Source: a virus
Lineage: Duplodnaviria > Caudoviricetes
IMG/VR virus record: IMGVR_UViG_2623620477_000001
Span: 10,075 to 74,074 of that record
Strand: one strand, 5' to 3'
DNA: 64,000 nucleotides
Shown: one piece after another, positions 1 through 64,000 of the stretch
Numbering within the stretch: the first letter of the stretch is position 1
Layout: each line of letters opens with the position of its first letter
Program-made: the position numbers and the translations under genes
The notes under the pieces: model-generated
Databases searched by the model: none
Told to the model about the DNA's origin: nothing
What the model saw: only the letters and a program-made list of their open reading frames with translations

Positions 1-3000
1 TTATTTGAAATTTAAGCCAAGCAACACAATCAATTGAATTAGAATGGAAAGGAACTGCAAAAGTCTTATCAGAAATAAAAGAATTGATGTCAATATTTAT
101 TGCACTGTCAAAAGGTGTTTTGTATACGTCAAGATGTATAATGCTTGCTGAATAATGCTCATCATTCCAATACTGCCAACTATTCCAAGTTACATCACTT
201 AGCGTTATTACACCAACAACAACTGCATATGTATCAGAATATACCTCATTTTCTTCTTCAAGAAGTTTACAATCTCCATAAATATATAATTTTCCAGAAT
301 CCCCAATAATTGTACATGGGTGAGTCATTTCACTTTCACTAAAGAATGCTTCTCTTCCATTAAAAACTGCATAATAACCACTCCAAGTAGTAGTTCCAGA
401 AGTAGATATTCTTATTATATATTGCATCGTTAAACTACTACTTCCAGAAACAAGAATATAAAAATATCCATCATAAGCCCCTACAGAATTTACTGTTAGA
501 TTGGAAAAGTCGTTTTCTAAGTCAATATCTGTTACAAAAACAGAAGATGGATTTAATATATTAACTACACATAGTTTATCTTGATTGTTACGAGCTAAAA
601 CATAATTATCAAGTTCAAATGGTAATGGGAAAGTTATTGACTGATTTAAACCTTGTAAAGTTTCTATTCTTTGAGTAGAAATGTTAAACAAAAGCCAAGT
701 AACTTCTGTTGACAAATCAAAGCCTATATACACTTTAGAAGAAGTTCCGTAAATTTTATGGAAATATAATTCTTCTGTATCGTGTAATTGGTATTCATCA
801 ACAACAGATTCATTTTTATAAACTTTGAGTTTTTTTGAAGAACCAATACTTACTCTATATACATCAGAAGAATTAGGAAGGCTAAAATAGTAAGCATGGC
901 TAAGTGTTTCAGAACTAATTGTTTTTGACTGTCCAGACTTATATGTTCCTTCCTCAACCATAATCGAGTTACCTTCGCTCGATGTTTGGAAGATTATGTT
1001 TTCATCTTCATCGTATACTGTAAAAGCGTTTCCGTTTACTGTAACATCACCTGTCGCACTTACTCGGAAATCGTTAATTACGAAGTCGATGTCATATTCT
1101 CCTGTCGGAACTCCGTTTTCAATTTGTGGTGTAACTTGAATATACTGATGTTCACCACCAACACGGAAAGAACCTTTTCTTAAGAGCGTGTGTTCATCTA
1201 TTACTGTATCATTTACAGCCCAATAGTTGTACTGGTCGCCTTGCATAGCACCGTCAGTAATATATCCAAGGTTTGCTGATAAGGCGGCGAGTTCTTCAAC
1301 GAAAATCTGCTGAACTCCTAATGCACCGTCTAAGCGGACTTTTTCTCCTTGATTATTAAGTTCCCAAGCCTTTACAACGTCTTGTGCAGAAGTTGCTCTT
1401 GCTTCAATGTAAGTAATAGAACTCCAAGAACTTTCAGCGAGAATTGTCTTTGCTTTAATGCGGTAAGCATAAAGAGTGTGAACACTTGCGTTTGGCTGTC
1501 CGTAAAGTGGTACGCTGAATGAAACGGTAGTTCCTGTTGCAACATTAAGTTTTTCACCTTCGTTTCCTTGCTTGTAGTTATCCAAACTTTCATAAGGATT
1601 CAAGCCAAGTGCAGGTGCATACCAAACCAATTCTGACGGATCTGTGATAGGTGTATAAACATTGTTCACTAATTTATACGCTTTTGCAACTTGTATGAGA
1701 ACTCCTTGACTTCCGTAGATATTATTCTGTTCTGTCCAACGAAGTGTAACACTTCTGCCCGAAGATGTGATATTCAATGTAGGAGTTGTCGGAGTGTAAC
1801 CAAGATAGCCTGTAACATCTGGGTGTACAACAGCACTGTCAGAATAGCCTGCTTCATTTTTCTCTCTTACTTTTATGCTAAGAGCCTGTACTGTTGCGGT
1901 AAGCATTGGCTGAATAGCATACTGATACGATTCGAGAGTTACATCTGATGCTACTAAAGTGTTATCTACATAAATATCGAAGAACTTAGTGCCGTAACTT
2001 TCTGTGTCTGCAACAAGAGGAATCTCAATATATTTTTCATAAGCCTTTGGAGCGATTACAGGAGTTGCAATCTCCCAAGTCTTATAATAAGTATCATCAA
2101 GAGTATAAGTATTCTGTGTCTGCGTATACGCTTCGGATGTTGCGGTTACAGAGAATATCCAATCATCTTCGATGTCATCAATCTCTGGATAGCCGTCATT
2201 TTCTCTATCGAAGTAATAGTAATATGTAAGACTGCGAGTTCCTGTAATTTTCTGTGTTCCGTTTACACTTGCGCTGAATGAAGGTGTTCCGTAGAAATCT
2301 CCACTTAAAGACCACTTCAATTCGATGTAATCTTCGAACGGAGTTGCTGTAAGTGTTGGAGCATTAAAGTGCCAAGTTTTATAATGAGTCTTATCATAAG
2401 TTGCATTTGCAGAAGTTGCAGACAATCCCGACTGATTAGACACAGTAACAGTAAAGTTCCAAGCACTTGTATCAAAATCGCTCTTTTCTGGATATTCGTT
2501 ATTCTCTCTGTTGAAATTATAACGATATGAGAATCCTCCAATGCCCTGTGCGATTACAACACCGTTTCTTTTTATTGTGTACAGATTTACACCGAATACA
2601 CTACTTGTATCACAACTCCAAGTGATATTGATATAATCTCTATACGGAGTTGCTGTAACATTTATCGGTGCGGTCGGTTGCCAAGTAAGATAGTGAGTAA
2701 GGTCGAGAGTAACATTTACCCAATCAGAATAATGTCCGTACACATTCATTGTTCTGATTCTTATTGACCAATTCGAGAGTTGAGAGGTTGTAGGATAACC
2801 GTCTGTGCTTCGGTCAAAAATATAATCATAGAATGTTTCAGAAGTTACAAAAGTCTGAACTACATTATTCGGTTTTGTTATTTCAACGAGGTAATTCTTT
2901 ACACTATCATTAAGAGTAGCACCGCCATTTTCCCATTTAACAGAGATTCCGCTTTCCTTTGCAACGGCAGTAGCATTTGACGGAGCAACTGGTGTAGCAG

Positions 3001-5659
3001 TTCCACCATTTTCGATTATTCCAATGGTTTCTCCAATGGCATTTGCAAGGTCTGATTGTGAAGCAGGAGTACTTACATCTCCGTAATTTATAGGAAGTCC
3101 GCTCTGATTTGGGAGAGTGGTTTTCGGATCAAAGTCGTCTACAACAATACTATCTGCATCATAAATCTGTTCATTATAAGGAATGAGCGTTAATTCATAA
3201 GTTCCGTCACCATTTTCTTTCTTTCCGAAACAGAGAGTTTCAATTGTTTCTGTTCCATAGAGTCCGAATGATAATACTGCTCCTTCTTCTATAATGCTAT
3301 TTGCAGTTTCAGCACTATCGAACATAAGTACATTGTGCTCTCCCGATGCAGAGAATCTAGCAAGTTTTTTCTTTATGATTACAGGTTCTCCGTTTGTGTT
3401 TACACCGTTTATTTGAACACCATAATTTTCGTTTACATGAGCAACTGTGAACTTTACATCGGTTTTAATACCTGTAATGAGGTTGTTATCGTTCTTGATA
3501 AGTTCTACAACTTCTCCACCCTCTCCGATACCAACGCTGATTATAGGGCTTTGAATTGTTATAAGACTACCAATTTCAGCAAGTGAACCTTCGGTAGTTA
3601 CCTTTGCTTGAAGGGTTTCTGGTCTTAATTTCTTACAAGCCTGCTGATATAAACTTAATGCCTTTGCGTGATATGGGTCTGAAATATATGGCATTTCTAC
3701 ATTCTCAAGAACATCAGAACTTGACAAGGCAGGACTTCCGTAAGGTTTTACTGCAATTGTATCTTGCTGATAATAATTCAACGCAGAAATGTACTTTACA
3801 CTCTGACCGTCTGGAAGTACATCAAAACTCTTTGTCAGTGTAAGCGATAACAAGTTGTTATTATTCAAAGTAAGCAGAGGTATAGACTGTGGCTTATCGG
3901 TATAAATACCGTACTTCTTTCCGTTGAGGATAATAAAACTCTTTGCGGTCTGTAAAATAGTGTTTACAAGGTCGATTGTTTTTGTACTATTTAATACAGC
4001 ACCGTCACAATAATGACGTTTATCGGAAATGCCTCCTGCAAATGTCCTTGTTTCTTCACAGAGTTCATACAGTTCTCCAAACTGCTGTAAGTCGATTTTG
4101 TTTGACTCCATATAATCAATACCTTCTGTGAGATTGTATCTGTATATAGGGTCTTTATAATCTCCTGTCATTACCATTAAAGAAAGTGATGCTGGGTTTC
4201 GTGTCGGCGCTAGAGTTTTGCTCCACCCTGTTCCATCGAATGTTCTTGCCTTTGAAGTAGCGACGAGATTTATTTTATCAAAATTACTCTGTAAATCATC
4301 AGTTACCTTAATAGAGAATCCAAGTCTTGCAGTCTTGTTTCTTTCTCTTTCATTCATAGGTGCTTGTCTTTCATAACTTGTTGATTGACCTTCCCAATCT
4401 GTTTTTGAATAATCATAGCACCAACTTCGAATTGCAGTAAAATAACACTTGTCTATTATCTGTGCAGAATCTGTAGTTGAAGGATTACAACGAGAGATTC
4501 TGAACTCGATTACCTTCGATTCACAAGTCTTTATATCACTCTTTGGGAACGCAATACGGTAAACATATCTTAAGGTTTTTGCCTTTTGGTTTTTGAATAC
4601 CATATATCCGTGTTCTTGGTCGTAGATACCTCTGTTTGTAGATTCTGACATCTTCCACTTCTGACCCACGTTATCACCTACAATCCAAGTGTTCCCGTTA
4701 TCAAGAGAATACTCGATTTTTACATCAACTTCTGCATCCTGTTTTTCACCCTTATCGTTATATCCGATAAGACCTGCAAAAGACACTTCGAGTTCTACTA
4801 TATTTGCATATCGGGCAGAGAACGCATAAACATAATTTGCATTTCCTTCTACATTCTTAAGTTCTGCATTAAAGTTCTCTTGTACAACTTTCTGATTATA
4901 CAAAGATACTTCGTTCGCTCCCTGCTGTATTTCAAGTTGAGTGTAACTTGATTTTTCTGGGTCTACTTCGCCTGTAACTGGATCAATGTATTCATAAGGA
5001 TATTTTTCTGATGTAATTTCAAGAGCACCGTTCTCAACATTTCCTATATTACTTGCAAGAACTTCGTTTCCTATACTTACATCTTTTATATCGAGGTTGT
5101 TATATCCGATTAAATACAGACAGTGATATATCATATTTTCACCGTCTTCTCCACTTATTGTTGTGTAAGGCTTTCCAATTACATAAGGAACAAAATAAGT
5201 CTTTCCTAAAATAAGAGGTATACACTTTCCTAAAGCACTCTGATTCTTCGAGCCTTGTATTGAAGGAAGATTTTCTATTTCTTCTTGATTGTTAGCAGTA
5301 TCTACATCTGGAGTAAGCCATTTTTTCAATCCTTCTTTAAGTAATTCAGCGAACCCCTTGCCTGTTACCATTCTAACAACAAGTTCACTAACACCAAGAA
5401 CAGCAACTCCAATAAGTGTAGCATAAATAAGCGAAGCAACAGAAATAGTTCCGACTGCACTTGGGTACTGTCTTATAACACAAGTATCACCGTCTTTAAG
5501 TTTATAGTCTTTTTCCTTGCGGATTCCGTTTACAAAGATTACAGAGTTTTCAAGATCAACGTCTGTAATTGCTTCACAAAGACAGAGAGGTGTGCTGATT
5601 TTTACGACTTCTGATTTAGGCTCAAATGGATTCTTAATTACTTCAACAATTGCTTGGCT
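1..5659 (-). CDS. Tail tip / host-specificity protein (lambda gpI+gpJ-like, FN3-like repeats), 3'-truncated by window edge; AGC start
   Basis: Missing from the ORF track. By hand translation the frame is open from AGC at 5659 to base 1 (>1880 codons): (M)QAIVEVIKNPFEPK...IFVNG...LKDGD...GSKNQSALGKCIPLILG...TRNPA..., with repeated 'FDR..DGYP...W' beta-sandwich units. Lies downstream of the NlpC/P60 gene. Confidence 0.88.
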
Positions 5660-6038
5660 TGTAGTACCCCTCTATTCTGTTTTCCCACCTATGCAACGGT
5701 TCAATTTTTACACCCTCTTTAGTAGCGTGGATAAATAAACCGTGTTCAAGGTAAACTCCCGTATGTGTGGGTTCGTTTATTATTTTGATTACTATTATAC
5801 ACAATTCTTGCGGATAAGCCAACTTTTCATATTTAACTTTTTGTATCATTTCAAGAAAAACTGATTCGTACTGTTCTGGATTGTCATAGTCTACATCTGG
5901 AAGATACATTCCGTGTATTTTGTAAACTTCAATATCAATTCCATAACAATCAAAACCTTCTTTGGTTCTTCCGTGGATTTTATAAGGACATCCAACTAAT
6001 TCTTTTATTTTTTCGTAATTTATACTAGTCCTGGACAT
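5643..6038 (-). CDS. NlpC/P60 tail-assembly protein (gpK-like)
   Basis: GCPYKIHGR..GFDCYG and HTGVYL..G.FIHA catalytic motifs; position in tail module. Confidence 0.9.
   Translation of the reverse strand: MSRTSINYEKIKELVGCPYKIHGRTKEGFDCYGIDIEVYKIHGMYLPDVDYDNPEQYESVFLEMIQKVKYEKLAYPQELCIIVIKIINEPTHTGVYLEHGLFIHATKEGVKIEPLHRWENRIEGYYKPSNC
5657..5672 (-). promoter_or_regulatory. RBS + AGC start of tail tip gene
   Basis: GAGGGG-tactaca-AGC CAA GCA ATT; in-frame TAG 5 codons upstream; first in-frame ATG is 96 codons downstream. Confidence 0.8.
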
Positions 6039-6499
6039 ACTCTATCATTACAAACATCATAAGGAACTTTAATGTCGAATAAATCATCAAACTTCATAGT
6101 CCACTGAATAATTGTTTCATTCAAAACTGCATTTGTAAGAATGAACTCCATATCTTCAATCGGTTCGATAACATCAGAACCATTATTATATTCAATTGTG
6201 GCTACAAATCTAATTGTTGCTCTTACTTTTGCAGAACGGATCTTATCAACCCAAAACTGGTCTACGGAAGAAATACTGATAGAAGCATCTGTAAATCCTG
6301 TGCTTGTCTGTTCTGGCAAACTTATTTTGAAAAATCCTGCCAAGAACGTATGTTCCTCAAAGACTACATCTTCATCAGTGTTTGCGTAGCGATATATTAC
6401 TACATTTCCTTCATTGTCAGTATAAGTAATCTCAATGAGATACGGAAACTTAGCCTGTATCACCATCTTTTCCATTAAAAGTTTTGCAGTTCTTGTCAT
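6020..6499 (-). CDS. Minor tail / baseplate hub protein (DUF1833/gpL-like)
   Basis: GGAGG-aagt-ATG at 6499; F.A..F.ISLP motif; C-terminal CPGL; synteny. Confidence 0.7.
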   Translation of the reverse strand: MTRTAKLLMEKMVIQAKFPYLIEITYTDNEGNVVIYRYANTDEDVVFEEHTFLAGFFKISLPEQTSTGFTDASISISSVDQFWVDKIRSAKVRATIRFVATIEYNNGSDVIEPIEDMEFILTNAVLNETIIQWTMKFDDLFDIKVPYDVCNDRVCPGLV

Positions 6500-6849
6500 A
6501 CTTCCTCCCAATCCATAGTACAAGTTATAAGTTTTCCACTTGTTTGAGAATACTGCGGTGCTCCGTCAGAAGTGAATCTGTATTCAGCATTTCCACTTCC
6601 GTCAATCTTAGGAAACTCAAAAGACAGAGTTCCGAACTTAATTGTATTCTTATACCAATAACTAAAATACAGATATTCGTCATAGGTAAAAATCATCGTT
6701 ACGCTAAAAGGTCTTTTGGCAAGGCTGTGAGCCATTCGTCTTTTTGTTTTACCACTTAATGTTTCATCAGAGATAAAACCTGTTATTTCAGACCAAGTTG
6801 TATCTCTTCTTGCCAACTGATTTACATGAGAATCCCAAGCCTGTGCCAT
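6496..6849 (-). CDS. Distal tail protein (gpM-like)
   Basis: SGKTKRR and WYKNTIKFG.LSF.FP motifs; directly after tape measure. Confidence 0.7.
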   Translation of the reverse strand: MAQAWDSHVNQLARRDTTWSEITGFISDETLSGKTKRRMAHSLAKRPFSVTMIFTYDEYLYFSYWYKNTIKFGTLSFEFPKIDGSGNAEYRFTSDGAPQYSQTSGKLITCTMDWEEV

Positions 6850-9800
6850 TATAACCTCCTACCGTCTACTCTCTGTTTCTGCATTGCAAAAGCGTTATCC
6901 CAACCATTAAAACCATTTGCAACATCACTCGCAATCTTCTTGCTGATTGTAATGAGCATTTCATTTACGCCATTATTATTTCTCTGCTGAACATCAACAT
7001 CGGTATTTGCATAGTTGTTTACCACAACTTTTACTGCACCTTTGCCGAGTCCTTCAGGATTCTTTGTTGCAATAATAGTATCTTCGGGATGAGTACTGAA
7101 ATTACCTTTTGGTGTAATTATCATATCATTTACAGGTGTTGCTCTTGATACATAATCTTTAAGAGTAAATGCGTTAATTTCAGATTTCTTCTTAAGATAA
7201 TACTCTTCCTGTTCCTTAATTGCCTTTGCAAGGTCTTTATACTGCTGATTAAGTTCTTTGAGAAGTTCAAGTTGTTTCTCTTGTTCATTTGCCTCTGATG
7301 ACCCCTCTGCAAGAGAACTTATAAATCCCGATGCAATACCACTTGCTCCACCAAGAGCAAATAAAGCGAGAGCGCCTGGCACTCCTGCCCAACCAGACTG
7401 TGCAATTAAGTTGACACCTGCTTGAATACAGGTAATTGCGAGGCTCTTTGTTATCTGTGAAACGAGTTGTGCAAACTGTTTCTTTAATGCGTCTCCTACG
7501 CTTGCTCCTTTTGCGAGAGCATCGCCGATTGCTGTAAATCCGTCTATCAAGGCATTTGGAATCTGTGTCTTTGCAATGTCCATAAGAGTACTTGCAAATA
7601 AATCAGCATTAGTTTTTGATATACCGATTTTCTCAAAGTATTCAGAAACCTGTCCTTCAAGATAACCCCAAATATCAGACTGTTTTTTCTTCTCATCAGT
7701 TAATTGCTTTTCCCAATAAAGAAGTGCTTCGGCTTGGTTTTCTGTGTACCCTTCCGACATAAGAGCCTTTATTTCAGCCTGTTTCTTTAACTCACCTGTC
7801 TGGTCTTTGAGGATTGCAAGTTCTTCTCTATATGATTCCAATTGAGCAATAGTAGCCTCTTGTTGTGCGCTATACTGCAAATCTTTCATCTTGTTTGTAG
7901 TACCCTCATCAGCACCCCACAATCCCGAATCACGCATAGCTTTGATTACAGAGTTTATCTTCTCAAGTTTCTGTTCTGCGAGATCCAATTTGCTTATATT
8001 GATAAGTCCTGCGTCAGAGAATGACTTCATATTTGTCATTTCCTTTTCAAGTTTTTCCTTGAATTTAGCAACAGCAGTAGCACCTTTTTCAATAGCACCA
8101 TCATATACTTCTTCGTTAGTGAATCCCATCGCATTTTGCAATACTTTCTGCCATTCAGAGAGATTTTCAAGCTTAATTTTAATCTTTACTTCTTTAAGTT
8201 GCTTATTGAGATATTCAATCGTCTTGTCAATTTCTGGCTTATTCTTTGCATAACTGATTACATTTCCATCATTATCAAATTGTCCATTGAGTTCTTTTAA
8301 TTTCTTCTCATAAGCCTGTACAGTTTTAACGTTATCTTCAAGAGCAATTTTCTCTTTTTCGTGTTTAGAGATAGTTCCATTAAACAATTCATCAACTTGG
8401 TCTTTAAGTTCGGTGATATTGAACTTCTCAACTTGAGATTCCCAAAATGAAACAACACGAGCCTGTTCTTCTATCGACCTATTTGTATGTGCAACGGCTT
8501 CTTGCCATTTATTTACTTCTTCTTGTGCTTTCTTTAATTTCTTTTCATATCCTGTAAGTCCGCCACCACCATCTTTTCTCATTTTTTCTTCAAGCAAACT
8601 TACATTCTTGTGTGCCTCTTGTAGTTTTTCATTAAAAGTAGCAAGATTGCTCTTATACCCATCAAGAATAGCAGTTTCATTTTGAAGATTCTGTTTGCGA
8701 TTATTCTTATTAACTCCAACATTCAGTAAGTTATAATCTGTTCCCATTGCCTTTTTTGCATCTTCTACAGCCTTCGCCATTTTTGCGGTTTCTTCTGCAG
8801 CCTCCGCAGTACTCTTTTTATAAGACTTTACAGCAACGGCTATTCCTGCAATTACACCTGCTCCAACAGCCAACGCTAAAGTTGCAGGGTTGAGAATTGC
8901 CTTAAGAACTACAGTTTTCTTTAACTCGGTATTTAATTTGATTATTGCACCAACAAGTCCAACTCCGATTACGGTTACAAGGGAAGAAATAACCGCAACA
9001 AGTCCACCTTGTAGAAGTGCTTTCATTACAGGATTGCTATTCCACTCAAGTAATTTATCAGAGAGGTTTCCTATCTTTTCTTTGAGGACATCGAGGATAG
9101 CCTTGTAAGCATCTGCAATTCCCGATACTTCGGCAAAGTTTACAGTCATTTCCTTAAAGTAGTCAGAAATGAACCCTTCCTTACCTTCGATAGTTTTATT
9201 GATGTTGTCCATAGCATTATAGAACTGACCTGCTTTTCCTGTGGTTTCATCTACGGCAGAAGTCATATTCTTAAATGCCTTGGTAATATCCTTTGCGGTG
9301 GCAGTTCCCGTAACGCCCATTTTCTTCAACATATCATAGATAGGAACGCCACGCATAGCCAACTGTTGCAACTGCATAGCAGATGCCTTTCCTGTACTGT
9401 TGATTTTAGAATAGATAGTTACGAGATCCGCGAACTTGTTTTTGTCTCCCTGTACAACGTTTCCGAGCATTACCAACTTATCTTTAATGGTGTCTACATC
9501 TACACCGACGTTAGCCATCTGTGTAAACGCACCTGTAAGTTCATCAACACCGAAAGTTGTTTCATTAGAGAGTTTTCGAAGTTCCTCGAACTTTGCTTTA
9601 CCTACATCTGCATCGTGGAAGAATGTAGTAAGACCCATTTCAAGTTCTTCGAAGTGTGAGAAGTTACCAATAGCGGTCTTAAACGCACTAGTCATTCCTT
9701 TAATAGTTGCAACAAGTGAAGTAACACCTGCAACTGCCGCGAGAGTAGACGGGCTAAGCGCCCTCATCGCATCATCAAGATTACCCGTAACCTTTTCAGA

Positions 9801-9899
9801 GTTACTTGCAGTCTTGTTGAACATATCTAAATCGCCTGTAGCCTTTACTACTCCCTTAGAATCTATCTCAAGAACTAATCTACTGATGTCATTTGCGCT
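6849..9899 (-). CDS. Tail tape measure protein, AGC start (1016 aa)
   Basis: Long Ala/Lys/Leu-rich coiled coil with tape-measure N domain (LSNETTFGVDEL...LQQLAMRGVPIYDML) and hydrophobic segments; extension to AGC restores a typical N-terminus (M)ANDISRLVLEIDSKGVVKATGDLD. Confidence 0.92.
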   Translation of the reverse strand, partial: SANDISRLVLEIDSKGVVKATGDLDMFNKTASNSEKVTGNLDDAMRALSPSTLAAVAGVTSLVATIKGMTSAFKTAIGNFSHFEELEMGLTTFFHDADVGKAKFEELRKLSNETTFGVDELTGAFTQMANVGVDVDTIKDKLVMLGNVVQGDKNKFADLVTIYSKINSTGKASAMQLQQLAMRGVPIYDMLKKMGVTGTATAKDITKAFKNMTSAVDETTGKAGQFYNAMDNINKTIEGKEGFISDYFKEMTVNFAEVSGIADAYKAILDVLKEKIGNLSDKLLEWNSNPVMKALLQGGLVAVISSLVTVIGVGLVGAIIKLNTELKKTVVLKAILNPATLALAVGAGVIAGIAVAVKSYKKSTAEAAEETAKMAKAVEDAKKAMGTDYNLLNVGVNKNNRKQNLQNETAILDGYKSNLATFNEKLQEAHKNVSLLEEKMRKDGGGGLTGYEKKLKKAQEEVNKWQEAVAHTNRSIEEQARVVSFWESQVEKFNITELKDQVDELFNGTISKHEKEKIALEDNVKTVQAYEKKLKELNGQFDNDGNVISYAKNKPEIDKTIEYLNKQLKEVKIKIKLENLSEWQKVLQNAMGFTNEEVYDGAIEKGATAVAKFKEKLEKEMTNMKSFSDAGLINISKLDLAEQKLEKINSVIKAMRDSGLWGADEGTTNKMKDLQYSAQQEATIAQLESYREELAILKDQTGELKKQAEIKALMSEGYTENQAEALLYWEKQLTDEKKKQSDIWGYLEGQVSEYFEKIGISKTNADLFASTLMDIAKTQIPNALIDGFTAIGDALAKGASVGDALKKQFAQLVSQITKSLAITCIQAGVNLIAQSGWAGVPGALALFALGGASGIASGFISSLAEGSSEANEQEKQLELLKELNQQYKDLAKAIKEQEEYYLKKKSEINAFTLKDYVSRATPVNDMIITPKGNFSTHPEDTIIATKNPEGLGKGAVKVVVNNYANTDVDVQQRNNNGVNEMLITISKKIASDVANGFNGWDNAFAMQKQRVDGRRL

Positions 9900-10324
9900 T
9901 TGGCTTCCTCCTCAACACGAATGTCTTCTTCGGCTTCATCTTCCATTTGCTTGATTTTTGCGTCCGCCCAATTGTTACACTTCAAGATGAAGTCTATTTC
10001 TATCTGCCTAAACTTTATATTCCTAATTATAGCATACGAGTTAATATCTGTCCAAGTCATTACTTCGTGACAATGGTTGTATATCTCAAGAAACGAATTA
10101 TATATGAACAAAAAATAAACAGGAACATTTGGCTCTCTCAAGTAATCGAAGTCACTAGATTCGTCAAAACATTCCTGTCCTATATCTCGTATTAAGTCGT
10201 TTCTATCTTCCGCATTGGTTCTAAAAACAGTTCTATTACTCGCTGTTCGATGTGCTGTCGGATAATGTAGGAAGAAAAACTGCTCAATTGCCTCTTTTAG
10301 TTCTCCTTCCCTTCCGATAAAAAA
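9875..10324 (-). CDS. Tail assembly chaperone, -1 frameshift extension (gpGT C-terminal part)
   Basis: The -1 frame is open from the slippery site: FIGREGELKEAIEQFFFLHYP...MTWTDINSYA...IDFIL; sits between chaperone and tape measure genes. Confidence 0.8.
   Translation of the reverse strand, partial: FFIGREGELKEAIEQFFFLHYPTAHRTASNRTVFRTNAEDRNDLIRDIGQECFDESSDFDYLREPNVPVYFLFIYNSFLEIYNHCHEVMTWTDINSYAIIRNIKFRQIEIDFILKCNNWADAKIKQMEDEAEEDIRVEEEAKAQMTSVD
9897..9913 (-). promoter_or_regulatory. RBS + AGC start of tape measure gene
   Basis: GAGGAGG-aagccaa-AGC GCA AAT GAC; in-frame TGA 5 codons upstream. Confidence 0.85.
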
Positions 10325-10734
10325 TTAGAACGTTCGTTAGAAGTCTTGATTACCCATTCTTTAAGAGCAGGAATCTTTTCAAGAAGATATGTATACGATT
10401 TTTTATCACAACCAATTGTTTTTCCATTGAGAACAATTGGTTCATCAGTTACGTCTTTCTTATCCCAATCGTATGTCCAAACTCCGCCAATACGAATAAG
10501 AGCACCTTCAATGCTGGTCAAAAGTTCAGTTACATCGTCATCATCAAGTCCGTCTTTATCTTTTTTGCCAAATCCGAACTTTCTAAGTTTTGCGTTTTCA
10601 TACTCCTGTACTACATCCGAATCTCCGCCGTAAACTTTTACTGCAATAGGAAGTTTTCTTCCTTCGAGTTTTACGGGAATTACTACACCTTCATCAGCAT
10701 TGTCTTTTGTTGCAAATGCGCTTAAATCTGCCAT
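10297..10734 (-). CDS. Tail assembly chaperone (gpG-like)
   Basis: MADLSAFATKDNADEGV...VYGGDSD; ATG at 10734; position upstream of tape measure. Confidence 0.8.
   Translation of the reverse strand: MADLSAFATKDNADEGVVIPVKLEGRKLPIAVKVYGGDSDVVQEYENAKLRKFGFGKKDKDGLDDDDVTELLTSIEGALIRIGGVWTYDWDKKDVTDEPIVLNGKTIGCDKKSYTYLLEKIPALKEWVIKTSNERSNFLSEGKEN
10318..10324 (-). promoter_or_regulatory. Programmed -1 frameshift slippery heptamer T TTT TTA
   Basis: AAT TTT TTA near the 3' end of the chaperone gene; canonical X XXY YYZ in the lambda G/GT position. Confidence 0.8.
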
Positions 10735-10819
10735 ATACGCTTGTTTCCTCCAATTTAATGATTTTACATTATACTCGCCCATAAGATGCGTTATACACAA
10801 GATATGGGCTTATACAGAC

Positions 10820-11035
10820 TTATTTCTTTTCAAGTTTTTTCTGCTCACCGTCTGGAATAAAGCGAGCACAAATACCAAGTACAGCACCACCAAGAATGGT
10901 TACTGAACCTGCAATTGCTGTTGATGTCTTTGGGTCAAGTTTTCCTGTTACTCCAAGATAAGCAAAGATACCGTCAGAGATAACTTCAAGACCTGTTACA
11001 ATTGCTGTAATCAAATCAAATACATTCTTTGTCAT
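10820..11035 (-). CDS. Small two-TM membrane protein, possible holin
   Basis: 71 aa, two hydrophobic helices, basic C-terminus, AGGAGG RBS. Confidence 0.55.
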   Translation of the reverse strand: MTKNVFDLITAIVTGLEVISDGIFAYLGVTGKLDPKTSTAIAGSVTILGGAVLGICARFIPDGEQKKLEKK

Positions 11036-11132
11036 TTTAATCTCCTCCTAAAATGAGATTCTGTCTGTCCAATGCCAACCGTCTTTCCGATTTGCCATTA
11101 TGAGTTTTATATGACCAGAACCTTGTGGTTCT

Positions 11133-11199
11133 ATGGAAGTTCTCGGACTTAGCACCGAGCATCGAGGATAGAGAGCCTCGACTACACTATGCACTTCCA
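11133..11199 (-). ncRNA. D-armless tRNA-like structure
   Basis: 7-bp acceptor-like stem TGGAAGT/ACTTCCA; 6-bp stem TCGAGG/CCTCGA with loop CTCTCTAT; 5-bp stem CTCGG/CCGAG with loop TGCTAAGT. Confidence 0.4.
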
Positions 11200-11225
11200 C
11201 CTACAGAACTTGAAAACTGTAGAAA

Positions 11226-11298
11226 TAGCGGAGGAGGGATTCGAACCCCCGACATTGTGGCAAGCGCCCACCTAAGCTACCAACTGCTTCACTCCGCG
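11226..11298 (-). tRNA. Initiator-type (tRNA-fMet-like) tRNA with anticodon GCU (reads AGC)
   Basis: CGCGGAG TG AAGC AGTTGGTA GCTT A GGTGG GC-GCT-TG CCACA ATGTC GGGGG TTCGAAT CCCTC CTCCGCT A (73 nt). C1xU72 mismatch, G2-C71, C3-G70, A11-U24, A73, short variable loop; anticodon at 11265-11263; CCA not encoded. Confidence 0.9.
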
Positions 11299-11417
11299 AT
11301 GTAGGAGAGTTTTTATATAGACTGCACTCACAAAAGCCATTCGGTTTAATCAGCCGATAGATTCGACATATCAAACTTGCTACGACCCATTCGGATTTTC
11401 ACAAATCAAGTCTTAGA

Positions 11418-11441
11418 AACGGCTCATTAAGGCGAGCCGTT
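11418..11441 (-). terminator. Hairpin after tail tube gene (weak terminator or processing/stability stem)
   Basis: Plus-strand AACGGCTC-N8-GAGCCGTT inverted repeat; poor U tract. Confidence 0.45.
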
Positions 11442-11447
11442 CAACCT

Positions 11448-12704
11448 TTATTCAATAGTTACTGTACAACTCTGGTTTGCACTTGCTGTTGTACTTCCTG
11501 TAGCAGAAGCATTTGTATTTGTAGCAACAACCTTGTAAACACCGCTTTCTGTTGCTGTGTAAGTAGCATCGTCTGCTTCGCTGATTGCAACATTATCCTT
11601 GTACCACTGATAACTGATTGTTCCACCGTCTGTTACTGTTGCAGTACCGTCAAGTGTTACTGATGTTTCATCAGTAGTATCTTCCAACTCATTTGTGAAA
11701 GTTGGTGTTTCAGCATCTACTGGTGTTTCAGCAGTCACAACGTCTTTCTCAAGTTTCAAGTCAGTAGCACTGTTTACCTTGAATGGAACAGAGAACTGCA
11801 ATTTGTTTCCGTTCTTGCTTTCTGTTGGAGCACCAAGGTGAACGTTCAAAGTAAGTGTGTAAGAGTAAGTTATTTCTCCAACTGTTCTTTCTACCTTTAC
11901 CTGTAATACCTTGTCCTTTCCGTCTACTGCATCGTTGTAAATCTCATGTCCGAGTTCATCAACGTTATAAACATCGAATGTTCCTTCAATTACGAAGTCT
12001 CCAAGAGAGTTCTCAATTGATTCTTCTTCAAACAGAGCAGGTGTTCTTTCGAGGTTGTTGTTGATTGTGATATTCATACTTGGTGACTGACGAACAGCCA
12101 CAAGTGATGATGTAGTATCACCGTATTTCAACCAACCTTTCTTTGTAAGGAATGATTTTCCTGTATTTGCACTTCCATAAGTAACAGTTCTGTTATCATA
12201 AGAAGTAGGCTCGGAAAATACTTTCTTAGGGTTATTAGAACCCATAAGATTCCAAGTCAGTTTTACAAAGGCATCAGTCGCAAAGTCCATTGTGAGTTGG
12301 TTTACATACATTTTTGTGTACATCTGCCAAGCAAGCGGTGTCTGTGGATATTTCTTAACCATTAAGAAAGCCTTTACAGCATCACCAAGAGTAAGTGAAC
12401 TTTTTCCGTTGTTTGGTGTTGTCCAATCGTTACAGAAAGCACCCGCGAACAAATCATCCTGTTCACCGTCTACATTCCATTCTGTTCCAATATCACCAGC
12501 ATTTGATTCTGTGCCGACTTCTGGGGTTGAAGGAATACGTGAATCAGGCAGAATAATATCTGATGCGATTTCTTCCGATGTTCCTGCAACCGAATTGTCT
12601 GATACACGTCTTGGAGTAAGTGCAATTGCACCACTTCCCGAAGTAATCAAACCAAGATAGGTTGTAAAATAAGTCTTAATTTTGTTTGTAATAGCGTTAC
12701 TGCT
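11448..12704 (-). CDS. Major tail tube protein with C-terminal Ig-like domain, AGC start (418 aa)
   Basis: Tube-type sequence (SEEIASD...GDIGTEW...ITINNNLE) plus ISYQWYKDNVAISEADDATYTA..GVYKVVATN Ig domain; (M)SNAITNKIK N-terminus from AGC. Confidence 0.88.
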   Translation of the reverse strand, partial: SSNAITNKIKTYFTTYLGLITSGSGAIALTPRRVSDNSVAGTSEEIASDIILPDSRIPSTPEVGTESNAGDIGTEWNVDGEQDDLFAGAFCNDWTTPNNGKSSLTLGDAVKAFLMVKKYPQTPLAWQMYTKMYVNQLTMDFATDAFVKLTWNLMGSNNPKKVFSEPTSYDNRTVTYGSANTGKSFLTKKGWLKYGDTTSSLVAVRQSPSMNITINNNLERTPALFEEESIENSLGDFVIEGTFDVYNVDELGHEIYNDAVDGKDKVLQVKVERTVGEITYSYTLTLNVHLGAPTESKNGNKLQFSVPFKVNSATDLKLEKDVVTAETPVDAETPTFTNELEDTTDETSVTLDGTATVTDGGTISYQWYKDNVAISEADDATYTATESGVYKVVATNTNASATGSTTASANQSCTVTIE

Positions 12705-12716
12705 TTGCTACTCCTT
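12702..12716 (-). promoter_or_regulatory. RBS + AGC start of tail tube gene
   Basis: AAGGAG-tagcaa-AGC AGT AAC GCT; in-frame TAG 2 codons upstream. Confidence 0.87.
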
Positions 12717-13157
12717 ATCAATATCGGCTTCCCAATCAATTGCAACTTGCAACCGATAACTGTCGCCAACACTTCCTTTTGTTGATATGTAAACCCTCAT
12801 TATGTCTACATACTCTATTTCAGCATCATTGAATAACTTTGCTATCCAACGGTACTTTTCAGATACTTCGTATTCCTTAACATCTTCTGGCGAATAAATA
12901 TCGACATACATAACTCCTGTAAACCGATACTGTGATCCGCCAATAGCAACGATTGAAGAGTCAGACGGTTCGTTGCTTAAGAAGGTTAAGTCAAACCAAC
13001 GTTTATCTTCTGGCTCTGAAAACACTCCATTTGGGAAATGTACGTTCTCGTAATCTCCACTGTTGTCGTTTTTCAAAACCAAGTATTCAATACCGCTAAA
13101 AGCATTAAGAGTTTTGAAATGGTCAAATAACTTTTCTTGTATATCTAACTCTGTCAT
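12708..13157 (-). CDS. Tail terminator-like protein
   Basis: FPNGVF..P...W.DL, G...VDIY.P pattern; synteny. Confidence 0.7.
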   Translation of the reverse strand: MTELDIQEKLFDHFKTLNAFSGIEYLVLKNDNSGDYENVHFPNGVFSEPEDKRWFDLTFLSNEPSDSSIVAIGGSQYRFTGVMYVDIYSPEDVKEYEVSEKYRWIAKLFNDAEIEYVDIMRVYISTKGSVGDSYRLQVAIDWEADIDKE

Positions 13158-13588
13158 TTCTTCACGCTCCTAACCGCGGCATTAAATATATTCTCGTTAT
13201 TCGCAAGGGTAACACCAATCATTCCGTTTGGAGCTTGCTTCGAATAACCTCCCACAGTCTTTCCACTTCCATTTTTAGGTGGATTTGGATAACCGCCGTA
13301 TTCCAACTTCTCGATATACTCAAGATTGTTGGTTATAAATATAGATTCATCTCCTTGCGGATCTGGCATCTGACTCTTTGGTTTTGGACTTTTTCTTTTC
13401 TCCTCAACCTTTCCACTCGCAGGACTTCCGACAGTTACCTGCCAATTTCCCCTTGCACGACCAGTATCAACTGGTGTCTTTCGGACTATGGAACTGTACA
13501 GAGCAAACGCATAAGACTTGCGGACTTCTTTTATTTCCACTTCTTTCGCCTTTGCATATTTTTTCAAATCCATAGACCAACTACCCAT
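13154..13588 (-). CDS. HK97 gp10-like tail completion/neck protein
   Basis: TPVDTGRARGNW, NNLEYIEKLEYG, SKQAPNGM motifs. Confidence 0.88.
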   Translation of the reverse strand: MGSWSMDLKKYAKAKEVEIKEVRKSYAFALYSSIVRKTPVDTGRARGNWQVTVGSPASGKVEEKRKSPKPKSQMPDPQGDESIFITNNLEYIEKLEYGGYPNPPKNGSGKTVGGYSKQAPNGMIGVTLANNENIFNAAVRSVKK

Positions 13589-13761
13589 TATTTCTTTCTC
13601 CTATGAAATAATATCTTCATAGCAAATAAGAATCGGTATTTGAACGAACTGTTCAGAAGTTCTCTTGCCAAATCTTCGGCAACCTTCTTCTTGCTGACTG
13701 CATAATTACTTGCAATCTCGTTCATCTACTTTCTTACTTGTCTAGCCTGTTTGCCACTCAT
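13588..13761 (-). pseudogene. Small basic ORF interrupted by in-frame TAG (or stop-restart pair)
   Basis: GAGGT-aat-ATG; MSGKQARQVRK*MNEIASNYAVSKKKVAEDLARELL...RRKK; terminal TAA overlaps the next ATG. Confidence 0.5.
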
Positions 13762-13762
13762 A

Positions 13763-14110
13763 TTACCTCGCGTGAATCATCACGAATATATCTACAGAAC
13801 CGTCTACATTCATAGGGTCTGCATTAAGTACTGTATAATTTCTGCCACCAAAATTTACTGTATCATTTGTTACAGGTCTTTTTGGTAACTGCGCCATAAA
13901 CAGAGCATCACCGTATTTTACGTTTGTTCCGTCTATGTCTTTAATAGAGAAACTTCTCTGAATCGCTACTCCCGAAAACTCTTCTCCGCCGTCTGTATAT
14001 GTGTTCGTAGTCTTGTCGTATATTTTATTACCCGAACGCTTTATTTTTATGGCACTTCCGTACTTATCAAGTTTGGAATATGCCTTGTTTGCATACTTGG
14101 TATAGTCCAT
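13763..14110 (-). CDS. Head-closure / head-tail joining protein
   Basis: L.KYG..I.IKR, YD..T, IDGTNVKYGD motifs; synteny. Confidence 0.75.
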   Translation of the reverse strand: MDYTKYANKAYSKLDKYGSAIKIKRSGNKIYDKTTNTYTDGGEEFSGVAIQRSFSIKDIDGTNVKYGDALFMAQLPKRPVTNDTVNFGGRNYTVLNADPMNVDGSVDIFVMIHAR

Positions 14111-14113
14111 AGG

Positions 14114-14557
14114 CTATTTCTTTCCCTTGAACTTTCTGTCATGGTCGAACATAACACTTCTAATATCAGTAACATCTTTTACTGTAAGGTTAGCATTGTT
14201 TGGAATGAGAAGATATTTCTTACCAACTTTTGCCATTGTTCCATATTCGGTTTTAGAAGTATACTCTTTCAAACGAGTTGTTCTTCCGTTTACAACTACT
14301 AAACTTCCTTTAGTAGAACTTTCTCTATTTACAAAGTCATACTTTGCACTCAAGTCTGGAAGTTTTGAAATCACATTCTCTACCTGTGCCTGGCTTTTTA
14401 TTTTCCCCTGTTTGTATTGTTCAACGATTTCACTTGCTGTTGGAGCTTTGTTTCCTTCGTTAATATCCTTACCAGTTTCTCTGTGGAAAGCCTGTGCTAC
14501 TGATTCACCATCTTTTATATATACGTGAGTACCTTTTACGGTTATCCATCTTCCCAT
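14114..14557 (-). CDS. Hypothetical protein inserted in neck module
   Basis: 147 aa ORF with RBS; N-terminal MGRWITVKGTHVYIKDGES motif. Confidence 0.65.
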   Translation of the reverse strand: MGRWITVKGTHVYIKDGESVAQAFHRETGKDINEGNKAPTASEIVEQYKQGKIKSQAQVENVISKLPDLSAKYDFVNRESSTKGSLVVVNGRTTRLKEYTSKTEYGTMAKVGKKYLLIPNNANLTVKDVTDIRSVMFDHDRKFKGKK

Positions 14558-14559
14558 AT

Positions 14560-15078
14560 CTATACCCTCTGTACCTTACCACTAATAATAGAATGTTTAG
14601 AACCGTCTCTAAACAAGCCTCTTAATTTTGTATTGATTGAATCATAGAGTGTGGTACTTGCAATCGCTTCGGATTTATCACTCTTTGCGTAAGTAAATGA
14701 AAGTGTGGTGATTGTTTCTGATGTAACATCACCATTCTCATTCTTTGTTTGAAATAATTCAGTACCTTTTGATACAAGAATTGCGGCGTCACATACTGCC
14801 TGTTTAAGACAAGTTGGAACTCCAACAACATCCTGCCCTTCATAATCTTTAAGTTCAATTCTTGGGAATCTTAAAGACTGTTCTGTGTGAGCCTTTTTTC
14901 CGTACCACTGATAGATGTTATCTATGAAGTCAGTAGCACGGATTAAAGACTGTTCTTTCTTACTGTTTGTAAGAGAATCCCACCCTGTAACGCCACGGTC
15001 TGAAAAATAATCATTTGCAAACTCGACAGTTACATAACTATCTGCGTTATATTTTCCTGTTCCATCTTCAACAATCAT
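14560..15078 (-). CDS. Head-tail adaptor (DnaT-like family)
   Basis: MIVEDGTG..NADSYVTV..A..YF..RG, LIRATDFID, Q.L.FPR motifs. Confidence 0.85.
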   Translation of the reverse strand: MIVEDGTGKYNADSYVTVEFANDYFSDRGVTGWDSLTNSKKEQSLIRATDFIDNIYQWYGKKAHTEQSLRFPRIELKDYEGQDVVGVPTCLKQAVCDAAILVSKGTELFQTKNENGDVTSETITTLSFTYAKSDKSEAIASTTLYDSINTKLRGLFRDGSKHSIISGKVQRV

Positions 15079-15093
15079 TTTTCAGTCCTCTTT

Positions 15094-15267
15094 CTACTGG
15101 CGTTTTGTTTTAGCCTGTGATTTTGATTCACCTTCTGCTTCGTCTTTCTTTGCCTTTGGTTCATCTTCTACGAAGTTGTACCCCTGTGCTTTAGCCGTTG
15201 CGATAGTTTCAGGTGAATCATAAATGTCGGCAATAATATTGCCTTTGAACATCTTTACTGTTGCCAT
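15094..15267 (-). CDS. Small hypothetical protein after capsid gene (57 aa)
   Basis: AGGAG-ttttta-ATG; MATVKMFKGNIIADIYDSPETIATAKAQGYNFVEDEPKAKK...; below the ORF-track cutoff. Confidence 0.7.
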   Translation of the reverse strand: MATVKMFKGNIIADIYDSPETIATAKAQGYNFVEDEPKAKKDEAEGESKSQAKTKRQ

Positions 15268-15279
15268 TAAAAACTCCTA

Positions 15280-15301
15280 GACCGCCTCTTTCGAGACGGT
15301 C
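15280..15301 (-). terminator. GAAA-tetraloop hairpin after capsid gene
   Basis: GACCGTCTC-GAAA-GAGGCGGTC with one G.U pair; no clean U tract. Confidence 0.5.
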
Positions 15302-15307
15302 GGAAAG

Positions 15308-16447
15308 CTAGCCGAGAAGTGCGATAGAGTTCTCTGGCTTAATATTCTTGAATCCCCAAGCAGTACCGATTGTAACGGTTGTCTGATATGGAGCACCCCA
15401 AACAGCAAGTTCGTATGGAATACCTGTAAGTGGGTCTGTGATAATTGCACGGTCAAGTGCATTATCTCCCTTACTTGGTACGAATGGAACACGGCTTGCC
15501 ATAATGATAGAACCACGAGAGAATACGCTGTTTGGAGCGTAATTCTGTACAGTGATTGCAGCATCATTAGCAACGTCTGCTTTAAGAGCAGTCTGCAGTT
15601 TAAGAGTTGTTCCACCTGTAGCAACATCTTCTGCAACAGCATAGAGAGTTGTGTCAGAACCGAACTTAACAAGGTCACCCTTCTTGAATGTACCTTCACC
15701 TGTGTCCATTGTAACCTGTGTTGCACCTTCTGATGCTCCACCGTTTACAAGGTAGCCACTTGCAGTACCCTTTGCGTGACGCATACCTGCTGATTCGCGG
15801 ATTGTGAATCCGAACAAATCACCAAGAATACCACGGCGGAGAAGGTCTCCTGTACCTGCTTCATTAACCTTCTGCAAGTGTTCAATATTGCGGAGGTTAC
15901 GACCAGATGTTGTATTAAGGATAGCCTGTAATTCTCCAAGAGGAGCACCAACATCTTCGAGGTTCTTAAGAGCATCTGTAAGAATGCTTGTGTTTGATGC
16001 AAATGGATTTGTACCAATTGTACCAAGTACACTTCCCTCGTTTACAGCAGAGATAACTGCCTCTTCACAAGCGTCTGCTTCCATTTCATTACGAAGTCCG
16101 CGGATTCTCTGTGCATACTGTTCAACCTGAATTGGGTCAAGCATACCAGAACCACTAACGCCAGCCTCGCCTTCTCCTGTCCAAACGATAGGCTTACCAC
16201 GACGGATCTTCTGGATTGTTACACCTACTGTCTCGATTGTATCGAGGTCTGCTGTAGGAGTTACACCTTCTCTGATATCCTCGTTATCTCCCATAGGAGT
16301 AATTGGGATTTCAACCATCTGTCCTTTCTTAACAGAACTTGCCTTTGCACTGATGATAGTTGCAGGAATCATACCGATTGGCTCTGCATTTACCTTATTC
16401 AATGCTTCATAAAATACTGGAATTACCGAGTCTAATTCGTGTGCGCT
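15308..16447 (-). CDS. Major capsid protein (P22 coat-like), AGC start (379 aa)
   Basis: KGQMVEIP, LLRRGILGDLFGFTIRES, ITDPLTGIPYE, AWGFKNIKPENSIALLG; extension to AGC gives (M)AHELDSVIPVFYEALNKV, a family-like N-terminus; follows scaffold gene. Confidence 0.92.
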   Translation of the reverse strand, partial: SAHELDSVIPVFYEALNKVNAEPIGMIPATIISAKASSVKKGQMVEIPITPMGDNEDIREGVTPTADLDTIETVGVTIQKIRRGKPIVWTGEGEAGVSGSGMLDPIQVEQYAQRIRGLRNEMEADACEEAVISAVNEGSVLGTIGTNPFASNTSILTDALKNLEDVGAPLGELQAILNTTSGRNLRNIEHLQKVNEAGTGDLLRRGILGDLFGFTIRESAGMRHAKGTASGYLVNGGASEGATQVTMDTGEGTFKKGDLVKFGSDTTLYAVAEDVATGGTTLKLQTALKADVANDAAITVQNYAPNSVFSRGSIIMASRVPFVPSKGDNALDRAIITDPLTGIPYELAVWGAPYQTTVTIGTAWGFKNIKPENSIALLG

Positions 16448-16459
16448 TAGCGTCTCCTT
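16445..16459 (-). promoter_or_regulatory. RBS + AGC start of major capsid gene
   Basis: AAGGAG-acgcta-AGC GCA CAC GAA; in-frame TAA 5 codons upstream. Confidence 0.88.
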
Positions 16460-16470
16460 TTATTGAAGGT

Positions 16471-17205
16471 TTACCCTTCGATTTTTCCACCCTTTCTAAA
16501 GAAGTCCTGTACTGCGGTTGGATTTTCAGCCTGCATCTTACTGAACTCTTCACGGGTCATTGTTTTAGCACCCGACTGAACGCCTGTATCACCCCTTGCT
16601 CCGCCTCCTGTAGAAGTGTTTGCAATATAGGCTTTACCTTCTGGTGTCATACTGAATGCCTTAATAACATCCTCAACAGAACGATTGTCCTTGTTAAGGA
16701 ACTTAATACCACCGTCTACTTCTGTCGGTTCGAAGCTGTTCAACATTCGAATACGAGCAATGAAACCTTCTTTGAGACCAGGGACGAACTCAAGTCCTTC
16801 AAGCCCTTTCTCAAATGCCTTTTCCTCAAGTGATGAAATGTGCTGTGCCAAGTAGTAATCACGCTGTTTTGTAATTTCCTCGATGTCACCATCGAACTTG
16901 GTCTGCATTTCAGCAAGTTTAGTGTTGTAATACTCCTCTGCTTTCTTGTCGCCTGCAGTTGCTTTTTCAAGCAATCCATTCAGTTCGGCAATCTTAGATT
17001 CGTACCCACTCTTCTCTGTTTCGAAACTAGCAATCTGTTCTTTGAACTTCTGCTCTTTTCCCAACAATTCATCACGCTTTTTTACCAATCCGACTGTAGC
17101 CGCATTAGTATCAGCCTCGTGTTCGGCAAGAATCTGCTTAATTTTATCTTCAGCAGACACTTCCTCGTTTCCCAACAATCCCGTCAGAAACTCTTCATTT
17201 AACAT
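16471..17205 (-). CDS. Head scaffolding protein
   Basis: Acidic coiled coil (GLVKKRDELLGK), STGGGA, C-terminal MTREEFSKM...FFRKGGKIEG; just upstream of capsid gene. Confidence 0.85.
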   Translation of the reverse strand: MLNEEFLTGLLGNEEVSAEDKIKQILAEHEADTNAATVGLVKKRDELLGKEQKFKEQIASFETEKSGYESKIAELNGLLEKATAGDKKAEEYYNTKLAEMQTKFDGDIEEITKQRDYYLAQHISSLEEKAFEKGLEGLEFVPGLKEGFIARIRMLNSFEPTEVDGGIKFLNKDNRSVEDVIKAFSMTPEGKAYIANTSTGGGARGDTGVQSGAKTMTREEFSKMQAENPTAVQDFFRKGGKIEG

Positions 17206-17284
17206 AGATTTTTTCTCCCATTAGGATAAGATATGATTTTTCGGCTTTGCCTATGCCTGTGGCAATTCTTCATTTCTACCTACA

Positions 17285-17330
17285 ATAATAAATCCACATA
17301 TTTCATTTGTCAATAGTTCGCACGTGCGAA
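17285..17330 (-). promoter_or_regulatory. Sigma70 promoter for head operon with palindrome abutting -35
   Basis: TTCGCACGTGCGAA-cta-TTGACA-17nt-TATTAT. Confidence 0.75.
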
Positions 17331-17334
17331 GAAT

Positions 17335-17361
17335 AAAAGAGGCGGACTTTTACATCCGCCT
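17335..17361 (-). terminator. Rho-independent terminator
   Basis: AGGCGGA-N8-TCCGCCT followed by CTTTT. Confidence 0.65.
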
Positions 17362-17378
17362 TTAAATAGTTTTTTCTC

Positions 17379-18377
17379 CTATTCTGATATCTGCCACAGA
17401 GTAAAATCTTTTGTAGAATCACGTGTATATGCTAAAGTAATTGTGGTTTCATCTCGTTCCCAACTTATTTCAAATTCGGTTTCTGAAACACGTGTATATG
17501 CATAATCGTCCATAATAAGGGTTCCTATACTGCCTGAGCCTGTGATTATATCTCCCATAAGCATTTTGGTAGTAGATGCTTCAGTTCTATCAGTAGGTGA
17601 AATATCTGCCGATAGATAACTATAAGTAAATTCTTCGGGGTATTCACTGTTTACTACTTTCCAAGCATACGCAGTAGCAGTACCACCACTAGGACTTGGA
17701 CTTAATGGAATGTCACCTTCTGAATATCTATCAAAAGTAACGTCATCAAGAGAAGGTTCATCAATAGTGATTGCATCATCTTCATAAGTAACAACTTTAT
17801 AGTCCATAGTTGGTGGACAAGGTATTCCGCCCTCACCTGAACATATAATAACAGTATCATCAACAGAAGGTGTAGGACTCGTTGTGTAAACAACATATCC
17901 GCCAGAACTTGACCAACAGTACAGTGTAGCAAGGTCTCCACTTCCTCCGCTTGGAATATTTTCAAGCGTTATAGTGGTTTTCTCCATAGCGTCTTTATTT
18001 GCAGAAGGAGTAATCTCAATAGGTTCACTGTACTGTGATACATCAATTGTTGCTGTCTTGTTTGATTCAAGTACAGGGATTCCTGCCAATGTTACCGTGG
18101 CTTTATCCATTACATCCTTGTTTGCAGACGGAGTAATTTCTACTGGTGATACATATTCTGAAACGTCAATTGTGGCAGTTTTATTTGTTTCGTGTACTGG
18201 GAGCGGTACAGCGGTTGTAACAGTAACCCTTTCCATTCCATCCTTCCCTGTACTTGGCTGAACTACTGTTGTACCGTTCGTTGTAATGCTGACACTCTTA
18301 TTACTTTCGAGATCCGCACCGCCTTCATATTTCTGTATCTGTTTCTTTAAGAAACCTGCTAATGCAACATTATTCAT
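17379..18377 (-). CDS. Thr/Ser/acidic-rich repeat protein, probable virion decoration or fibre
   Basis: Tandem repeats NKTATIDVS.Y..P.EITPSANKD.M.K.T.TL and duplicated C-terminal units. Confidence 0.65.
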   Translation of the reverse strand: MNNVALAGFLKKQIQKYEGGADLESNKSVSITTNGTTVVQPSTGKDGMERVTVTTAVPLPVHETNKTATIDVSEYVSPVEITPSANKDVMDKATVTLAGIPVLESNKTATIDVSQYSEPIEITPSANKDAMEKTTITLENIPSGGSGDLATLYCWSSSGGYVVYTTSPTPSVDDTVIICSGEGGIPCPPTMDYKVVTYEDDAITIDEPSLDDVTFDRYSEGDIPLSPSPSGGTATAYAWKVVNSEYPEEFTYSYLSADISPTDRTEASTTKMLMGDIITGSGSIGTLIMDDYAYTRVSETEFEISWERDETTITLAYTRDSTKDFTLWQISE

Positions 18378-18387
18378 AAGTCATCTC

Positions 18388-18585
18388 CTATAGTGGATTC
18401 CAAGTCTTACTCTGACCGTGGAATACATACAAATCGCCTGTGTCCAAAACAAAAGCAGAACTTCCTGCACTGCAATCTGTTGGCAACTTTGATATATCTG
18501 CACTATACAACTGGAAGTTTTCTTGGCTATTTCCACTTCCGCCTACCGATTCAATTGAGCCTAAATCAACACCGTTTCGTATGCT
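18388..18585 (-). CDS. Hidden 65-aa protein with AGC start
   Basis: GGAGGT-agccca-AGC; (M)IRNGVDLGSIESVGGSGNSQENFQLYSADISKLPTDCSAGSSAFVLDTGDLYVFHGQSKTWNPL; its stop overlaps the RBS of the next gene; no ATG in frame. Confidence 0.8.
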   Translation of the reverse strand, partial: SIRNGVDLGSIESVGGSGNSQENFQLYSADISKLPTDCSAGSSAFVLDTGDLYVFHGQSKTWNPL

Positions 18586-18644
18586 TGGGCTACCTCCATT
18601 TAATTTGAATTATAAGACACACTTGTATTATAAACAAGCGCAAT

Positions 18645-18872
18645 TTATGAAATATGATTGTTTATCTGATTCCAACCAATCTCGTAACAATCAACAAAAC
18701 TCTGTGGTAATTCAATTTCCAATGCCTCTGACAATCTTTCTAATTTTGGCAGATTATCCTTCTCTACGTCATAACAAGATGATTTGATTCCTGTTTCTTC
18801 ATACTGCTTGAGGCTGTTCTTTATTTCCCCAATCTGATTATCTATTTTTGCCTTGAGTTCACTTTGTTTCAT
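18645..18872 (-). CDS. Small hypothetical protein (candidate immunity partner of MuF toxin)
   Basis: AAGGAG RBS; overlaps the MuF stop. Confidence 0.55.
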   Translation of the reverse strand: MKQSELKAKIDNQIGEIKNSLKQYEETGIKSSCYDVEKDNLPKLERLSEALEIELPQSFVDCYEIGWNQINNHIS

Positions 18873-20682
18873 AATAAATAACTCCTTCAATCATCTTGAC
18901 TATATCAGTTGGAAGTTTTTCAATACCCATCCTATACATTGTAAACACTTCTGCAAAAAATTCAAATGCGTTTCTATTACCGTATTCTGATATAAGATTC
19001 TTCATAACAGCAGTATCTTTTAGAGATTTGAACATATCATTTACTTTACCAACTTCTTCAAGCATTGAAGCAATTTGCTGTTTTGTTTTCCCTCTAGTAA
19101 AATATCCAAAGTTGTTAAGACCAATTCGGAAATCTGATAACAAATGACCATATTCGTGAGTAACTGTAGATTCAACACTTAATTGTCTATAACCAACATT
19201 ACCACGCATGAACTTACTCTTGTATTCTGCTTCACGTAGAAGATCCGTAAAATATTCCTTTTGTAACTTCATAAGAGGTTCTTTGATATGCTCATCACAA
19301 TATGCAATCTGTTTCTTATAATGTTCTATATCACTCTTACACATTACTGCCCATTCGCTCGGAGTTGGAGTAATTTTTTTCGACATCTGCTTTTCAATAT
19401 ACAAAATATCTCCATAAGTCTTTCCTGTTTCTCCCTTCGGAAGTGACTTAAACTCGATTGACTTAATTACAGGAATAGGATATTTACTCTGCAATCTTGT
19501 GTATTCATCTATTGTCCTCTTTACAACATCAACTTCTGTGTCGCTCGGAATCACAACTTCTTCGGCAAATACTTTTAGTTTGTTAGTCAGTTGTTCAACT
19601 TTCTTGTCACTTAATTCAGACATAAGTTTACCAACTTTACCACCATTGATTACACCACCAATCCTTGAACTCATAGTCTTAAGAGATATTGTTTTTCCGT
19701 CATCAATAAACTGTCCAACATTCTTGTCTCTCTTGTATAGCTCATACCTTGTTTTACCAAGCACTTCCTTCTGCGTTTCCTCGTCCTGTTTTCCGAGCCA
19801 ATCATTGAAGGTTACTCTTTCAACGTATCCGTCTTTTGAGGCTCTTGTTTCTCCCTCGATGTAGAAGTAAGGAATGATAATACAGCGACATCCACGATGC
19901 CTTGGAAGTAATGGTGCGTCCTTGAGACTCTTGAATAATTTCCCATCATCGTTGCCACATACAATACAAGTTCTTGAATCCAATGTTGCGAGGTATTCAT
20001 ATTTATACTCTGTTTCTCCGTCTCCAAAATACTGCTCGTTTTCCTCAAATACTCTGTTTCGTGTTTCATTTGCAAATGATTGAAGAAGTGTTCTAGTGTT
20101 ACCGTATATTGAATTGCGTAATGAGTTTATAGCACCTGGCTTTTTGAGTTTACTTGAAGGTGTAAGCCCGCCCATAACATTCTTCACAATCTCATCAGTA
20201 GGCATACCTGTCAAATATCCTGCTCTTACTGCGGAATCCCAAGTATTAAACAATCCGTCTTCAATTCCATTCAGATAACTGTCATAAGTAAATCCATCTG
20301 TCACTGGCTTGAACATTACTGCGGTCTTTATCTGTTCTACTGTTGGATAAATCAAGTTGACCTTGTTACCCTTCTTTATACTCCGCATATAAGGCTTTGA
20401 GAGTTCGAGAAGATGTTTCTGTTTCTTAAGTTCGTAATCTATAAGACCATCGATGTCTGTATTGTCTGCTACATTTTTCTTAACTTCCTTAGACACTTCT
20501 CTAAGTTTCTTGGCAATATCATGGTAACGTTTCTTGGTAGATACTTCGGAAGTTCTCTTGAGATACTTAGCAATTTCTTTATCAGCATCATCAAATAACT
20601 TAATTATCTCGTTGGCTTGACCATTCTTATACTTCTCAAAATCGATTGCGTACTTGATTACACCGTTCTCTAACTTATTCAT
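18859..20682 (-). CDS. Minor head protein (SPP1 gp7/Mu gpF) with C-terminal zincin metallopeptidase domain
   Basis: YLATLDSRTCIVCG..DGK, P.H..CRC.IIP MuF motifs; C-terminal HEYGH and EFFAEVF. Confidence 0.88.
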   Translation of the reverse strand: MNKLENGVIKYAIDFEKYKNGQANEIIKLFDDADKEIAKYLKRTSEVSTKKRYHDIAKKLREVSKEVKKNVADNTDIDGLIDYELKKQKHLLELSKPYMRSIKKGNKVNLIYPTVEQIKTAVMFKPVTDGFTYDSYLNGIEDGLFNTWDSAVRAGYLTGMPTDEIVKNVMGGLTPSSKLKKPGAINSLRNSIYGNTRTLLQSFANETRNRVFEENEQYFGDGETEYKYEYLATLDSRTCIVCGNDDGKLFKSLKDAPLLPRHRGCRCIIIPYFYIEGETRASKDGYVERVTFNDWLGKQDEETQKEVLGKTRYELYKRDKNVGQFIDDGKTISLKTMSSRIGGVINGGKVGKLMSELSDKKVEQLTNKLKVFAEEVVIPSDTEVDVVKRTIDEYTRLQSKYPIPVIKSIEFKSLPKGETGKTYGDILYIEKQMSKKITPTPSEWAVMCKSDIEHYKKQIAYCDEHIKEPLMKLQKEYFTDLLREAEYKSKFMRGNVGYRQLSVESTVTHEYGHLLSDFRIGLNNFGYFTRGKTKQQIASMLEEVGKVNDMFKSLKDTAVMKNLISEYGNRNAFEFFAEVFTMYRMGIEKLPTDIVKMIEGVIYYETK

Positions 20683-20850
20683 TACACATCTCCCACTCTT
20701 CTTCTGTGAATGGCTTTCCTTGTTCATAATCTCCACACAGAGTTCTCTCTGTATAGGTGAATAAAGGCTCAACCAAACAAAAACCTATTGGCAGATTGTC
20801 GTCTTTTGTACAATCTACCCACTTCTCGCACGATTTACAGAGAACCTTAC

Positions 20851-21306
20851 TCAACAGCGATACCCCTTCTTTTCTGTTCCTTCAAGCCATTCAGAGGCTC
20901 GTTTCTTTGCTCCATTAAGGTCATGGTCACGATAGTTTCCACATTCAACTTCATTTACAGCAGGGATCTCCTTATTCCATACTGCAACTTTCTCGAGAAC
21001 ATTTCTGAATACACAGTAAATGTCATACTCTGTATATTCTCCATAACAGATGAAATAAAACCCTGTACGGCAACCCATAGGTGACAAATCTATTACTCCA
21101 CCAATCTCATCTCGAATAGTTTCTGCCATAAGATGCTCAAGAGTGTGGATTTCTCCTGTTCCCATACAATCCTTATTTGGCTGGCAGAATCTTATGTCAT
21201 ACTTGCTTACAACAACTCCGTTTTGACGTTTCATACTTGCCAATCTTACATAAGGTGCTTCCACTTTTGTGTGATCCAAATTAAAACTTTCCACTTTATA
21301 ACTCAT
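20851..21306 (-). CDS. luxS: S-ribosylhomocysteine lyase (AI-2 synthase)
   Basis: VESFNLDHTKV.APYVR, DIRF.QPN, HTLEH, SPMGCRTGFY, CGNYRDH all intact. Confidence 0.96.
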   Translation of the reverse strand: MSYKVESFNLDHTKVEAPYVRLASMKRQNGVVVSKYDIRFCQPNKDCMGTGEIHTLEHLMAETIRDEIGGVIDLSPMGCRTGFYFICYGEYTEYDIYCVFRNVLEKVAVWNKEIPAVNEVECGNYRDHDLNGAKKRASEWLEGTEKKGYRC

Positions 21307-22231
21307 ATTTACTCCTTTTTGGAAACTTCTTCCCTAATACTTCGTAGATTACTGAATAAACGCTGAAATCTGTTTTTGAATTATCATTCAGTACAGTCTC
21401 TCTGTAACCCTCATTTATCAAAACCTTTACTATCATAGGAAGGTCTTGTTTTGTCGTAGCACAATATCTGTGCCTGTATTTTGAATCTGTCTTACAAACT
21501 CCTGCGCCCATAGCACAGAATGAAAACAGATATTGATTAAAGTTCTTGTATTCTCTGAAACTAGATACTGATTCAAGTATTTCATCTTTGTATCTTTCAT
21601 ATACAGAGTTACAAAAACTCTTAATCATTGGCGCGGAGATATGTGGTACTTGTGGGTACTCCGTATCTCCTATCAACCTAAAACATCTGCTCGGATAATG
21701 TTTCCTCGCAAACTCATAACTGTTACGTGCTATCTGAAAGTAATGTTCCTTACGCTGTTTTGGAGAACCAATATTGATTATCTCCAACTTGTTCTTTGCT
21801 TTTACTGAACCGTCATAATCTTCATAGAAGAAGTCATCTGGCGTCAGCACTCCGTTCGGCAAAAAGTCATCATTCGAGTAAATGTAATACTCGGATAAAT
21901 CCTTAATCAGATGCACGAACATTTCTATTGCACAAGAGTTGAACGTAGGCAAAAATTCCTTTGGAATGAACTCCTTATGTTCAACTACTGTAACAGTTTC
22001 TGTATTCATCCATTCGGGTACTTGGGTCTTATCGTGTACAATGATAAATACCTTTCGTACCCACGGCATATATCGTTCAGTAGCACGAAGTTTATAACGA
22101 AGTAATTCACCGTCAGCATAATAACGTTGCTTATCATCGTTATAAACTCGTCCTGTGGCTTTCTGCCAATCAGTCTGCCACTGTTCCTTTCTGCAATCCA
22201 CATAAGGAAACACAACATCGATGCGATTCAT
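21296..22231 (-). CDS. Stealth-family hexose-1-phosphate transferase
   Basis: CR1 IDVVFPYVD; CR2 ELLRYKLR..ERYMPWV...LPTFNSCAIE...YSNDDF; CR3 H...PM..S; C-terminal FPKRSKYE. Confidence 0.9.
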   Translation of the reverse strand: MNRIDVVFPYVDCRKEQWQTDWQKATGRVYNDDKQRYYADGELLRYKLRATERYMPWVRKVFIIVHDKTQVPEWMNTETVTVVEHKEFIPKEFLPTFNSCAIEMFVHLIKDLSEYYIYSNDDFLPNGVLTPDDFFYEDYDGSVKAKNKLEIINIGSPKQRKEHYFQIARNSYEFARKHYPSRCFRLIGDTEYPQVPHISAPMIKSFCNSVYERYKDEILESVSSFREYKNFNQYLFSFCAMGAGVCKTDSKYRHRYCATTKQDLPMIVKVLINEGYRETVLNDNSKTDFSVYSVIYEVLGKKFPKRSKYEL

Positions 22232-23649
22232 TACTCATCCTCATTTGGAATTGGAATCCTACTCTTCTGTTCCTCATCAATTTCTGCCTGTTCTTCCTCG
22301 AATGTCTTATCAGATGCAATAATCTCACCTTCTTGGAGATTTCTGAACATAGTCTTCTTAGAGATTGCTCCCTGTTGCCAAGCAGCGACATACTGTGCAA
22401 GGTCACTTGCAGAGAGTGCAGAAACATCGTAGTCTGTATTGAATATTACTTGGTGTTTATCTTCTGGAACTTCCTTGCTAGATGACCATTCAAGATAAAT
22501 CTTCAATAACTTGGTGAATACGATTGAGAAGTTGTTCGCAATATCAGCAAGGATAGAGTTCTCACCTGCTCTGTGGATTCGTGCAGTTTCTGCAGATTCT
22601 ACTCCTTTACGCTCCTGTGAGATAATCCTTGCTCCAAGGATAGCCATACGCTCTTCATCAGCGTTCATTGCATTTGCCAACTGATTACATCCGCTACCGC
22701 TGAACTCAAGATATTGCATACTTGCACCTGCTGGAAGATTTTGAACAACTGAACCACCAAGTTTAAGAGGTTCTGAAGCAACTTCTACTCCATTTACCAA
22801 TACAGTTGGAACATCTGCTCCCTGTGTCCAAGGTGTAGGAACGCCTGTCCAATGCAAACCATTTTCGTAGTCTGCTGACTTGCGATAGTGAGAAAGGTTT
22901 ACGTTGATTAAGTCCTCAAGAATAGGCTCTTGTGGATAATCTGATGTTGATAGGAAATAGAATGGGATGTAATTGAATCTCTTACCTTTGATTTTTGGCT
23001 CTACTTTGTCGATTACTACATCTCTGTCATTGTAGAGAATCTGTACATAGTAGCCGTTCTCGTCAATCTTGCATACACGGTAATTGTTCCTCTGTTCAAG
23101 GGTAAAATCTGCCTTTACAACCTCTGTTTTCTCTCGGAAGATAACAAAGTCAAGATACTGCTTTCTACCGTCACTAGCCCAATGCCAATTGATGATGGAC
23201 TCTGCCTTGTAATAGGTCATATACGCAGAAAGATTTGCATCCTCAAAATCTTTCTGACTTCTTACATTCTCCATTTTTGGCATATCAACTAATACACCAC
23301 CCCATGCAGTAGTAAGAAAGTCCTTTACTGTTTCAGAACAGAACTGATTAAGTGAGTGACCTTTTCCGTCTACGTTTTCAAGATACTTTTCAAATCCGTC
23401 TGGAATCTGTGTGATGATAGGCTTACGGTTTATCATACCGCTTAAGCCATCAAGTGTTCTTCCTGTTGCGTTGAAGAACTGCGCCCTCATTATGTAAGCA
23501 TTGTAGTCAGCATCATCCATTCCCGATGCTCTTGGAAGATAACGTTCCTTGCGATACTTGATGTAAGTTTCACCACCAACTGCATCGCGACATTTCTCCC
23601 ACTTCTTAATGAACTTCATATAAGAACTACAACAATTCTGAATACTGCT
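22231..23649 (-). CDS. Portal protein (DUF4055-type), AGC start (472 aa)
   Basis: W..CRDA.GGE..IK...YLP, RA.FFNATGRT, NLSHYR.SADYE.GLH, AWQQGAIS; follows TerL. Confidence 0.92.
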   Translation of the reverse strand, partial: SSIQNCCSSYMKFIKKWEKCRDAVGGETYIKYRKERYLPRASGMDDADYNAYIMRAQFFNATGRTLDGLSGMINRKPIITQIPDGFEKYLENVDGKGHSLNQFCSETVKDFLTTAWGGVLVDMPKMENVRSQKDFEDANLSAYMTYYKAESIINWHWASDGRKQYLDFVIFREKTEVVKADFTLEQRNNYRVCKIDENGYYVQILYNDRDVVIDKVEPKIKGKRFNYIPFYFLSTSDYPQEPILEDLINVNLSHYRKSADYENGLHWTGVPTPWTQGADVPTVLVNGVEVASEPLKLGGSVVQNLPAGASMQYLEFSGSGCNQLANAMNADEERMAILGARIISQERKGVESAETARIHRAGENSILADIANNFSIVFTKLLKIYLEWSSSKEVPEDKHQVIFNTDYDVSALSASDLAQYVAAWQQGAISKKTMFRNLQEGEIIASDKTFEEEQAEIDEEQKSRIPIPNEDE

Positions 23650-23661
23650 TGGCTTCCTCCT
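23647..23661 (-). promoter_or_regulatory. RBS + AGC start of portal gene
   Basis: AGGAGG-aagcca-AGC AGT ATT CAG; in-frame TAG 7 codons upstream; the ATG 10 codons downstream has no SD. Confidence 0.85.
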
Positions 23662-24943
23662 AGATACCTATTACCCTTCCCTGTGACATTCTTACTCTAT
23701 CCAAATCTTCACAACCATATCGTAAAGCGTCTGGAATATGAGAGAAAGCGTGTTCAGGGTTATTTGTTACGCAATCTGTCTTGCTATCTCGTTTCCAACA
23801 ATAGTTAGAGAACGCTTCGATAGTATTCGGACAGTTTTTGCTATGTATTACAATGTGATAGTCCTGTAGTTTTTGTATACCTCCAAGCACAGAACCACTT
23901 CCCTTACGACAGCCATGAAGTCCAACCAACCCAAGTTTCTTCAACTCATTGATTGTTCGAGGATCTTCACTATCTCCCGAAATCATCGCATTTCTGAATC
24001 CCGCAGCAATCAACTCTCTTGCAATAGCAGAGTTTTCCATTGTTACTGCATAGAACTCATAATAAATATATATAATCTTGTTGAACGTATCACAATACGC
24101 ACCAACAAAAGCTGTAGGGTCATTATAACCGAAATCCATACCATTGCAAGAAACAAATTTAATTGGCTGTCTTAATACCTCTTGAATATTAAACTCTTTT
24201 ACTTCCCAATTGTCATAAACAAGTCCGTCTGCAACACCCCAATCACCGAGTCCTTCAATGCGATAACGGCGCGGATTCTGTGTTTTCATAAGTTCAAACA
24301 ACGCACGGTCATCATCACCCAAGAACTCGTTACATTTATAATTGGTTGTAAGTGCAAGGATATCATCGTGCTTGAAGTCAAAGAATCGTTTCTTAAGCCA
24401 ATGTCTATCACTCCAAGGGTTGAATGTAAGCGTTATCTGCTTAAACAACGGCGCGGGTAATTCACCACGAATAGACATATCAATCTTGTTGAAATCTGCT
24501 TCACTGTTTACTTGGTATGCCTCTTCAAACCACACCCAACACAACTGTCCTTCATCGGCAACGATAGAGGTAATACCCATTACATCGTCCATACCTCGGA
24601 AGTATATTTTCTGTCCACTCGGCTTATATGTAAGGGTGTAACTTCCCTTCATTACTTTCCAAAGATGACGTACTCCTAACTGCTCCATAGCCCATATCAA
24701 CTGGGCTCTTGTAGACTGTTTATTAAGGTATACGTGCTTTCGGATAACGAGAACATTCGGCTTGAGTCCGTACTTGTGATAGAACTCCATCATCTTGTAT
24801 ATATACCAAAGGGCAGTCGTACAGGATTTCTTACTTCCTCGACTGCCTTTTACCACTCGGTAGCGACCTTTGAAGTTCCAAAACTCGTCATAACCTCCAC
24901 CGACTACATCAGAGAGTTTTACGACCCTTCGCTCATTCTCCAT
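23660..24943 (-). CDS. terL: Terminase large subunit (PBSX family)
   Basis: KGSRGSKKS Walker A, WFEEA Walker B, TFNP, GMDFGYNDP, HIPDALRYG. Confidence 0.95.
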   Translation of the reverse strand: MENERRVVKLSDVVGGGYDEFWNFKGRYRVVKGSRGSKKSCTTALWYIYKMMEFYHKYGLKPNVLVIRKHVYLNKQSTRAQLIWAMEQLGVRHLWKVMKGSYTLTYKPSGQKIYFRGMDDVMGITSIVADEGQLCWVWFEEAYQVNSEADFNKIDMSIRGELPAPLFKQITLTFNPWSDRHWLKKRFFDFKHDDILALTTNYKCNEFLGDDDRALFELMKTQNPRRYRIEGLGDWGVADGLVYDNWEVKEFNIQEVLRQPIKFVSCNGMDFGYNDPTAFVGAYCDTFNKIIYIYYEFYAVTMENSAIARELIAAGFRNAMISGDSEDPRTINELKKLGLVGLHGCRKGSGSVLGGIQKLQDYHIVIHSKNCPNTIEAFSNYCWKRDSKTDCVTNNPEHAFSHIPDALRYGCEDLDRVRMSQGRVIGI

Positions 24944-25298
24944 CTTTCCCTATATCATCAACGAACATCGGACTTGTAATAGATATTGCACTTTCTGATT
25001 CAATCTGTGTTCTGTCGCTCCACTTAAATCTGTTCTTCATATTGAATATCCAAGTAACTGCATTTATCTTCTGTGTTCCCAAAGAACCTGCTCTTCCAAG
25101 TTTCTCCCACCAAGCCTCTGACAGTTCCAAACCTCTCTGATATGCTTCATTAAAGCGTTTATGCTCTTTACACCATCTGTAGAAGGTATCTCTTGAGATT
25201 CCCATATTTGCACATACTTCAATTACAGATTCACCGTTTTCGAACATAGCAGGGAGTTGTTCAGCATATTCTTTCTTATAAGTACTTAATCTTGCCAT
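24933..25298 (-). CDS. terS: Terminase small subunit
   Basis: MARLSTY, HTH (GISRDTFYRW), WIFNMKNRFKW; immediately upstream of TerL. Confidence 0.85.
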   Translation of the reverse strand: MARLSTYKKEYAEQLPAMFENGESVIEVCANMGISRDTFYRWCKEHKRFNEAYQRGLELSEAWWEKLGRAGSLGTQKINAVTWIFNMKNRFKWSDRTQIESESAISITSPMFVDDIGKDGE

Positions 25299-25333
25299 TT
25301 TTGCCTCCTTACTCTTTATAGGTGTCAGATAAT

Positions 25334-25951
25334 TTATACACTCTTCTCAAGTTTCTCAATTGTTCTGTCCAAGCGTCCTTGGTTCAGTTCATTACCATAG
25401 AATGACAGTCCGTGTTCAATTGCATATCTTGCGGTATATCCTAAACCACAGCAAGGGTCAGTGATTGTCATACCTTCCTTTGCGAATGGTTCAAGTGCTT
25501 CCAATAGAGACTTGTAACCTTTTGTGTGATATACCTTCTGACGATAGTCGAATGTAAGATTGAGATTACCTGTCTTAGAGAATACGTTGAGTATCATAGG
25601 TCTTGCGGGCGAGCCGTACATCATTTCGATTTGAGCCTCCTGTTTAAGACCGTGACACATAGCAATCTCTACCAACTGCTGATTCCACTTAATTCCGTAT
25701 TCTACGAAGATTGGTGCGTCATCTTTAGTATACTTTACTGCGACATCGAAGAATCTCTGTAAGAACTTAAGAAGGTCTGTTTTCTTCTTTTCTGCGCCCG
25801 TCATCTTGTTATTCAAAGTCTGCCAAAACTCAAGATTTCCCCAAGGTGGATCTGAATAAAAGATGTCTATTTTCTTATCACCATAGAGTTCATCGAGGTT
25901 ATCGAATATATCTCCACATCTTACCTTATGGCGTCCTATTTCCTTAATCAT
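25334..25951 (-). CDS. N6A/N4C DNA methyltransferase-like protein
   Basis: YSDPPW motif IV and DPCCGLG motif I, GNELN. Confidence 0.8.
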   Translation of the reverse strand: MIKEIGRHKVRCGDIFDNLDELYGDKKIDIFYSDPPWGNLEFWQTLNNKMTGAEKKKTDLLKFLQRFFDVAVKYTKDDAPIFVEYGIKWNQQLVEIAMCHGLKQEAQIEMMYGSPARPMILNVFSKTGNLNLTFDYRQKVYHTKGYKSLLEALEPFAKEGMTITDPCCGLGYTARYAIEHGLSFYGNELNQGRLDRTIEKLEKSV

Positions 25952-26543
25952 TTTGTGCCTCCACATCATCAATAAAAAACTTACTCTGCCTGTTTGTTGG
26001 TCGTGGACCGAGAGTAGATTTGAAATCCAAATGCTGTACCAAGAACGGTACTTGCATCCAATATTTGAGTTTCATTTTACCAAGAACGTAGCCAATATAA
26101 GTATCAGAAGGATATGTCCATACTGAATACTTAGTTTTATACCATTCACGGAATTGTGCAACATTTTCTGGCTTGATAATTTCATCACATACTGCCTTTG
26201 GGAAGTAATTGCACTGATTCCATTGATAACGGCTTCCTGCGCGATATTCTGAATGCAGTGCAGTGCGTGAACAAGCTGATTCGAACATAGAGATTACTTC
26301 ATTCGGGCGAGATGCAATAAGTTCTTCACAGCGTGTCTGAAAGTTCTTACACAACTGTACGTCATCTTCGAGTAATACTACTCCGTCAGCATCAGTTTTG
26401 AAGATGTTTACAAAACGCTCAAACAACCCTTCTCTGCCACTCATAATAACATTCAGCGGAGGCAACTGTGATTTCATAATAGCCACATTGTCGATTCTCT
26501 GCTGATTGTTTTCAGTACATAATACTTTATATTCGATATTCAT
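25944..26543 (-). CDS. Glycosyltransferase-like protein (GT25-like)
   Basis: VLLEDDV.LC..F and P.LVQH motifs. Confidence 0.65.
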   Translation of the reverse strand: MNIEYKVLCTENNQQRIDNVAIMKSQLPPLNVIMSGREGLFERFVNIFKTDADGVVLLEDDVQLCKNFQTRCEELIASRPNEVISMFESACSRTALHSEYRAGSRYQWNQCNYFPKAVCDEIIKPENVAQFREWYKTKYSVWTYPSDTYIGYVLGKMKLKYWMQVPFLVQHLDFKSTLGPRPTNRQSKFFIDDVEAQND

Positions 26544-26545
26544 AC

Positions 26546-27229
26546 TTACTTCCTTCCTGTCCACTTGTATTCATCTGTGTTCTCATAGATTTCGCCATAG
26601 TGCTTTTCCTCTTGGATCTGTTTTTCTGTTTTCCAAGACTGTCCGTACTGTGCTTTTTCGAAGAGTTTTGCAAAGCCTGTTACATACTTAAGTTTTACAA
26701 TCTCCTCTTTCTCCATTCCAAGTTCTTTACAGATATCTGCGTCAGACCATCCATTCTGTAACATATTGAATACAAGGTTACTCATACCTGTTACGGCGTG
26801 GCTTCCTCTTGCTCTATTATGGCGGACTGTGGCAGCCATACGTTCGTTCATTGTTTTATTGAGAACTACGATAGGCAAACAACCGTGATTGCGCTCGAGG
26901 ATGTCCTTCTGTGTTTTACAAACGAAATAGCGGTGGAATCCGTCAACAATTACATACTTATCCTTTTCTTTATCGTATACGGTAACTACTGGCTGTGTAT
27001 ACCCATCTTCTTTAATTGAGATATACAATAACTGCATTTCCTTCTTTGCAACAGAGTTAGGATTGTAGTCATTTGGAGTTACCTTTTCGATTGGCACCCA
27101 TATTACGTTATCAATAGGCTGTGATTTGTATTCTGACAGTTCAGCACAAACCTTGCGGATCTCGTTGATTACGGCAACCTTGTCCTTACTTCCATTTACA
27201 AGTTTAGTAATATCATCTTTTACACTCAT
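26546..27229 (-). CDS. ibrB: ParB/sulfiredoxin-domain protein, IbrB-like
   Basis: NDYNPNSVA, SIKEDGYTQPVV, IVDGFHR, RMAATVRHNRARGSH. Confidence 0.88.
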   Translation of the reverse strand: MSVKDDITKLVNGSKDKVAVINEIRKVCAELSEYKSQPIDNVIWVPIEKVTPNDYNPNSVAKKEMQLLYISIKEDGYTQPVVTVYDKEKDKYVIVDGFHRYFVCKTQKDILERNHGCLPIVVLNKTMNERMAATVRHNRARGSHAVTGMSNLVFNMLQNGWSDADICKELGMEKEEIVKLKYVTGFAKLFEKAQYGQSWKTEKQIQEEKHYGEIYENTDEYKWTGRK

Positions 27230-27231
27230 TC

Positions 27232-28365
27232 TTATTCTCCTTTCTTATTTTCGTTTATGATTACCTTATGTTTTTCACGCAACCAAGCACGATACTTAGG
27301 GTTTGTATAAACATTCTCAATTGTTGTGAAATAGTAATCATCAAGAAGTATGCACTTTACGAAAGTCTGTGCAAAACCGTCAATCTCTGGGTGTCCTTCA
27401 AAATCAAGCATAAGTTTAAGGTACTTGTTTCTGAAAGCAAGTCGATGTTCTTCTTTTACGAGGTGGTCGATAAGATAAAGTACATATTCATTCCAACCAC
27501 TGAACATAGAAGGATAAGTTTCGGGAACACATCGTGCGATAGAACAGTGTTTTTCAGTGTTTACTCCGTGAAGTCTTTCTACTGCCTTGTTCCAAGTGTC
27601 AGGCTCAAGTTCCTGTAAATACGAAAGCGATTTAAGTGCGGTTTCGTGGTTGAGGTTAGAAACACGCATTTTTGGCATCGGTACACCTTTTGCATACATA
27701 AAATTATAGATTCCGTTATAGTCGCACTTGTTGTCAAAAATAAACTTCCAAATATCTCGGTAAGACCAATCGTACAGAGGATAGAACGTTACTTTTGCAC
27801 AGTTCTCTTCCCACTTGTCGATATGTCCATATGTGATGTCTTTCCAACATCTGCGTGATGTACAAGCCAATACACGCTTTGGAGTTTCTTCTCCGCGGAC
27901 ACCACCGATATTGGCACAGTCTTTACCCTCAAACATTTTTGCTTGTACAGCACCAAATATTTCGTGGAATCGCATAGTACCAAAGGTATTTTCCTTAATA
28001 GCACAAGGCTCTTTTTCACGCATCCATTTTCCGCCCTCTTCCCAACACCAAAGCCATTCAGAATCGTGACTTGTAGCATTGAAGATTTTCATAGGCATCT
28101 GCAACCAAATAGGCTCTACTTCTGGTCTGCTCATAACACGACGGACATAATCTACGGTGTGTTGCCACTCGATTTCCTGGTCTATGAACAGTACTTTGAG
28201 AGGAAGTCTGTTTCTCTGTCTTGCTACGGCAAGGCACAATTCGAGAACTACAGTTGAATCCTTTCCGCCAGAAAACGATACAACAATATTTTCGAAATCA
28301 TCGAAGATTCTATTGATGCGTTTAATGGCAGCGTCAAAAACGTTCTCTTCCATATAGATTTTCAT
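27232..28365 (-). CDS. ibrA: PAPS-reductase-family PP-loop protein, IbrA-like
   Basis: SFSGGKDS, FIDQE, YPLYDW...DIW, MRVS motifs; adjacent to IbrB-like gene. Confidence 0.88.
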   Translation of the reverse strand: MKIYMEENVFDAAIKRINRIFDDFENIVVSFSGGKDSTVVLELCLAVARQRNRLPLKVLFIDQEIEWQHTVDYVRRVMSRPEVEPIWLQMPMKIFNATSHDSEWLWCWEEGGKWMREKEPCAIKENTFGTMRFHEIFGAVQAKMFEGKDCANIGGVRGEETPKRVLACTSRRCWKDITYGHIDKWEENCAKVTFYPLYDWSYRDIWKFIFDNKCDYNGIYNFMYAKGVPMPKMRVSNLNHETALKSLSYLQELEPDTWNKAVERLHGVNTEKHCSIARCVPETYPSMFSGWNEYVLYLIDHLVKEEHRLAFRNKYLKLMLDFEGHPEIDGFAQTFVKCILLDDYYFTTIENVYTNPKYRAWLREKHKVIINENKKGE

Positions 28366-28922
28366 AATTTGCCACTCACTATTACATAATTATTAAACTC
28401 CTCATAAGAGAAGTTCTTAGATAATTTGCGGAGATACTTCTTATATGCAGAAAATCCGTAAATCTTAATCTTATTGTGTCCAAGCGAATGTGCAATTGGT
28501 GTATAGCCATCTTTGGCAAACATCAAAAACACTTCCGCGCCATTATTTGCTATATTCTTAATTTTGGTTATTGCTCTTGGTTTGATATAAGATGGACTGT
28601 TGTAAAGGCTTACGATAGTGTCATATTTTTCAGACATATCCATTTCTTCAAACTTACAACACTGACATTTTTTATCACCATATTTAAGAATAAGTTTTTT
28701 CAACATCTTAAAACAAGGGTCTACACCATTGTAATCATAGGCGAACTCTGGAACTTTTTTGTATTTATACAAATCAATCAAAAGTCCTGTTCCGCAACCA
28801 ATGTCAAGAACCTTTCCATTTGCAGGAACTTTTTTTGCAACTTCATAATCCTCTTCTCTGTACTTTGCAGATGAAAAAAAGTTGTCGTAGTTATCTGCTA
28901 TTTCGTCATAATCTGCTTTCAC
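28362..28922 (-). CDS. Class I SAM-dependent methyltransferase
   Basis: YD.IA..YD, VLDIGCGTG, GVDP...ML. Confidence 0.85.
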   Translation of the reverse strand: MKADYDEIADNYDNFFSSAKYREEDYEVAKKVPANGKVLDIGCGTGLLIDLYKYKKVPEFAYDYNGVDPCFKMLKKLILKYGDKKCQCCKFEEMDMSEKYDTIVSLYNSPSYIKPRAITKIKNIANNGAEVFLMFAKDGYTPIAHSLGHNKIKIYGFSAYKKYLRKLSKNFSYEEFNNYVIVSGKL

Positions 28923-29782
28923 TGTGCTAAAATCTCCTGTATCTGTTCCATTGTAAGTTCAAACTGTGAATAGCAGAATGGACAAGTGAATGGCACTTTG
29001 TCTGTTGTTGGTGTAGAAGGATTTTGAACGGTTGTTACTTCTTCTGATGTCACACCTTCTTCTGGCTCAAAAATCTCAAATGGTGATGGCTCTGCGGTTT
29101 CAGAAGCGGTTTCGAATGATTCTCCGAACTGTGGTGTTTCCATGCTCTGCTGTGAATCAGCCCAAGTTTGTTCTACGCTACCGTCATTTCCTTTGAATAT
29201 ATCTTCTGTTGGATGTTGAGAAACACTTCCACCAATCTGCAGAGATGATGAAGGCATACTTGGCTGAATTGGTGGTACAGATGTCTGCGGTGCAGATCCG
29301 CCAATAACCATTGCATTACCCTTGCGAACCAAATCTCCCTTGGATTCAAAAGAGAAGTTAATTTTATCCATATGAATATTAAGGTCGTTCAAGTTAATTT
29401 TACAGTCTTTTGCGAAGAAGTTCAGAGAACCTTCGGTAATCTTTCCATAACGAGAGTTTACCTGTAAAACCTTCTCTTTTGCCTCTTCTTCATCTTTTGC
29501 ATCAACAAAAACAACTGGAATGTTATCAAGGATAAATCCTTCATCTTTCAACTGCTTAAGAGCAAGATAACGAGCCTTTCCATCAAGAATAACATTGTGG
29601 TTTTTCCAAACAAAAATCGGAAAAAGGAATCCATTCTCTTTCATTGAATCCTTAAGTCGCTCAATATCGTGGCTTGTTCTGTTTTTTATATCTGATGCAA
29701 ACGCTGTAATTTCAGCCAATGTCAATGTATCTTTTGTTTTACACTTATTAAGAATAGGTTTCATTCTACCAACCTCCACCAA
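28919..29782 (-). CDS. ParB N-terminal-like protein with C-terminal CxxC
   Basis: SMKENGFLFPIFVW, ILDGKAR, NSRYG, CPFC. Confidence 0.75.
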   Translation of the reverse strand: MVEVGRMKPILNKCKTKDTLTLAEITAFASDIKNRTSHDIERLKDSMKENGFLFPIFVWKNHNVILDGKARYLALKQLKDEGFILDNIPVVFVDAKDEEEAKEKVLQVNSRYGKITEGSLNFFAKDCKINLNDLNIHMDKINFSFESKGDLVRKGNAMVIGGSAPQTSVPPIQPSMPSSSLQIGGSVSQHPTEDIFKGNDGSVEQTWADSQQSMETPQFGESFETASETAEPSPFEIFEPEEGVTSEEVTTVQNPSTPTTDKVPFTCPFCYSQFELTMEQIQEILAQ

Positions 29783-30422
29783 TCTTCATTAAAAGGTCAT
29801 CCCTTTTTATACTCATTGTCTTGCCACAACAAGGACACTTAAATGAACACAACTGACTTGCAATTGCCTTGCGGTCGTTTTCAACCTTTTCTTGAATCCA
29901 ATCATTGTACTCGTTGATTGTAGCCTCTGACGGAGAAGAATCTGCAAATGTAGGCATATGGTCGATAGTTGTCTTAATAGGCTCTTTGACAACTACTGGC
30001 TTAATTTCCTTAAGTTCCTGTTCAAAACGGATATCGATTGATTTGAAATCAAAGTTCATACCCTTAGAGAACTGAACAAAAGAATTGTTTGTAATATCAC
30101 CAAAACGCGAGTTAATACGAAGCAATTTTTCTTTTGCATCATTGTCATTTTCGGCTGTGATATAAACTACTGGAAGCGGTGGGATTTCATATCCTTCTTT
30201 TTCGAGTTCATTTAATGCCAACTCTCTTCCGTGTCCATCAAGAATGTAATTCCAATTCTTATTCTTCCAAACGAAGAACGGGAAACTGAATCCATACTTA
30301 ATAATTGATTTCTTTACTTTATCAACATCCTGTTCATCACGGAACTTCAACTTTCCCTGAAACTTAGTAAGTTGATGAAGGTCAAGAAAATCGCCTGTAC
30401 TACAAGTAATTGCTATTTTCAT
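29766..30422 (-). CDS. ParB N-terminal-like protein with C-terminal CxxC (paralog of neighbour)
   Basis: SIIKYGFSFPFFVW, ILDGHGR, NSRFG, CPCCG. Confidence 0.78.
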   Translation of the reverse strand: MKIAITCSTGDFLDLHQLTKFQGKLKFRDEQDVDKVKKSIIKYGFSFPFFVWKNKNWNYILDGHGRELALNELEKEGYEIPPLPVVYITAENDNDAKEKLLRINSRFGDITNNSFVQFSKGMNFDFKSIDIRFEQELKEIKPVVVKEPIKTTIDHMPTFADSSPSEATINEYNDWIQEKVENDRKAIASQLCSFKCPCCGKTMSIKRDDLLMKIGGGW

Positions 30423-31039
30423 TTTTCATGCTCCCTTTTCTTTTCTGCATTATCATAATCAAACATTGGACTAATTCGTATTGGGCGACTTCCACAAACT
30501 ACGCTCTTGTTTTCTTCGTGCCCCGCAAGATTAGGAACAGTAACAAATATACTGTCATAGCCGTAACGTTCAAGAAATCTTCTAAAGAACAAATCATCGG
30601 CTTGCATTTTCATATATTTGTTATAAGCACTTACTGTTTTACATTCATCAGTAAGAAAGAACTCCAAAAAACCTTGCGAAATCTTTTTTGGAATGTATGT
30701 ACACAACATCCACCCCGCCTCTTTTGCAGGGTAAAAACCTTCTTTATCAATTATTTTATCACCATTGTACTCTGTTTTCCCTTTAAGGAATGGCGTTGAA
30801 AATACGATTACATTGTCGGGGTGTTGTTTCACCACGGCTCTGCACTTTCCCATAAAATCTTTGCAAAGGAGAATATCGTCTTGAATATATACGGCATCAT
30901 CGTCCGCCAATTCAATTGCTTTCAGAAAACTCCAAATGCAACCATTATGATTTACGTCATTTACAATAATTGGTTGATATAACAATCGTTCAAGGTATGA
31001 CGTATTTCTTTCTGGAACTTTGCGAATTACAAACTTCAT
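30419..31039 (-). CDS. Glycosyltransferase-like protein (paralog of 25944-26543)
   Basis: VYIQDDILLCKDF, DDLFF, PNLAGH. Confidence 0.62.
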   Translation of the reverse strand: MKFVIRKVPERNTSYLERLLYQPIIVNDVNHNGCIWSFLKAIELADDDAVYIQDDILLCKDFMGKCRAVVKQHPDNVIVFSTPFLKGKTEYNGDKIIDKEGFYPAKEAGWMLCTYIPKKISQGFLEFFLTDECKTVSAYNKYMKMQADDLFFRRFLERYGYDSIFVTVPNLAGHEENKSVVCGSRPIRISPMFDYDNAEKKREHEK

Positions 31040-31078
31040 TTTCCACCCGAAATACTTAGTTTGGTAGTAGTTTTTGGC

Positions 31079-31115
31079 AAAAAAAATGCTACACTAGATA
31101 TATTTAGTGTAGCAT
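31079..31115 (-). terminator. Rho-independent terminator overlapping a promoter -10
   Basis: ATGCTACACTA-N8-TAGTGTAGCAT followed by a T7 run. Confidence 0.7.
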
Positions 31116-31152
31116 CGGTATAAAAAATTGTCAAATAGTTCGCACGTGCGAA
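31106..31152 (-). promoter_or_regulatory. Sigma70 promoter for modification/packaging operon with palindrome abutting -35
   Basis: TTCGCACGTGCGAA-ctat-TTGACA-17nt-TACACT. Confidence 0.75.
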
Positions 31153-31155
31153 ATG

Positions 31156-31836
31156 CTAGATTCTGTCAAGCCAATAGATTTTTGGCATTCGTTTTGGGTC
31201 ATCGATAAGACCTCTATTCATCACCCAAGTTGTATTCATAGGATCTCCCATTGTCCAATACTGCATATCATCAACACATAATACAGTATAAACAGTCTTG
31301 AGCATCTTCTGACGTTCACCATACTTTCTGATAAACATAGCCCAACGTTCAAACTCTGCTCTATTCTTTTTGCAAGAATCACAGAATCCACTGCACTTTC
31401 CATCTTCTTTCTTTTTCCAACAAGGATAATTGATGATGTACTGATGTGGACAAAAATCTTTCATTGTAGAAGAAGACTTCCAATAATTTCGCGCAATATA
31501 CGCCTTAAACTCACTCATTTCTGCCATCGAAGGTCTTGGATGGTCGGGAGGCAATTCACCCCTTACATTTGGTTGAGGTAAACAAGAAGTTGCTAATTCT
31601 TCCTGTGTTTGTTTTACCTCAAATACATATTCCTCACAATAACTCTGCTCTTGAAATCCACCAATAATTACTCTCTCAACATCTTCCTTTTGATTGACGA
31701 AGAGCACTTGGCAAACGAGACCTTTCTTTTCATATGCTGGCTTTAATCGCTGACTGTGTTCTACATTCATATTACCTTCTACGATTGTAGGAATACCGTC
31801 ATCAAATAAGTCAGGTGTCAGATCCTTAAGTTTCAT
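31156..31836 (-). CDS. Hypothetical protein
   Basis: 226 aa; PHQYI...FIRKYG...YWTMG segment; Cys cluster. Confidence 0.7.
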   Translation of the reverse strand: MKLKDLTPDLFDDGIPTIVEGNMNVEHSQRLKPAYEKKGLVCQVLFVNQKEDVERVIIGGFQEQSYCEEYVFEVKQTQEELATSCLPQPNVRGELPPDHPRPSMAEMSEFKAYIARNYWKSSSTMKDFCPHQYIINYPCWKKKEDGKCSGFCDSCKKNRAEFERWAMFIRKYGERQKMLKTVYTVLCVDDMQYWTMGDPMNTTWVMNRGLIDDPKRMPKIYWLDRI

Positions 31837-32544
31837 TTACGCTCCTTTCTTTTTATTATCGTCATGTTTTGCAGTAAAGATTTCAACATAATCTTTATAA
31901 AGACCACTTTTTTCAAGATAATTCATTACATCTTTTATTCGCTTTTCAAGAACCCACAAGTTTTCTTCCTGTCTCATTTCGAACTCTACTTCGTGGACAT
32001 CGCGAGGAATCCTTGACTCTTTATAATCAGCAACGAGATATTCAAAAGTGTTTATTCCCGTACAAAGAGAATACATATAATGCTGACTACGTTTTACATA
32101 ATGATAACCACCTTTGTACTTTCCTGTAGTCTTAATATCGATAATTTTATTTGGGAACATAATATCTGCATAGCCAAATAAATGGAACTCTTTGTCTCCG
32201 AATTGAACGTCTTTCATAACGGGAACTTGCTGTTGCCCATTACGACATTTCTGCGCAATTTTTAATGTCGGATAAACAGCAATGTCGACATCATAGCCTT
32301 TTACTCCTCTCGCCTCGTACCACTGTCTTGCATACATTTTGAACTGTTCGTCATTTAAATTATTGCAGTTCTGACAGACAAGATTTTCAAAATCAATTCC
32401 TCTCTGACACGCTTCGGAAGTTGGTCGCTCCTCTCGTTTTATCATTGCGATAAACTCTTGAACCGCTCTGTCCTTCCAATCTTTTGGACAAGATATAAGC
32501 CAATCATAACTGTCCAATAAACTACTTGTGATTAAATATTTCAT
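31837..32544 (-). CDS. PD-(D/E)XK nuclease-like (exonuclease) protein
   Basis: RGIDFE, GYAD...IIDIKTT...Q...Y motif. Confidence 0.75.
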   Translation of the reverse strand: MKYLITSSLLDSYDWLISCPKDWKDRAVQEFIAMIKREERPTSEACQRGIDFENLVCQNCNNLNDEQFKMYARQWYEARGVKGYDVDIAVYPTLKIAQKCRNGQQQVPVMKDVQFGDKEFHLFGYADIMFPNKIIDIKTTGKYKGGYHYVKRSQHYMYSLCTGINTFEYLVADYKESRIPRDVHEVEFEMRQEENLWVLEKRIKDVMNYLEKSGLYKDYVEIFTAKHDDNKKKGA

Positions 32545-32736
32545 TCAGCCTCCTCACCTATTTCTTGCAAATCATAATAATTTCTTGAATAATTTTTACC
32601 GATAAGCCAATATAGTTTTTCTTTTGCTTCATCTTCGTCTTTCGCCCAAAACTCGATAACCATTCCTTTTTTTGTAACTTCATCAGAAATATCTGCTTTA
32701 TACTTTTTTAAGTCTAACAACTTGCCCCTCCATTTT

Positions 32737-33036
32737 CTACATTACAGAAGATTCCATATCTACATCGCAGTAGTTTCCGTAGAATAAAATATTGAACTCG
32801 TCTTCGTCTGTCCAAACTCCATTTTCATCACAAACCTGTGCACATTCATAAAGTTTATCAACAATAGAATCCTCAAGTTCTCTTACTTTATCTACGGTTA
32901 TATCAAATCGTTCTGCAATTCCCTTGAAAGTAAAAATACGATTTCCCGAAGTTGTTCCTGCACAACCTTTTACAACCATATAATTTGCTATGGCTTCAAC
33001 AAAAAGTTCTTCTTTAATTGCATAAGGCTTATTCAT
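32737..33036 (-). CDS. Hypothetical protein
   Basis: ORF with RBS, overlapping upstream gene. Confidence 0.6.
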   Translation of the reverse strand: MNKPYAIKEELFVEAIANYMVVKGCAGTTSGNRIFTFKGIAERFDITVDKVRELEDSIVDKLYECAQVCDENGVWTDEDEFNILFYGNYCDVDMESSVM

Positions 33037-33517
33037 ATTCTGCTCCTATCAACACAGACAAGATATGAGTCTTATCCTCATCATCAACCATAGCAGTACA
33101 GAACCTTTTCTTGAGATCCTCAATCTGCTCATCAGTGAGAGAACTAAGATTATCTTCTTCATCGTGATTACAAATCAAAGCATTTCCGACCAACATTGGC
33201 TGGTGATTACTGTCAAAAACACTTGGAATTGCAGGTTGTCTGTACAATCCTTCGTCATCTACGACGAAATCATACCAATTGTCTCCGACCTTTCTCTCTG
33301 TAACGTCGATAAGCTCACAATCGCATAATTTATACAGATTATCAAGAGTGTCTTCGAACTCAACAACATTTACCCCTTTCATTTTGTAAACATCTATCAA
33401 CAGTCCTTTGATAACAGGTTTTCCTGTGCCTGTTTCAAGTTCATAATAATCTTGAAGGACAATATTTTCTGCCTCAGAAAGTTTTTCTTTTACCTTTTCA
33501 CAAGTTTCTTCTTTCAT
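33029..33517 (-). CDS. DUF3846-like protein
   Basis: TLDNLY.L..C..I, VVDDEGL, LVGN....D.E....SLTDEQI. Confidence 0.7.
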   Translation of the reverse strand: MKEETCEKVKEKLSEAENIVLQDYYELETGTGKPVIKGLLIDVYKMKGVNVVEFEDTLDNLYKLCDCELIDVTERKVGDNWYDFVVDDEGLYRQPAIPSVFDSNHQPMLVGNALICNHDEEDNLSSLTDEQIEDLKKRFCTAMVDDEDKTHILSVLIGAEYE

Positions 33518-33679
33518 TACAAACCTCCTATTTTCCTATAAAATAATAAGCATCTGACACAGCCTGTTCTTCTTTTCTGTTCATTACCATACAGAACATA
33601 CAAGCATCACCTTCTCCGTAAAAATCTGCTACCAAAGTAACATCGCCACCGTGCCTTACATACACCTTGTATTTCTTCA

Positions 33680-34516
33680 TTACTTTCCTCCTTTCTTTTC
33701 AAGTAATATTCCTTTTTCCAAAGCCAACTTTTCTGCATCAAATCCACATCGCTTACAGTCATAATAAGTGATGTAAACTGAACCTTTTTCGTTCATCTTG
33801 AACTTATCTCTGAACGCATTTTCCATAGCACCTGCCTGTAATGCGTATCCATACCCTTTGCTAAATCTTTTTTCTGTACACTTAGGAAATGTTTCCAACC
33901 ACTTAAACCCTTGTCGTCTAAACATAGCAGTATGCGCAATCGGATAAGCCATTTTCTGCAGATTGAACGGTTGCTGATAATCTTTTATCTCTATCCCACA
34001 GCCATAAACTGAATTATTGCAATGAGATACAATAGGCATTATATCAATCTTTACTCTGATTCCTATTTTCTCAAGCAATATGCACAACTTCAAAACTGCC
34101 ATTCCAGACTTCATCAATTCCTCACTTGTCTGATTGCAATTTCCTGTGTTATTGAAGTAGATGTGCATAAACTTCTTTTCAATCTTCTTTCTTGGAGTAT
34201 TTGCCCACATCGCTTTCGGAACTCCTTTTATTGCAGCGGGTACTATCGGTGCAAATCCTGCCATATTTGGTTTATGTTTTACACATATCCTTTCTACTTG
34301 TTTGGAATACTTCTGCAATTCAGTTTTCATATCATCTACTTTCGCAGACCAACCTTTTGCAAGTAAATCTTCTGCAATTTCAAATGTTTTAGTTCCACTC
34401 CAAGAACTGATTTGTTGACTTGAATGATTATAACGCATAACTTCATTGGTTTTTCTGCTGTTTATTATATTGTCAAACTCATAAATGCTCTTAAACTTCT
34501 CAAACTGCAAATCCAT
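33680..34516 (-). CDS. vWA/CobT-like partner of AAA ATPase
   Basis: GFAPIVP.AI.G.P..M, IKDY.QP, AHTAMFRR.GF; directly follows a MoxR-like ATPase. Confidence 0.65.
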   Translation of the reverse strand: MDLQFEKFKSIYEFDNIINSRKTNEVMRYNHSSQQISSWSGTKTFEIAEDLLAKGWSAKVDDMKTELQKYSKQVERICVKHKPNMAGFAPIVPAAIKGVPKAMWANTPRKKIEKKFMHIYFNNTGNCNQTSEELMKSGMAVLKLCILLEKIGIRVKIDIMPIVSHCNNSVYGCGIEIKDYQQPFNLQKMAYPIAHTAMFRRQGFKWLETFPKCTEKRFSKGYGYALQAGAMENAFRDKFKMNEKGSVYITYYDCKRCGFDAEKLALEKGILLEKKGGK

Positions 34517-34526
34517 GACCTACCTC

Positions 34527-35645
34527 CTACGCTGTAAGTTCGAACTCCTGCTGTTCTGGAATCTTCCACTTTACATTCTCACCTTTGCACGCTCTGTAGT
34601 ACAAGTTATTTTTATCAATCATATTGTTCAGAATGTTCTGCAAGTCATCATCTGCCATTGTTCGAATCAAGCAATCTCTCATAACTTCTTTCAGCGTCAA
34701 TTCACCTTTCATACTAACAATCTGCTTTAAGTTTCGATAACTTACTATAACCAAGATTCCGTTCTTTTCTGTCTGTCTGCGGAACGCATCAATGAAATCG
34801 ACCAATTCTTCATCACCTTCCGCAATACTCATTTCAACCTGTCTGTTGTAATCAACACGGATTGGAACGAATCGGTTCAGTGTTGAAGCATCCAACTGCT
34901 CACCAAGATACTGTTCGTCAGAACCTGTTCCTATTGTGTTAGTTGCACTCATAAACACAAGTGCCTTAAACTCAAGGTGTTCGTCGTTCGGGAACGTGAA
35001 CTCTTTCTTATCCAACGCTTCATTGAATATCTTCAAAACCTCACCGTCTGAACAATCCATTTCATCAAACAAGAACACCGCTTTACGACCCTCGGCTACT
35101 GCCTTACAAGCATCATAAAACGGTGTTTTCACAAACCTCGAATTGGCATCTACAAACCCTGTCAGTCCGTACTCATTCTTTACGGCATTGACTTCATAGA
35201 ACTCTGCATCGAATAACTCGGCAACCTTTCTTGCCAAGAAACCTTTTCCTGTTCCCGCAGGACCAACCATTTGAACATTGTTTCCTTTCTTTGCATACGA
35301 AACAATCTTGTTGAACACTGGCGGTAACGTTACATTTGACTTTTGCTTATCAGCAAGCATCATCTTTGGCTTTGGCTTCAAGTCATAATCATCAGCCAAT
35401 CTCTTCACCACTGAATCTGCAATCCTTTTTGCAATCTGTTCATCTTCCATTTCATTCCCCTTGTATTCGATTGGATAAGATATAAACCTACCCATAGATT
35501 TGCCGAAGTAGATAGAACCTTCCTTCTGAAGTTCCCTCAAAACATCCCATACTTTGTGAGATGTTGTTCCAAGCCTATCTGCAATCTCTGCAGCCGTGAT
35601 TCCGTTTCCCTTGTCTCTTACGACTTCCAATACATCTTCTTTCAT
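34527..35645 (-). CDS. MoxR/CobS-like AAA+ ATPase with N-terminal wHTH
   Basis: GPAGTGKG, LFDEMD, ATNT.G.G, LDASTLNRF. Confidence 0.88.
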   Translation of the reverse strand: MKEDVLEVVRDKGNGITAAEIADRLGTTSHKVWDVLRELQKEGSIYFGKSMGRFISYPIEYKGNEMEDEQIAKRIADSVVKRLADDYDLKPKPKMMLADKQKSNVTLPPVFNKIVSYAKKGNNVQMVGPAGTGKGFLARKVAELFDAEFYEVNAVKNEYGLTGFVDANSRFVKTPFYDACKAVAEGRKAVFLFDEMDCSDGEVLKIFNEALDKKEFTFPNDEHLEFKALVFMSATNTIGTGSDEQYLGEQLDASTLNRFVPIRVDYNRQVEMSIAEGDEELVDFIDAFRRQTEKNGILVIVSYRNLKQIVSMKGELTLKEVMRDCLIRTMADDDLQNILNNMIDKNNLYYRACKGENVKWKIPEQQEFELTA

Positions 35646-35656
35646 TACCAACCTCC

Positions 35657-35899
35657 TTAGCAATAAACAACCACACACCAAGAGTTAGAGTCATTTTCAT
35701 CACCTTGCCAAATCATAAAGTCGATTACGTGTTCAGTGAGAACTTTTCGAATACTCTCAAGATAACCTTCTAAAATAACCTTTGCTTTTTCAGAAAGCAT
35801 ACAGAAGTGCAATTCACCGCCGTAATTTACGGACTCCCATTCTTCTCCAAGTACTGACAATGTGTTTTGCATTGCTTCGAACAACTCGTTATCTTTCAT
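35657..35899 (-). CDS. Hypothetical protein
   Basis: First ORF after a strong promoter. Confidence 0.6.
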   Translation of the reverse strand: MKDNELFEAMQNTLSVLGEEWESVNYGGELHFCMLSEKAKVILEGYLESIRKVLTEHVIDFMIWQGDENDSNSWCVVVYC

Positions 35900-35914
35900 T
35901 CCTTACCACCTTAC

Positions 35915-35992
35915 TTCGCACGTGCGAAGATTTTTTATAAGTTATAATTTAGTTTATGATTCTATTATAACGTGTCGGTGGTCTTCTGTCAA
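35915..35992 (-). promoter_or_regulatory. Consensus sigma70 promoter with downstream palindrome
   Basis: TTGACA-17nt-TATAAT-AGAATCATA; palindrome at 35915-35928. Confidence 0.85.
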
Positions 35993-36744
35993 GCGAAAGA
36001 AGAAAATATAATTCTGTTATAACTGTATTGCACGAAGGTTACGCAGTTTGTATTTTGAAGGATTTTTCTGTAATTTTCTTATCAAGAGAGTCAAAGAAGT
36101 AATCAATATAATTCGTCATAACCTCAAGTTTCGCTTGATTAGAAACAAGGGTTTCTAAGGCACTTAAAGCAGATCCCGATAGCCTGGTCTTTACTTCAAG
36201 TATTTCATTCCACTGTTCTTCAGAAAGTGAATAAAGTGGCATCGCTTTTTGTAATAACTCACGGTTCGTCATTTCTTCACTTCCTTGCTAAGTTCTTCAA
36301 TCAGTATTTGCTTTGCTTCTTCGTATAACTTAGAACCTTTTGGAAGTGTTTCTGCGTATTCCCAGAGTGCTTTTAATTCCTGCTTATCCATAATAGACCT
36401 CCTTTGTCACAAGGTCTATTATCGGGTCAGTTTACTACGGTAGCAACTTGAAGTCGCTTGAATTGCACTTGAATCGTGTCTTTAATCGAGGTTTTCACCA
36501 CCGTTGTAAGGTAGTGCACGCAATTTTCCTAGAATCTTCTGATGTGCTTCATCGCCATAAGCACCTTCAAGAATATGTTTAGCTTGTCTTTCAGTGAACG
36601 GCAAAGCCTTTTCTAAATCATCAACATCACAATAATCTCCAACAGTTACAGAAAATGGTTCTACGCTATCAGTTCTGCGAAGAGTTCGTGCTTCACCTAT
36701 ATAATATTCGCCACCGTCATATTTAAGAATAAACAGTTTCTCTT

Positions 36745-37143
36745 TCATTGTTCCTTCTCCCATAATTCCCATTTGCTCTTTGTTTTCAAACATTCAAACT
36801 CGTCATCATAACTCATAAGATTACACTTTAATTCGTCACCCCAAAAACTATGATGTTTACAGTTTTCACAGCATTTTAATTTCTGAACCAATATTTCGAG
36901 TTCGACATTTCTTTGACAAAGAATCATAGACTGGTTAGCCAAGTTCTCATTACTTTTTTCGAGTTCTTTAATGCGTTCTTTCAGAAGTTTTATTGCTTCG
37001 GTTTCTGGAAGGTCACATACTACAGGATTGCAAGTAGCGTGTAACATCTGTTCCATAACTTTATTTGCTTCTTCCTGTCCTTTAATAAAACCGTCTCTTA
37101 GACCTTCTTCATAAGTCTTTAGTCTTTCAATAGCGTCACTCAT
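36745..37143 (-). CDS. Hypothetical coiled-coil/Cys protein
   Basis: KLKCCENCKH motif similar to nearby paralogous ORFs. Confidence 0.6.
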   Translation of the reverse strand: MSDAIERLKTYEEGLRDGFIKGQEEANKVMEQMLHATCNPVVCDLPETEAIKLLKERIKELEKSNENLANQSMILCQRNVELEILVQKLKCCENCKHHSFWGDELKCNLMSYDDEFECLKTKSKWELWEKEQ

Positions 37144-37790
37144 TACTCGCTCTCCTTTTCTTTTGCGTATTTTGCCATTAACTCCTCTGTCGTTTCACAG
37201 AGATTTCTTTCTCTTGCTGACTTCATCTTTGCGGTGATAGTCTGCGGTGAGTACAAGTCGATTTCTTTCTGCATTTTGCCCTGTAACTTCAAGTCGAGAA
37301 TCTGTCTTTCAGAATCAGTCAGATTTAGTTTCTCTGGCTTATGGATTGCAAAGACATAGTTCATCTTGGTATAAAACATCACGCAGTAAATCAAGTGAAT
37401 CGCAAACGGAGTTATACCAAGTCGCTTCATCGTGTAAGCAACGAATACGTTTACAAGATAAATCCACGGTGCTACTTTTCTCAACTTAGGGTCTGCACCC
37501 ATAGCAACTAACATAAAGAATATCGTTGCGTAGTTGTAGAAGTTGTTGATATAGACAAGAGTACAGGCAAAGATTACCAAACTCCAAGCAAGCCCTTTTC
37601 TTCCAAACAGAAAGATAAACAGAGCAATTAGTCCGCATCCACCTGCTCTAAGATACCAGTAATATTCAATATCTCCTACCTTCCATTCGTAAACGTGTAA
37701 GCCGATTAGAACGATATGAAGTAACATTATCAGAGCAAGTTGCTTATCGTTCTTTAATAATTCTATTCTGTTGCGTAACCACTTAAACAT
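37143..37790 (-). CDS. Multi-pass membrane protein with C-terminal HTH (LuxR-like)
   Basis: About 5-6 hydrophobic helices, then LTDSERQIL.L...G..QKEI...SPQTI. Confidence 0.65.
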   Translation of the reverse strand: MFKWLRNRIELLKNDKQLALIMLLHIVLIGLHVYEWKVGDIEYYWYLRAGGCGLIALFIFLFGRKGLAWSLVIFACTLVYINNFYNYATIFFMLVAMGADPKLRKVAPWIYLVNVFVAYTMKRLGITPFAIHLIYCVMFYTKMNYVFAIHKPEKLNLTDSERQILDLKLQGKMQKEIDLYSPQTITAKMKSARERNLCETTEELMAKYAKEKESE

Positions 37791-37995
37791 TACTTAGTCT
37801 CCTTATGACTTTAATATTCTTTTAATCTGTTTTAATAGTTCTTCTAACTGTTCTTCATCCCAGTTTGTAGCACCGTCTAATGCTAAGTCACAAACATTAT
37901 CTATTTGTTTTACTTTTTCCATTATTTTTTTATTTTCTTCTTGTAAATTGTGTATTATGTTTTTTTCTTCCTCTGTCATAAAACACCTCAATTAT

Positions 37996-38247
37996 TTATC
38001 GGCAGGTTCTTCTTTCCAAAATATTCTTTTTATAAATGATATATCCACCTCTTACAGAGTTCTCACTACAAGAGTAAGATTGTGCAAGGATAAGATAATC
38101 AGCAGATTCTTCAAGAAGGAATCCAACTGTTTCAATCGGCTTGATTTCGTCTTTAAGATTTTTTACATCTTCAACATCCTGCCACCTGTCTGCAAGTAAT
38201 GAATAACCAGAATCAATCCATTTTACATAAACAATATGGTCTGTCAT
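37996..38247 (-). CDS. Hypothetical phage protein
   Basis: VYVKWIDS...TVGFLL......LAQS motif. Confidence 0.65.
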   Translation of the reverse strand: MTDHIVYVKWIDSGYSLLADRWQDVEDVKNLKDEIKPIETVGFLLEESADYLILAQSYSCSENSVRGGYIIYKKNILERRTCR

Positions 38248-38610
38248 TTACTTTGTCTCCATTCTAAAATAATCATAAGGAAGTTCTTTTAGAATCTTTA
38301 CATTTCGTAACAAAGGTTCATTATCAGCACCTTTTCCAACCTCGTCACCAGTTACAACAAATATCTTTGTATTTTTATCGCATCCGCAACAATCATCTGG
38401 AAATGCTGAACTTGAAAAATCTCCGTGAGTACAGGAATTAGCGTGTAATGGTGCTACCAAGTGATAACCGTCTGAAAGTTTTATAGCGTTCCAAACCGAA
38501 ACCCCTTCCTCGTAACCAATACATTTATATCCGTCTCCAACAATACCATTACCGATTTTACTTTTCTCATTTTCTGGGATTTTTCCAAATCGTATATATA
38601 ACCCATTCAT
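38248..38610 (-). CDS. Hypothetical phage protein
   Basis: YIRFG.IP..EKS, E.GVSV, VTGDEVG.G.D.EPLL motifs. Confidence 0.65.
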   Translation of the reverse strand: MNGLYIRFGKIPENEKSKIGNGIVGDGYKCIGYEEGVSVWNAIKLSDGYHLVAPLHANSCTHGDFSSSAFPDDCCGCDKNTKIFVVTGDEVGKGADNEPLLRNVKILKELPYDYFRMETK

Positions 38611-39063
38611 TTACTTTTCCTCCTTCCATTTTTCAAACATCTTTTCAGCCTGTATATAAGCACAGTTCGGAACACACATTTCTGAATCTGGATTTACTGT
38701 GTAATAGATTGCGTAAGCGATAGCATCTACCATATCGTGTTTTAGATACAAAAAGTTCGGTTTCTTATTTTCCTTCTTACCCAATTCCGCTTCGATTTCA
38801 TCTCTACCAAAGTTACCTTGTGACAAGATGTTTTCGAGTTCTACTTCATAATCTTCTGCAAGTCGTAGGTTCTGCATAATCTCACGGTGGGATTTCATTG
38901 TAGGGTGATTATCTGCAATATGTCGCATACCTTTGGTTAGTTTAGTAAGAACTCCGAGCGATTTATAAAGATAACTGATTGCATTTGTCAGTTGCTTATG
39001 TGTAATTAAAAGTTCTTCATCAATAACTTTGTTGCGTTCTTTTTCAAAATCTAAATCTGTCAT
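38611..39063 (-). CDS. Hypothetical protein
   Basis: Tightly packed ORF with RBS. Confidence 0.6.
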   Translation of the reverse strand: MTDLDFEKERNKVIDEELLITHKQLTNAISYLYKSLGVLTKLTKGMRHIADNHPTMKSHREIMQNLRLAEDYEVELENILSQGNFGRDEIEAELGKKENKKPNFLYLKHDMVDAIAYAIYYTVNPDSEMCVPNCAYIQAEKMFEKWKEEK

Positions 39064-39472
39064 TCTTAATCTCCTACCTCAAACTTACTGTCATAGTACC
39101 AACAACACATCTTGCAGGAATTACTGTCATCCCATTGTCCGTCACTGTCAAAATGTCCTGTATCATAACCACCTTTTGCCTTGTAAATCTTACACATCTT
39201 ACAAGGGTCTATTACTAAAGGAATATCATTTATATATCCTTCATAACTTTCTAATTGATTTTTTAGTTCTGTCTTTGCCATTTCTATTCAACCTCTTAAT
39301 ACACAATCTCGATATAACTTTCCTGTCCATTTTTACTGAACTCTGTTTGAAAAGTTGCTGATTCAGTTTCGTATTGTGTACGTTTATTTCTTTGTCGCAG
39401 ATAAATCTTACAATCTGGTGAACCAAACTTTTCAGCCATTTCAACTGCTTTCTTCAAATCTTCTAAAGTCAT

Positions 39473-39805
39473 TTATTCACTCTCCTTTAGTTCTGGAAGT
39501 ACAATTTCTTTCCAAGCGATAACATCAGTAATGGAACACCAAGAACCTCTACTGACCCATTCATTATGATTTGTAAGACGTTTTACATCGCAGTCTCCTC
39601 TCGGAAAAACAACCAAAACATCTTTATAAAGTTCTGGTAATTCGTCTTTCACATAATGCCATTCATTAGCCTTGTTAAAGCCGAATTCTGCACCTTTTAG
39701 AAAACCGTCATACCGACCACATTTTAAGACTTCAATCTGCTCTTTAGTTAATAATTTTTTTTCATATCCTGTTGTCGCATATTCTTCTGCTTCTTTCTCA
39801 AACAT
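39473..39805 (-). CDS. DUF551-like protein
   Basis: EWHYVKDELP...VLV...VIAW. Confidence 0.7.
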   Translation of the reverse strand: MFEKEAEEYATTGYEKKLLTKEQIEVLKCGRYDGFLKGAEFGFNKANEWHYVKDELPELYKDVLVVFPRGDCDVKRLTNHNEWVSRGSWCSITDVIAWKEIVLPELKESE

Positions 39806-40109
39806 AGTTACTCCTTCTTTACAAAATCCACTAAATACTTACAACCAAATTGTGAATGTCCTTTACTTCGATTACACTCTGCACACTTGTGAGTATGTTC
39901 ATAACAACAATCTTCGCAATTCTGCCAAACATCAACCATACATTTAATGCAATCTCTTTTTAGTTTTCTTCCGTCTTTTGTATTATTGCAATAAACCATA
40001 ATTTACTCCTTCATAAAATCAATAAAACAGGTTATCCACATATAGACACCCAATACTATTACAATAATTGGAAATAAAGCAATCGAAAGAACTGCGTATA
40101 ATATCTTTA

Positions 40110-40310
40110 TCATTTTTCCACCTCGCTATCTATAACGCAACTTAATTTCACATTTCTTCGGGTATATTTTTTTCGTATTGTTTTGCAACCTTCCTTGAAC
40201 TTTAGATACAAGTAATGGCTATCTTCCCAATAACGTACAACATCCTTGTTTTCTTCTTCTCCACCTGTTCGGTAATCAACTATTACTGTCATTTTTCCAC
40301 CTCGCTATCT
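40110..40310. repeat. 22-bp direct repeat at gene junctions (40110-40131, 40289-40310)
   Basis: AGATAGCGAGGTGGAAAAATGA (minus strand) flanks the 60-aa ORF. Confidence 0.85.
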
Positions 40311-40717
40311 TTAAGGAATTGCTCTGCCTTGTCTTGTATGCTCTTAAAACTCGGACATTTGCTATTACCTTGCCAATTCGCCCACTTTACAAACTCTTTA
40401 ATAATTTCTTTTGCTTTGGTGAGTTGTTGCGTTTTTAAATTTGACGCTTTTTGAAGTTCAGGAGTAAGCAAATTGATAGCATTAAGTCTTGCCCTCAATC
40501 CTGCGTTTTCTTCTTGCAATTCCTTAATATACTGTATCTTTTGTGTAAGGCATTTATTCTCGTATTCCTTCTGACAGATAAAACCACCTTTGTTTTCGGG
40601 ACAATTTTTACAAGAGAGCAAAACGCTGATTTTTTCTTCAAGTTCGGCATTTTCCTTGTAGATTTCACATTCTGACTTATAGCCACAATGTTTGCAATTA
40701 TTATATTTACAACTCAT
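40289..40717 (-). CDS. Hypothetical Cys-rich coiled-coil protein
   Basis: Starts at the junction-repeat ATG. Confidence 0.6.
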   Translation of the reverse strand: MSCKYNNCKHCGYKSECEIYKENAELEEKISVLLSCKNCPENKGGFICQKEYENKCLTQKIQYIKELQEENAGLRARLNAINLLTPELQKASNLKTQQLTKAKEIIKEFVKWANWQGNSKCPSFKSIQDKAEQFLKDSEVEK

Positions 40718-41465
40718 TTTTCTTTTATCTCCTCGGTTCTTCATAATATTTCATTCCATTTGAAACGAGATAAAACATTACTGCTTCTTTATTTTCAAAC
40801 CACTTGATTGTATTACACTTTGGTAACGCACCTTGTACTGAATAATCAATCTTCCATTCAGTATCGAAAAGATTTTTATATGCAAACCATTTATGGTCGC
40901 TATCTCTTTCATCAACAGGAAGATAACACTTCATTTTCTCAATCTGTGCTTGCAGATTAGATATTATTTCGTTCTTCTGCCAAAACATTTTGTCATAGTC
41001 TGTCTCTGCCTGTGACAATTTTTTATTAAGTTCCTTTAATTCAAGTTCACGACCTTCTAACTGATAAGAAACATTTTCAAGTTTGTTTTCAAGGTCTGAA
41101 TAACAGTCAATATAACCGTCATAAAATGAACCATACGATAAACCTTGATTTCTTTTTGAACATACTGAATATCTATTATCTATATGCAATTTCAATTCTT
41201 CTTTATTCATTTTTCTTTTATCTCCTTAAAACTATTTCAATAAATCTTTCAAAACTTCTTTATCGTCTATACAAACCTTAATCAAGAAATCTTCATACCT
41301 TGCTAAAGACTGATACTTGTTGCCTAATACGTCTGTAATTATTGCTCGCTCAAAACAGAAATCTTCCTTTCTTTTTTCTACTTTAAGTATAAGAGAAACA
41401 TTCAAGTCTACAATTTCATCGTCTTTATCAAAAACTTTAACAAACGTCATTTTTCTTTTATCTCC
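40715..41465. repeat. 18-bp direct repeat at three gene junctions (40715, 41208, 41448)
   Basis: GGAGATAAAAGAAAAATG (minus strand), i.e. SD + spacer + ATG, identical three times. Confidence 0.85.
40725..41210 (-). CDS. Hypothetical coiled-coil protein
   Basis: Starts at the junction-repeat ATG; AQIEKMK segment shared with 41447-41710. Confidence 0.6.
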   Translation of the reverse strand: MNKEELKLHIDNRYSVCSKRNQGLSYGSFYDGYIDCYSDLENKLENVSYQLEGRELELKELNKKLSQAETDYDKMFWQKNEIISNLQAQIEKMKCYLPVDERDSDHKWFAYKNLFDTEWKIDYSVQGALPKCNTIKWFENKEAVMFYLVSNGMKYYEEPRR

Positions 41466-42679
41466 CATTTTTTACAGTTACGACAACATTCAGAAGGTTT
41501 CATTCCTTTACCTTGCTCTGCTAGTTCTATTAAGCACTGCTGATAATTCTTGCAGTTACACCAATTTTTCATTTTCTCAATCTGTGCTTCTAACTCTCGC
41601 ACTTTTTCATCGTGCTTTCTTTTTTCCATTTCTTCACAATAATCAAACTCTTTGTCTGTCATCTTCCTAACTCCTTTGTTTAAGTCTGACCAAGTTGGTA
41701 AATCTTTCATTACCTACCTCCTAATCTGGTTCAAACTCGTGCTCTTTGAACTCAACGTCATACAACTTTTCCCTAACCTGTTTTTTCATTTCATCAGTAA
41801 TTTCTACTGGATCTTTTGAATAATCGTCATACGCTTTTACATATTCAACTTCATCAATTGTGAAGTCTCCGTCGGGTGGTTCGCATCCGTAACCCCAAGA
41901 ATCTCCGCTACTGTACCACCCTGTTGCTTCTGCTCTGACATCAACATCAATGTCACCTTCATCGGTGTACAGTGTAACAGTTCCGTAATAATACATATTA
42001 CTCATTTCTGCTCTCCTTCCAAAACCAGATATTCAATGAACTTCACATCCTGTGCTGTCAAACGCTGTTTCTTCTGCATTTCTTCAATTTCTGCTCGTTC
42101 AAGTGCCAACCGATTTTCAATTTCATCAAGTCTGTTTTTTACACATATAAAAGTTCCAACGAAGAATGTTATCAACAAGAACGTAAGAACTATCATTACC
42201 TTTTCTGCCAAGTTTCCCCTCCATCTAATGAACACAGTTTTGTTTTTTCTGTATCGGTAATCATAATCGTATCACCGTAGAAACATACATCGAGATAGTG
42301 AATACCACTTTCTTTTATGATGTTCAAAATCTCTGTAGTTTTCTCTTTCAGCAAATCTTCGTTCATTTCAACACCCCATATTTCGTTTTATTACCAACAT
42401 CTATTTCATAGAGCAATACTCCGTGATTTTCGCACTTAATTAAAAATGCGTTAGTAAGGCTATACCCCATTTTTGATGCTTCACTCTTCGTCATTTCCTT
42501 CTGTTTCAGAACTTCCACAAGTTCCAGCTCTTTCTTCGTCAGATAATGTTCCCACATCATTCTTACCTTTTTTGAAAAACGCTTCCATTCCAAACTCTAC
42601 TCCAACTGCAACAGAGATAACAATTGCACACACAAAGAATAGAAACAAAACTAACACCAAAAATGTTTTGATAATAACA

Positions 42680-43348
42680 CTAAGCATACTTCCTCCTTGA
42701 TTTACGTTTGCTTTCCCAATCAAAAGTCAACGTTGTACACACTTCTGTAAATCTGTCGAAAACAGCAGTTCCCAAAAAGTTTACAAACGATTTTTTCGAT
42801 GCGTTAGTTACAAGAACTGTCGGTTTATTGTTTTCATATCTCATACAGATTATCTGCATCAACACAAACTTTTCTGTCGTATCATTTACAAAGTATTTGC
42901 AGCACTCATCAATTACAAGCATATCTACTTTAGAATAATGTCTGATAAGTTCCTCTCGGTTCATATCAACCTTATAACCTGTCGCCGAATCATACTTCAT
43001 ACACAGCATTGACGATGTGATATATTCACCACCACATTCTCGAATAATGGAACAAGCAAGATGCGACTTTCCCGTTCCATTATTCCCACACAAAACTAAC
43101 ATTCTATTGTACGGATTCTTCGCAAAATCCATTACTGTTTTCAACGCACTTCCATTAAGTGCCGTTTCTTCATAAGTAGCAAAACTTTCACAAAAAAACT
43201 TCTCGGGAACTCCACTCTCCTTATATTTCTTATATCTATCTTCATTTCGAAACTTCTCTTGCATCGCATCGTATGCACATATCTTTTCTTCTGTTTCTTC
43301 TTGAGGCAAGATTGTATCCAACCCCTTAAACATTGGAAATGTTTTCAT
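42680..43348 (-). CDS. DnaC/IstB-like helicase loader ATPase
   Basis: SGVPEKF, GNNGTGKSHLACSI, LVIDE, RYEN.KPT..TN, DR. Confidence 0.9.
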   Translation of the reverse strand: MKTFPMFKGLDTILPQEETEEKICAYDAMQEKFRNEDRYKKYKESGVPEKFFCESFATYEETALNGSALKTVMDFAKNPYNRMLVLCGNNGTGKSHLACSIIRECGGEYITSSMLCMKYDSATGYKVDMNREELIRHYSKVDMLVIDECCKYFVNDTTEKFVLMQIICMRYENNKPTVLVTNASKKSFVNFLGTAVFDRFTEVCTTLTFDWESKRKSRRKYA

Positions 43349-43356
43349 AACAACTC

Positions 43357-44067
43357 CTAGAAATCAACCTCTCCGACATCTGAATCATTATCTATTCTTC
43401 CGTCAGTTGCATTTATCAATTGTGCCAACATACCTGCTGAAAGAATTGTTGTAAGCACATACCCTTTTGAAACAATAAACTTATTGTCTATGGATCTGCG
43501 AACAGCATCTAAAATCTTTTCAAGACCATATTTTTCAATACAATCTTTTGTCAATTTTCTACTCTGTGCCCAATTCACTATTGGTTTTTCACTTTTTACA
43601 ACTCCTCTTTCATAAAGTTGCTGATAGTTCAAAGCATACTCTTTTTCGACTCTTTCAATATCATTCTTTGGAACTCTCTCGGTTAATGGAACTCTCTGTG
43701 GCGTTTCTGCAACCTTTACTGGCTGATTGCATTTATACGCGCCTGTTTTTTCAACCTCTAAAGTTGATTTTTCGTTCAGATACTTTGTTTCTGTGTATCT
43801 ATCACTACGAAGATAATTGTTTATTCTCCAATGGCGAATAACAACAATTCCACTGTCGAACGGAATCAAGAAGAACTTTGCAATAAGAATCTTCAAATCA
43901 TCTTCACTTGCCATACATTGTCGCATTATCGCTTTTGGCGAATCGACAAAGCCATCATCATCTGCAACCATATTTAATGTAAAATACAGACATCTCGCTG
44001 TTGCTGGCATATCCAAAAATGCGTCAGACAACACAATCGACTTTGCAAACATACGTCTATTTGCCGT
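43357..44067 (-). CDS. Phage replisome organizer / replication initiator, probable ACG start
   Basis: (M)ANRRMFAKSIVLSDAFLDMP.TARCLYF.L...ADDDGFV..PK; GGAGGT-9nt-ACG GCA AAT AGA CGT ATG. Confidence 0.85.
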   Translation of the reverse strand, partial: TANRRMFAKSIVLSDAFLDMPATARCLYFTLNMVADDDGFVDSPKAIMRQCMASEDDLKILIAKFFLIPFDSGIVVIRHWRINNYLRSDRYTETKYLNEKSTLEVEKTGAYKCNQPVKVAETPQRVPLTERVPKNDIERVEKEYALNYQQLYERGVVKSEKPIVNWAQSRKLTKDCIEKYGLEKILDAVRRSIDNKFIVSKGYVLTTILSAGMLAQLINATDGRIDNDSDVGEVDF

Positions 44068-44114
44068 AGGTCATCTACCTCCCTGTCATTTTTGACATAT
44101 TACTTTATTAAAAC

Positions 44115-44247
44115 AAAAATCCTTGATTCAACAGACTGCGGTTGGTAATTCCGATAACTCCCAAAGAAACTAAAGAGTTAATTCAATCTGCTGAACCAAG
44201 GATTCTGCACAGTTTCTTTGTTTGTATTTAAGGTTTACCAGACCTTA
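44115..44247 (-). promoter_or_regulatory. Structured leader/attenuator of replication operon
   Basis: Small hairpin (loop CTGGTAA) plus 20-bp stem 44119-44203 whose only non-WC pairs are G.U on the minus strand, followed by a U tract. Confidence 0.65.
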
Positions 44248-44252
44248 TCTGT

Positions 44253-44296
44253 AGTATATCACTTACTCATTATGGTGTATAGTTCGCACGTGCGAA
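44253..44296 (-). promoter_or_regulatory. Extended -10 promoter with upstream palindrome
   Basis: TTCGCACGTGCGAA (44283-44296), poor -35, TGaTATACT. Confidence 0.55.
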
Positions 44297-44641
44297 TTAT
44301 TGCTTAAAATCCATTATTGATTGATACAACTCATAAAGCATTTCTTCACACGCTTTCATATCGTTATAAACATCAATCATTTCGTATGGTGCTCCATTTT
44401 TTCCGTGTCCGTTATCATCAAGCCATAAATACGCTTCATAACTTGGGTCGTAACTGTCGTAGTATTCACGCAACTTATCTTCAATTTCTCCAAGAGTTTT
44501 ATATTCAAGTTCTACATTAAAATCTTGTCCTGCTGGAGAATACTGGCTGAACATTACTAACTTAGTTCCACCTTCGTTTTTATCCCAAGTTACAGTCCAG
44601 CCAAGTTCTTCTGCAATCTTTTCAATTTTTGCTTTTGTCAT
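44297..44641 (-). CDS. Hypothetical protein
   Basis: YSPAGQDF...YD...E..LW...GHGKNGAPY motif. Confidence 0.65.
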   Translation of the reverse strand: MTKAKIEKIAEELGWTVTWDKNEGGTKLVMFSQYSPAGQDFNVELEYKTLGEIEDKLREYYDSYDPSYEAYLWLDDNGHGKNGAPYEMIDVYNDMKACEEMLYELYQSIMDFKQ

Positions 44642-46103
44642 TATAAATCTCCTTACCAAGCAATTCTTATTGAACTATGCTTTGGACAATTGGCTTCAAA
44701 TCCGTTCTGTTCAAAATATTTAAGCACTTCTTCAATTTCAATTTTAGAAGGACAAGGACACTCGTGTTTCCAACAATTGCAAGATACATCACTCCACCAT
44801 TTGTGAATAAATCTAACTCCGCCATTAGATGCTGTTTCTTTAACCAATCTTTCACAATTTTCAATCACCTTACTTACAACATCTTTTCTTATTGTAGATG
44901 CTTGTAAGTTTCTAATTTCATCTGCTGTCATTATTTTTTCTCCTTTGCTTTGTATCTGCACTTTTTCTTGTCACCATAACAACTTGCATATTTATATTCC
45001 ACTTTACAAATTGAACAAGTCGAATAAGTAGGTGGTTCATAATACTTACAAGGTTTCTTTTTGTTCATCTTTATTGTCCTCTATCTTTCTTTCCCAATAT
45101 AACTTCGATATAATCGAATCCAACCTTACTCCAAGTGGTGAATATGAAATGACGTGTCGCTTTCGTTCAGACAGTATCATAAGCACCAAATCTACATCTG
45201 ATTTTTCTTCGAGTTCTTTTTTAGTCATTTAGTCCTCCCAAACTTCCAACATTCCGTATTCGAGAATGTCATGCAAATCTGAATGCCTACACCCGATGTA
45301 ATTACCATTAAGCCAATCTTTGAACATTCGTTCATTTCCAATTTTCATATTACCTTTCTTAACCTGTTCTTTTACTTCTTTACGGAGTTTCCTAATAGAA
45401 GTGGTAACAAGAATGATGTCTCTTGAACTGTACTCTTTCCAAGCATTACAACTCGAAAGGACATAAATGTTTTTCATTTTCCCTCCCTCTTCTTAAGCCA
45501 ATCACTGTACTTAAGAGGTTTGAGTTTCATTCCTCTCATAATTTTCTCATACGCGCAATATTCTTTTAATGTCTGGCTAATATAACTCTTTTCTTCTCTC
45601 TTCATAACAACCACTTATGGATATGTATATCCGTATGCTTTACGAACCTTCTTATAACGGCTTTTGTTTCGTTTTCTTAATTCTGTGTTTTCATTTAGTC
45701 TATCCTCAATCCAGGTTGCCAAGAACCAAAGACTGTTTACACCATCTTCTAGTGCAGAACCAACTCCAACAACACCTTCATAATCAAGATGTTGTTCGTC
45801 TTTACAGTATTCATTGATTGCTAACACAACGTTCATTCGGATCTTCTGAACTTCTGACAACTGTGTAGTCAAAACGTCTCTTAATTGTTCTGTATTCATT
45901 TAATCTCCTCAAATGTAATGCAATCTACACAATCAACTGTCATTGTTACTTCCGCAATTTCTGATGCTGTATTTGCTTTTTCGACGTCAGTGAATACTGT
46001 TGCATCATAATCGTGTACATACCAACCTTTGCTACTGGCATTCCAATAAGCCTTGTCGCCATTCATATACCTTCCAACTACTCTGTACTTCATTACTAAC
46101 TCC

Positions 46104-46538
46104 TTAAACAGCGTACTTAATTTCCTGCTTGCTACTCCACTTTTCCATCATTGGTTTAACAAGTGTCTCAATACAGGTATTTGTTACAACAACTGTTTCT
46201 TTATCATTCTTATCCCATTCGCGATTAAGAATACACAGCCCATCGACATCGATACGACTGATTGTTTTTTTGTACACACCGAAGTGGTCGAATGTGCTAA
46301 TATCGAAACTAAAATCGTCATTCTGCTCTCTATCAGTCTCTTTTAGAACACTACCTACATCGTGACTGTAACTATTTTTAACCGTGTAATAAGTCTTACC
46401 CTTTGTGAAAGTATGATAAAAGTATCTCCACTGTTCTGACAAAAGCCAATTTATAAGTTCATTCATCGAGCCAAACATTTCGTTATACTTTTCATATCTG
46501 TTTCCATAGATATGATTTGTTACATAAACCTTAATCAT
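46104..46538 (-). CDS. Hypothetical protein
   Basis: Coupled to upstream SSB-like gene. Confidence 0.6.
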   Translation of the reverse strand: MIKVYVTNHIYGNRYEKYNEMFGSMNELINWLLSEQWRYFYHTFTKGKTYYTVKNSYSHDVGSVLKETDREQNDDFSFDISTFDHFGVYKKTISRIDVDGLCILNREWDKNDKETVVVTNTCIETLVKPMMEKWSSKQEIKYAV

Positions 46539-46872
46539 TATTTTTCTCCTTCATAATTTTATACTCAATATGTTCTGCAATAATCACAACCTTTGAATGA
46601 GACTTACCAGTGCTGTCTCTCCAACACTCCTGTTTCATTCTTCCAACAACTCTGATTTCACGATTAAGAATCGCGTTCCTTTTTACATTTTCTGCCATAT
46701 TCCCATAGCATAAGATTTCAAAGTGACTTACCTCTGTCTGCATCTGGTTGTTTCTGTCTCTGTACTGACGAGCCACTCCAATCTCGAAATCTGCACTTGG
46801 AACTCCAAGCTCATGAAATGCTACTTCTCTTGTAACATTTCCTTCAATAATCAAACTATTCATCTGGTCCAT
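46531..46872 (-). CDS. Short single-stranded DNA-binding protein (no acidic tail)
   Basis: MNSLIIEGN.TR, IRVVGR.KQ..W.D..G...SKVVIIAEHIE. Confidence 0.85.
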   Translation of the reverse strand: MDQMNSLIIEGNVTREVAFHELGVPSADFEIGVARQYRDRNNQMQTEVSHFEILCYGNMAENVKRNAILNREIRVVGRMKQECWRDSTGKSHSKVVIIAEHIEYKIMKEKNND

Positions 46873-46881
46873 ATTTACCTC

Positions 46882-47190
46882 CTATGAAACCTGTAAAACA
46901 TAATCTGCTATAAACATCATCTTTGGATTCTTGCTTGTACCTTTCTGCCAAGACTCAAGATGACCCGATAGAGACACTTCCTTATTCATTGCAATACCCT
47001 TTTTCTTTGCTTCTTCCCAAACATTCTTCTGCATTATGCAGGAAAACTTTAAGATACTTGAAGAATATGTGTTATCAATACGATTTGCTTTTCCTTCAAT
47101 CTTCACACTACCAGCGAACTCCCCACTTAATTCTTTCAAGTAATAAACTCTTCCTGTAACTGACCAATCATTCATTGACATATAATTCAT
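46882..47190 (-). CDS. SSB-like OB-fold protein
   Basis: MN.W.VTGR, V.LSGHL.SW, FIAD pattern. Confidence 0.55.
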   Translation of the reverse strand: MNYMSMNDWSVTGRVYYLKELSGEFAGSVKIEGKANRIDNTYSSSILKFSCIMQKNVWEEAKKKGIAMNKEVSLSGHLESWQKGTSKNPKMMFIADYVLQVS

Positions 47191-47926
47191 TTAACAACCT
47201 CCTCTGAAAGTATTCGCATAAGTTTCAATATTGAATCAGAAGAACCATATACGATTTTTACGCCGCACTCATCATCTTCTTCAGTTATATCAGTAACAGC
47301 CATTACGATTCCAAATCTTGCAAGTTTCAACTCATCGTGGTACTCATCTACAAGATTTTTTATTTTGTTTGCAAATTCAATTGCAATTTCATCTTTTACT
47401 TTTATAGATTTCATTATTCTCGAGATAATCATATCTTTATCTATTTCATCATAAGTTCCGTCTTCAATCTTTTTTCTTAACGATTCTTCCATCTTATTCC
47501 TCCTCTACTTTAATGATGTGATACTCGCAGTTATCCAATCCATAAATCTTTATACATTCTTCGACAGAACTAACGATACATTCCTGTTTATGAAACTTGC
47601 CATCGAAACAATACTCATCACGATACTCAAACCATACATGAACCATTATTTTGCCTCCAAGTATATGAAGAAGTCTGAATTATCTTCAAAACGGATCATA
47701 AATTGCATCCTATAACATTCAGATTTTTCGCGTTTATCAACAGACATCAGTCTTATTTCGTTTATCTGATATATCCAATACTCCTTAAAAACTTTTGTGA
47801 ACACTTCTGCTTTCACCGTTTCGCCAAAACCAAGTTCAGCAAGTTTCTTTTTTCCTTCTTTTACTTCTTCTGCAATTTCCTTGCTTTTTGTTTCATAACT
47901 TTCTTCAAGTGATTCCATTCTAGTCA

Positions 47927-48208
47927 TTAGAAATCCTCCTCATCTTCAAGTTCATATTCATCTTCAATTGTGTCATCATCCATTTCGATTTCGTAATCAT
48001 CGTCATCATCGTCGTCATCGCAACGTTCATTACACTTATCAATCATATCTGCTGACACACACAACAAGTGGTTGTAATCTGAACTCATCGCATCCTTAAG
48101 ATATGCGTCAATTTCTTCTTTTGTGAAGTTACACTCTTTCATTGCTCTCTGTGTGTACCCCATAACGCTATATGCGTTTCCGTCAATTCCTACTAAACAA
48201 TAACTCAT
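47927..48208 (-). CDS. Hypothetical acidic-tailed phage protein
   Basis: LVGIDGNAYSVMG...AM..DY.HLL motif. Confidence 0.65.
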   Translation of the reverse strand: MSYCLVGIDGNAYSVMGYTQRAMKECNFTKEEIDAYLKDAMSSDYNHLLCVSADMIDKCNERCDDDDDDDDYEIEMDDDTIEDEYELEDEEDF

Positions 48209-48473
48209 TATTCTTCCTCCTCGGCTAATCGTTTGTAATATTCGTTTTCTGCTTCAATATCTCTAGTGTCATATGTTCTATACATTGTTTCTGCTTCAAA
48301 ATATTCTTTCACTAAAGATTCCAACTTTTGCTCGAACTCACCAAGAATCTTATTCTCGATTAGATGTTCTGACATATTTTCATCAAGTTCAACTTTGACT
48401 GTGATAATCGGCATCATTCCAACTGACCTATCACCAATATCTTCAATAAAGATTGTGAACTTATCATCACCCA

Positions 48474-48947
48474 TTACGACACCTCCTTTTCCTTCACAAC
48501 TTCAACTCCCCACTTGGCGCGGATGTCATTCATCTTATTGTGAGAGTAAATGTGCTTTTTCTTTGTGCCACTGTAAACCCAAGCCTTTTTGCTTGCAGAG
48601 AACCAAAATCCAAGTTCTTTCAGTTGGTCTTTGTACTCTTTAGATTCAAAACACCAAATCCACTGACCGATTATTTCAATACGCATATTGAAGTCGATTA
48701 CCTTATTAAGAACATCTTTGAACGTATCTTTACTGAAGTCATAATGGATTTTCTGTTTCTCTACTGGAAGTTCCTTGTTTTCCTCATCAATTCTCTTGTT
48801 GAGTTCTACTCCAAATCTTTCAAGCAATTCCACATACTGCTCATCAATTTCTTTCTTGATGTCAGCATCAGACTTCCAACGCTTAAGAAGATTAAGGTAT
48901 TCGCCTTTCAACTGTTCAATTGATTCTGCACTTCCAAACCATTCCAT
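48474..48947 (-). CDS. Degenerate J-domain-like phage protein
   Basis: F......EQLK..Y..L.K (HPD motif lost), IEIIG.WIW, KD.LKELGF.F...KKAW. Confidence 0.6.
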   Translation of the reverse strand: MEWFGSAESIEQLKGEYLNLLKRWKSDADIKKEIDEQYVELLERFGVELNKRIDEENKELPVEKQKIHYDFSKDTFKDVLNKVIDFNMRIEIIGQWIWCFESKEYKDQLKELGFWFSASKKAWVYSGTKKKHIYSHNKMNDIRAKWGVEVVKEKEVS

Positions 48948-48950
48948 TGT

Positions 48951-49247
48951 CTACCTCCTTATTTGAGCCGTCTTATTCAGCCCTAATTTCTTTAATCTGT
49001 TATATACGGTATCAACTGTTATGTTGTGCTCGTAAGCAATTTCTTTTGGGGTCTTTATCTTGATGTCTTCTTCAAGTTCCCAATCAGTTATCTTTTGAAC
49101 TATTATTTGATGCCTAACACACCATTTCCAAAATGTGATTTTCTTCAACCCATAATAATCTGCAATCTGTTGTGCACTCATTCTGCAAATCATTTGCTGA
49201 ACTTCTACAGGTTTTAGGTGTGCCGTCTTGTACTCAACCATTCCCAT
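48951..49247 (-). CDS. Double HTH protein
   Basis: SAQQIADYYG and TPKEIAYEHN...TVYNRLKKLG. Confidence 0.65.
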   Translation of the reverse strand: MGMVEYKTAHLKPVEVQQMICRMSAQQIADYYGLKKITFWKWCVRHQIIVQKITDWELEEDIKIKTPKEIAYEHNITVDTVYNRLKKLGLNKTAQIRR

Positions 49248-49256
49248 AACATCACC

Positions 49257-49712
49257 TCACAAATAAGGATCTTCAATTCTCGAACCAACTTTTACGATGT
49301 CTGCAAGAGGGATTTTTAATCCACAATCATAGGTTTTTACCTCGTTATGCTCATTTATAAAAATCTCTGTCACAATCACCAGAAAACTATTTTCAAACGT
49401 ATCATTAAACTCATATCGATAATGCAACGCGCATTTCTTAATAAGTTTACCTCTTTCTCTGAAAGTAATCATTTCAAGACCGTGGCTTGCACCTTGTTGC
49501 TGGAATAAATCAGGATGTTTGTAAGTAAGTTCTTGCCACTTGAAACTTCGTTTCATAAACTCGCAAAACTTGATGTAGAAATCTGATCTTGTAGGATTTT
49601 TGTTCTTATATTCAGTCCACCAACTTACTACCTCATTATCTTTACTATCGTAACAAGCTCCAATGAAGAAATCGGTAGGAGTTGCAGTCTCTAAAGTTAC
49701 TGGTTTATACAT
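49257..49712 (-). CDS. Hypothetical protein
   Basis: ORF with RBS in early cluster. Confidence 0.55.
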   Translation of the reverse strand: MYKPVTLETATPTDFFIGACYDSKDNEVVSWWTEYKNKNPTRSDFYIKFCEFMKRSFKWQELTYKHPDLFQQQGASHGLEMITFRERGKLIKKCALHYRYEFNDTFENSFLVIVTEIFINEHNEVKTYDCGLKIPLADIVKVGSRIEDPYL

Positions 49713-50383
49713 TGTGACTAACCTCCATTATCTTTAAGAGTTTGTAGTAATTTCTTTTCTTGCCACAACTTTTTTCACAAATAACAAGTCTGATATATGG
49801 ACTTTCGATTTTTGGTGATTTCAAACATTTTCTTGCTTTGTCAAGATTCTTAGGTACTGTCTCAAAAAATCCAACCCAACGATACAAATTACAATCAAAA
49901 TATTCAGTTCTCAATACTTGCATCTCACCCCTCCACAACAGATTCTTTTAATTTTTTCATAAGTTCATTAACTTTCTGAATTACAATCTGAGGTTCATCA
50001 CCACCGATATTTCTATCCCACATATCATTAGCCATATCGATTAGTGCCTCTCTGATTTCTTCGATTTTTTCACACTTTGTTTTGTGCATCCAATTTTCTT
50101 CAAGGGTTTCAAGATTCTTAATAATCTCATCCATTAGGCAACCTCCTCGAAGAAATCTTCGTAGAAGATTCGTGTTCCTAAGAACTGAACGTAGAGACCG
50201 TCTTTGCAATCTCTAACAACGCGGTCAAACACATACTGTTTTCCGTTGTACTCAACGTCAAACCTTACTGTGTTTCCTTCGTAGAACTTTGAAATGTCAC
50301 ATTTGATTTTCATTTCACATACAAACGCTTTCATTTCCATACGTTTCTCCTTGCGGGGCATTTGCACCGACTTAATTTATTTA

Positions 50384-50665
50384 TTACTCGAAGTCTGCTT
50401 CGGGATAATATTCTTTTACAATTTCAGTTACGACTTCTTCGTAGAGGTCGCAGGCTGGGTAGAAATCTCCATCGCTTTCGGATAACTTACATTCAGTTTC
50501 CACTACATCGATTACTCCATCCATCAACCAACCTTTTGCTTCGTTTGCGTTATAATCTCCGAATTTCATATCACCTTCAGAGCCATAACTTTCAATTTCC
50601 TTGATTTGTTCTCTTACTGAATTAGTGATTATCTTTCTAAGTTCTTCTTTTCTTGACTGCTCCAT
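50384..50665 (-). CDS. Hypothetical acidic protein
   Basis: AAGGAGG RBS; first gene after promoter. Confidence 0.65.
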   Translation of the reverse strand: MEQSRKEELRKIITNSVREQIKEIESYGSEGDMKFGDYNANEAKGWLMDGVIDVVETECKLSESDGDFYPACDLYEEVVTEIVKEYYPEADFE

Positions 50666-50686
50666 TTGGTAGCCTCCTTGCTTTTA

Positions 50687-50777
50687 TTCGCACGTGCGAA
50701 CTTACTTTGTTCTTGTTTTGATTCAAGTTATTTTTTAATCTATGATTCTATTATAGCAGATTATAGCAGATTGTCAA
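50687..50777 (-). promoter_or_regulatory. Consensus sigma70 promoter with downstream palindrome
   Basis: TTGACA-16nt-TATAAT-AGAATCATA; spacer has tandem CTGCTATAAT; palindrome at 50687-50700. Confidence 0.85.
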
Positions 50778-50808
50778 GCGAAAAAAGAAAAATATTTTCT
50801 GTTTTTAC

Positions 50809-50844
50809 TTGACAGATTACTCATACTACATTACATTAAAGGTA
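50809..50844 (+). promoter_or_regulatory. Divergent promoter giving probable leaderless mRNA
   Basis: TTGACA-17nt-TACATT-6nt-ATG, no SD. Confidence 0.65.
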
Positions 50845-51161
50845 TGAATGTAGATAAACCAAAAATTAACTTCGGAACTCGCGTTGACGAACTTCTTACA
50901 ATGCGTAACATTTCTGCAAGAGATTTCTATACAGCAATTGGTATTGCACCACAAGCATATTACGATTGGAAGAAGAAAGACCAAGTTCCGTATGCAACGA
51001 CCGCACTTAAAGTAGCAAACTACTTTGGAGTTACAGTTGAGTATCTGATTACTGGCGAAACAGATAACCCACTTCAGAAAAAAGTCGAAGAATTACAAAA
51101 ACGCAATTTGGAGCTCGCCAACAAACTGCGTGTAATTGCTGACGAACTCGCTACTTCTTAG
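50844..51161 (+). CDS. XRE-family HTH transcriptional regulator
   Basis: GI...AY..WK....P...T..K.A..FGVTVEYLITG. Confidence 0.9.
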   Translation: MNVDKPKINFGTRVDELLTMRNISARDFYTAIGIAPQAYYDWKKKDQVPYATTALKVANYFGVTVEYLITGETDNPLQKKVEELQKRNLELANKLRVIADELATS

Positions 51162-51340
51162 TTCTTTTCAAATGAGTCAAATGGTAATAGCCACATTCCT
51201 TGCAGTAATATTTTCTGCAGGGAATGGTTTTACCACGATGATTCCACTTAAAATGAGTATTTTTGAAATAGTGGATCTGCTCGCCAGCCTCTCGTTCTGT
51301 ATAACATCTTTTTCCTGTAGCGTTGCAATAAGTATAAACC

Positions 51341-51949
51341 TCACTCACAATGAGTCTCCTTGAACCATTTGTTATAAGCGTCATATCTGCCTTGAATTGA
51401 AAGTAAATCTATTTCTTCTTTACTTTCTTCACACCAATTCAAGAACGCAAACCACAAACCGCAACAATTCGGCTCACTACAACCACAACGATATACACAA
51501 TGAGGTACAAGGACATCTGCTTCAAGAGGATATACTTTTGAAAGTTCAATCTTAAAATCCTCTGCCAACAATCTTGCCTCATCAGTAGCCTTTCGACACA
51601 ACCTCTTGCGAAAAGAATCAATCAGATTCTGTTCGTTTGCCCAACCGATATAATCAACTGGCGCATCCTGTCGCGCAGCATTTCTGTCGTAGTCGCCCTG
51701 TCTATCGTTTCGCTGACTTGAGATAGTTTTTTCAAACTTATGTCTGCTCCATTCAGTTGAAACCCAATATTTTATATTATCCCACTTCCAATAAAACTCT
51801 ATCTGACGTATTGGAGAATGTTCAGAAATAAGCAACTTCTTCTTAAACTCCACAGAGGCTTCATTATCAGTGAACTCCTTTCGCATTGAACTTCTACAGC
51901 AATTTTTAATCAGTTTCCAATCTACTATGGATTTTAGAAAGTGTGTCAT
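51341..51949 (-). CDS. ThyX-like FAD-dependent thymidylate synthase family protein
   Basis: EHSPIR, SRHK.....SQRNDR, KRLC.KA..E.R, C.YR..C.E. Confidence 0.75.
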   Translation of the reverse strand: MTHFLKSIVDWKLIKNCCRSSMRKEFTDNEASVEFKKKLLISEHSPIRQIEFYWKWDNIKYWVSTEWSRHKFEKTISSQRNDRQGDYDRNAARQDAPVDYIGWANEQNLIDSFRKRLCRKATDEARLLAEDFKIELSKVYPLEADVLVPHCVYRCGCSEPNCCGLWFAFLNWCEESKEEIDLLSIQGRYDAYNKWFKETHCE

Positions 51950-52365
51950 TTAATACTCCTTTTACGTTATCATTTTCTTTAATCATTTCTTCCGCAAGTT
52001 CTTTCTTTCCAATATCTCTACCTGCATTAAAGGCTCGTCTTGCATACAAAGCATCTTCTTCTCCAATAGGCTTCCCATATGCTGATTCATACCACTCCTC
52101 GAAAGTTGTCATTCAATACCACCTCTCTGAATCAAACCACTTACCTTTTCTTGTGCCTGGCGCTTTACTGCCTCCGATTCAACCTGTTTTATTTTTGACT
52201 TAAGTCCTTTAAGCATAGAAACAAGACTGTCGCAATAAACACAAAGTTCATCGGAATCAGCCTCAAAGTCATCAACATTTTTTGCAAGTTCATTAAACAC
52301 TTGGAATATTCCGCTATCGTGAAAATAGTTTCCAATAGGTGTGTTTTCAATCTGTGATAATTTCA

Positions 52366-52821
52366 TTATCTGTCCTCCCTAAATAAATAACCGTCCTCTG
52401 CAGCGATTCTATAAAGCACTTCAATCAGCACCGAAAGTTCTTTTGTATTCGCTGTTGCTATACTTGCAGGAATTGTCTTTCCTGTTGTTGAAAAAGGAAT
52501 CTCTATCGCTCTCCAAAGACCTTCATCCATAGCGCGATACTTAACTACTTCTGCAACCTCTTGTTTTGTCATTCCGCGGAATCTTCCGTATTCAGTACAC
52601 ATAGCAAAAAACTTTCCAAGTTCCTTTTGTGTCTTAGGCTTATACGGCGGTGATAACTCAACTTCAACATACGAATTATATTTCTGCTGACACCAAGAAA
52701 TAATATCATTTATAGATGTCTTCAGTGCATGTTCATTTATTTCAAGTAAAAGCATTCCGTCTTTAACAGACCAGCTTTCAACCCTCATCACTGCCATCGC
52801 TTTTTCCATTACCCACCTCAA
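52366..52821 (-). CDS. NinB-like recombination protein
   Basis: KT..E...FFA...E, S.A....KE.S.LIE.L...AAE.G. Confidence 0.5.
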   Translation of the reverse strand: MRWVMEKAMAVMRVESWSVKDGMLLLEINEHALKTSINDIISWCQQKYNSYVEVELSPPYKPKTQKELGKFFAMCTEYGRFRGMTKQEVAEVVKYRAMDEGLWRAIEIPFSTTGKTIPASIATANTKELSVLIEVLYRIAAEDGYLFREDR

Positions 52822-53899
52822 TTACAAAATAAATTTTCCCACACACTTCAAGTCTGCGGATCTCGCCAATTTCATAATATGAATCCAAAATCTTAATCAT
52901 TACTTTTTTATCAGCGTCACCACCGTGCCCAATATCCTGTAACTTATTTGTCAGTTTTTGTATTATCATTTATTTTTACCTCAACTTCTTTGAACTTTAA
53001 TTTCAAATCATTCTTCTCAACTCTCACTTTTGTAAGTTCTCCTTCAAGAATATCAACGATAATTTGTTTTATTTTACCTTGGTTTTCAAAGAAAATTTTA
53101 TCAGTGATTCTATCAAGAGGCAGGTTCTTACCTTCCTGCTCATATTTATACTGTCTAATTCCATCTGTAACACAACCAAGCATTATATCAATAGGTAAAT
53201 CAATTACCCGAGAGAGTTCAGTCTCATTGTCTTCTAAATCTTTGATAGATTTATACAGCCTTGTAATTTTCTCATATTGATTTTCAGTCATTACCACACT
53301 CCGTTTTCAATTACTTTATAGATATTTGCGAACAAACGACCTTTTACGCGGTCCACTTCTTCATAGAGTTCCAAGATATTCTTCTTAAAATCTTCAATTG
53401 CATCCTCTTTTGTTTTTCCGTGTCCTTCGTGCCCGAACATGTCAATGCTTATTGCGATGTCAGATGCACAATGAAACCCAGCCCTCCAACCGTCTTTTTC
53501 TTCGGTTACTTCTATTTTCAATTCTTCATCCATTACTTATTCTCCTTAATTACAATTCTTTCGTGCCACGGTTTTTCCATTGGCAGTTCTATTGTCAAAC
53601 TTCCACGCATTTTTCTTTTCTGCTTGAAGTGTTCCTTTCGGTCTTTCTTCTTTTGATTTTTACTTCGAGTATCTGGAAACAAATCATCAATAGAATCAGA
53701 ACGAACTACTGGCTGACCGTTTAAGGTGATTTTCCAATCATTCAGATTCATTTCTTCTTCCTTTTCTGGATATACCAAATCAATTCAATAATCAAAACGA
53801 AAACAACAAACATTCCGATTATCACAAACGGATGCTTAATCAAAAACTCCATTTGTGTAAGGTGGATATAATCGCTGATTATTTGTTTCATTATTCCTC

Positions 53900-54382
53900 C
53901 TAATACATAGTTGCAGTAATTGTATTACCTTCTTTCAAAATAAGTTTTCCTTCTTTGAAATCAACATCATCCTTAATTACAGTCCACAAAAGATAAGGTG
54001 TCATCACTCTTTTATTTGCAATCCAATTTTCAATACGTCTGTAAGCAAGAAGATTTGGTTCACCGTCTTTTTCATAAATACAAGAAAGAAGTTCTTTTGG
54101 AAGCAACGAACTTAAAGCGTCAATATCTGTAAGTTCATCAAAAGACTTTTCTATATCTTCATCTTTTATAGGATCGTAATGGTTCATCATTATATCCTTG
54201 AGAAATCCAAGAGAATCTTTTGTTACTACATCCATAAGTGCCTGTGGGTCTTTTATTTCAATTACACCAAAAGTACCGCCATTCCATTTAGCACCTTGTT
54301 TTGTAAGTTCTTCTTTTGTTCTTGGAAACATTTCATTATTACCGTAAATCTGCACACCATTTACATAAAATCTGTTACTCAT
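53900..54382 (-). CDS. Hypothetical protein
   Basis: ATGA overlap with upstream gene. Confidence 0.6.
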   Translation of the reverse strand: MSNRFYVNGVQIYGNNEMFPRTKEELTKQGAKWNGGTFGVIEIKDPQALMDVVTKDSLGFLKDIMMNHYDPIKDEDIEKSFDELTDIDALSSLLPKELLSCIYEKDGEPNLLAYRRIENWIANKRVMTPYLLWTVIKDDVDFKEGKLILKEGNTITATMY

Positions 54383-54792
54383 TGTAATTTCTCCTCAATC
54401 AATTTCTGCAATTCATCCAACTTATCAGCATTACACAATCTGATAATCTCGGCTTTCAAATCGTCATCGTACTTGATGTAACGGTGTCGCAGAACTTCCA
54501 TTTTCTCCAAGTCCTGCTTGTGATGTTCCTCAAGCCAACCTTGATAACTGATTAAGTTATCTCCGTACTTCCATACGTTGTGATGTTTCCAATGATGCTT
54601 TGAACATTGAGTGTATGCGTTTGGCGGATAAAACCTTAATGCAGGATTCGAACCAACGGTAAAGAAGTGACTACACTCCAATTGACCGTAGCAAGGCTCG
54701 TAATCTTTTATCATACATCTGCAATCCCTTCTTTTGATTGCGTTATTAAATGCTGTCTGAACTTTTTCAATAGGTATCTTGTGTCTGCGCAT
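54379..54792 (-). CDS. NinG/Rap-like HNH junction endonuclease
   Basis: FN..I..RD..C, C.H....GS...LRF...N...QC..H. Confidence 0.8.
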   Translation of the reverse strand: MRRHKIPIEKVQTAFNNAIKRRDCRCMIKDYEPCYGQLECSHFFTVGSNPALRFYPPNAYTQCSKHHWKHHNVWKYGDNLISYQGWLEEHHKQDLEKMEVLRHRYIKYDDDLKAEIIRLCNADKLDELQKLIEEKLQ

Positions 54793-55452
54793 TTTCTCCC
54801 TCGTTTTTCAAATATCCTTCAACATCTGACACAGCCTTCAATTTTTCAATAGCAACAGAGAATACAATCTTAGGTCTGTAATCTTCGGGATATGTAAACC
54901 GTTCGTACTCTCGTTTACAATACGCAACTCCTGCCGCTTGAAAACCTCCATTATCAACCAACACTACTGGAAGATGACCTTTCTCAAAATCTTCCCACTT
55001 TGGAAATATCAATCCTTCCCACGCAAATGAACAATTTGACTGCAACCATTCAGGCTTATTTGAAACTTCTACATAACAACCCATTACAATTCCACTCCTT
55101 TTTCCATTTTTTTCTGTAAGCTCTTTTACGACCGCTTCGTGCATATCATTTGCTTCATTGTCTATATATCCTTTTTTGTGCAACTTCAAAGCACCATTAC
55201 TTTCAAAGAATATTTCTCTTGAAACATCAGCATCTTTATACTCACCACTTGCATCATCAACATAAAACGCCATTGTTTCGTAATGTCGTTTAAGACCTAT
55301 TTCTTCAAGTTTTCCATTCAGATACATCGCTCCGACAGTAGAAACAACAACTTTTATATCACCACATTCAAGAAGTGTATTTCTTCTGAACTTACAACTC
55401 TCCGCACATATAAAATGCCCTGCCCAACCCCTTTCTGTTCTTTTGACTTCCA

Positions 55453-56658
55453 TTACGCAACCTCCTTTAGTTCGAGCCATTTATTCATAACTGCCTTTAC
55501 CTTTGGACTTGGAAGACAATTACCTCTGTCGTGTTCATCTGCATAGAACTGTCCGATTTTATTGCCCTTAAACAACTGTGCGGTAGCAATCGGTTTTCCG
55601 TTCTTTCTGATAAACACAAGTACACATTTTTTATTGATTACATCCGAAACATAATCACAGGCAATTAAACATTGATGTAGCACATCTGCCTGTTCTTTGA
55701 TTTCCTCAACCGTTTCTGGAACATATACACAATAGCCGTCTATGTCCATTTTGTACTTGAGCCATTTCTTTACAGCCTTTGAATACTTCTCTTGTTTAAT
55801 CTTAAGTTTCTCAATTGCTACAAGTTCCTTAATACGATTTATTTCCTCGCGAAGTTCATCGTGCTTTTTCTGCAAGTCTTTCGGATAAAGCCAATACTCA
55901 CTTTTAATATCGTGTGTACTCTCTTTAAGCATCTTGTAGTAATCTCGATAAAGGAACACAGTCCTAGAATTAAGTTGCCCGATTTTCTTTAGATACTTGT
56001 ATACATCGTACCTAACCTTAGAATAGATAAAACAGAAATGATGATACTCTGCATACTCTTCTTCTGACAGTTTGTATTTCAGAATTGTCTGAATCTCGCT
56101 TAGATTAAGTCTCTTACTGCTTTCGTGGGTTCGGATATAATTCACGATCTCCTTGCGTTTCTTTTCTGTCTGTTTCCAAAATCTCAAGTTCAATGCTACG
56201 CACTCAAATCCTGCAGAAAGTAGAAATTCAACTTCTTTATGTTCTTTCCAAATACGCAACGCAATCATTGTTTTTGCAAGAGTTGATTTCCACTTGTTGA
56301 GAACCCACTTAAACTCTGGATATTTGCTTAATATCACGGCGCGGTCTTTTTCAGAAATAATATCAGAATACCAACGGAACACTTTCACTGTTGACGCATC
56401 TCCCCACTTTTCTAAGTTCTGTTCAAAAGTACAAGTTCCATTGTTGTATAAAGAAACGACATCTTTCGGAAACGCAACTCTATATCCACTATACCCATTG
56501 TAGTAGAGATTTCGACACTCGCTATCACCGTTTTCCCATTCACGATAAATGTCGAGTTTGCGGTGGCTTTCTGCTTTTCTCTTTGGATATGCGGTTACTA
56601 TACGAACAACTTCACCTTTGACAATTTTAAGGCGGTCTGAATAATCACATACATACAT
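55453..56658 (-). CDS. PcfJ-domain protein
   Basis: YRDY..M......LYPKDL...HD, P.T..E......LH.C. Confidence 0.8.
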   Translation of the reverse strand: MYVCDYSDRLKIVKGEVVRIVTAYPKRKAESHRKLDIYREWENGDSECRNLYYNGYSGYRVAFPKDVVSLYNNGTCTFEQNLEKWGDASTVKVFRWYSDIISEKDRAVILSKYPEFKWVLNKWKSTLAKTMIALRIWKEHKEVEFLLSAGFECVALNLRFWKQTEKKRKEIVNYIRTHESSKRLNLSEIQTILKYKLSEEEYAEYHHFCFIYSKVRYDVYKYLKKIGQLNSRTVFLYRDYYKMLKESTHDIKSEYWLYPKDLQKKHDELREEINRIKELVAIEKLKIKQEKYSKAVKKWLKYKMDIDGYCVYVPETVEEIKEQADVLHQCLIACDYVSDVINKKCVLVFIRKNGKPIATAQLFKGNKIGQFYADEHDRGNCLPSPKVKAVMNKWLELKEVA

Positions 56659-56667
56659 ATCAGTCTC

Positions 56668-57027
56668 CTAGAAAAAGTCAAAGAACAACTGACCATTGCT
56701 GTCTTGGGTTTTCTTGACAACTGATACGTCTTTCTTTTCTACAACAACTGGCTCTGCCTTAGTCTTAATTTCTGTTACAACTTTCTTTTCTGCCTCTTTT
56801 GGAAGAACCTCAAGGTAATAATCTCTTGCCCACTTAAATACAATTGCATATTCAATCATTGCACATTGACCTACTGCCTTTTTTCGTGCTTCAGATGTAA
56901 TGTACTTAAAACAATCCTTAATCTTGCTCGGAACATATAAAGTACGAAGTGCTTCGTCTTTCTGAATCTGTTCCTCCAAGTAACGTTTTACCACTTCTTC
57001 CTGTGGATTTAATTTTTCATCAGCCAT
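56668..57027 (-). CDS. PcfK-like (AcrIIA9-related family) protein
   Basis: K.IKDCF.YI.SEARKK....CAMI....VF.WA.DYY, C-terminal QL.FDF; adjacent to PcfJ. Confidence 0.75.
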   Translation of the reverse strand: MADEKLNPQEEVVKRYLEEQIQKDEALRTLYVPSKIKDCFKYITSEARKKAVGQCAMIEYAIVFKWARDYYLEVLPKEAEKKVVTEIKTKAEPVVVEKKDVSVVKKTQDSNGQLFFDFF

Positions 57028-57179
57028 TAAATAACTCCTTAAGCGTTTTCGATTTCACTCCATACGGAATGATGCAGTTTCTCTCCGACTTCTGACAACG
57101 CATAATGTCGGAGACTACCCTGTTTCGCGGTAGTAGTTTAGCCTCGCTGTCGCCGTGGGAAGGTGTAGCGACAGTTTTA

Positions 57180-57243
57180 CTGCGACAGCAGGATTCGAAC
57201 CTGCGGAATAAAAGACGTTGCCTTACCGCTTGGCTATGTCGCA
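57180..57243 (-). tRNA. tRNA-Gln-like pseudo-tRNA lacking an anticodon arm
   Basis: TGCGACA TA GCC AAGCGGTAA GGC A [ACGTCTTTTATTCC] GCAGG TTCGAAT CCTGC TGTCGCA G: perfect acceptor, D and T arms, collapsed anticodon region. Confidence 0.7.
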
Positions 57244-57304
57244 GAGAACGGCATCAGACTGTGTGGGAATCTGAATTGGGGACAGAACACAGTCTTAGCC
57301 GATA

Positions 57305-57378
57305 TGGAAGTGGCGAGGACTTGAACCTCACTCGGATTTGTACACAATCCTATACCAATTGGCTACTAACCCACTTCC
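57305..57378 (-). tRNA. Degenerate tRNA-like element with GTA at loop centre
   Basis: GGAAGTGG/CCACTTCC stem, GGATT-GTGTACA-AATCC arm, TGAGG-TTCAAGT-CCTCG T arm, aberrant D arm. Confidence 0.55.
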
Positions 57379-57575
57379 GAAAAGTTTTACATATTTACCA
57401 AAATCACCGCAATTATCATCGCAGTCATAAATCCACAACAGAAACTCCAAAAACTAAACACCATTTGTGGATTCTTCTTTCTTCGATATATTTTTCTATC
57501 ACTCATTTTCTTTTCCTCCCACTATAGAACCCCCGAACACATCCAATAAAAATCTGAACCTGTTCGGGGATCTGA

Positions 57576-58106
57576 TTAGAACGGAATGTCTTCAGGGAAA
57601 TCGCTCCCAAAATCATTGTTCGGCTGATAACCAACGTTATTCTGCGGTTGCTGATTCTGTGGAGCAGGTGTAAACTGTGGAGTTCCACTCTGCTGATATC
57701 CGTTGTTCTGATACTGCTGATTCTGATAACCATTCTGACTATTCTGTTGACCGTCTTTCTTGCTACCAAGCAACCAAACCTGTTGAGCATGAATAGCAAT
57801 CTTTGACTTCTTTTCACCCGTCTGTTTATCTTCCCAACGCTCTTGTTTCAGAATACCCTCAACGAGAATCTGCTGACCTTTCAGAAGATATGGTTTCAAG
57901 TTTTCTGCAGTCTTGCCCCAAATCGAAATATCGAAGTAACTTACTTCGTCAGCGTAACTTCCGTCTGGCTGTTTCTTACTTCTGTTTACGGCAATTGAAA
58001 CATTTGCTCTCGCAGTTCCATTTCCAATATAACCGAAATCTCTTTCGTTACTTCCCAAGTCTCTTGTAAGACGACCAATCAATTTGACATCATTTAAGTC
58101 TGTCAT
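57576..58106 (-). CDS. ssb: Single-stranded DNA-binding protein
   Basis: LIGRLTRD, SIAVNR, WGKTAE...YL.KG, Q/N-rich linker, EDIPF tail. Confidence 0.95.
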   Translation of the reverse strand: MTDLNDVKLIGRLTRDLGSNERDFGYIGNGTARANVSIAVNRSKKQPDGSYADEVSYFDISIWGKTAENLKPYLLKGQQILVEGILKQERWEDKQTGEKKSKIAIHAQQVWLLGSKKDGQQNSQNGYQNQQYQNNGYQQSGTPQFTPAPQNQQPQNNVGYQPNNDFGSDFPEDIPF

Positions 58107-58336
58107 TATTCCTCCTAAACAATTGCATACAATGTTACTTGACTCATCATAATAGCACCTTCGATTGTTCTTACCAATCTTTTATGAGCCTCCTCAAGTG
58201 GTGCTTCCTTATTTTCATTCGCCCATTTTTCGAATGTCTTAGCTGATACCTCTGCAAACTTTGTTATCATTTCTGACATGTGCTCTGCTTTTTCCATACT
58301 CTCTTTGTTTTCTTCTTCAGCCATTGGTAGACCTCC

Positions 58337-58642
58337 TTAATATCCACGCGAATAGGTAAAATAACTTTTTTCAAGACGTTTACGATTCAGTACAACTTCG
58401 GGTGTAGGTTTTAAGGTTTCATCTTTCTCCTGTATCTTTCTACGGCATCTTCCAACACTTTCGATTGTTGGGATTCCCATTTTACGATAACTTAAAAGAA
58501 AGTTTCTTGCATTCATTGTTGACAAATCTATGTTCATTTTCGCTAACAGATTGTCATACAATAAATCATCATCCCCTCTCGTAGCAGGTTTCTGCTTTAA
58601 GATTTCCTTTACAACTGGTTCTAACTCTTTAAGTTTAGTCAT
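58337..58642 (-). CDS. Hypothetical phage protein
   Basis: V..IL...P.TR.DD.LL, P..ESV.RCRRKIQE motif. Confidence 0.7.
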   Translation of the reverse strand: MTKLKELEPVVKEILKQKPATRGDDDLLYDNLLAKMNIDLSTMNARNFLLSYRKMGIPTIESVGRCRRKIQEKDETLKPTPEVVLNRKRLEKSYFTYSRGY

Positions 58643-58955
58643 ATTGCCCTCCCAAAATTAAGGCTTTTTGCACAACATCTAGTACCTTTCCACAGTTATT
58701 CAAAAAGTCGATAACGAATAACCACTTCAATAACATTTGCACCGCCAGCCACGGCTACCCATCTGTACACAGAGAACTTTCGACGAACCTTTTCTCAATG
58801 TTCCAATGAATTCATTACCTTTTAATTATTACTATACCTGTGTGTCTTTCCACACCGCCAATCCAATTTGCAGGTGGCTTTCGCCAATCTTGCTCGTCCG
58901 TTTTTTACCCACGCACTACAGGTATATTTTTCCCTCATACGAGGTACTTTACTGA

Positions 58956-59873
58956 TTAAAATGTGAGTTCCTTCACAGAATACTCAATTCCAAGAGCGTT
59001 CATTGCAGCTTTCATTTTCATTACGTCACTTTCGAAACATCTGACTGTAATTATATACTCATTGCGCTGTGGTGCTTTTGGTTTTTCCCCTCTTATGCTT
59101 GAAAGTGCCTGGTCTGCAAGGCTCGCTATCTCTTCTTTTTTACCGAAGTCTATAGCCTCTTTTGCAAGTTCTGACTGCTGACGTTCGATTTTTTCGGAGT
59201 GCTCACGCTCGGCTCTCTCCCTTGCCTCACGTTCTGCAACTTCTTTCTGTCTTTTAAGTTCTTCACCGTATTTAAGAGTATCTCCGATGTTCAGAGTCAT
59301 CAGATAATGGGCTTTCAATGTGTCCGCATTTTCCAATTGCTCGATTGATTTCAAGTCTTGGTATGTACGTGCAATTATCGAGTCCATTTCCTTGATGATT
59401 TCTGATTCTTTGAAAGTCTTGTTTAACCACTTCGGATTGAATACCTTTTCAAGCGGAAACAAATCAAACTTCTTGGTCTGCCAAAACAGTTCAATAGTTT
59501 TTCGTTTCTGCTCCTTCGCTTCATTGTCACGAATCTTTACGATTTCATCCAAAGCGTTACTTGCTGACTTGATTTTTGACTCAAGATTTTTACATCTTGT
59601 CTCGAAATCTTGATAAGGCTTCATCAGTTCTTCCATAAGGGCAATTCGTGACTTCCTGATTGTCTCACTTGCCTTATTTAATTCTGCCTTATCTTTTTTT
59701 GCGAGATCAGCATCGCCTTGATACTTTTCTGGGCGATAATCTTCAAGTCGCTTATCAACCATTGCTTCCAACTGACTGATATTTGTTTCAAGACTTCCAA
59801 TTGATTTTTCTGTAACTACAAGGTCTAAGGTTGTTGTCGGAACTTCTTCTGTAATCACTTCTACGCCACTCAT
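58956..59873 (-). CDS. DUF1351-family protein
   Basis: AKKD.A.LNK......R.......MKPY..FE, FNPKWLNKT; next to recombinase. Confidence 0.8.
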   Translation of the reverse strand: MSGVEVITEEVPTTTLDLVVTEKSIGSLETNISQLEAMVDKRLEDYRPEKYQGDADLAKKDKAELNKASETIRKSRIALMEELMKPYQDFETRCKNLESKIKSASNALDEIVKIRDNEAKEQKRKTIELFWQTKKFDLFPLEKVFNPKWLNKTFKESEIIKEMDSIIARTYQDLKSIEQLENADTLKAHYLMTLNIGDTLKYGEELKRQKEVAEREARERAEREHSEKIERQQSELAKEAIDFGKKEEIASLADQALSSIRGEKPKAPQRNEYIITVRCFESDVMKMKAAMNALGIEYSVKELTF

Positions 59874-60631
59874 ACAGCCACCTTAATACCTTTTGCATCT
59901 AAGTACGGATAACAGCGAGATAACTTATCCGCAATTACATTTTCATCATTTCCATTAAGTGCATCACGGCAAGCATTAAGAACTTCTTCTCTCATGTCGT
60001 TGCCATACTTTTCAACAATTTTCTGAAGTTTCGCTCTGTTATCACTTATTTGTCTTGCTTCTGTGAAGTTTTCTTCGGCGCGGTACTGTTCGGCACAAGT
60101 ATCGTTTACTGGTCTTAATTCTTCATCAGATGCAATGATTTTTCCTTCGGGAAGTTCATCTTCTGCGTAAGGCATACCGCCCATTTCATCGGGGAACGCA
60201 AGTCGCATACCCTGTTCAATACAAACTTTACGCATCATAAATCTTGGCATTTTCTGCCATACAGGTGAACTCTGTCGAACTTCTTCAAGAAACACTGTAT
60301 GTTCAAAAGGATGTTCCCAATCCTTACGCCAAATTGTAACTTTTGCTTTTGTTCCATCGTCATTTACTTGGCACTGCCAACCATTCAGTTTTCCTGTACG
60401 CTCTGCACGTTTCAGATAAACCTCATATCCAACGATGATGTTGAACTTGTTACCATATCCGACAGCGTAGATTTCACGCTTGAACGGATTCAACTTGTAC
60501 AACTGACACAACTCAAGGAACTGTGTCTGATACTGTGGTGGCAACTGTGTTCCCATGTTCTGCAACCACTCAATTGCTTTTGCCTTGAAATCAATCTGAT
60601 TATCAGGCATTACAACCACTTCATTTGCCAT
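59870..60631 (-). CDS. RecT/Bet-family ssDNA annealing recombinase
   Basis: FL.LC..Y.LNPFKREIY.V.YG, VGYEVYLKRAE, W.KMP..M.RK......R.AFP...GG.PY..DEL. Confidence 0.92.
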   Translation of the reverse strand: MANEVVVMPDNQIDFKAKAIEWLQNMGTQLPPQYQTQFLELCQLYKLNPFKREIYAVGYGNKFNIIVGYEVYLKRAERTGKLNGWQCQVNDDGTKAKVTIWRKDWEHPFEHTVFLEEVRQSSPVWQKMPRFMMRKVCIEQGMRLAFPDEMGGMPYAEDELPEGKIIASDEELRPVNDTCAEQYRAEENFTEARQISDNRAKLQKIVEKYGNDMREEVLNACRDALNGNDENVIADKLSRCYPYLDAKGIKVAV

Positions 60632-60844
60632 TAAATTTCCTCCTCATCATCTATAACTTCTATACATCGTTCAGTAATACCGCCGTATGTATAATTATTA
60701 TCAAACCTTAAATACACTGGCATTGTCGGATTTTGAGATTCAAGTTCTTGAAGATAATCTCTCAATTCACTCACTGTCATTGTTTTTCTAATTTGATCTT
60801 GTGGATAACCTTCTCGATTAGTCTGAATAACTACTCTCTGCATA

Positions 60845-61174
60845 TTAGTACCCCCAAATCAGAGCCATAACAGGCTTGCACTCGAAGTTTAATTTCTTAT
60901 TTTTCTTGGCTAATTCATTTCGAACGGACTCAACTTTTTTCTCAAACATCGGATAGAAGAACATCAACATCTGCAACTTTTCTTTCGGCTTAATCAACCA
61001 ATTGTTACATAACTTCTCAAGCATTATTTGGAACTTTTTGAACTCTGTTTCCTCTTTCATGTACATCAGCCAATCCAAGTAGTTTGTGTAACTGAACACA
61101 CTGTCTGCTTTTCTGTCTGCCAACTTCTGTTCCAACCGTTTTCCTACTTTCGGTCTTTTAAGCATTTGCTCCAT
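60845..61174 (-). CDS. Hypothetical protein
   Basis: AAGGAG RBS; first gene after promoter. Confidence 0.6.
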   Translation of the reverse strand: MEQMLKRPKVGKRLEQKLADRKADSVFSYTNYLDWLMYMKEETEFKKFQIMLEKLCNNWLIKPKEKLQMLMFFYPMFEKKVESVRNELAKKNKKLNFECKPVMALIWGY

Positions 61175-61192
61175 CTTACTTACGCTCCTTTG

Positions 61193-61280
61193 TTCGCACG
61201 TGCGAACTATCTTTTGTTTGTCTGTTTAAGTTAAAACTTACTTTATGATTCAATTATAGCAGATTCTTCTATATTGTCAA
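61193..61280 (-). promoter_or_regulatory. Consensus sigma70 promoter with downstream palindrome
   Basis: TTGACA-16nt-TATAAT-TGAATCATA; palindrome at 61193-61206. Confidence 0.85.
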
Positions 61281-61307
61281 GTAAAAAAAGAAAAATAATT
61301 TCTGTTT

Positions 61308-61649
61308 TTACTGTTTTTTTGAATACTCGTATAGTTTCTGCTCAAGGTCGTAGACAGAGTTTACGCAAATTGCAAATCCGTTATTTTTATTTATTTTATC
61401 CAAGAACTCTTTTTGTTCTTCAGAAAGTTTTCCTCCTTTTTCTCTTTTACATTCGACAGCCAAGAATTGTCCATTCGGCAATATTCCCAAAATATCAGAA
61501 CTACCTTTAAGACCGAATCTAATAAACCTGTTCCCAAGTTTTGCACAGCCGACATTATTTCGCCAAACAAAAAAACCTTGAAGTCTAAGATATTCCAAAC
61601 AGTCTTTAAGTACTCCGTTTTCTAATCCTTCATTTTCGCTTATAAACAC
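61308..61649 (-). CDS. VRR-NUC domain nuclease
   Basis: WRNNVG, G.SDI.G....G.F.A.E.K...G.LS..Q..F. Confidence 0.9.
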   Translation of the reverse strand: MFISENEGLENGVLKDCLEYLRLQGFFVWRNNVGCAKLGNRFIRFGLKGSSDILGILPNGQFLAVECKREKGGKLSEEQKEFLDKINKNNGFAICVNSVYDLEQKLYEYSKKQ

Positions 61650-61918
61650 CTCTTATCATCAAGATTTTCGAGCTCTTTACTGCTTATATATTTCAATGCC
61701 CCTTTATGAACACAATGAAGTTTTCCACTGTTTATAAAGCGATAGATTGTTGTTACAGAAAGCCCAGATTTTTGAGAGGCTTTTGCCACGCTAATCAGAT
61801 CCCACTCTTTTTCATTTGCTGAAATTAAAGACTGAACAAGTTCTTCCTGTCGTTTCTGTGCATCAGATATAATCCTCTTTTGCTCTGACAGTTCCTTGAT
61901 TATTTCTTCGACGGGCAT
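61640..61918 (-). CDS. Excisionase-like HTH protein
   Basis: LISV..A....GLS..TIYR.I..GKL. Confidence 0.75.
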   Translation of the reverse strand: MPVEEIIKELSEQKRIISDAQKRQEELVQSLISANEKEWDLISVAKASQKSGLSVTTIYRFINSGKLHCVHKGALKYISSKELENLDDKRCL

Positions 61919-62043
61919 TTACTCTCTCCTTTCTTAAAAATACGGACAAGGATTTCTGCCAATTCAGAATCTCCAACAACTGCAAACTTTACTGAATCAC
62001 TGAACATTTTTTCTGTAACTTTTGGCTCATTCATATCTCACCT

Positions 62044-62127
62044 AAAAAAAAGCCCCCAGAGTGCTCGATTCTCTGGGGTTGAAAAATATCACCTAAAATG
62101 TGGTGAAAGAACCGAGCAAACTTTCAC
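62044..62127 (-). terminator. Leader terminator with upstream complementary-loop hairpin
   Basis: CCCCAGAG-AATCGAGCA-CTCTGGGG-GC-T8; upstream GTGAAAG-TTTGCTCGGTT-CTTTCAC. Confidence 0.75.
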
Positions 62128-62280
62128 AACACTTTACAAATGCAATTAACAATTGCTTACTCTTTGAGAATAAAATAAGATTTAATATTTGTAAAGTGTT
62201 TTATTAACAATTACTAAATATTTTTTGCTTTTTTGCCGATAATGTGTATAATACTTACTCGGTGGGCGGAAGGAGCATTT

Positions 62281-62901
62281 ATGACATTTTGGGAACGTGT
62301 CGAACAAGCCCTTGAACAAAACAACATTACAGAAGCAGAATTGAGCCGAAGAATAGGCGTATCTCAAGCGGGAATTACAGGTTGGAAACAGCGCGGTTCT
62401 ATCCCTAGGGCTGACGTTGCTATTAAAACTGCAGAGGTTCTGAATACATCAGTTGATTACCTTGTAAATGGTTCTCTTGATACAATGCACATCAAAAAGT
62501 CAAACACTTTTCTTGTGCCAATTCTAAATCAAGAGTTATCAGCAGGTAAAGGTGAGTTATTGCCTGAAGATGACATCGCTAACGGGTTAGTTCCGATTCC
62601 ATACAGACTACATAAGGAGTTCGGAAATAATTTGGCTGCGCTGCACGTACACGGTGATTCAATGAAACCAACTTTGAATGACGGTGATATGATTGTTTGT
62701 GATTCTTTGGGTTGGGATAATTCAGACGGCATTTATGCAATAAGAATGAACGGCAGTGGTTTTGTAAAACGCATACAAGTTGTAGGACAAAAAATATTGG
62801 TTATATCAGATAATCCAAAATATAAGACGTTTGAAGAATCTGTTAATTCAGATGCTATTCAAATTATTGGAAAAGTAAGATTAGTGATACAAGCATTATA
62901 G
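62281..62901 (+). CDS. CI/LexA-like repressor (HTH + S24 peptidase)
   Basis: HTH_3 N-terminus; LSAG.G cleavage loop; GDSMKP serine; VKR lysine; AAGGAG RBS. Confidence 0.93.
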   Translation: MTFWERVEQALEQNNITEAELSRRIGVSQAGITGWKQRGSIPRADVAIKTAEVLNTSVDYLVNGSLDTMHIKKSNTFLVPILNQELSAGKGELLPEDDIANGLVPIPYRLHKEFGNNLAALHVHGDSMKPTLNDGDMIVCDSLGWDNSDGIYAIRMNGSGFVKRIQVVGQKILVISDNPKYKTFEESVNSDAIQIIGKVRLVIQAL

Positions 62902-62930
62902 GCTCAACGAACGAAGTGAGTTGATATTGT

Positions 62931-63050
62931 TAACCTATCCTTTCCTTACCTATCCTTAACTGGGTTACACATTGGTATACCAAGTTTTTGCTTATTTTAA
63001 CTAACCTATACTTACCTAACCTTAACTGGGTATACCGCTTGGTATACCAA
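62931..63050. repeat. Duplicated origin-like unit (TTGGTATACCAA palindrome + pentamer repeats)
   Basis: Two ~50-bp copies (62931-62983, 63002-63050) with AACCT/TACCT/ATCCT pentamers. Confidence 0.75.
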
Positions 63051-63067
63051 CAATTTTAGGAGTTTTT

Positions 63068-64000
63068 ATGATTTATTCGGGATTTAGATTAAGAGAATCT
63101 GCGGTTGAAACAATCGATTGTACTGATTTGGCAGTAATAAAAGTTCCGACAACAGATGAGAGTGGAATCCAAGTTCAGAGTATACACTTTCACGAAGATT
63201 TAAGAGGATTAATTTGGTTTGCGGATAGCCCTGTAAAAAACATAGACCCTAAACAGTTTGTAAACAAAATTGAAACAGAATCGGTCACTTTGGAGTTTAC
63301 AATCCCTGGCTATTTAGAGCCGAGTATGATTTTCACAAGTGAGCCTGTCGAGTTCTCCGATTCTGCAGACGAACCTTTATTAGATGTAATGTATTATGAC
63401 TTAGACCCACAACAAAAAGGCGAATACTTAAAGTTTCTTCAAAATCCATATGAGCATACAGACATAAGTTATCTGATGTTGCTTTATCACGGACTTGAAA
63501 GACATCTTTGGGAAGGGAATTGGCGGAAGGCTGTAAATGTCATTCTTAAATTAAGATATTTTCATAAAGATAAAATATTCTTAGACCGTTCTTGTCGCGC
63601 TTTATTACTTACAGCTATAAAAAAAGATTGTGGTGAGATCGCATTGGCGTTGATTGAACAGTCACACGGAACAAATATTCCGATTACAGAATATTTTCTT
63701 TGTGCATCAAGTTTTAATCTGCATATAACAAGTACAGAAATAGTTCGCTATGCGTCTTGGTTTGGAGTAGATTCAAAATTAAACAGAAATAAGATAACTG
63801 AAAATATTAAAAAACTTGTAGGAAGAGAGTATCTGCTTGTTTCTGATGTTCTCTCTGATGAATATATTCAGAATATGCCACTAAATCTTGTAAAGATATT
63901 TGATAACACATCATTACGAGATGCGGTCTGTTCAATTCCGTTATTTAATCAAGATTATAAAATGAGAAATATTATACAAAGCCTGTGTGAGCAAATGTGA
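63068..64000 (+). CDS. TerB N-terminal domain-like protein
   Basis: Y..L.P.Q...YL.FL.NP....DISY..L..HGLER.L motif; lysogeny-side accessory gene. Confidence 0.65.
   Translation: MIYSGFRLRESAVETIDCTDLAVIKVPTTDESGIQVQSIHFHEDLRGLIWFADSPVKNIDPKQFVNKIETESVTLEFTIPGYLEPSMIFTSEPVEFSDSADEPLLDVMYYDLDPQQKGEYLKFLQNPYEHTDISYLMLLYHGLERHLWEGNWRKAVNVILKLRYFHKDKIFLDRSCRALLLTAIKKDCGEIALALIEQSHGTNIPITEYFLCASSFNLHITSTEIVRYASWFGVDSKLNRNKITENIKKLVGREYLLVSDVLSDEYIQNMPLNLVKIFDNTSLRDAVCSIPLFNQDYKMRNIIQSLCEQM

What the first reader, a model, noticed from the sequence alone, without database searches (positions are those of the whole stretch)
5657..23661. Orthogonal translation initiation: virion genes start with AGC and the phage encodes an initiator-type tRNA with anticodon GCU
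Seen: six late genes have AGC exactly where ATG should be, 6-7 nt after a strong SD. Portal: AGGAGG-aagcca-AGC (23649). 65-aa ORF: GGAGGT-agccca-AGC (18585). Major capsid: AAGGAG-acgcta-AGC (16447). Tail tube: AAGGAG-tagcaa-AGC (12704). Tape measure: GAGGAGG-aagccaa-AGC (9899). Tail tip: GAGGGG-tactaca-AGC (5659). In every case an in-frame stop lies within 9 codons upstream with no ATG/GTG/TTG in between. Reading AGC as Met gives plausible N-termini (MAHELDSVIP, MSNAIT, MANDISRLVLEIDS, MSIQN, MQAIVEVIKNPF). I noticed no such starts in early genes. A tRNA-fMet-like gene at 11226-11298 carries anticodon GCU. Established: AGC differs from AUG at two positions and is not a usable start for host tRNA-fMet, and engineered anticodon-swapped initiator tRNAs can initiate at their cognate codons. 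Inference: the phage uses a private start codon so that core virion proteins are translated only when its own tRNA is present. This could be a late-gene gate, a way to avoid leaky expression of proteins that trigger host defences (capsid, portal and tail tube are known triggers), or a way to stay translated when host tRNA-fMet is attacked. I know of no described natural example.
Basis: partly seen in the sequence, partly recalled or inferred. Interest (0 to 1): 0.98.

Follow-up and report, generated by a model that had tools for sequence, protein, structure and literature searches.

The report
Phage private start codon with own initiator tRNA
A Treponema phage begins at least seven of its virion and lysis genes with AGC instead of ATG and carries a copy of its host's initiator tRNA whose anticodon reads AGC; related phages do the same with AGG or AAG, which looks like a natural private system for starting protein synthesis.

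Summary
Six minus-strand virion genes (portal, a 65-aa ORF, major capsid, tail tube, tape measure, tail tip) have a strong Shine-Dalgarno site followed by AGC. An in-frame stop lies 1-8 codons upstream, and the first ATG/GTG/TTG lies 10-96 codons downstream. Orthologues in relatives have ATG at exactly that codon. At 11226-11298(-) lies a class-I tRNA that copies the Treponemataceae host initiator tRNA (C1xU72 mismatch, G2:C71, C3:G70, A73) but has anticodon GCU.

The decisive evidence is covariation. In 13 phage or prophage contigs that carry this tRNA type, GCU tRNAs go with AGC starts, CCU with AGG and CUU with AAG, in the same orthologous late genes. In 86 control loci without such a tRNA these codons are at background. 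All these tRNAs have U37, and 38 of 40 alt-start sites have A at -1, which suggests four-base pairing.

Not known: the amino acid carried, whether it is formylated, and the biological purpose. Five full-text literature searches found only engineered counterparts. I rate it categorically new and of very high interest. No experiment backs it yet.

The parts
11226..11298 (-). Initiator-derived tRNA with anticodon GCU. It is 73 nt and class I with a 5-nt variable loop. It has a C1xU72 mismatch, G2:C71, C3:G70, A73 and A11:U24. The anticodon loop is GCGCUUG with C33 and U37. CCA is not encoded.
   Evidence: Rfam tRNA model 38.2 bits against a cut-off of 29; cloverleaf parsed; covariation across 15 sequences; missed by ARAGORN.
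22231..23649 (-). Portal gene, starting with AGC at 23649-23647 after an AGGAGG SD.
   Evidence: PHROG portal E 4e-124 with residues 8-469 aligned. Orthologues start with AGC (L035), AGG (L118, L033, G005), AAG (L003) or ATG (L110) at the corresponding codon.
18388..18585 (-). 65-aa ORF starting with AGC at 18585 after a GGAGGT SD. Function unknown.
   Evidence: No Pfam or PHROG match and no homologue in the fetched loci. This is the weakest of the six.
15308..16447 (-). Major capsid gene, starting with AGC at 16447 after an AAGGAG SD.
   Evidence: PHROG major-head profile positions 2-383 align to residues 2-379. Close homologues begin MAHELD.../MANELD... at the same residue. L003 and L110 have ATG at that codon.
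11448..12704 (-). Tail tube gene, starting with AGC at 12704 after an AAGGAG SD.
   Evidence: Pfam Phage_tube_2. Orthologues start with AGC (L005), AGG (L004, L030, L032, L118, L130), AAG (L003) or ATG (L110, L035), followed by the same N-terminal peptide.
6849..9899 (-). Tape measure gene, starting with AGC at 9899 after a GAGGAGG SD.
   Evidence: Pfam TMP_3 and PHROG tape measure. The N-terminus x-A(N)DISRLVLEIDS is conserved, with AGC, AGG or AAG as the first codon in 9 of 9 phages examined.
1..5659 (-). Tail tip / host-recognition gene of 2650 codons. It starts with AGC at 5659 after a GAGGGG SD and runs off the left edge of the window.
   Evidence: Pfam FNIII-A_GpJ. Orthologues start with ATG (L035) or AGG (L004, G005) at the corresponding codon.

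Best explanation
The phage (a temperate Treponemataceae phage, 74 kb, held as a virus record) carries a derivative of its host's initiator tRNA. The derivative keeps the parts that mark a bacterial tRNA as an initiator: an unpaired 1x72 position, G2:C71, C3:G70, A73 and G:C pairs at the bottom of the anticodon stem. Its anticodon has changed from CAU to GCU.

At least seven genes of the virion/lysis module have replaced ATG by AGC at the Shine-Dalgarno-positioned start. On the 30S subunit this tRNA would pair with AGC in the P site. U37 probably also pairs with the A that precedes the start codon at nearly every client gene. The host initiator tRNA reads such codons hardly at all, so these proteins would be made only when the phage tRNA is present.

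Shown here by sequence comparison:
- the sites;
- the initiator ancestry of the tRNA;
- selection on its fold;
- strict matching of anticodon and start codon across three codon types in independent phages;
- repeated switching between ATG and the private codon at orthologous genes.

Inferred, not shown:
- that the tRNA is expressed, charged and formylated by host enzymes;
- which amino acid it carries (possibly not Met, because MetRS depends on CAU; Arg or Lys are candidates for CCU and CUU, and GCU is unclear);
- what the arrangement is for. My best guess is a lock that ties synthesis of virion proteins to the late programme. A second guess is insulation from host attack on, or competition for, tRNA-fMet.
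For: 1. Sites. Six window genes plus one more just outside the window have SD + 6-8 nt + AGC, a stop 0-8 codons upstream and no canonical start for 10-96 codons.

2. The region after AGC is coding from the first residue. The PHROG capsid profile aligns from position 2. Homologues at 77-82% identity begin with M followed by the same peptide. Orthologous portal, tube, tape-measure and tip genes keep the N-terminal peptide while the first codon is AGC, AGG, AAG or ATG.

3. tRNA ancestry. Initiator tRNAs taken from two Treponemataceae MAGs that hold related prophages also have C1xU72 and an acceptor stem one base pair away from the window's tRNA, with a similar D arm.

4. The fold is under selection. 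Over 13 phage tRNAs and 2 host initiators, 96.2% of 290 cells pair, against 45-57% when partners are slid. 14 of 20 pairs have compensatory changes. G2:C71, C3:G70 and G30:C40 are invariant. Position 1x72 is mismatched in all 15.

5. Covariation (counts are orphan-SD starts as AGC/AGG/AAG). GCU phages (3 loci): 16/1/4. CCU phages (8 loci): 3/26/0. CUU phages (2 loci): 1/1/3. The CUU sites were checked one by one. In 86 control loci (941 kb) of capsid relatives without such a tRNA the counts are 9/15/5, against a mean of 8.2 per other codon.

6. Prediction test. Four contigs were found only through the CCU anticodon-arm pattern. All four tRNAs have a 1x72 mismatch. AGG orphan starts number 7 in G005, 3 in L130, 1 in G004 and 1 in L131.

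7. Position -1 is A in 38 of 40 alt-start sites, against 63 of 114 ATG sites in the same phages. All 13 phage tRNAs have U37, where the host initiator has A37. An E. coli study found that initiator position 37 pairs with mRNA -1 and that A37U/A37G variants favour complementary -1 bases (PMC10018350, passages read).

8. In E. coli, non-canonical start codons give 0.01-3% of AUG with the native initiator (bioRxiv 10.1101/063800, passages read). That is too little for a major capsid protein.

9. The tRNA lies between the tube and tape-measure genes, on their strand, in 8 of 8 loci where both genes are in view (coordinates).
Against: - No expression, charging or N-terminal protein data exist. The one RNA run (X4) gave contigs of relatives over the capsid and a little of the tube gene, but none over the tRNA.
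- The GCU-type loop is odd for any working tRNA: C33 instead of the near-universal U33, a pyrimidine at 37, and a purine at 32.
- Only 2 of the 3 canonical G:C pairs of the anticodon stem are present in the window's tRNA, and 27:43 is G.A.
- MetRS should not charge a GCU anticodon and SerRS needs a long variable arm, so the charging enzyme is unknown. None of the 30 non-structural proteins scanned is a synthetase, formyltransferase or initiation factor. Many proteins had no match and the smaller ones were not scanned.
- The tRNA sits in the same gene block as its clients, which weakens a simple 'timer' reading.
- The sites counted across phages are orthologous genes in related phages, so the Fisher tests overstate independence.
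- The CUU class rests on two close relatives (L003, L110).
Confidence: 0.85

Rival explanations
1. The genes really start at the first downstream ATG/TTG. The SD-AGC arrangement and upstream open frame are untranslated leader, and the tRNA-like gene is unrelated.
For: Automatic gene callers chose downstream starts for the window's own capsid record (P0001, 354 aa) and for many relatives.
Against: The downstream canonical codons have no SD. The stretch between AGC and those codons is conserved as protein and aligns to residues 2 onward of full-length homologues and of the PHROG profile. Callers picked different downstream codons in different relatives (MLPAT, MFYEAL, MDSVIP, MNKVNA), which is the signature of a missing canonical start. 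This reading does not explain the codon-anticodon covariation.
Confidence: 0.03
2. Initiation does occur at AGC/AGG/AAG, but through the host's ordinary tRNA-fMet (weak non-cognate initiation or reinitiation after the upstream stop). The phage tRNA is an elongator or a decoy.
For: Several sites lie within a few codons of the stop of the upstream gene, so termination-reinitiation is conceivable. AGG and AAG differ from AUG at one position only.
Against: AGC mismatches CAU at two positions. Non-canonical codons reach 0.01-3% of AUG in E. coli, yet these are the most abundant virion proteins. The start codon always matches the anticodon of the tRNA carried by the same phage. By recalled textbook knowledge of E. 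coli tRNA-fMet, the 1x72 mismatch disfavours EF-Tu binding and elongator use. A bacterial tRNA-Ser would have a long variable arm, and this one has 5 nt.
Confidence: 0.06
3. Artefact: assembly or sequencing error, or an engineered or edited sequence.
For: The only run that holds the full stretch may be the source of the record.
Against: The same arrangement, with three different codon/anticodon pairs, occurs in at least 13 contigs from different MAG, IMG/VR and metagenome records. The public protein collection holds the window's capsid as a 354-aa truncated call, as expected if the deposited DNA already lacked ATG. Logan's own assembly of X1 is identical over 6.8 kb at word depth 206.
Confidence: 0.01
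4. Same mechanism, but the purpose is not a late-gene lock. The altered anticodon loop lets the phage keep initiating when the host initiator tRNA is cleaved or depleted by a defence or toxin system, or by the phage's own host shut-off, and the start codons followed the tRNA.
For: The whole anticodon loop differs from the host's, not only the anticodon: U37 in all, and C33 and G38 in the GCU type. Anticodon identity has changed repeatedly within one phage clade; the capsid tree needs at least 5 state changes over 13 rows. That looks more like an arms race than a fixed regulatory device. A paper proposing that phage tRNAs evade tRNA-targeting defences through anticodon-loop mutations exists (PMC10264068; title and abstract start seen in the listing only). 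That VapC-type toxins cleave initiator tRNA is recalled, not checked here.
Against: Most genes of the phage, including the terminase and many other late genes, still use ATG, so the phage would not survive loss of tRNA-fMet. No nuclease or trigger was identified here.
Confidence: 0.25

Closest known systems
Engineered anticodon-mutant initiator tRNAs in E. coli (amber initiator CUA; i-tRNA(AAC) reading GUU)
   Same: An initiator tRNA body with a swapped anticodon starts translation at the cognate non-AUG codon behind a normal SD. It is largely orthogonal to the native initiator. The N-terminal residue follows the new anticodon and can be poorly formylated or deformylated (bioRxiv 10.1101/2021.05.25.445580, abstract read; PMC11744186, introduction passage read).
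   Different: Those systems are laboratory constructs. Here the system is natural, phage-borne, serves a defined set of virion genes, exists in at least three codon versions, and also has U37 matched to A at -1.
Phage stop-codon recoding with phage-encoded suppressor tRNAs (recoded late genes in crAss-like and Lak phages; recalled, not looked up here)
   Same: A phage-encoded tRNA changes the meaning of a codon that is concentrated in late or structural genes, so those genes are readable only in the phage-modified translation state.
   Different: That case concerns elongation at TAG/TGA. This one concerns initiation, uses sense codons that keep their normal meaning inside genes, and the tRNA derives from the initiator.
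Natural non-AUG starts read by the ordinary initiator tRNA (GUG, UUG, AUU of infC, GTC of sigR)
   Same: A non-AUG codon sits at an SD-spaced start.
   Different: Those are near-cognates of CAU, need no special tRNA and are usually weak or regulatory (PMC5472188, title and abstract start in the listing). AGC is not a near-cognate, and here a matching tRNA is supplied.
Quadruplet pairing of initiator tRNA position 37 with mRNA position -1 (E. coli, PMC10018350)
   Same: Complementarity between tRNA position 37 and the base before the start codon. An A37U initiator favours mRNAs whose -1 base is complementary (passages read).
   Different: There the effect is a modest modulation of AUG starts. 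Here U37 is fixed in all 13 phage tRNAs and A(-1) in 38 of 40 client sites, so the fourth pair may be part of the recognition.

Membership tests
tRNA (Rfam RF00005) | Score at or above the family's gathering threshold; cloverleaf supported by covariation. | tested here: met
   38.2 bits against 29. 96.2% of cells paired and 14 of 20 pairs with compensatory changes in 15 sequences. ARAGORN with default settings did not report it.
Bacterial initiator tRNA (tRNA-fMet type) | No Watson-Crick pair at 1:72. | tested here: met
   C1xU72 in the window's tRNA, the same as in the two host initiators. All 13 phage tRNAs are mismatched at 1:72 (CxU, CxC, UxU, AxC).
Bacterial initiator tRNA (tRNA-fMet type) | G2:C71, C3:G70 and A73, the formylation and identity elements of the acceptor end (recalled from E. 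coli work). | tested here: met
   Invariant in 15 of 15 sequences.
Bacterial initiator tRNA (tRNA-fMet type) | Three consecutive G:C pairs (29-31:39-41) in the anticodon stem. | tested here: inconclusive
   The window has U29:A41, G30:C40 and G31:C39, i.e. 2 of 3. Across the 15 sequences 29:41 is G:C in 7, 30:40 in 15 and 31:39 in 13.
Bacterial initiator tRNA (tRNA-fMet type) | A11:U24 in the D stem. | tested here: met
   Met in the window's tRNA, but only 5 of 15 sequences (including both hosts) have A:U at 11:24, and 9 have U:A.
Bacterial initiator tRNA (tRNA-fMet type) | Anticodon CAU with loop CUCAUAA (A37). | tested here: not met
   The loop is GCGCUUG, with anticodon GCU, C33 and U37. 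It works like an initiator by inference but is not a tRNA-fMet by anticodon. This is the point of the finding.
Bacterial initiator tRNA (tRNA-fMet type) | Charged, formylated and delivered to the P site by IF2. | not testable with these tools
   Needs tRNA charging assays, N-terminomics and toeprinting.
Elongator tRNA-Ser(GCU) | Long variable arm (class II) and a paired 1:72. | tested here: not met
   The variable loop is 5 nt and 1:72 is mismatched.
Phage code switch for late genes (tRNA-mediated recoding) | The recoded codon is concentrated in late or structural genes and the matching tRNA is encoded by the same phage. | tested here: met
   7 of 39 ORFs in the virion/lysis half against 0 unambiguous of 84 elsewhere (my count). 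In G005, 7 AGG starts lie between 18.7 and 35.1 kb. The codon concerned is a start, not a stop, so this is an analogy and not membership of the described stop-recoding systems.

The most novel reading that the evidence does not exclude
A clade of Treponemataceae phages, and at least one phage with an unrelated capsid, runs a natural orthogonal initiation system. The system is an initiator-tRNA derivative whose anticodon has been re-set at least three ways (GCU, CCU, CUU), with the start codons of portal, capsid, tube, tape-measure, tip and other late genes re-set to match. The start would be read as a four-base signal (A + AGC/AGG/AAG pairing with anticodon + U37). It would probably place a non-methionine residue at the N-terminus. 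The start codon would then be an evolvable, phage-private signal rather than a universal one.
Probability: 0.75. Interest if true: 0.97.

Novelty: categorically new. Interest (0 to 1): 0.95.

Why it matters
AUG and its near-cognates, read by one initiator tRNA, are treated as a universal feature of translation. Reassignment has been documented for stop and sense codons but, as far as my searches show, not for a start codon paired with a dedicated natural initiator tRNA.

If confirmed, this has four consequences.
1. It gives a natural precedent, with ready-made parts, for the orthogonal initiation systems that synthetic biologists have had to engineer.
2. It shows a new layer of phage gene control, or of defence evasion, acting at initiation.
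3. It explains systematic N-terminal mis-annotation of capsid, portal, tube and tape-measure genes in these phages. Gene callers truncate them, and tRNA finders can miss the tRNA.
4. It opens testable questions: which synthetase charges such tRNAs, how formyltransferase, IF2 and IF3 treat them, and what a non-Met N-terminus does to virion proteins.

Tried and rejected
- ARAGORN on the window and on L001/L002 found no tRNA. The Rfam model and my own acceptor/T-loop scan were needed instead.
- Megablast of window 5000-24999 against the phage collection found no match.
- An exact pattern of the window's own anticodon arm plus T arm found nothing in viral contigs.
- A looser GCU-type pattern gave 36 stretches. 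Only one (L145, the contig of L035) holds an initiator-like GCU tRNA; the rest are chance hits or ordinary tRNAs.
- A single-protein capsid search of viral contigs gave only two distant relatives, both with ATG. The alignment-based searches were needed.
- MAFFT of three tRNAs misplaced gaps, so I built no covariance model. The 15-sequence alignment was adequate except for the D arm of L131 and the gap column at 49.
- My first orphan-SD census was too permissive and noisy and was tightened.
- My automatic start caller, which allowed all three alternative codons in every locus, made some wrong internal calls, for example AAG@3181 for the L003 capsid, which really starts at ATG 3007. I therefore relied on site-by-site checks.
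- Three further AGC candidates (46129, 28928, 61640) were set aside because a canonical start lies within 2-12 codons.
- L128's 5.4-kb stretch showed no AGG start. The full record G004 showed one clear site on the tRNA strand and two doubtful ones on the other strand.
- The promoter/terminator scan around the tRNA found 0 promoter-like and 0 terminator-like sites, so how the tRNA is transcribed is unresolved.
- Reads: X2 and X3 (DNA) and X4 (RNA) hold only diverged relatives in short contigs. They say nothing about expression of the tRNA, and I could not see their letters at the AGC sites because 496 rows were not shown.
- I looked for a pairing partner for the WGC spacer motif in the tRNA (G30-U33 is complementary but in the wrong orientation) and in the recalled 3' tail of 16S rRNA. 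I found none. That was reasoning only, with no call.
- Pfam scans of 30 of the roughly 84 non-structural ORFs found no translation-related protein. The smaller ORFs were not scanned.
Paper supplements were not consulted.
- The claim that the system is not in print rests on full-text searches and 71 of the held library only. Subscription-only papers are not covered.

Full report
**What is in the window**

The window is bases 10075-74074 of a 74,074-bp virus record with 37% G+C. Nearly all genes lie on the minus strand.

There is a strong Shine-Dalgarno (SD) site, then 6-8 nt, then AGC. The frame is open downstream and closed by a stop 1-8 codons upstream, with no ATG/GTG/TTG between stop and AGC. 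The first canonical codon, which has no SD of its own, lies 10-96 codons further on.

The genes are the portal, major capsid, tail tube, tape measure and tail-tip proteins (Pfam and PHROGs), plus a 65-aa ORF of unknown family. Most other genes of the phage have an ordinary SD followed by ATG.

**The stretch behind AGC is protein**

- The PHROG major-head profile aligns from its position 2 to residue 2 of the AGC-started capsid protein.
- Among 270 homologues in the large protein collection, the closest full-length ones (77-82% identity) begin with M followed by the very peptide that follows AGC in the window.
- The window's own record and many relatives were called short, from different downstream codons. 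That is what a gene caller does when no canonical start is there.
- In fetched DNA, orthologues of the portal, tube, tape-measure and tip genes keep the N-terminal peptide while only the first codon differs.

**The tRNA**

ARAGORN reports nothing in the window. Rfam's tRNA model matches 11226-11298(-) at 38.2 bits against a threshold of 29.

It is a 73-nt class-I cloverleaf with these features:
- C1xU72 unpaired, G2:C71, C3:G70, A73 and A11:U24;
- two of the three G:C pairs at the foot of the anticodon stem;
- a 7-nt loop with GCU at positions 34-36;
- unusual loop positions C33 and U37;
- no encoded CCA.

I took the initiator tRNA from two Treponemataceae MAGs that carry related prophages. 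It too has C1xU72, its acceptor stem differs from the window's tRNA by one base pair, and its D arm is similar. The phage tRNA is therefore a derivative of the host's initiator with a new anticodon loop. It is not a tRNA-Ser, which would have a long variable arm.

**Relatives: the decisive evidence**

Capsid-based searches of GTDB genomes, IMG/VR and metagenomes brought in relatives from Treponema and Treponemataceae MAGs and from viral contigs. At the capsid start they have one of the following, always SD-spaced and with a stop just upstream:
- ATG: L003, L110, L034, L104 and all distant relatives looked at;
- AGC: L005, L035;
- AGG: L004, L030-L033, L111, L112, L114-L119.

A scan for tRNAs with a T loop and six acceptor pairs found one initiator-like tRNA in every locus long enough to reach the tail genes:
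- GCU in the window, L005 and L035;
- CCU in L004, L030, L032 and L118;
- CUU in L003 and L110.

In L003 and L110 the capsid gene uses ATG. The tape-measure gene in both, and also the portal and tube genes in L003, start with AAG.

The census of orphan-SD starts gives these counts:

| Set | Loci | AGC | AGG | AAG | Other non-canonical codons |
|---|---|---|---|---|---|
| GCU phages | 3 | 16 | 1 | 4 | max 5 for any one codon |
| CCU phages | 8 | 3 | 26 | 0 | max 4 for any one codon |
| CUU phages | 2 | 1 | 1 | 3 | max 3 for any one codon |
| Control, no such tRNA (941 kb) | 86 | 9 | 15 | 5 | mean 8.2 per codon |

As a prediction test I searched IMG/VR for the CCU anticodon arm plus T loop alone. 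All 6 hits are initiator-like with a 1x72 mismatch, and 4 are contigs not found through the capsid. Their AGG orphan starts number 7 in G005, 3 in L130, 1 in L131 and 1 in G004. G004 is a complete 52-kb phage without a capsid of this family.

**The tRNA family is under selection for its fold**

- In 15 sequences, 96.2% of 290 pair cells are standard pairs, against 45-57% when partners are slid by 1-3 columns.
- 14 of 20 pairs show compensatory changes.
- 0 of 500 shuffles reach the observed covariation score.
- G2:C71, C3:G70 and G30:C40 never vary.
- The tRNA lies between the tube and tape-measure genes, on their strand, in 8 of 8 loci where both genes are in view.

**A fourth base pair?**

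All 13 phage tRNAs have U at position 37, where the host initiator has A. The base before the private start codon is A in 38 of 40 sites, against 63 of 114 SD-ATG genes of the same phages (Fisher p = 1.5e-6). The sites are not phylogenetically independent.

An E. coli study showed that initiator position 37 pairs with mRNA position -1, and that A37U or A37G initiators favour complementary -1 bases (PMC10018350, passages). The natural U37/A(-1) pairing fits this. It would add discrimination against the host initiator.

**Evolution**

On a capsid tree of 13 full-length rows (partial capsids left out), the window is sister to L003, which has an ATG capsid start and a CUU tRNA. AGC sits on three separate branches, and the three states need at least 5 changes.

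The window's tube start context is identical over 20 nt to that of L005, and the two tRNAs share acceptor stem and loop. The genomes are therefore mosaic. Individual genes have moved between ATG and the private codon repeatedly, as the matrix shows.

The one-step paths CAU to CCU or CUU, and then CCU to GCU, mirror AUG to AGG or AAG, and then AGG to AGC. That ordering is inference.

**What is not known**

- There is no evidence of expression or charging. The only RNA run held contigs of relatives over the capsid gene.
- Which synthetase charges the tRNA is open. By recalled E. coli work, MetRS depends on CAU, ArgRS reads C35/U36 and LysRS reads U35. Arg for CCU (perhaps also GCU) and Lys for CUU are therefore guesses.
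- Engineered i-tRNA(AAC) starts proteins with valine, and these proteins show altered formylation and stability (abstract).
- Pfam scans of 30 non-structural proteins found DNA methylase, ParB_N, PAPS-reductase/DUF3440, SAM methyltransferase, AAA_5, IstB/DnaC-like, NinG, PcfJ/PcfK, Thy1 and SSB. They found no synthetase, formyltransferase or initiation factor.
- The purpose is unknown. The phage is temperate: open frames on the other strand lie at the left end, and the relatives G005 and G007 are classed as proviruses. A lock on virion-protein synthesis is therefore plausible. Evasion of attack on tRNA-fMet is the main alternative.

**Comparison with what is known, and novelty**

In principle the system works like engineered anticodon-swapped initiator tRNAs. 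In logic it resembles phage stop-codon recoding by phage suppressor tRNAs (recalled). It fails one defining feature of tRNA-fMet, the CAU anticodon with A37, and that is the point.

Five full-text searches found no natural case. Papers outside the held library cannot be excluded. In E. coli, non-canonical starts read by the native initiator reach only 0.01-3% of AUG, so a dedicated tRNA is needed to make capsid-level amounts.

**Verdict**

The mechanism is strongly supported by comparative sequence evidence but untested at the bench. I rate it categorically new and of very high interest.

Noticed in passing
window 57180-57243 (-): A second tRNA-like gene scores 46.4 bits on Rfam's tRNA model. 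It has normal acceptor, D and T arms, but the whole anticodon arm is replaced by a short unpaired linker, for 64 nt in all. ARAGORN does not report it. It lies between the PcfK-like and SSB genes in the early region. Function unknown; a decoy or minimal tRNA mimic is possible.
   Followed up: partly
spacers of the alt-start sites, e.g. window 23650-23655, 18586-18591, 12705-12710, 9900-9906: Between the SD and the private start codon there is usually an A/T-G-C motif, whichever start codon (AGC, AGG or AAG) follows. It occurs in 25 of 40 alt-start sites against 15 of 114 SD-ATG sites. I found no pairing partner for it in the tRNA or, from recall, in the 16S 3' tail. Unexplained.
   Followed up: partly
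L123 3603-3881 (-) (genome coordinates; just left of the window): A seventh solid AGC-start gene: a 92-aa ORF with a hydrophobic N-terminus in the lysis/accessory region, with SD GAGGTGGG and a stop immediately upstream. A homologue in L111 (42% identity) has an ATG three codons upstream of the position matching its first residue.
   Followed up: partly
window 11162-11388: In DNA run X3 the bin that holds the tRNA has summed word depth 691, against about 0-15 in the other bins. Something at least 85% similar to this short stretch is very abundant in that sample. What it is was not determined.
   Followed up: no
window 25334-28928 (-): A run of genes that looks like a DNA-modification or anti-restriction module: DNA methylase (N6_N4_Mtase), ParB_N, PAPS reductase plus DUF3440, and a SAM methyltransferase.
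   Followed up: no
window 11405-11445 (-): A G+C-rich hairpin followed by a short T run lies directly after the tube gene's stop, about 120 nt upstream of the tRNA (read by eye; not reported by the terminator scan). It may attenuate transcription between tube gene and tRNA.
   Followed up: no
window 9875-10324 (-) and 10297-10782 (-): Between the tRNA and the tape-measure gene there is a 161-aa ORF, then an overlapping frame open for 150 codons whose first canonical start is 61 codons in. This is the usual place and look of the tail-assembly chaperone pair made by programmed frameshifting. Not examined.
   Followed up: no
G004 (loci L170-L172), tRNA near 18.4 kb, AGG start at 23253: A complete 52-kb phage with inverted terminal repeats and no capsid homologue of this family also carries a CCU initiator-like tRNA (AxC at 1:72). 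It has one textbook SD-spacer-AGG start on a 383-codon gene. The system is therefore not confined to one capsid lineage.
   Followed up: partly
window 12685-12724 versus L005 4240-4275: The tube-gene start region, including SD, spacer, AGC and first codons, is identical to that of L005. L005's capsid is only 43% identical to the window's, and the window's capsid is closest to L003. This indicates head and tail modules of different ancestry.
   Followed up: partly

Follow-up and report, generated by a model that had tools for sequence, protein, structure and literature searches.

An initiator-type phage tRNA with anticodon GCU and the proposed start of virion genes at AGC

Phages are known to alter the reading of their own late genes: in stop-codon recoding, suppressor tRNAs encoded by the phage serve the late genes. 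There, as in the system that we propose below, a phage tRNA changes how late structural genes are read and ties their expression to the phage programme. Stop-codon recoding, however, acts on stop codons in the course of elongation, whereas the AGC system would act on the start codon, at initiation.

Initiation at codons other than AUG has been obtained by engineering. According to the available text of PMC11744186 and of two preprints (bioRxiv 10.1101/2021.05.25.445580 and 10.1101/2024.07.29.605542), engineered initiator tRNAs with mutated anticodons start translation at the matching non-AUG codons. The amber initiator, i-tRNA(AAC) and the in vitro panel of PMC11744186 follow, as far as the available text describes them, the same logic as the tRNA considered here, in that an initiator body with a changed anticodon gives an orthogonal start. 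These systems were made in the laboratory, whereas the phage family is natural, is widespread in uncultured phages and is paired with matching start codons of its own. Engineered systems are all that a search of the main full texts of the literature returned; it found no natural initiator tRNA with an anticodon other than CAU, and no phage genes starting at AGG or AGC.

The DNA analysed here, referred to as the window, is a stretch of 64,000 nucleotides from a 74-kb record, which is classed as a provirus and is 91% complete. We argue that the best reading of one tRNA gene in this window, with a probability of about 0.8 judging from sequence comparison, is that its product serves the phage as an initiator tRNA for translation from AGC.

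The tRNA and its resemblance to initiators

The tRNA gene was delimited from the sequence and from the Rfam alignment.

11226 to 11298, minus strand: initiator-type tRNA with anticodon GCU, a 73-nt cloverleaf

The acceptor stem (CGCGGAG/CUCCGCU) leaves C1 opposite U72 and holds the pairs G2-C71, C3-G70 and G4-C69 next to the discriminator A73. The unpaired 1-72 position, these three pairs and A73 are shared with bacterial tRNA-fMet, including its phage copies (the tRNA(CAU) genes of L258, L259, L025 and L027), and they are the five acceptor-end determinants of the formyltransferase given in the available text of PMC9976931, all of which are found in the window tRNA. The D stem (AAGC/GCUU) has A11-U24, that is, a purine at 11 facing a pyrimidine at 24. 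In the anticodon stem (GGUGG/CCACA), G27 is mismatched with A43 and U29-A41 is followed by G30-C40 and G31-C39, so that two of the three G-C pairs of initiators (29-41, 30-40 and 31-39) are present; this triple varies across the family. A11-U24, G30-C40 and G31-C39 are again shared with tRNA-fMet, and the compact 71-nt body of the phage tRNA(CAU) genes is common to the family.

The tRNA differs from tRNA-fMet in its anticodon, which is GCU (CCU in relatives) and not the CAU that reads AUG, GUG and UUG, in having C33 and U37, in its incomplete G-C triple and in the absence of an encoded CCA, the gene being followed by TTTC. Its anticodon loop is GCGCUUG, with GCU at positions 34-36, where the norm is U33 and a purine at 37. 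The variable loop has 5 nt, and in the D loop, AGUUGGUA, a U follows G18-G19.

The sequence-only reading of this locus had listed the 1-72 mismatch, the 2-71 and 3-70 pairs, A73 and A11-U24, as well as the GCU anticodon, G27xA43, U29-A41, the two remaining G-C pairs, the short variable loop and the missing CCA; every one of these features is borne out by the sequence and the Rfam alignment. C33 and U37 stood outside that list. It had also predicted that a scanner would report a tRNA-Ser(GCT). That is what ARAGORN does with the near-identical copy of L016, which it labels tRNA-Ser(gct), but the window copy is not called: ARAGORN reports no tRNA across the 64 kb. The Rfam model RF00005 gives the window tRNA a modest 38.2 bits, where the gathering score is 29. 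Folding at minimum energy yields the cloverleaf, with an energy (-25.4 kcal/mol) that is not better than that of shuffled sequences (z -0.42), so that the structure has to be judged from the covariation in relatives.

Phages often carry tRNAs for rare codons, and the gene could be read as an ordinary elongator that supplements codon usage, a tRNA-Ser(GCU) here and a tRNA-Arg(CCU) in the relatives. Phage elongators of these two kinds have the same anticodon triplets and are given the same names by annotators; ARAGORN does call the relatives tRNA-Arg(cct), next to the tRNA-Ser(gct) of L016, and a second tRNA, with anticodon CAT, adjoins the gene in 46 of 78 loci. The window tRNA departs from such elongators, however, by its unpaired 1-72, its lack of A20, its short variable loop, A73 instead of G73, U37 and the missing CCA. 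The available text of PMC9976931 gives the long variable arm and G73 as the identity elements for serine, and A20 in the D loop, together with C35 and U or G at 36, as the main bacterial determinant for arginine. C35 and U36 are present here, but the long arm is not, A73 replaces G73, and A20 is absent from the window tRNA and from every family member examined. Position 1-72 is paired and A37 is present in all nine other phage tRNA-Arg(CCT) genes of the examined loci, eight of which also have an A after G18-G19, whereas 1-72 is unpaired in 26 of the 27 distinct family sequences, U37 is found in most members and C33 in the GCU copies. Codon supply was rejected as an explanation of the tRNA, since AGG usage, at 1.1 to 26 per 1000 codons, shows no relation to the tRNA or to its loop type, and AGY usage is flat and likewise unrelated to the loop. 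An elongator would also leave unexplained the AGC and AGG gene heads described below, and we consider this alternative the least probable of those discussed here.

Relatives of the tRNA and its genomic setting

The tail modules of relatives were retrieved with a tail protein query from IMG/VR, one genome collection and one metagenome collection, and the tRNA lies in the same place on every piece that extends past the tail gene. The case for a tRNA beyond chance rests on the covariation among these relatives: in nine syntenic tRNAs, 94.2% of the cells are paired and 11 of 21 pairs have changed on both sides, a level reached by none of 500 shuffles. Position 1-72 is unpaired in all nine, and G2-C71 and C3-G70 are invariant. 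Pair 11-24 is U11-A24 in the nine closest relatives, and the A11-U24 of the window is thus not conserved among them; the abundant relatives of the L181 type have A11-U24.

Seven distinct syntenic tRNAs have the anticodon CCU, in loops such as CUCCUUU, and are named tRNA-Arg by ARAGORN. The window-type loop recurs in two relatives, as GCGCUUG in L016 and as ACGCUUG in L026, the latter in a different stem background, and the anticodon GCU was found only in the window, L016 and L026. C35-U36 is kept in all syntenic copies. The possibility that the loop CUCCUUU is an anti-Shine-Dalgarno mimic, which masks ribosome binding sites, was dropped because the GCU copies have lost the motif and because the match to start codons explains the loop.

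L016, which comes from a record titled as a Treponemataceae metagenome-assembled genome, has a tail protein 76% identical to that of the window. The acceptor stems of the two tRNAs are identical, and so are positions 28-42 of the anticodon arm, while compensatory double changes are found in the D stem (11-24 and 13-22) and in the T stem (49-65). These changes show that the tRNA with the variant loop is not in decay, its structure having been maintained.

The long ORFs of the window are nearly all on the minus strand (plus-strand ORFs lie at 62233-62901 and 63068-64000). In the direction of transcription they follow a siphovirus order: terminase, portal, head morphogenesis, scaffold, capsid, connectors, tail terminator, tail tube, the gap with the tRNA, a small ORF, the chaperones G/GT, tape measure and central fibre. 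The tail tube gene, whose product of about 400 amino acids has an Ig-like end, is identified by its position; its PHROG family, phrog_290, is labelled 'minor tail protein'. The intergenic gap that contains the tRNA lies within the late operon and is 412 nt long. Since a scan of 10900-11600 detected neither a promoter nor a terminator, the tRNA is probably excised from the late transcript. Nucleotide-level conservation with L001 and L016 extends over a hairpin just after the stop codon of the tail tube gene (11400-11447, minus strand) and over several blocks of the gap; downstream of the tRNA, the window has about 100 extra nucleotides with several short hairpins.

Regarding expression, seven sequencing runs were located, three of them recorded as RNA and none with half of the query words; the four runs that were aligned were in the form of contigs. 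One RNA contig of 165 nt covers only the small ORF at 10826-10990, and no contig covers the tRNA; these data are uninformative on its expression either way.

The setting also lends itself to another explanation, in which the element does not decode: it would be a processing site for RNase P and RNase Z that splits the tail tube message from the downstream genes, or a decaying tRNA(CCU) pseudogene. A gap of 412 nt in a late operon, with no promoter- or terminator-like site, would suit a processing site, position 33 of the loop is not U and position 37 is not a purine, the window copy goes uncalled by ARAGORN, and the window holds another tRNA-like element that has no anticodon arm. Against this, the phage's own genes have start codons that go with the anticodon, C35-U36 is conserved in all syntenic copies, the CCU tRNA occupies different positions of the late operon across the wider family, and the compensatory stem changes that followed the split of the window and L016 oppose decay. 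We find a non-decoding element quite improbable, although processing could be an additional role of the tRNA.

The element without an anticodon arm, at 57180-57243 on the minus strand, scores 46.4 bits with the Rfam tRNA model and has 7 nt in place of the 15-nt core of the anticodon arm. A weak match to tRNA-Sec follows at 57306-57378 on the same strand (22.4 bits, an acceptor stem of 8 bp and the loop GUGUACA). Both lie between the SSB gene and PcfK/PcfJ-like genes, and both are missed by ARAGORN.

The tail chaperone gene contains, close to its end, a -1 slippery heptamer, T TTT TTA (10318-10324, minus strand), and the T frame is open in the -1 register; all nine related loci have conserved T TTT TTN. 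The idea that the tRNA tunes the G/GT chaperone frameshift by way of a hungry AGG or AGY codon was rejected, as no such codon tracks the site in nine loci.

Beyond the syntenic relatives, the family was searched with a pattern of fixed spacing that leaves positions 1, 72, 33, 34 and 37 free; it fixes G2, C3, G5, G30, C35, U36, C40, C68, G70, C71 and A73, which are thus invariant by construction. The search returned 85 IMG/VR stretches with 27 distinct sequences. Position 1-72, left free, is C-U in 16 of them, C-A in 7, and A-C, C-C and A-A in one each, the single paired case being U-A; the anticodon is CCU in 26, the exception being L026. In other phage groups, the CCU tRNA is found elsewhere in the late operon, either before the terminase gene or between the MuF-like and scaffold genes. 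The tRNA(CAT) that adjoins many of these genes is of the elongator type (Met or Ile2), with a paired 1-72; it shares the strand of the CCU tRNA and precedes it by 7-680 nt, for example in L179 and in L181 to L184 (3143-3217 in L181).

When positions 35 and 36 were freed as well, the 80 stretches listed, out of 83, added two new loci only. Both encode a tRNA(CAU) with the same compact body, the 1x72 mismatch and an encoded CCA, and are ordinary phage initiator tRNAs; this resemblance suggests that the CCU/GCU family is an offshoot of initiator tRNAs. A scan for further copies with C33-G34 gave three stretches, and only L026 belongs to the family, L257 being no tRNA at all and L256 a 3' fragment of one. 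The pattern in its 71-nt form has no match in the 401 genomes of the phylum of G001. In the INPHARED collection of cultured phages, the intergenic region has no match, and the tRNA queries matched only the T arm or a neighbouring tRNA-Met. The covariance model R1 separates the family poorly, the window copy (52.7 bits) falling amid generic tRNAs, because the loci searched had been chosen for having the same D arm.

AGC and AGG at the heads of virion genes

In five large virion genes of the window, a Shine-Dalgarno box is followed, after 6-7 nt, by AGC and then by conserved N-terminal residues, so that the matching codon stands, as with tRNA-fMet, at the spacing expected from the Shine-Dalgarno box. 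The five genes, and two shorter ORFs with similar heads, are the following.

22231 to 23649, minus strand: portal gene, 472 codons; proposed AGC start at 23649-23647, 6 nt after AGGAGG
15308 to 16447, minus strand: major capsid gene (phrog_283), 379 codons; proposed AGC start at 16447-16445, 6 nt after AAGGAG
11448 to 12704, minus strand: tail tube (major tail) gene (phrog_290), 418 codons; proposed AGC start at 12704-12702, 6 nt after AAGGAG (12716-12711)
6849 to 9899, minus strand: tape measure gene (phrog_9959), 1016 codons; proposed AGC start at 9899-9897, 7 nt after GGAGG
2 to 5659, minus strand: J-like central tail fibre gene (phrog_31), at least 1886 codons, running off the window; proposed AGC start at 5659-5657, 7 nt after GAGGGG
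18388 to 18585, minus strand: candidate ORF of 65 codons, with GGAGG, 7 nt, then AGC; no PHROG match
45896 to 46129, minus strand: weak candidate ORF of 77 codons, with GGAG, 5 nt, then AGC; no PHROG match

None of the five genes has a canonical start that could be used in place of AGC. Among the candidates listed for the five genes, none of the first canonical starts is preceded by a Shine-Dalgarno box. In the alignments of four heads with their relatives (capsid, tail tube, tape measure and central fibre), the first canonical start falls inside conserved protein sequence: 15 codons past AGC and within a conserved block in the capsid gene, at TTG 12650, 18 codons into the conserved N-terminus, in the tail tube gene, and 25 codons past AGC in the tape measure gene. 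In the central fibre gene, AGC aligns with the ATG of the L024 homologue, and the first ATG of the window gene comes 96 codons later. The first ATG of the portal gene, 10 codons past AGC, has no Shine-Dalgarno box, and residues 8-469 of the portal match positions 15-474 of the phrog_145 profile. The terminase, connector and chaperone genes keep ATG, and the proposed private start is limited to large virion genes.

The codon at the same place in related phages follows the anticodon of their tRNA. For the tail tube gene, it is AGC in the window and L016, AGG in L001, L019, L020, L004, L023/24 and L028, and also in L002, L003 and L021, whose tRNA region is off the contig; L017 and L026 have a Shine-Dalgarno box, ATG and the conserved N-terminus. 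The tape measure gene has a Shine-Dalgarno box, AGC and GCA in the window and L016, and a Shine-Dalgarno box, AGG and GCN in L019, L001, L017, L024 and L028, where AGG often comes straight after a TGA or TAA codon. At the capsid gene, the window, L016 and L026 show AGC, and L019, L028 and L004/L032 show AGG. Counted over the capsid, tail tube and tape measure genes present on the available sequence pieces, the three GCU phages have 7 AGC, no AGG and one ATG, and the seven CCU phages (L001, L004/L032, L017, L019, L020, L023/24 and L028) have no AGC, 14 AGG and two canonical starts.

Such heads could belong to fusions with the upstream gene or be reached by readthrough. In-frame stops are found 0-4 codons upstream of the AGC and AGG heads (for the tail tube gene of the window, TAG at 12710-12708, two codons upstream of AGC); TAA, TAG and TGA all occur, and the offset from the frame of the upstream gene is not constant (3, 4 or 10 nt), which excludes readthrough or fusion.

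Another group of CCU phages gives a further example. In 15 loci, the conserved N-terminus of a MuF-like head gene is encoded from AGG, and in the 14 loci where the upstream sequence is visible this codon comes directly after TAA or TGA, 7 nt past a Shine-Dalgarno box; in L218, the N-terminal peptide of the MuF-like gene is internal.

L180, L185, L190, L193, L200, L204, L212, L214, L219, L228, L238, L239, L246 and L254: loci with an AGG head of the MuF-like gene

As a control, we counted unique heads led by a Shine-Dalgarno box in ORFs of 200 codons or more, placed no further than 12 codons from where the ORF opens and with no canonical start within 8 codons, together with canonical heads led by a Shine-Dalgarno box.

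GCU phages (91 kb): AGC 8, AGG 0, canonical heads 16
CCU tail-module phages (53 kb): AGC 1, AGG 9, canonical heads 2
Other CCU phages (712 kb): AGC 0, AGG 15 (candidate heads), canonical heads 33
Unrelated phage loci (1.05 Mb): AGC 0, AGG 0, canonical heads 42

The single AGC head counted for the CCU tail-module phages is part of the spacer that belongs to an AGG start, and in the unrelated loci no other single codon exceeds 4.

Bacteria tolerate some non-AUG starts, and the stops close upstream of the heads are like those of coupled phage genes. It might therefore be supposed that the host fMet-tRNA reads AGC and AGG as near-cognate starts, or reaches them by translational coupling, the match to the phage anticodon being a coincidence. 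Compared with AUG, however, AGC has two changed positions and AGG a changed middle position, and the genes concerned encode the most abundant virion proteins. The 1.05 Mb of unrelated phage loci contain no such head, and orthologous genes have no AGC in CCU phages and no AGG in GCU phages. Reading by the host initiator is, in our view, highly improbable.

What supports the use of the window tRNA at start codons, within these sequence comparisons, is the match between anticodon and start codon. As the GCU state occurs in three phages and in two stem backgrounds, the AGC side of this covariation represents few independent events. The core of the sequence-only reading, that the GCU tRNA is of the initiator type rather than a serine elongator, is supported by the acceptor determinants, the short variable loop and the AGC/AGG gene heads.

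In most of the contexts from the window and related loci, an A stands just before the AGC or AGG start. Together with U37 of the tRNA, this A would make a fourth base pair possible, which we mention as a lead only; quadruplet pairing by the E. coli initiator is, by its title, the subject of PMC10018350.

Proposed mechanism, charging and significance

We propose, a little more cautiously than for the window tRNA itself but still as a probable interpretation, that these phages have a natural orthogonal initiation system, in which initiator tRNAs with altered anticodons (CCU in some 80 IMG/VR stretches, and GCU in three phages, those of the window, L016 and L026) would define private AGG or AGC starts of virion genes. 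Late protein synthesis would then need a phage RNA, and the start would have switched at least once, from AGG to AGC, along with the anticodon and across at least five genes.

In this scheme, the initiator anticodon would have changed from CAU to CCU, as in most relatives, and then to GCU. RNase P and RNase Z would release the tRNA from the late transcript, CCA would be added, and a host synthetase would charge it, with Arg or Met as the candidate amino acids. The host Fmt would formylate it and EF-Tu would reject it; an unpaired 1-72 should keep a tRNA off EF-Tu. The GCU tRNA would then pair, in the ribosomal P site, with an AGC located 6-7 nt downstream of a strong Shine-Dalgarno box, so that synthesis of the portal, capsid, tail tube, tape measure and fibre proteins would depend on a tRNA from the phage's own late operon.

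Regarding the charging enzyme, Pfam searches of 30 window ORFs, the larger ones, detected no synthetase, Fmt, deformylase or initiation-factor domain. Arginine is favoured by C35, U36, A73, G2-C71 and C3-G70, against which stands the missing A20. For the CCU relatives, Met is possible, since the E. coli MetRS, as the available text of PMC9976931 has it, mischarges tRNA-Arg(CCU) through its anticodon. Charging with serine, with no long arm, is unlikely. In the reconstituted E. coli system of PMC11744186, again from the available text, the CCU initiator was poor and a change of C to G at position 34 tended to cause misfolding; the natural tRNAs may therefore carry compensating features, such as U37.

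A cluster at 25334-29782 on the minus strand encodes a DNA methylase, two ParB-N-like proteins, a PAPS reductase with DUF3440 and a SAM methyltransferase. For the SAM methyltransferase there is a weak match to TRM5/TYW2 that falls below the cut-off (E 0.002). DNA or RNA modification is the probable function of the cluster.

As to its purpose, the system may be a translational gate or threshold on virion proteins, which would sharpen the switch to virion production; it may also keep virion proteins silent in lysogens, and make the phage independent of the host pool of initiator tRNA.

Systems of this kind would be easily overlooked. Gene callers truncate or miss genes headed by AGC or AGG, and tRNA scanners say Arg or Ser; truncated gene calls and these tRNA names make the system invisible in the annotations of many gut and rumen phages.

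If our reading is correct, the phages offer a natural precedent for the orthogonal initiation systems of engineers, and a natural system in which to test which amino acids and which tRNA features support bacterial initiation, an old question. Capsid, portal and tail proteins are among the proteins that certain bacterial defences sense, and a gate or threshold on the synthesis of these very proteins would be a new layer of phage gene control. The identity of the start codon would then not be fixed by the host: the virus would bring its own initiator tRNA, and begin its main genes at a codon of no use to the host.
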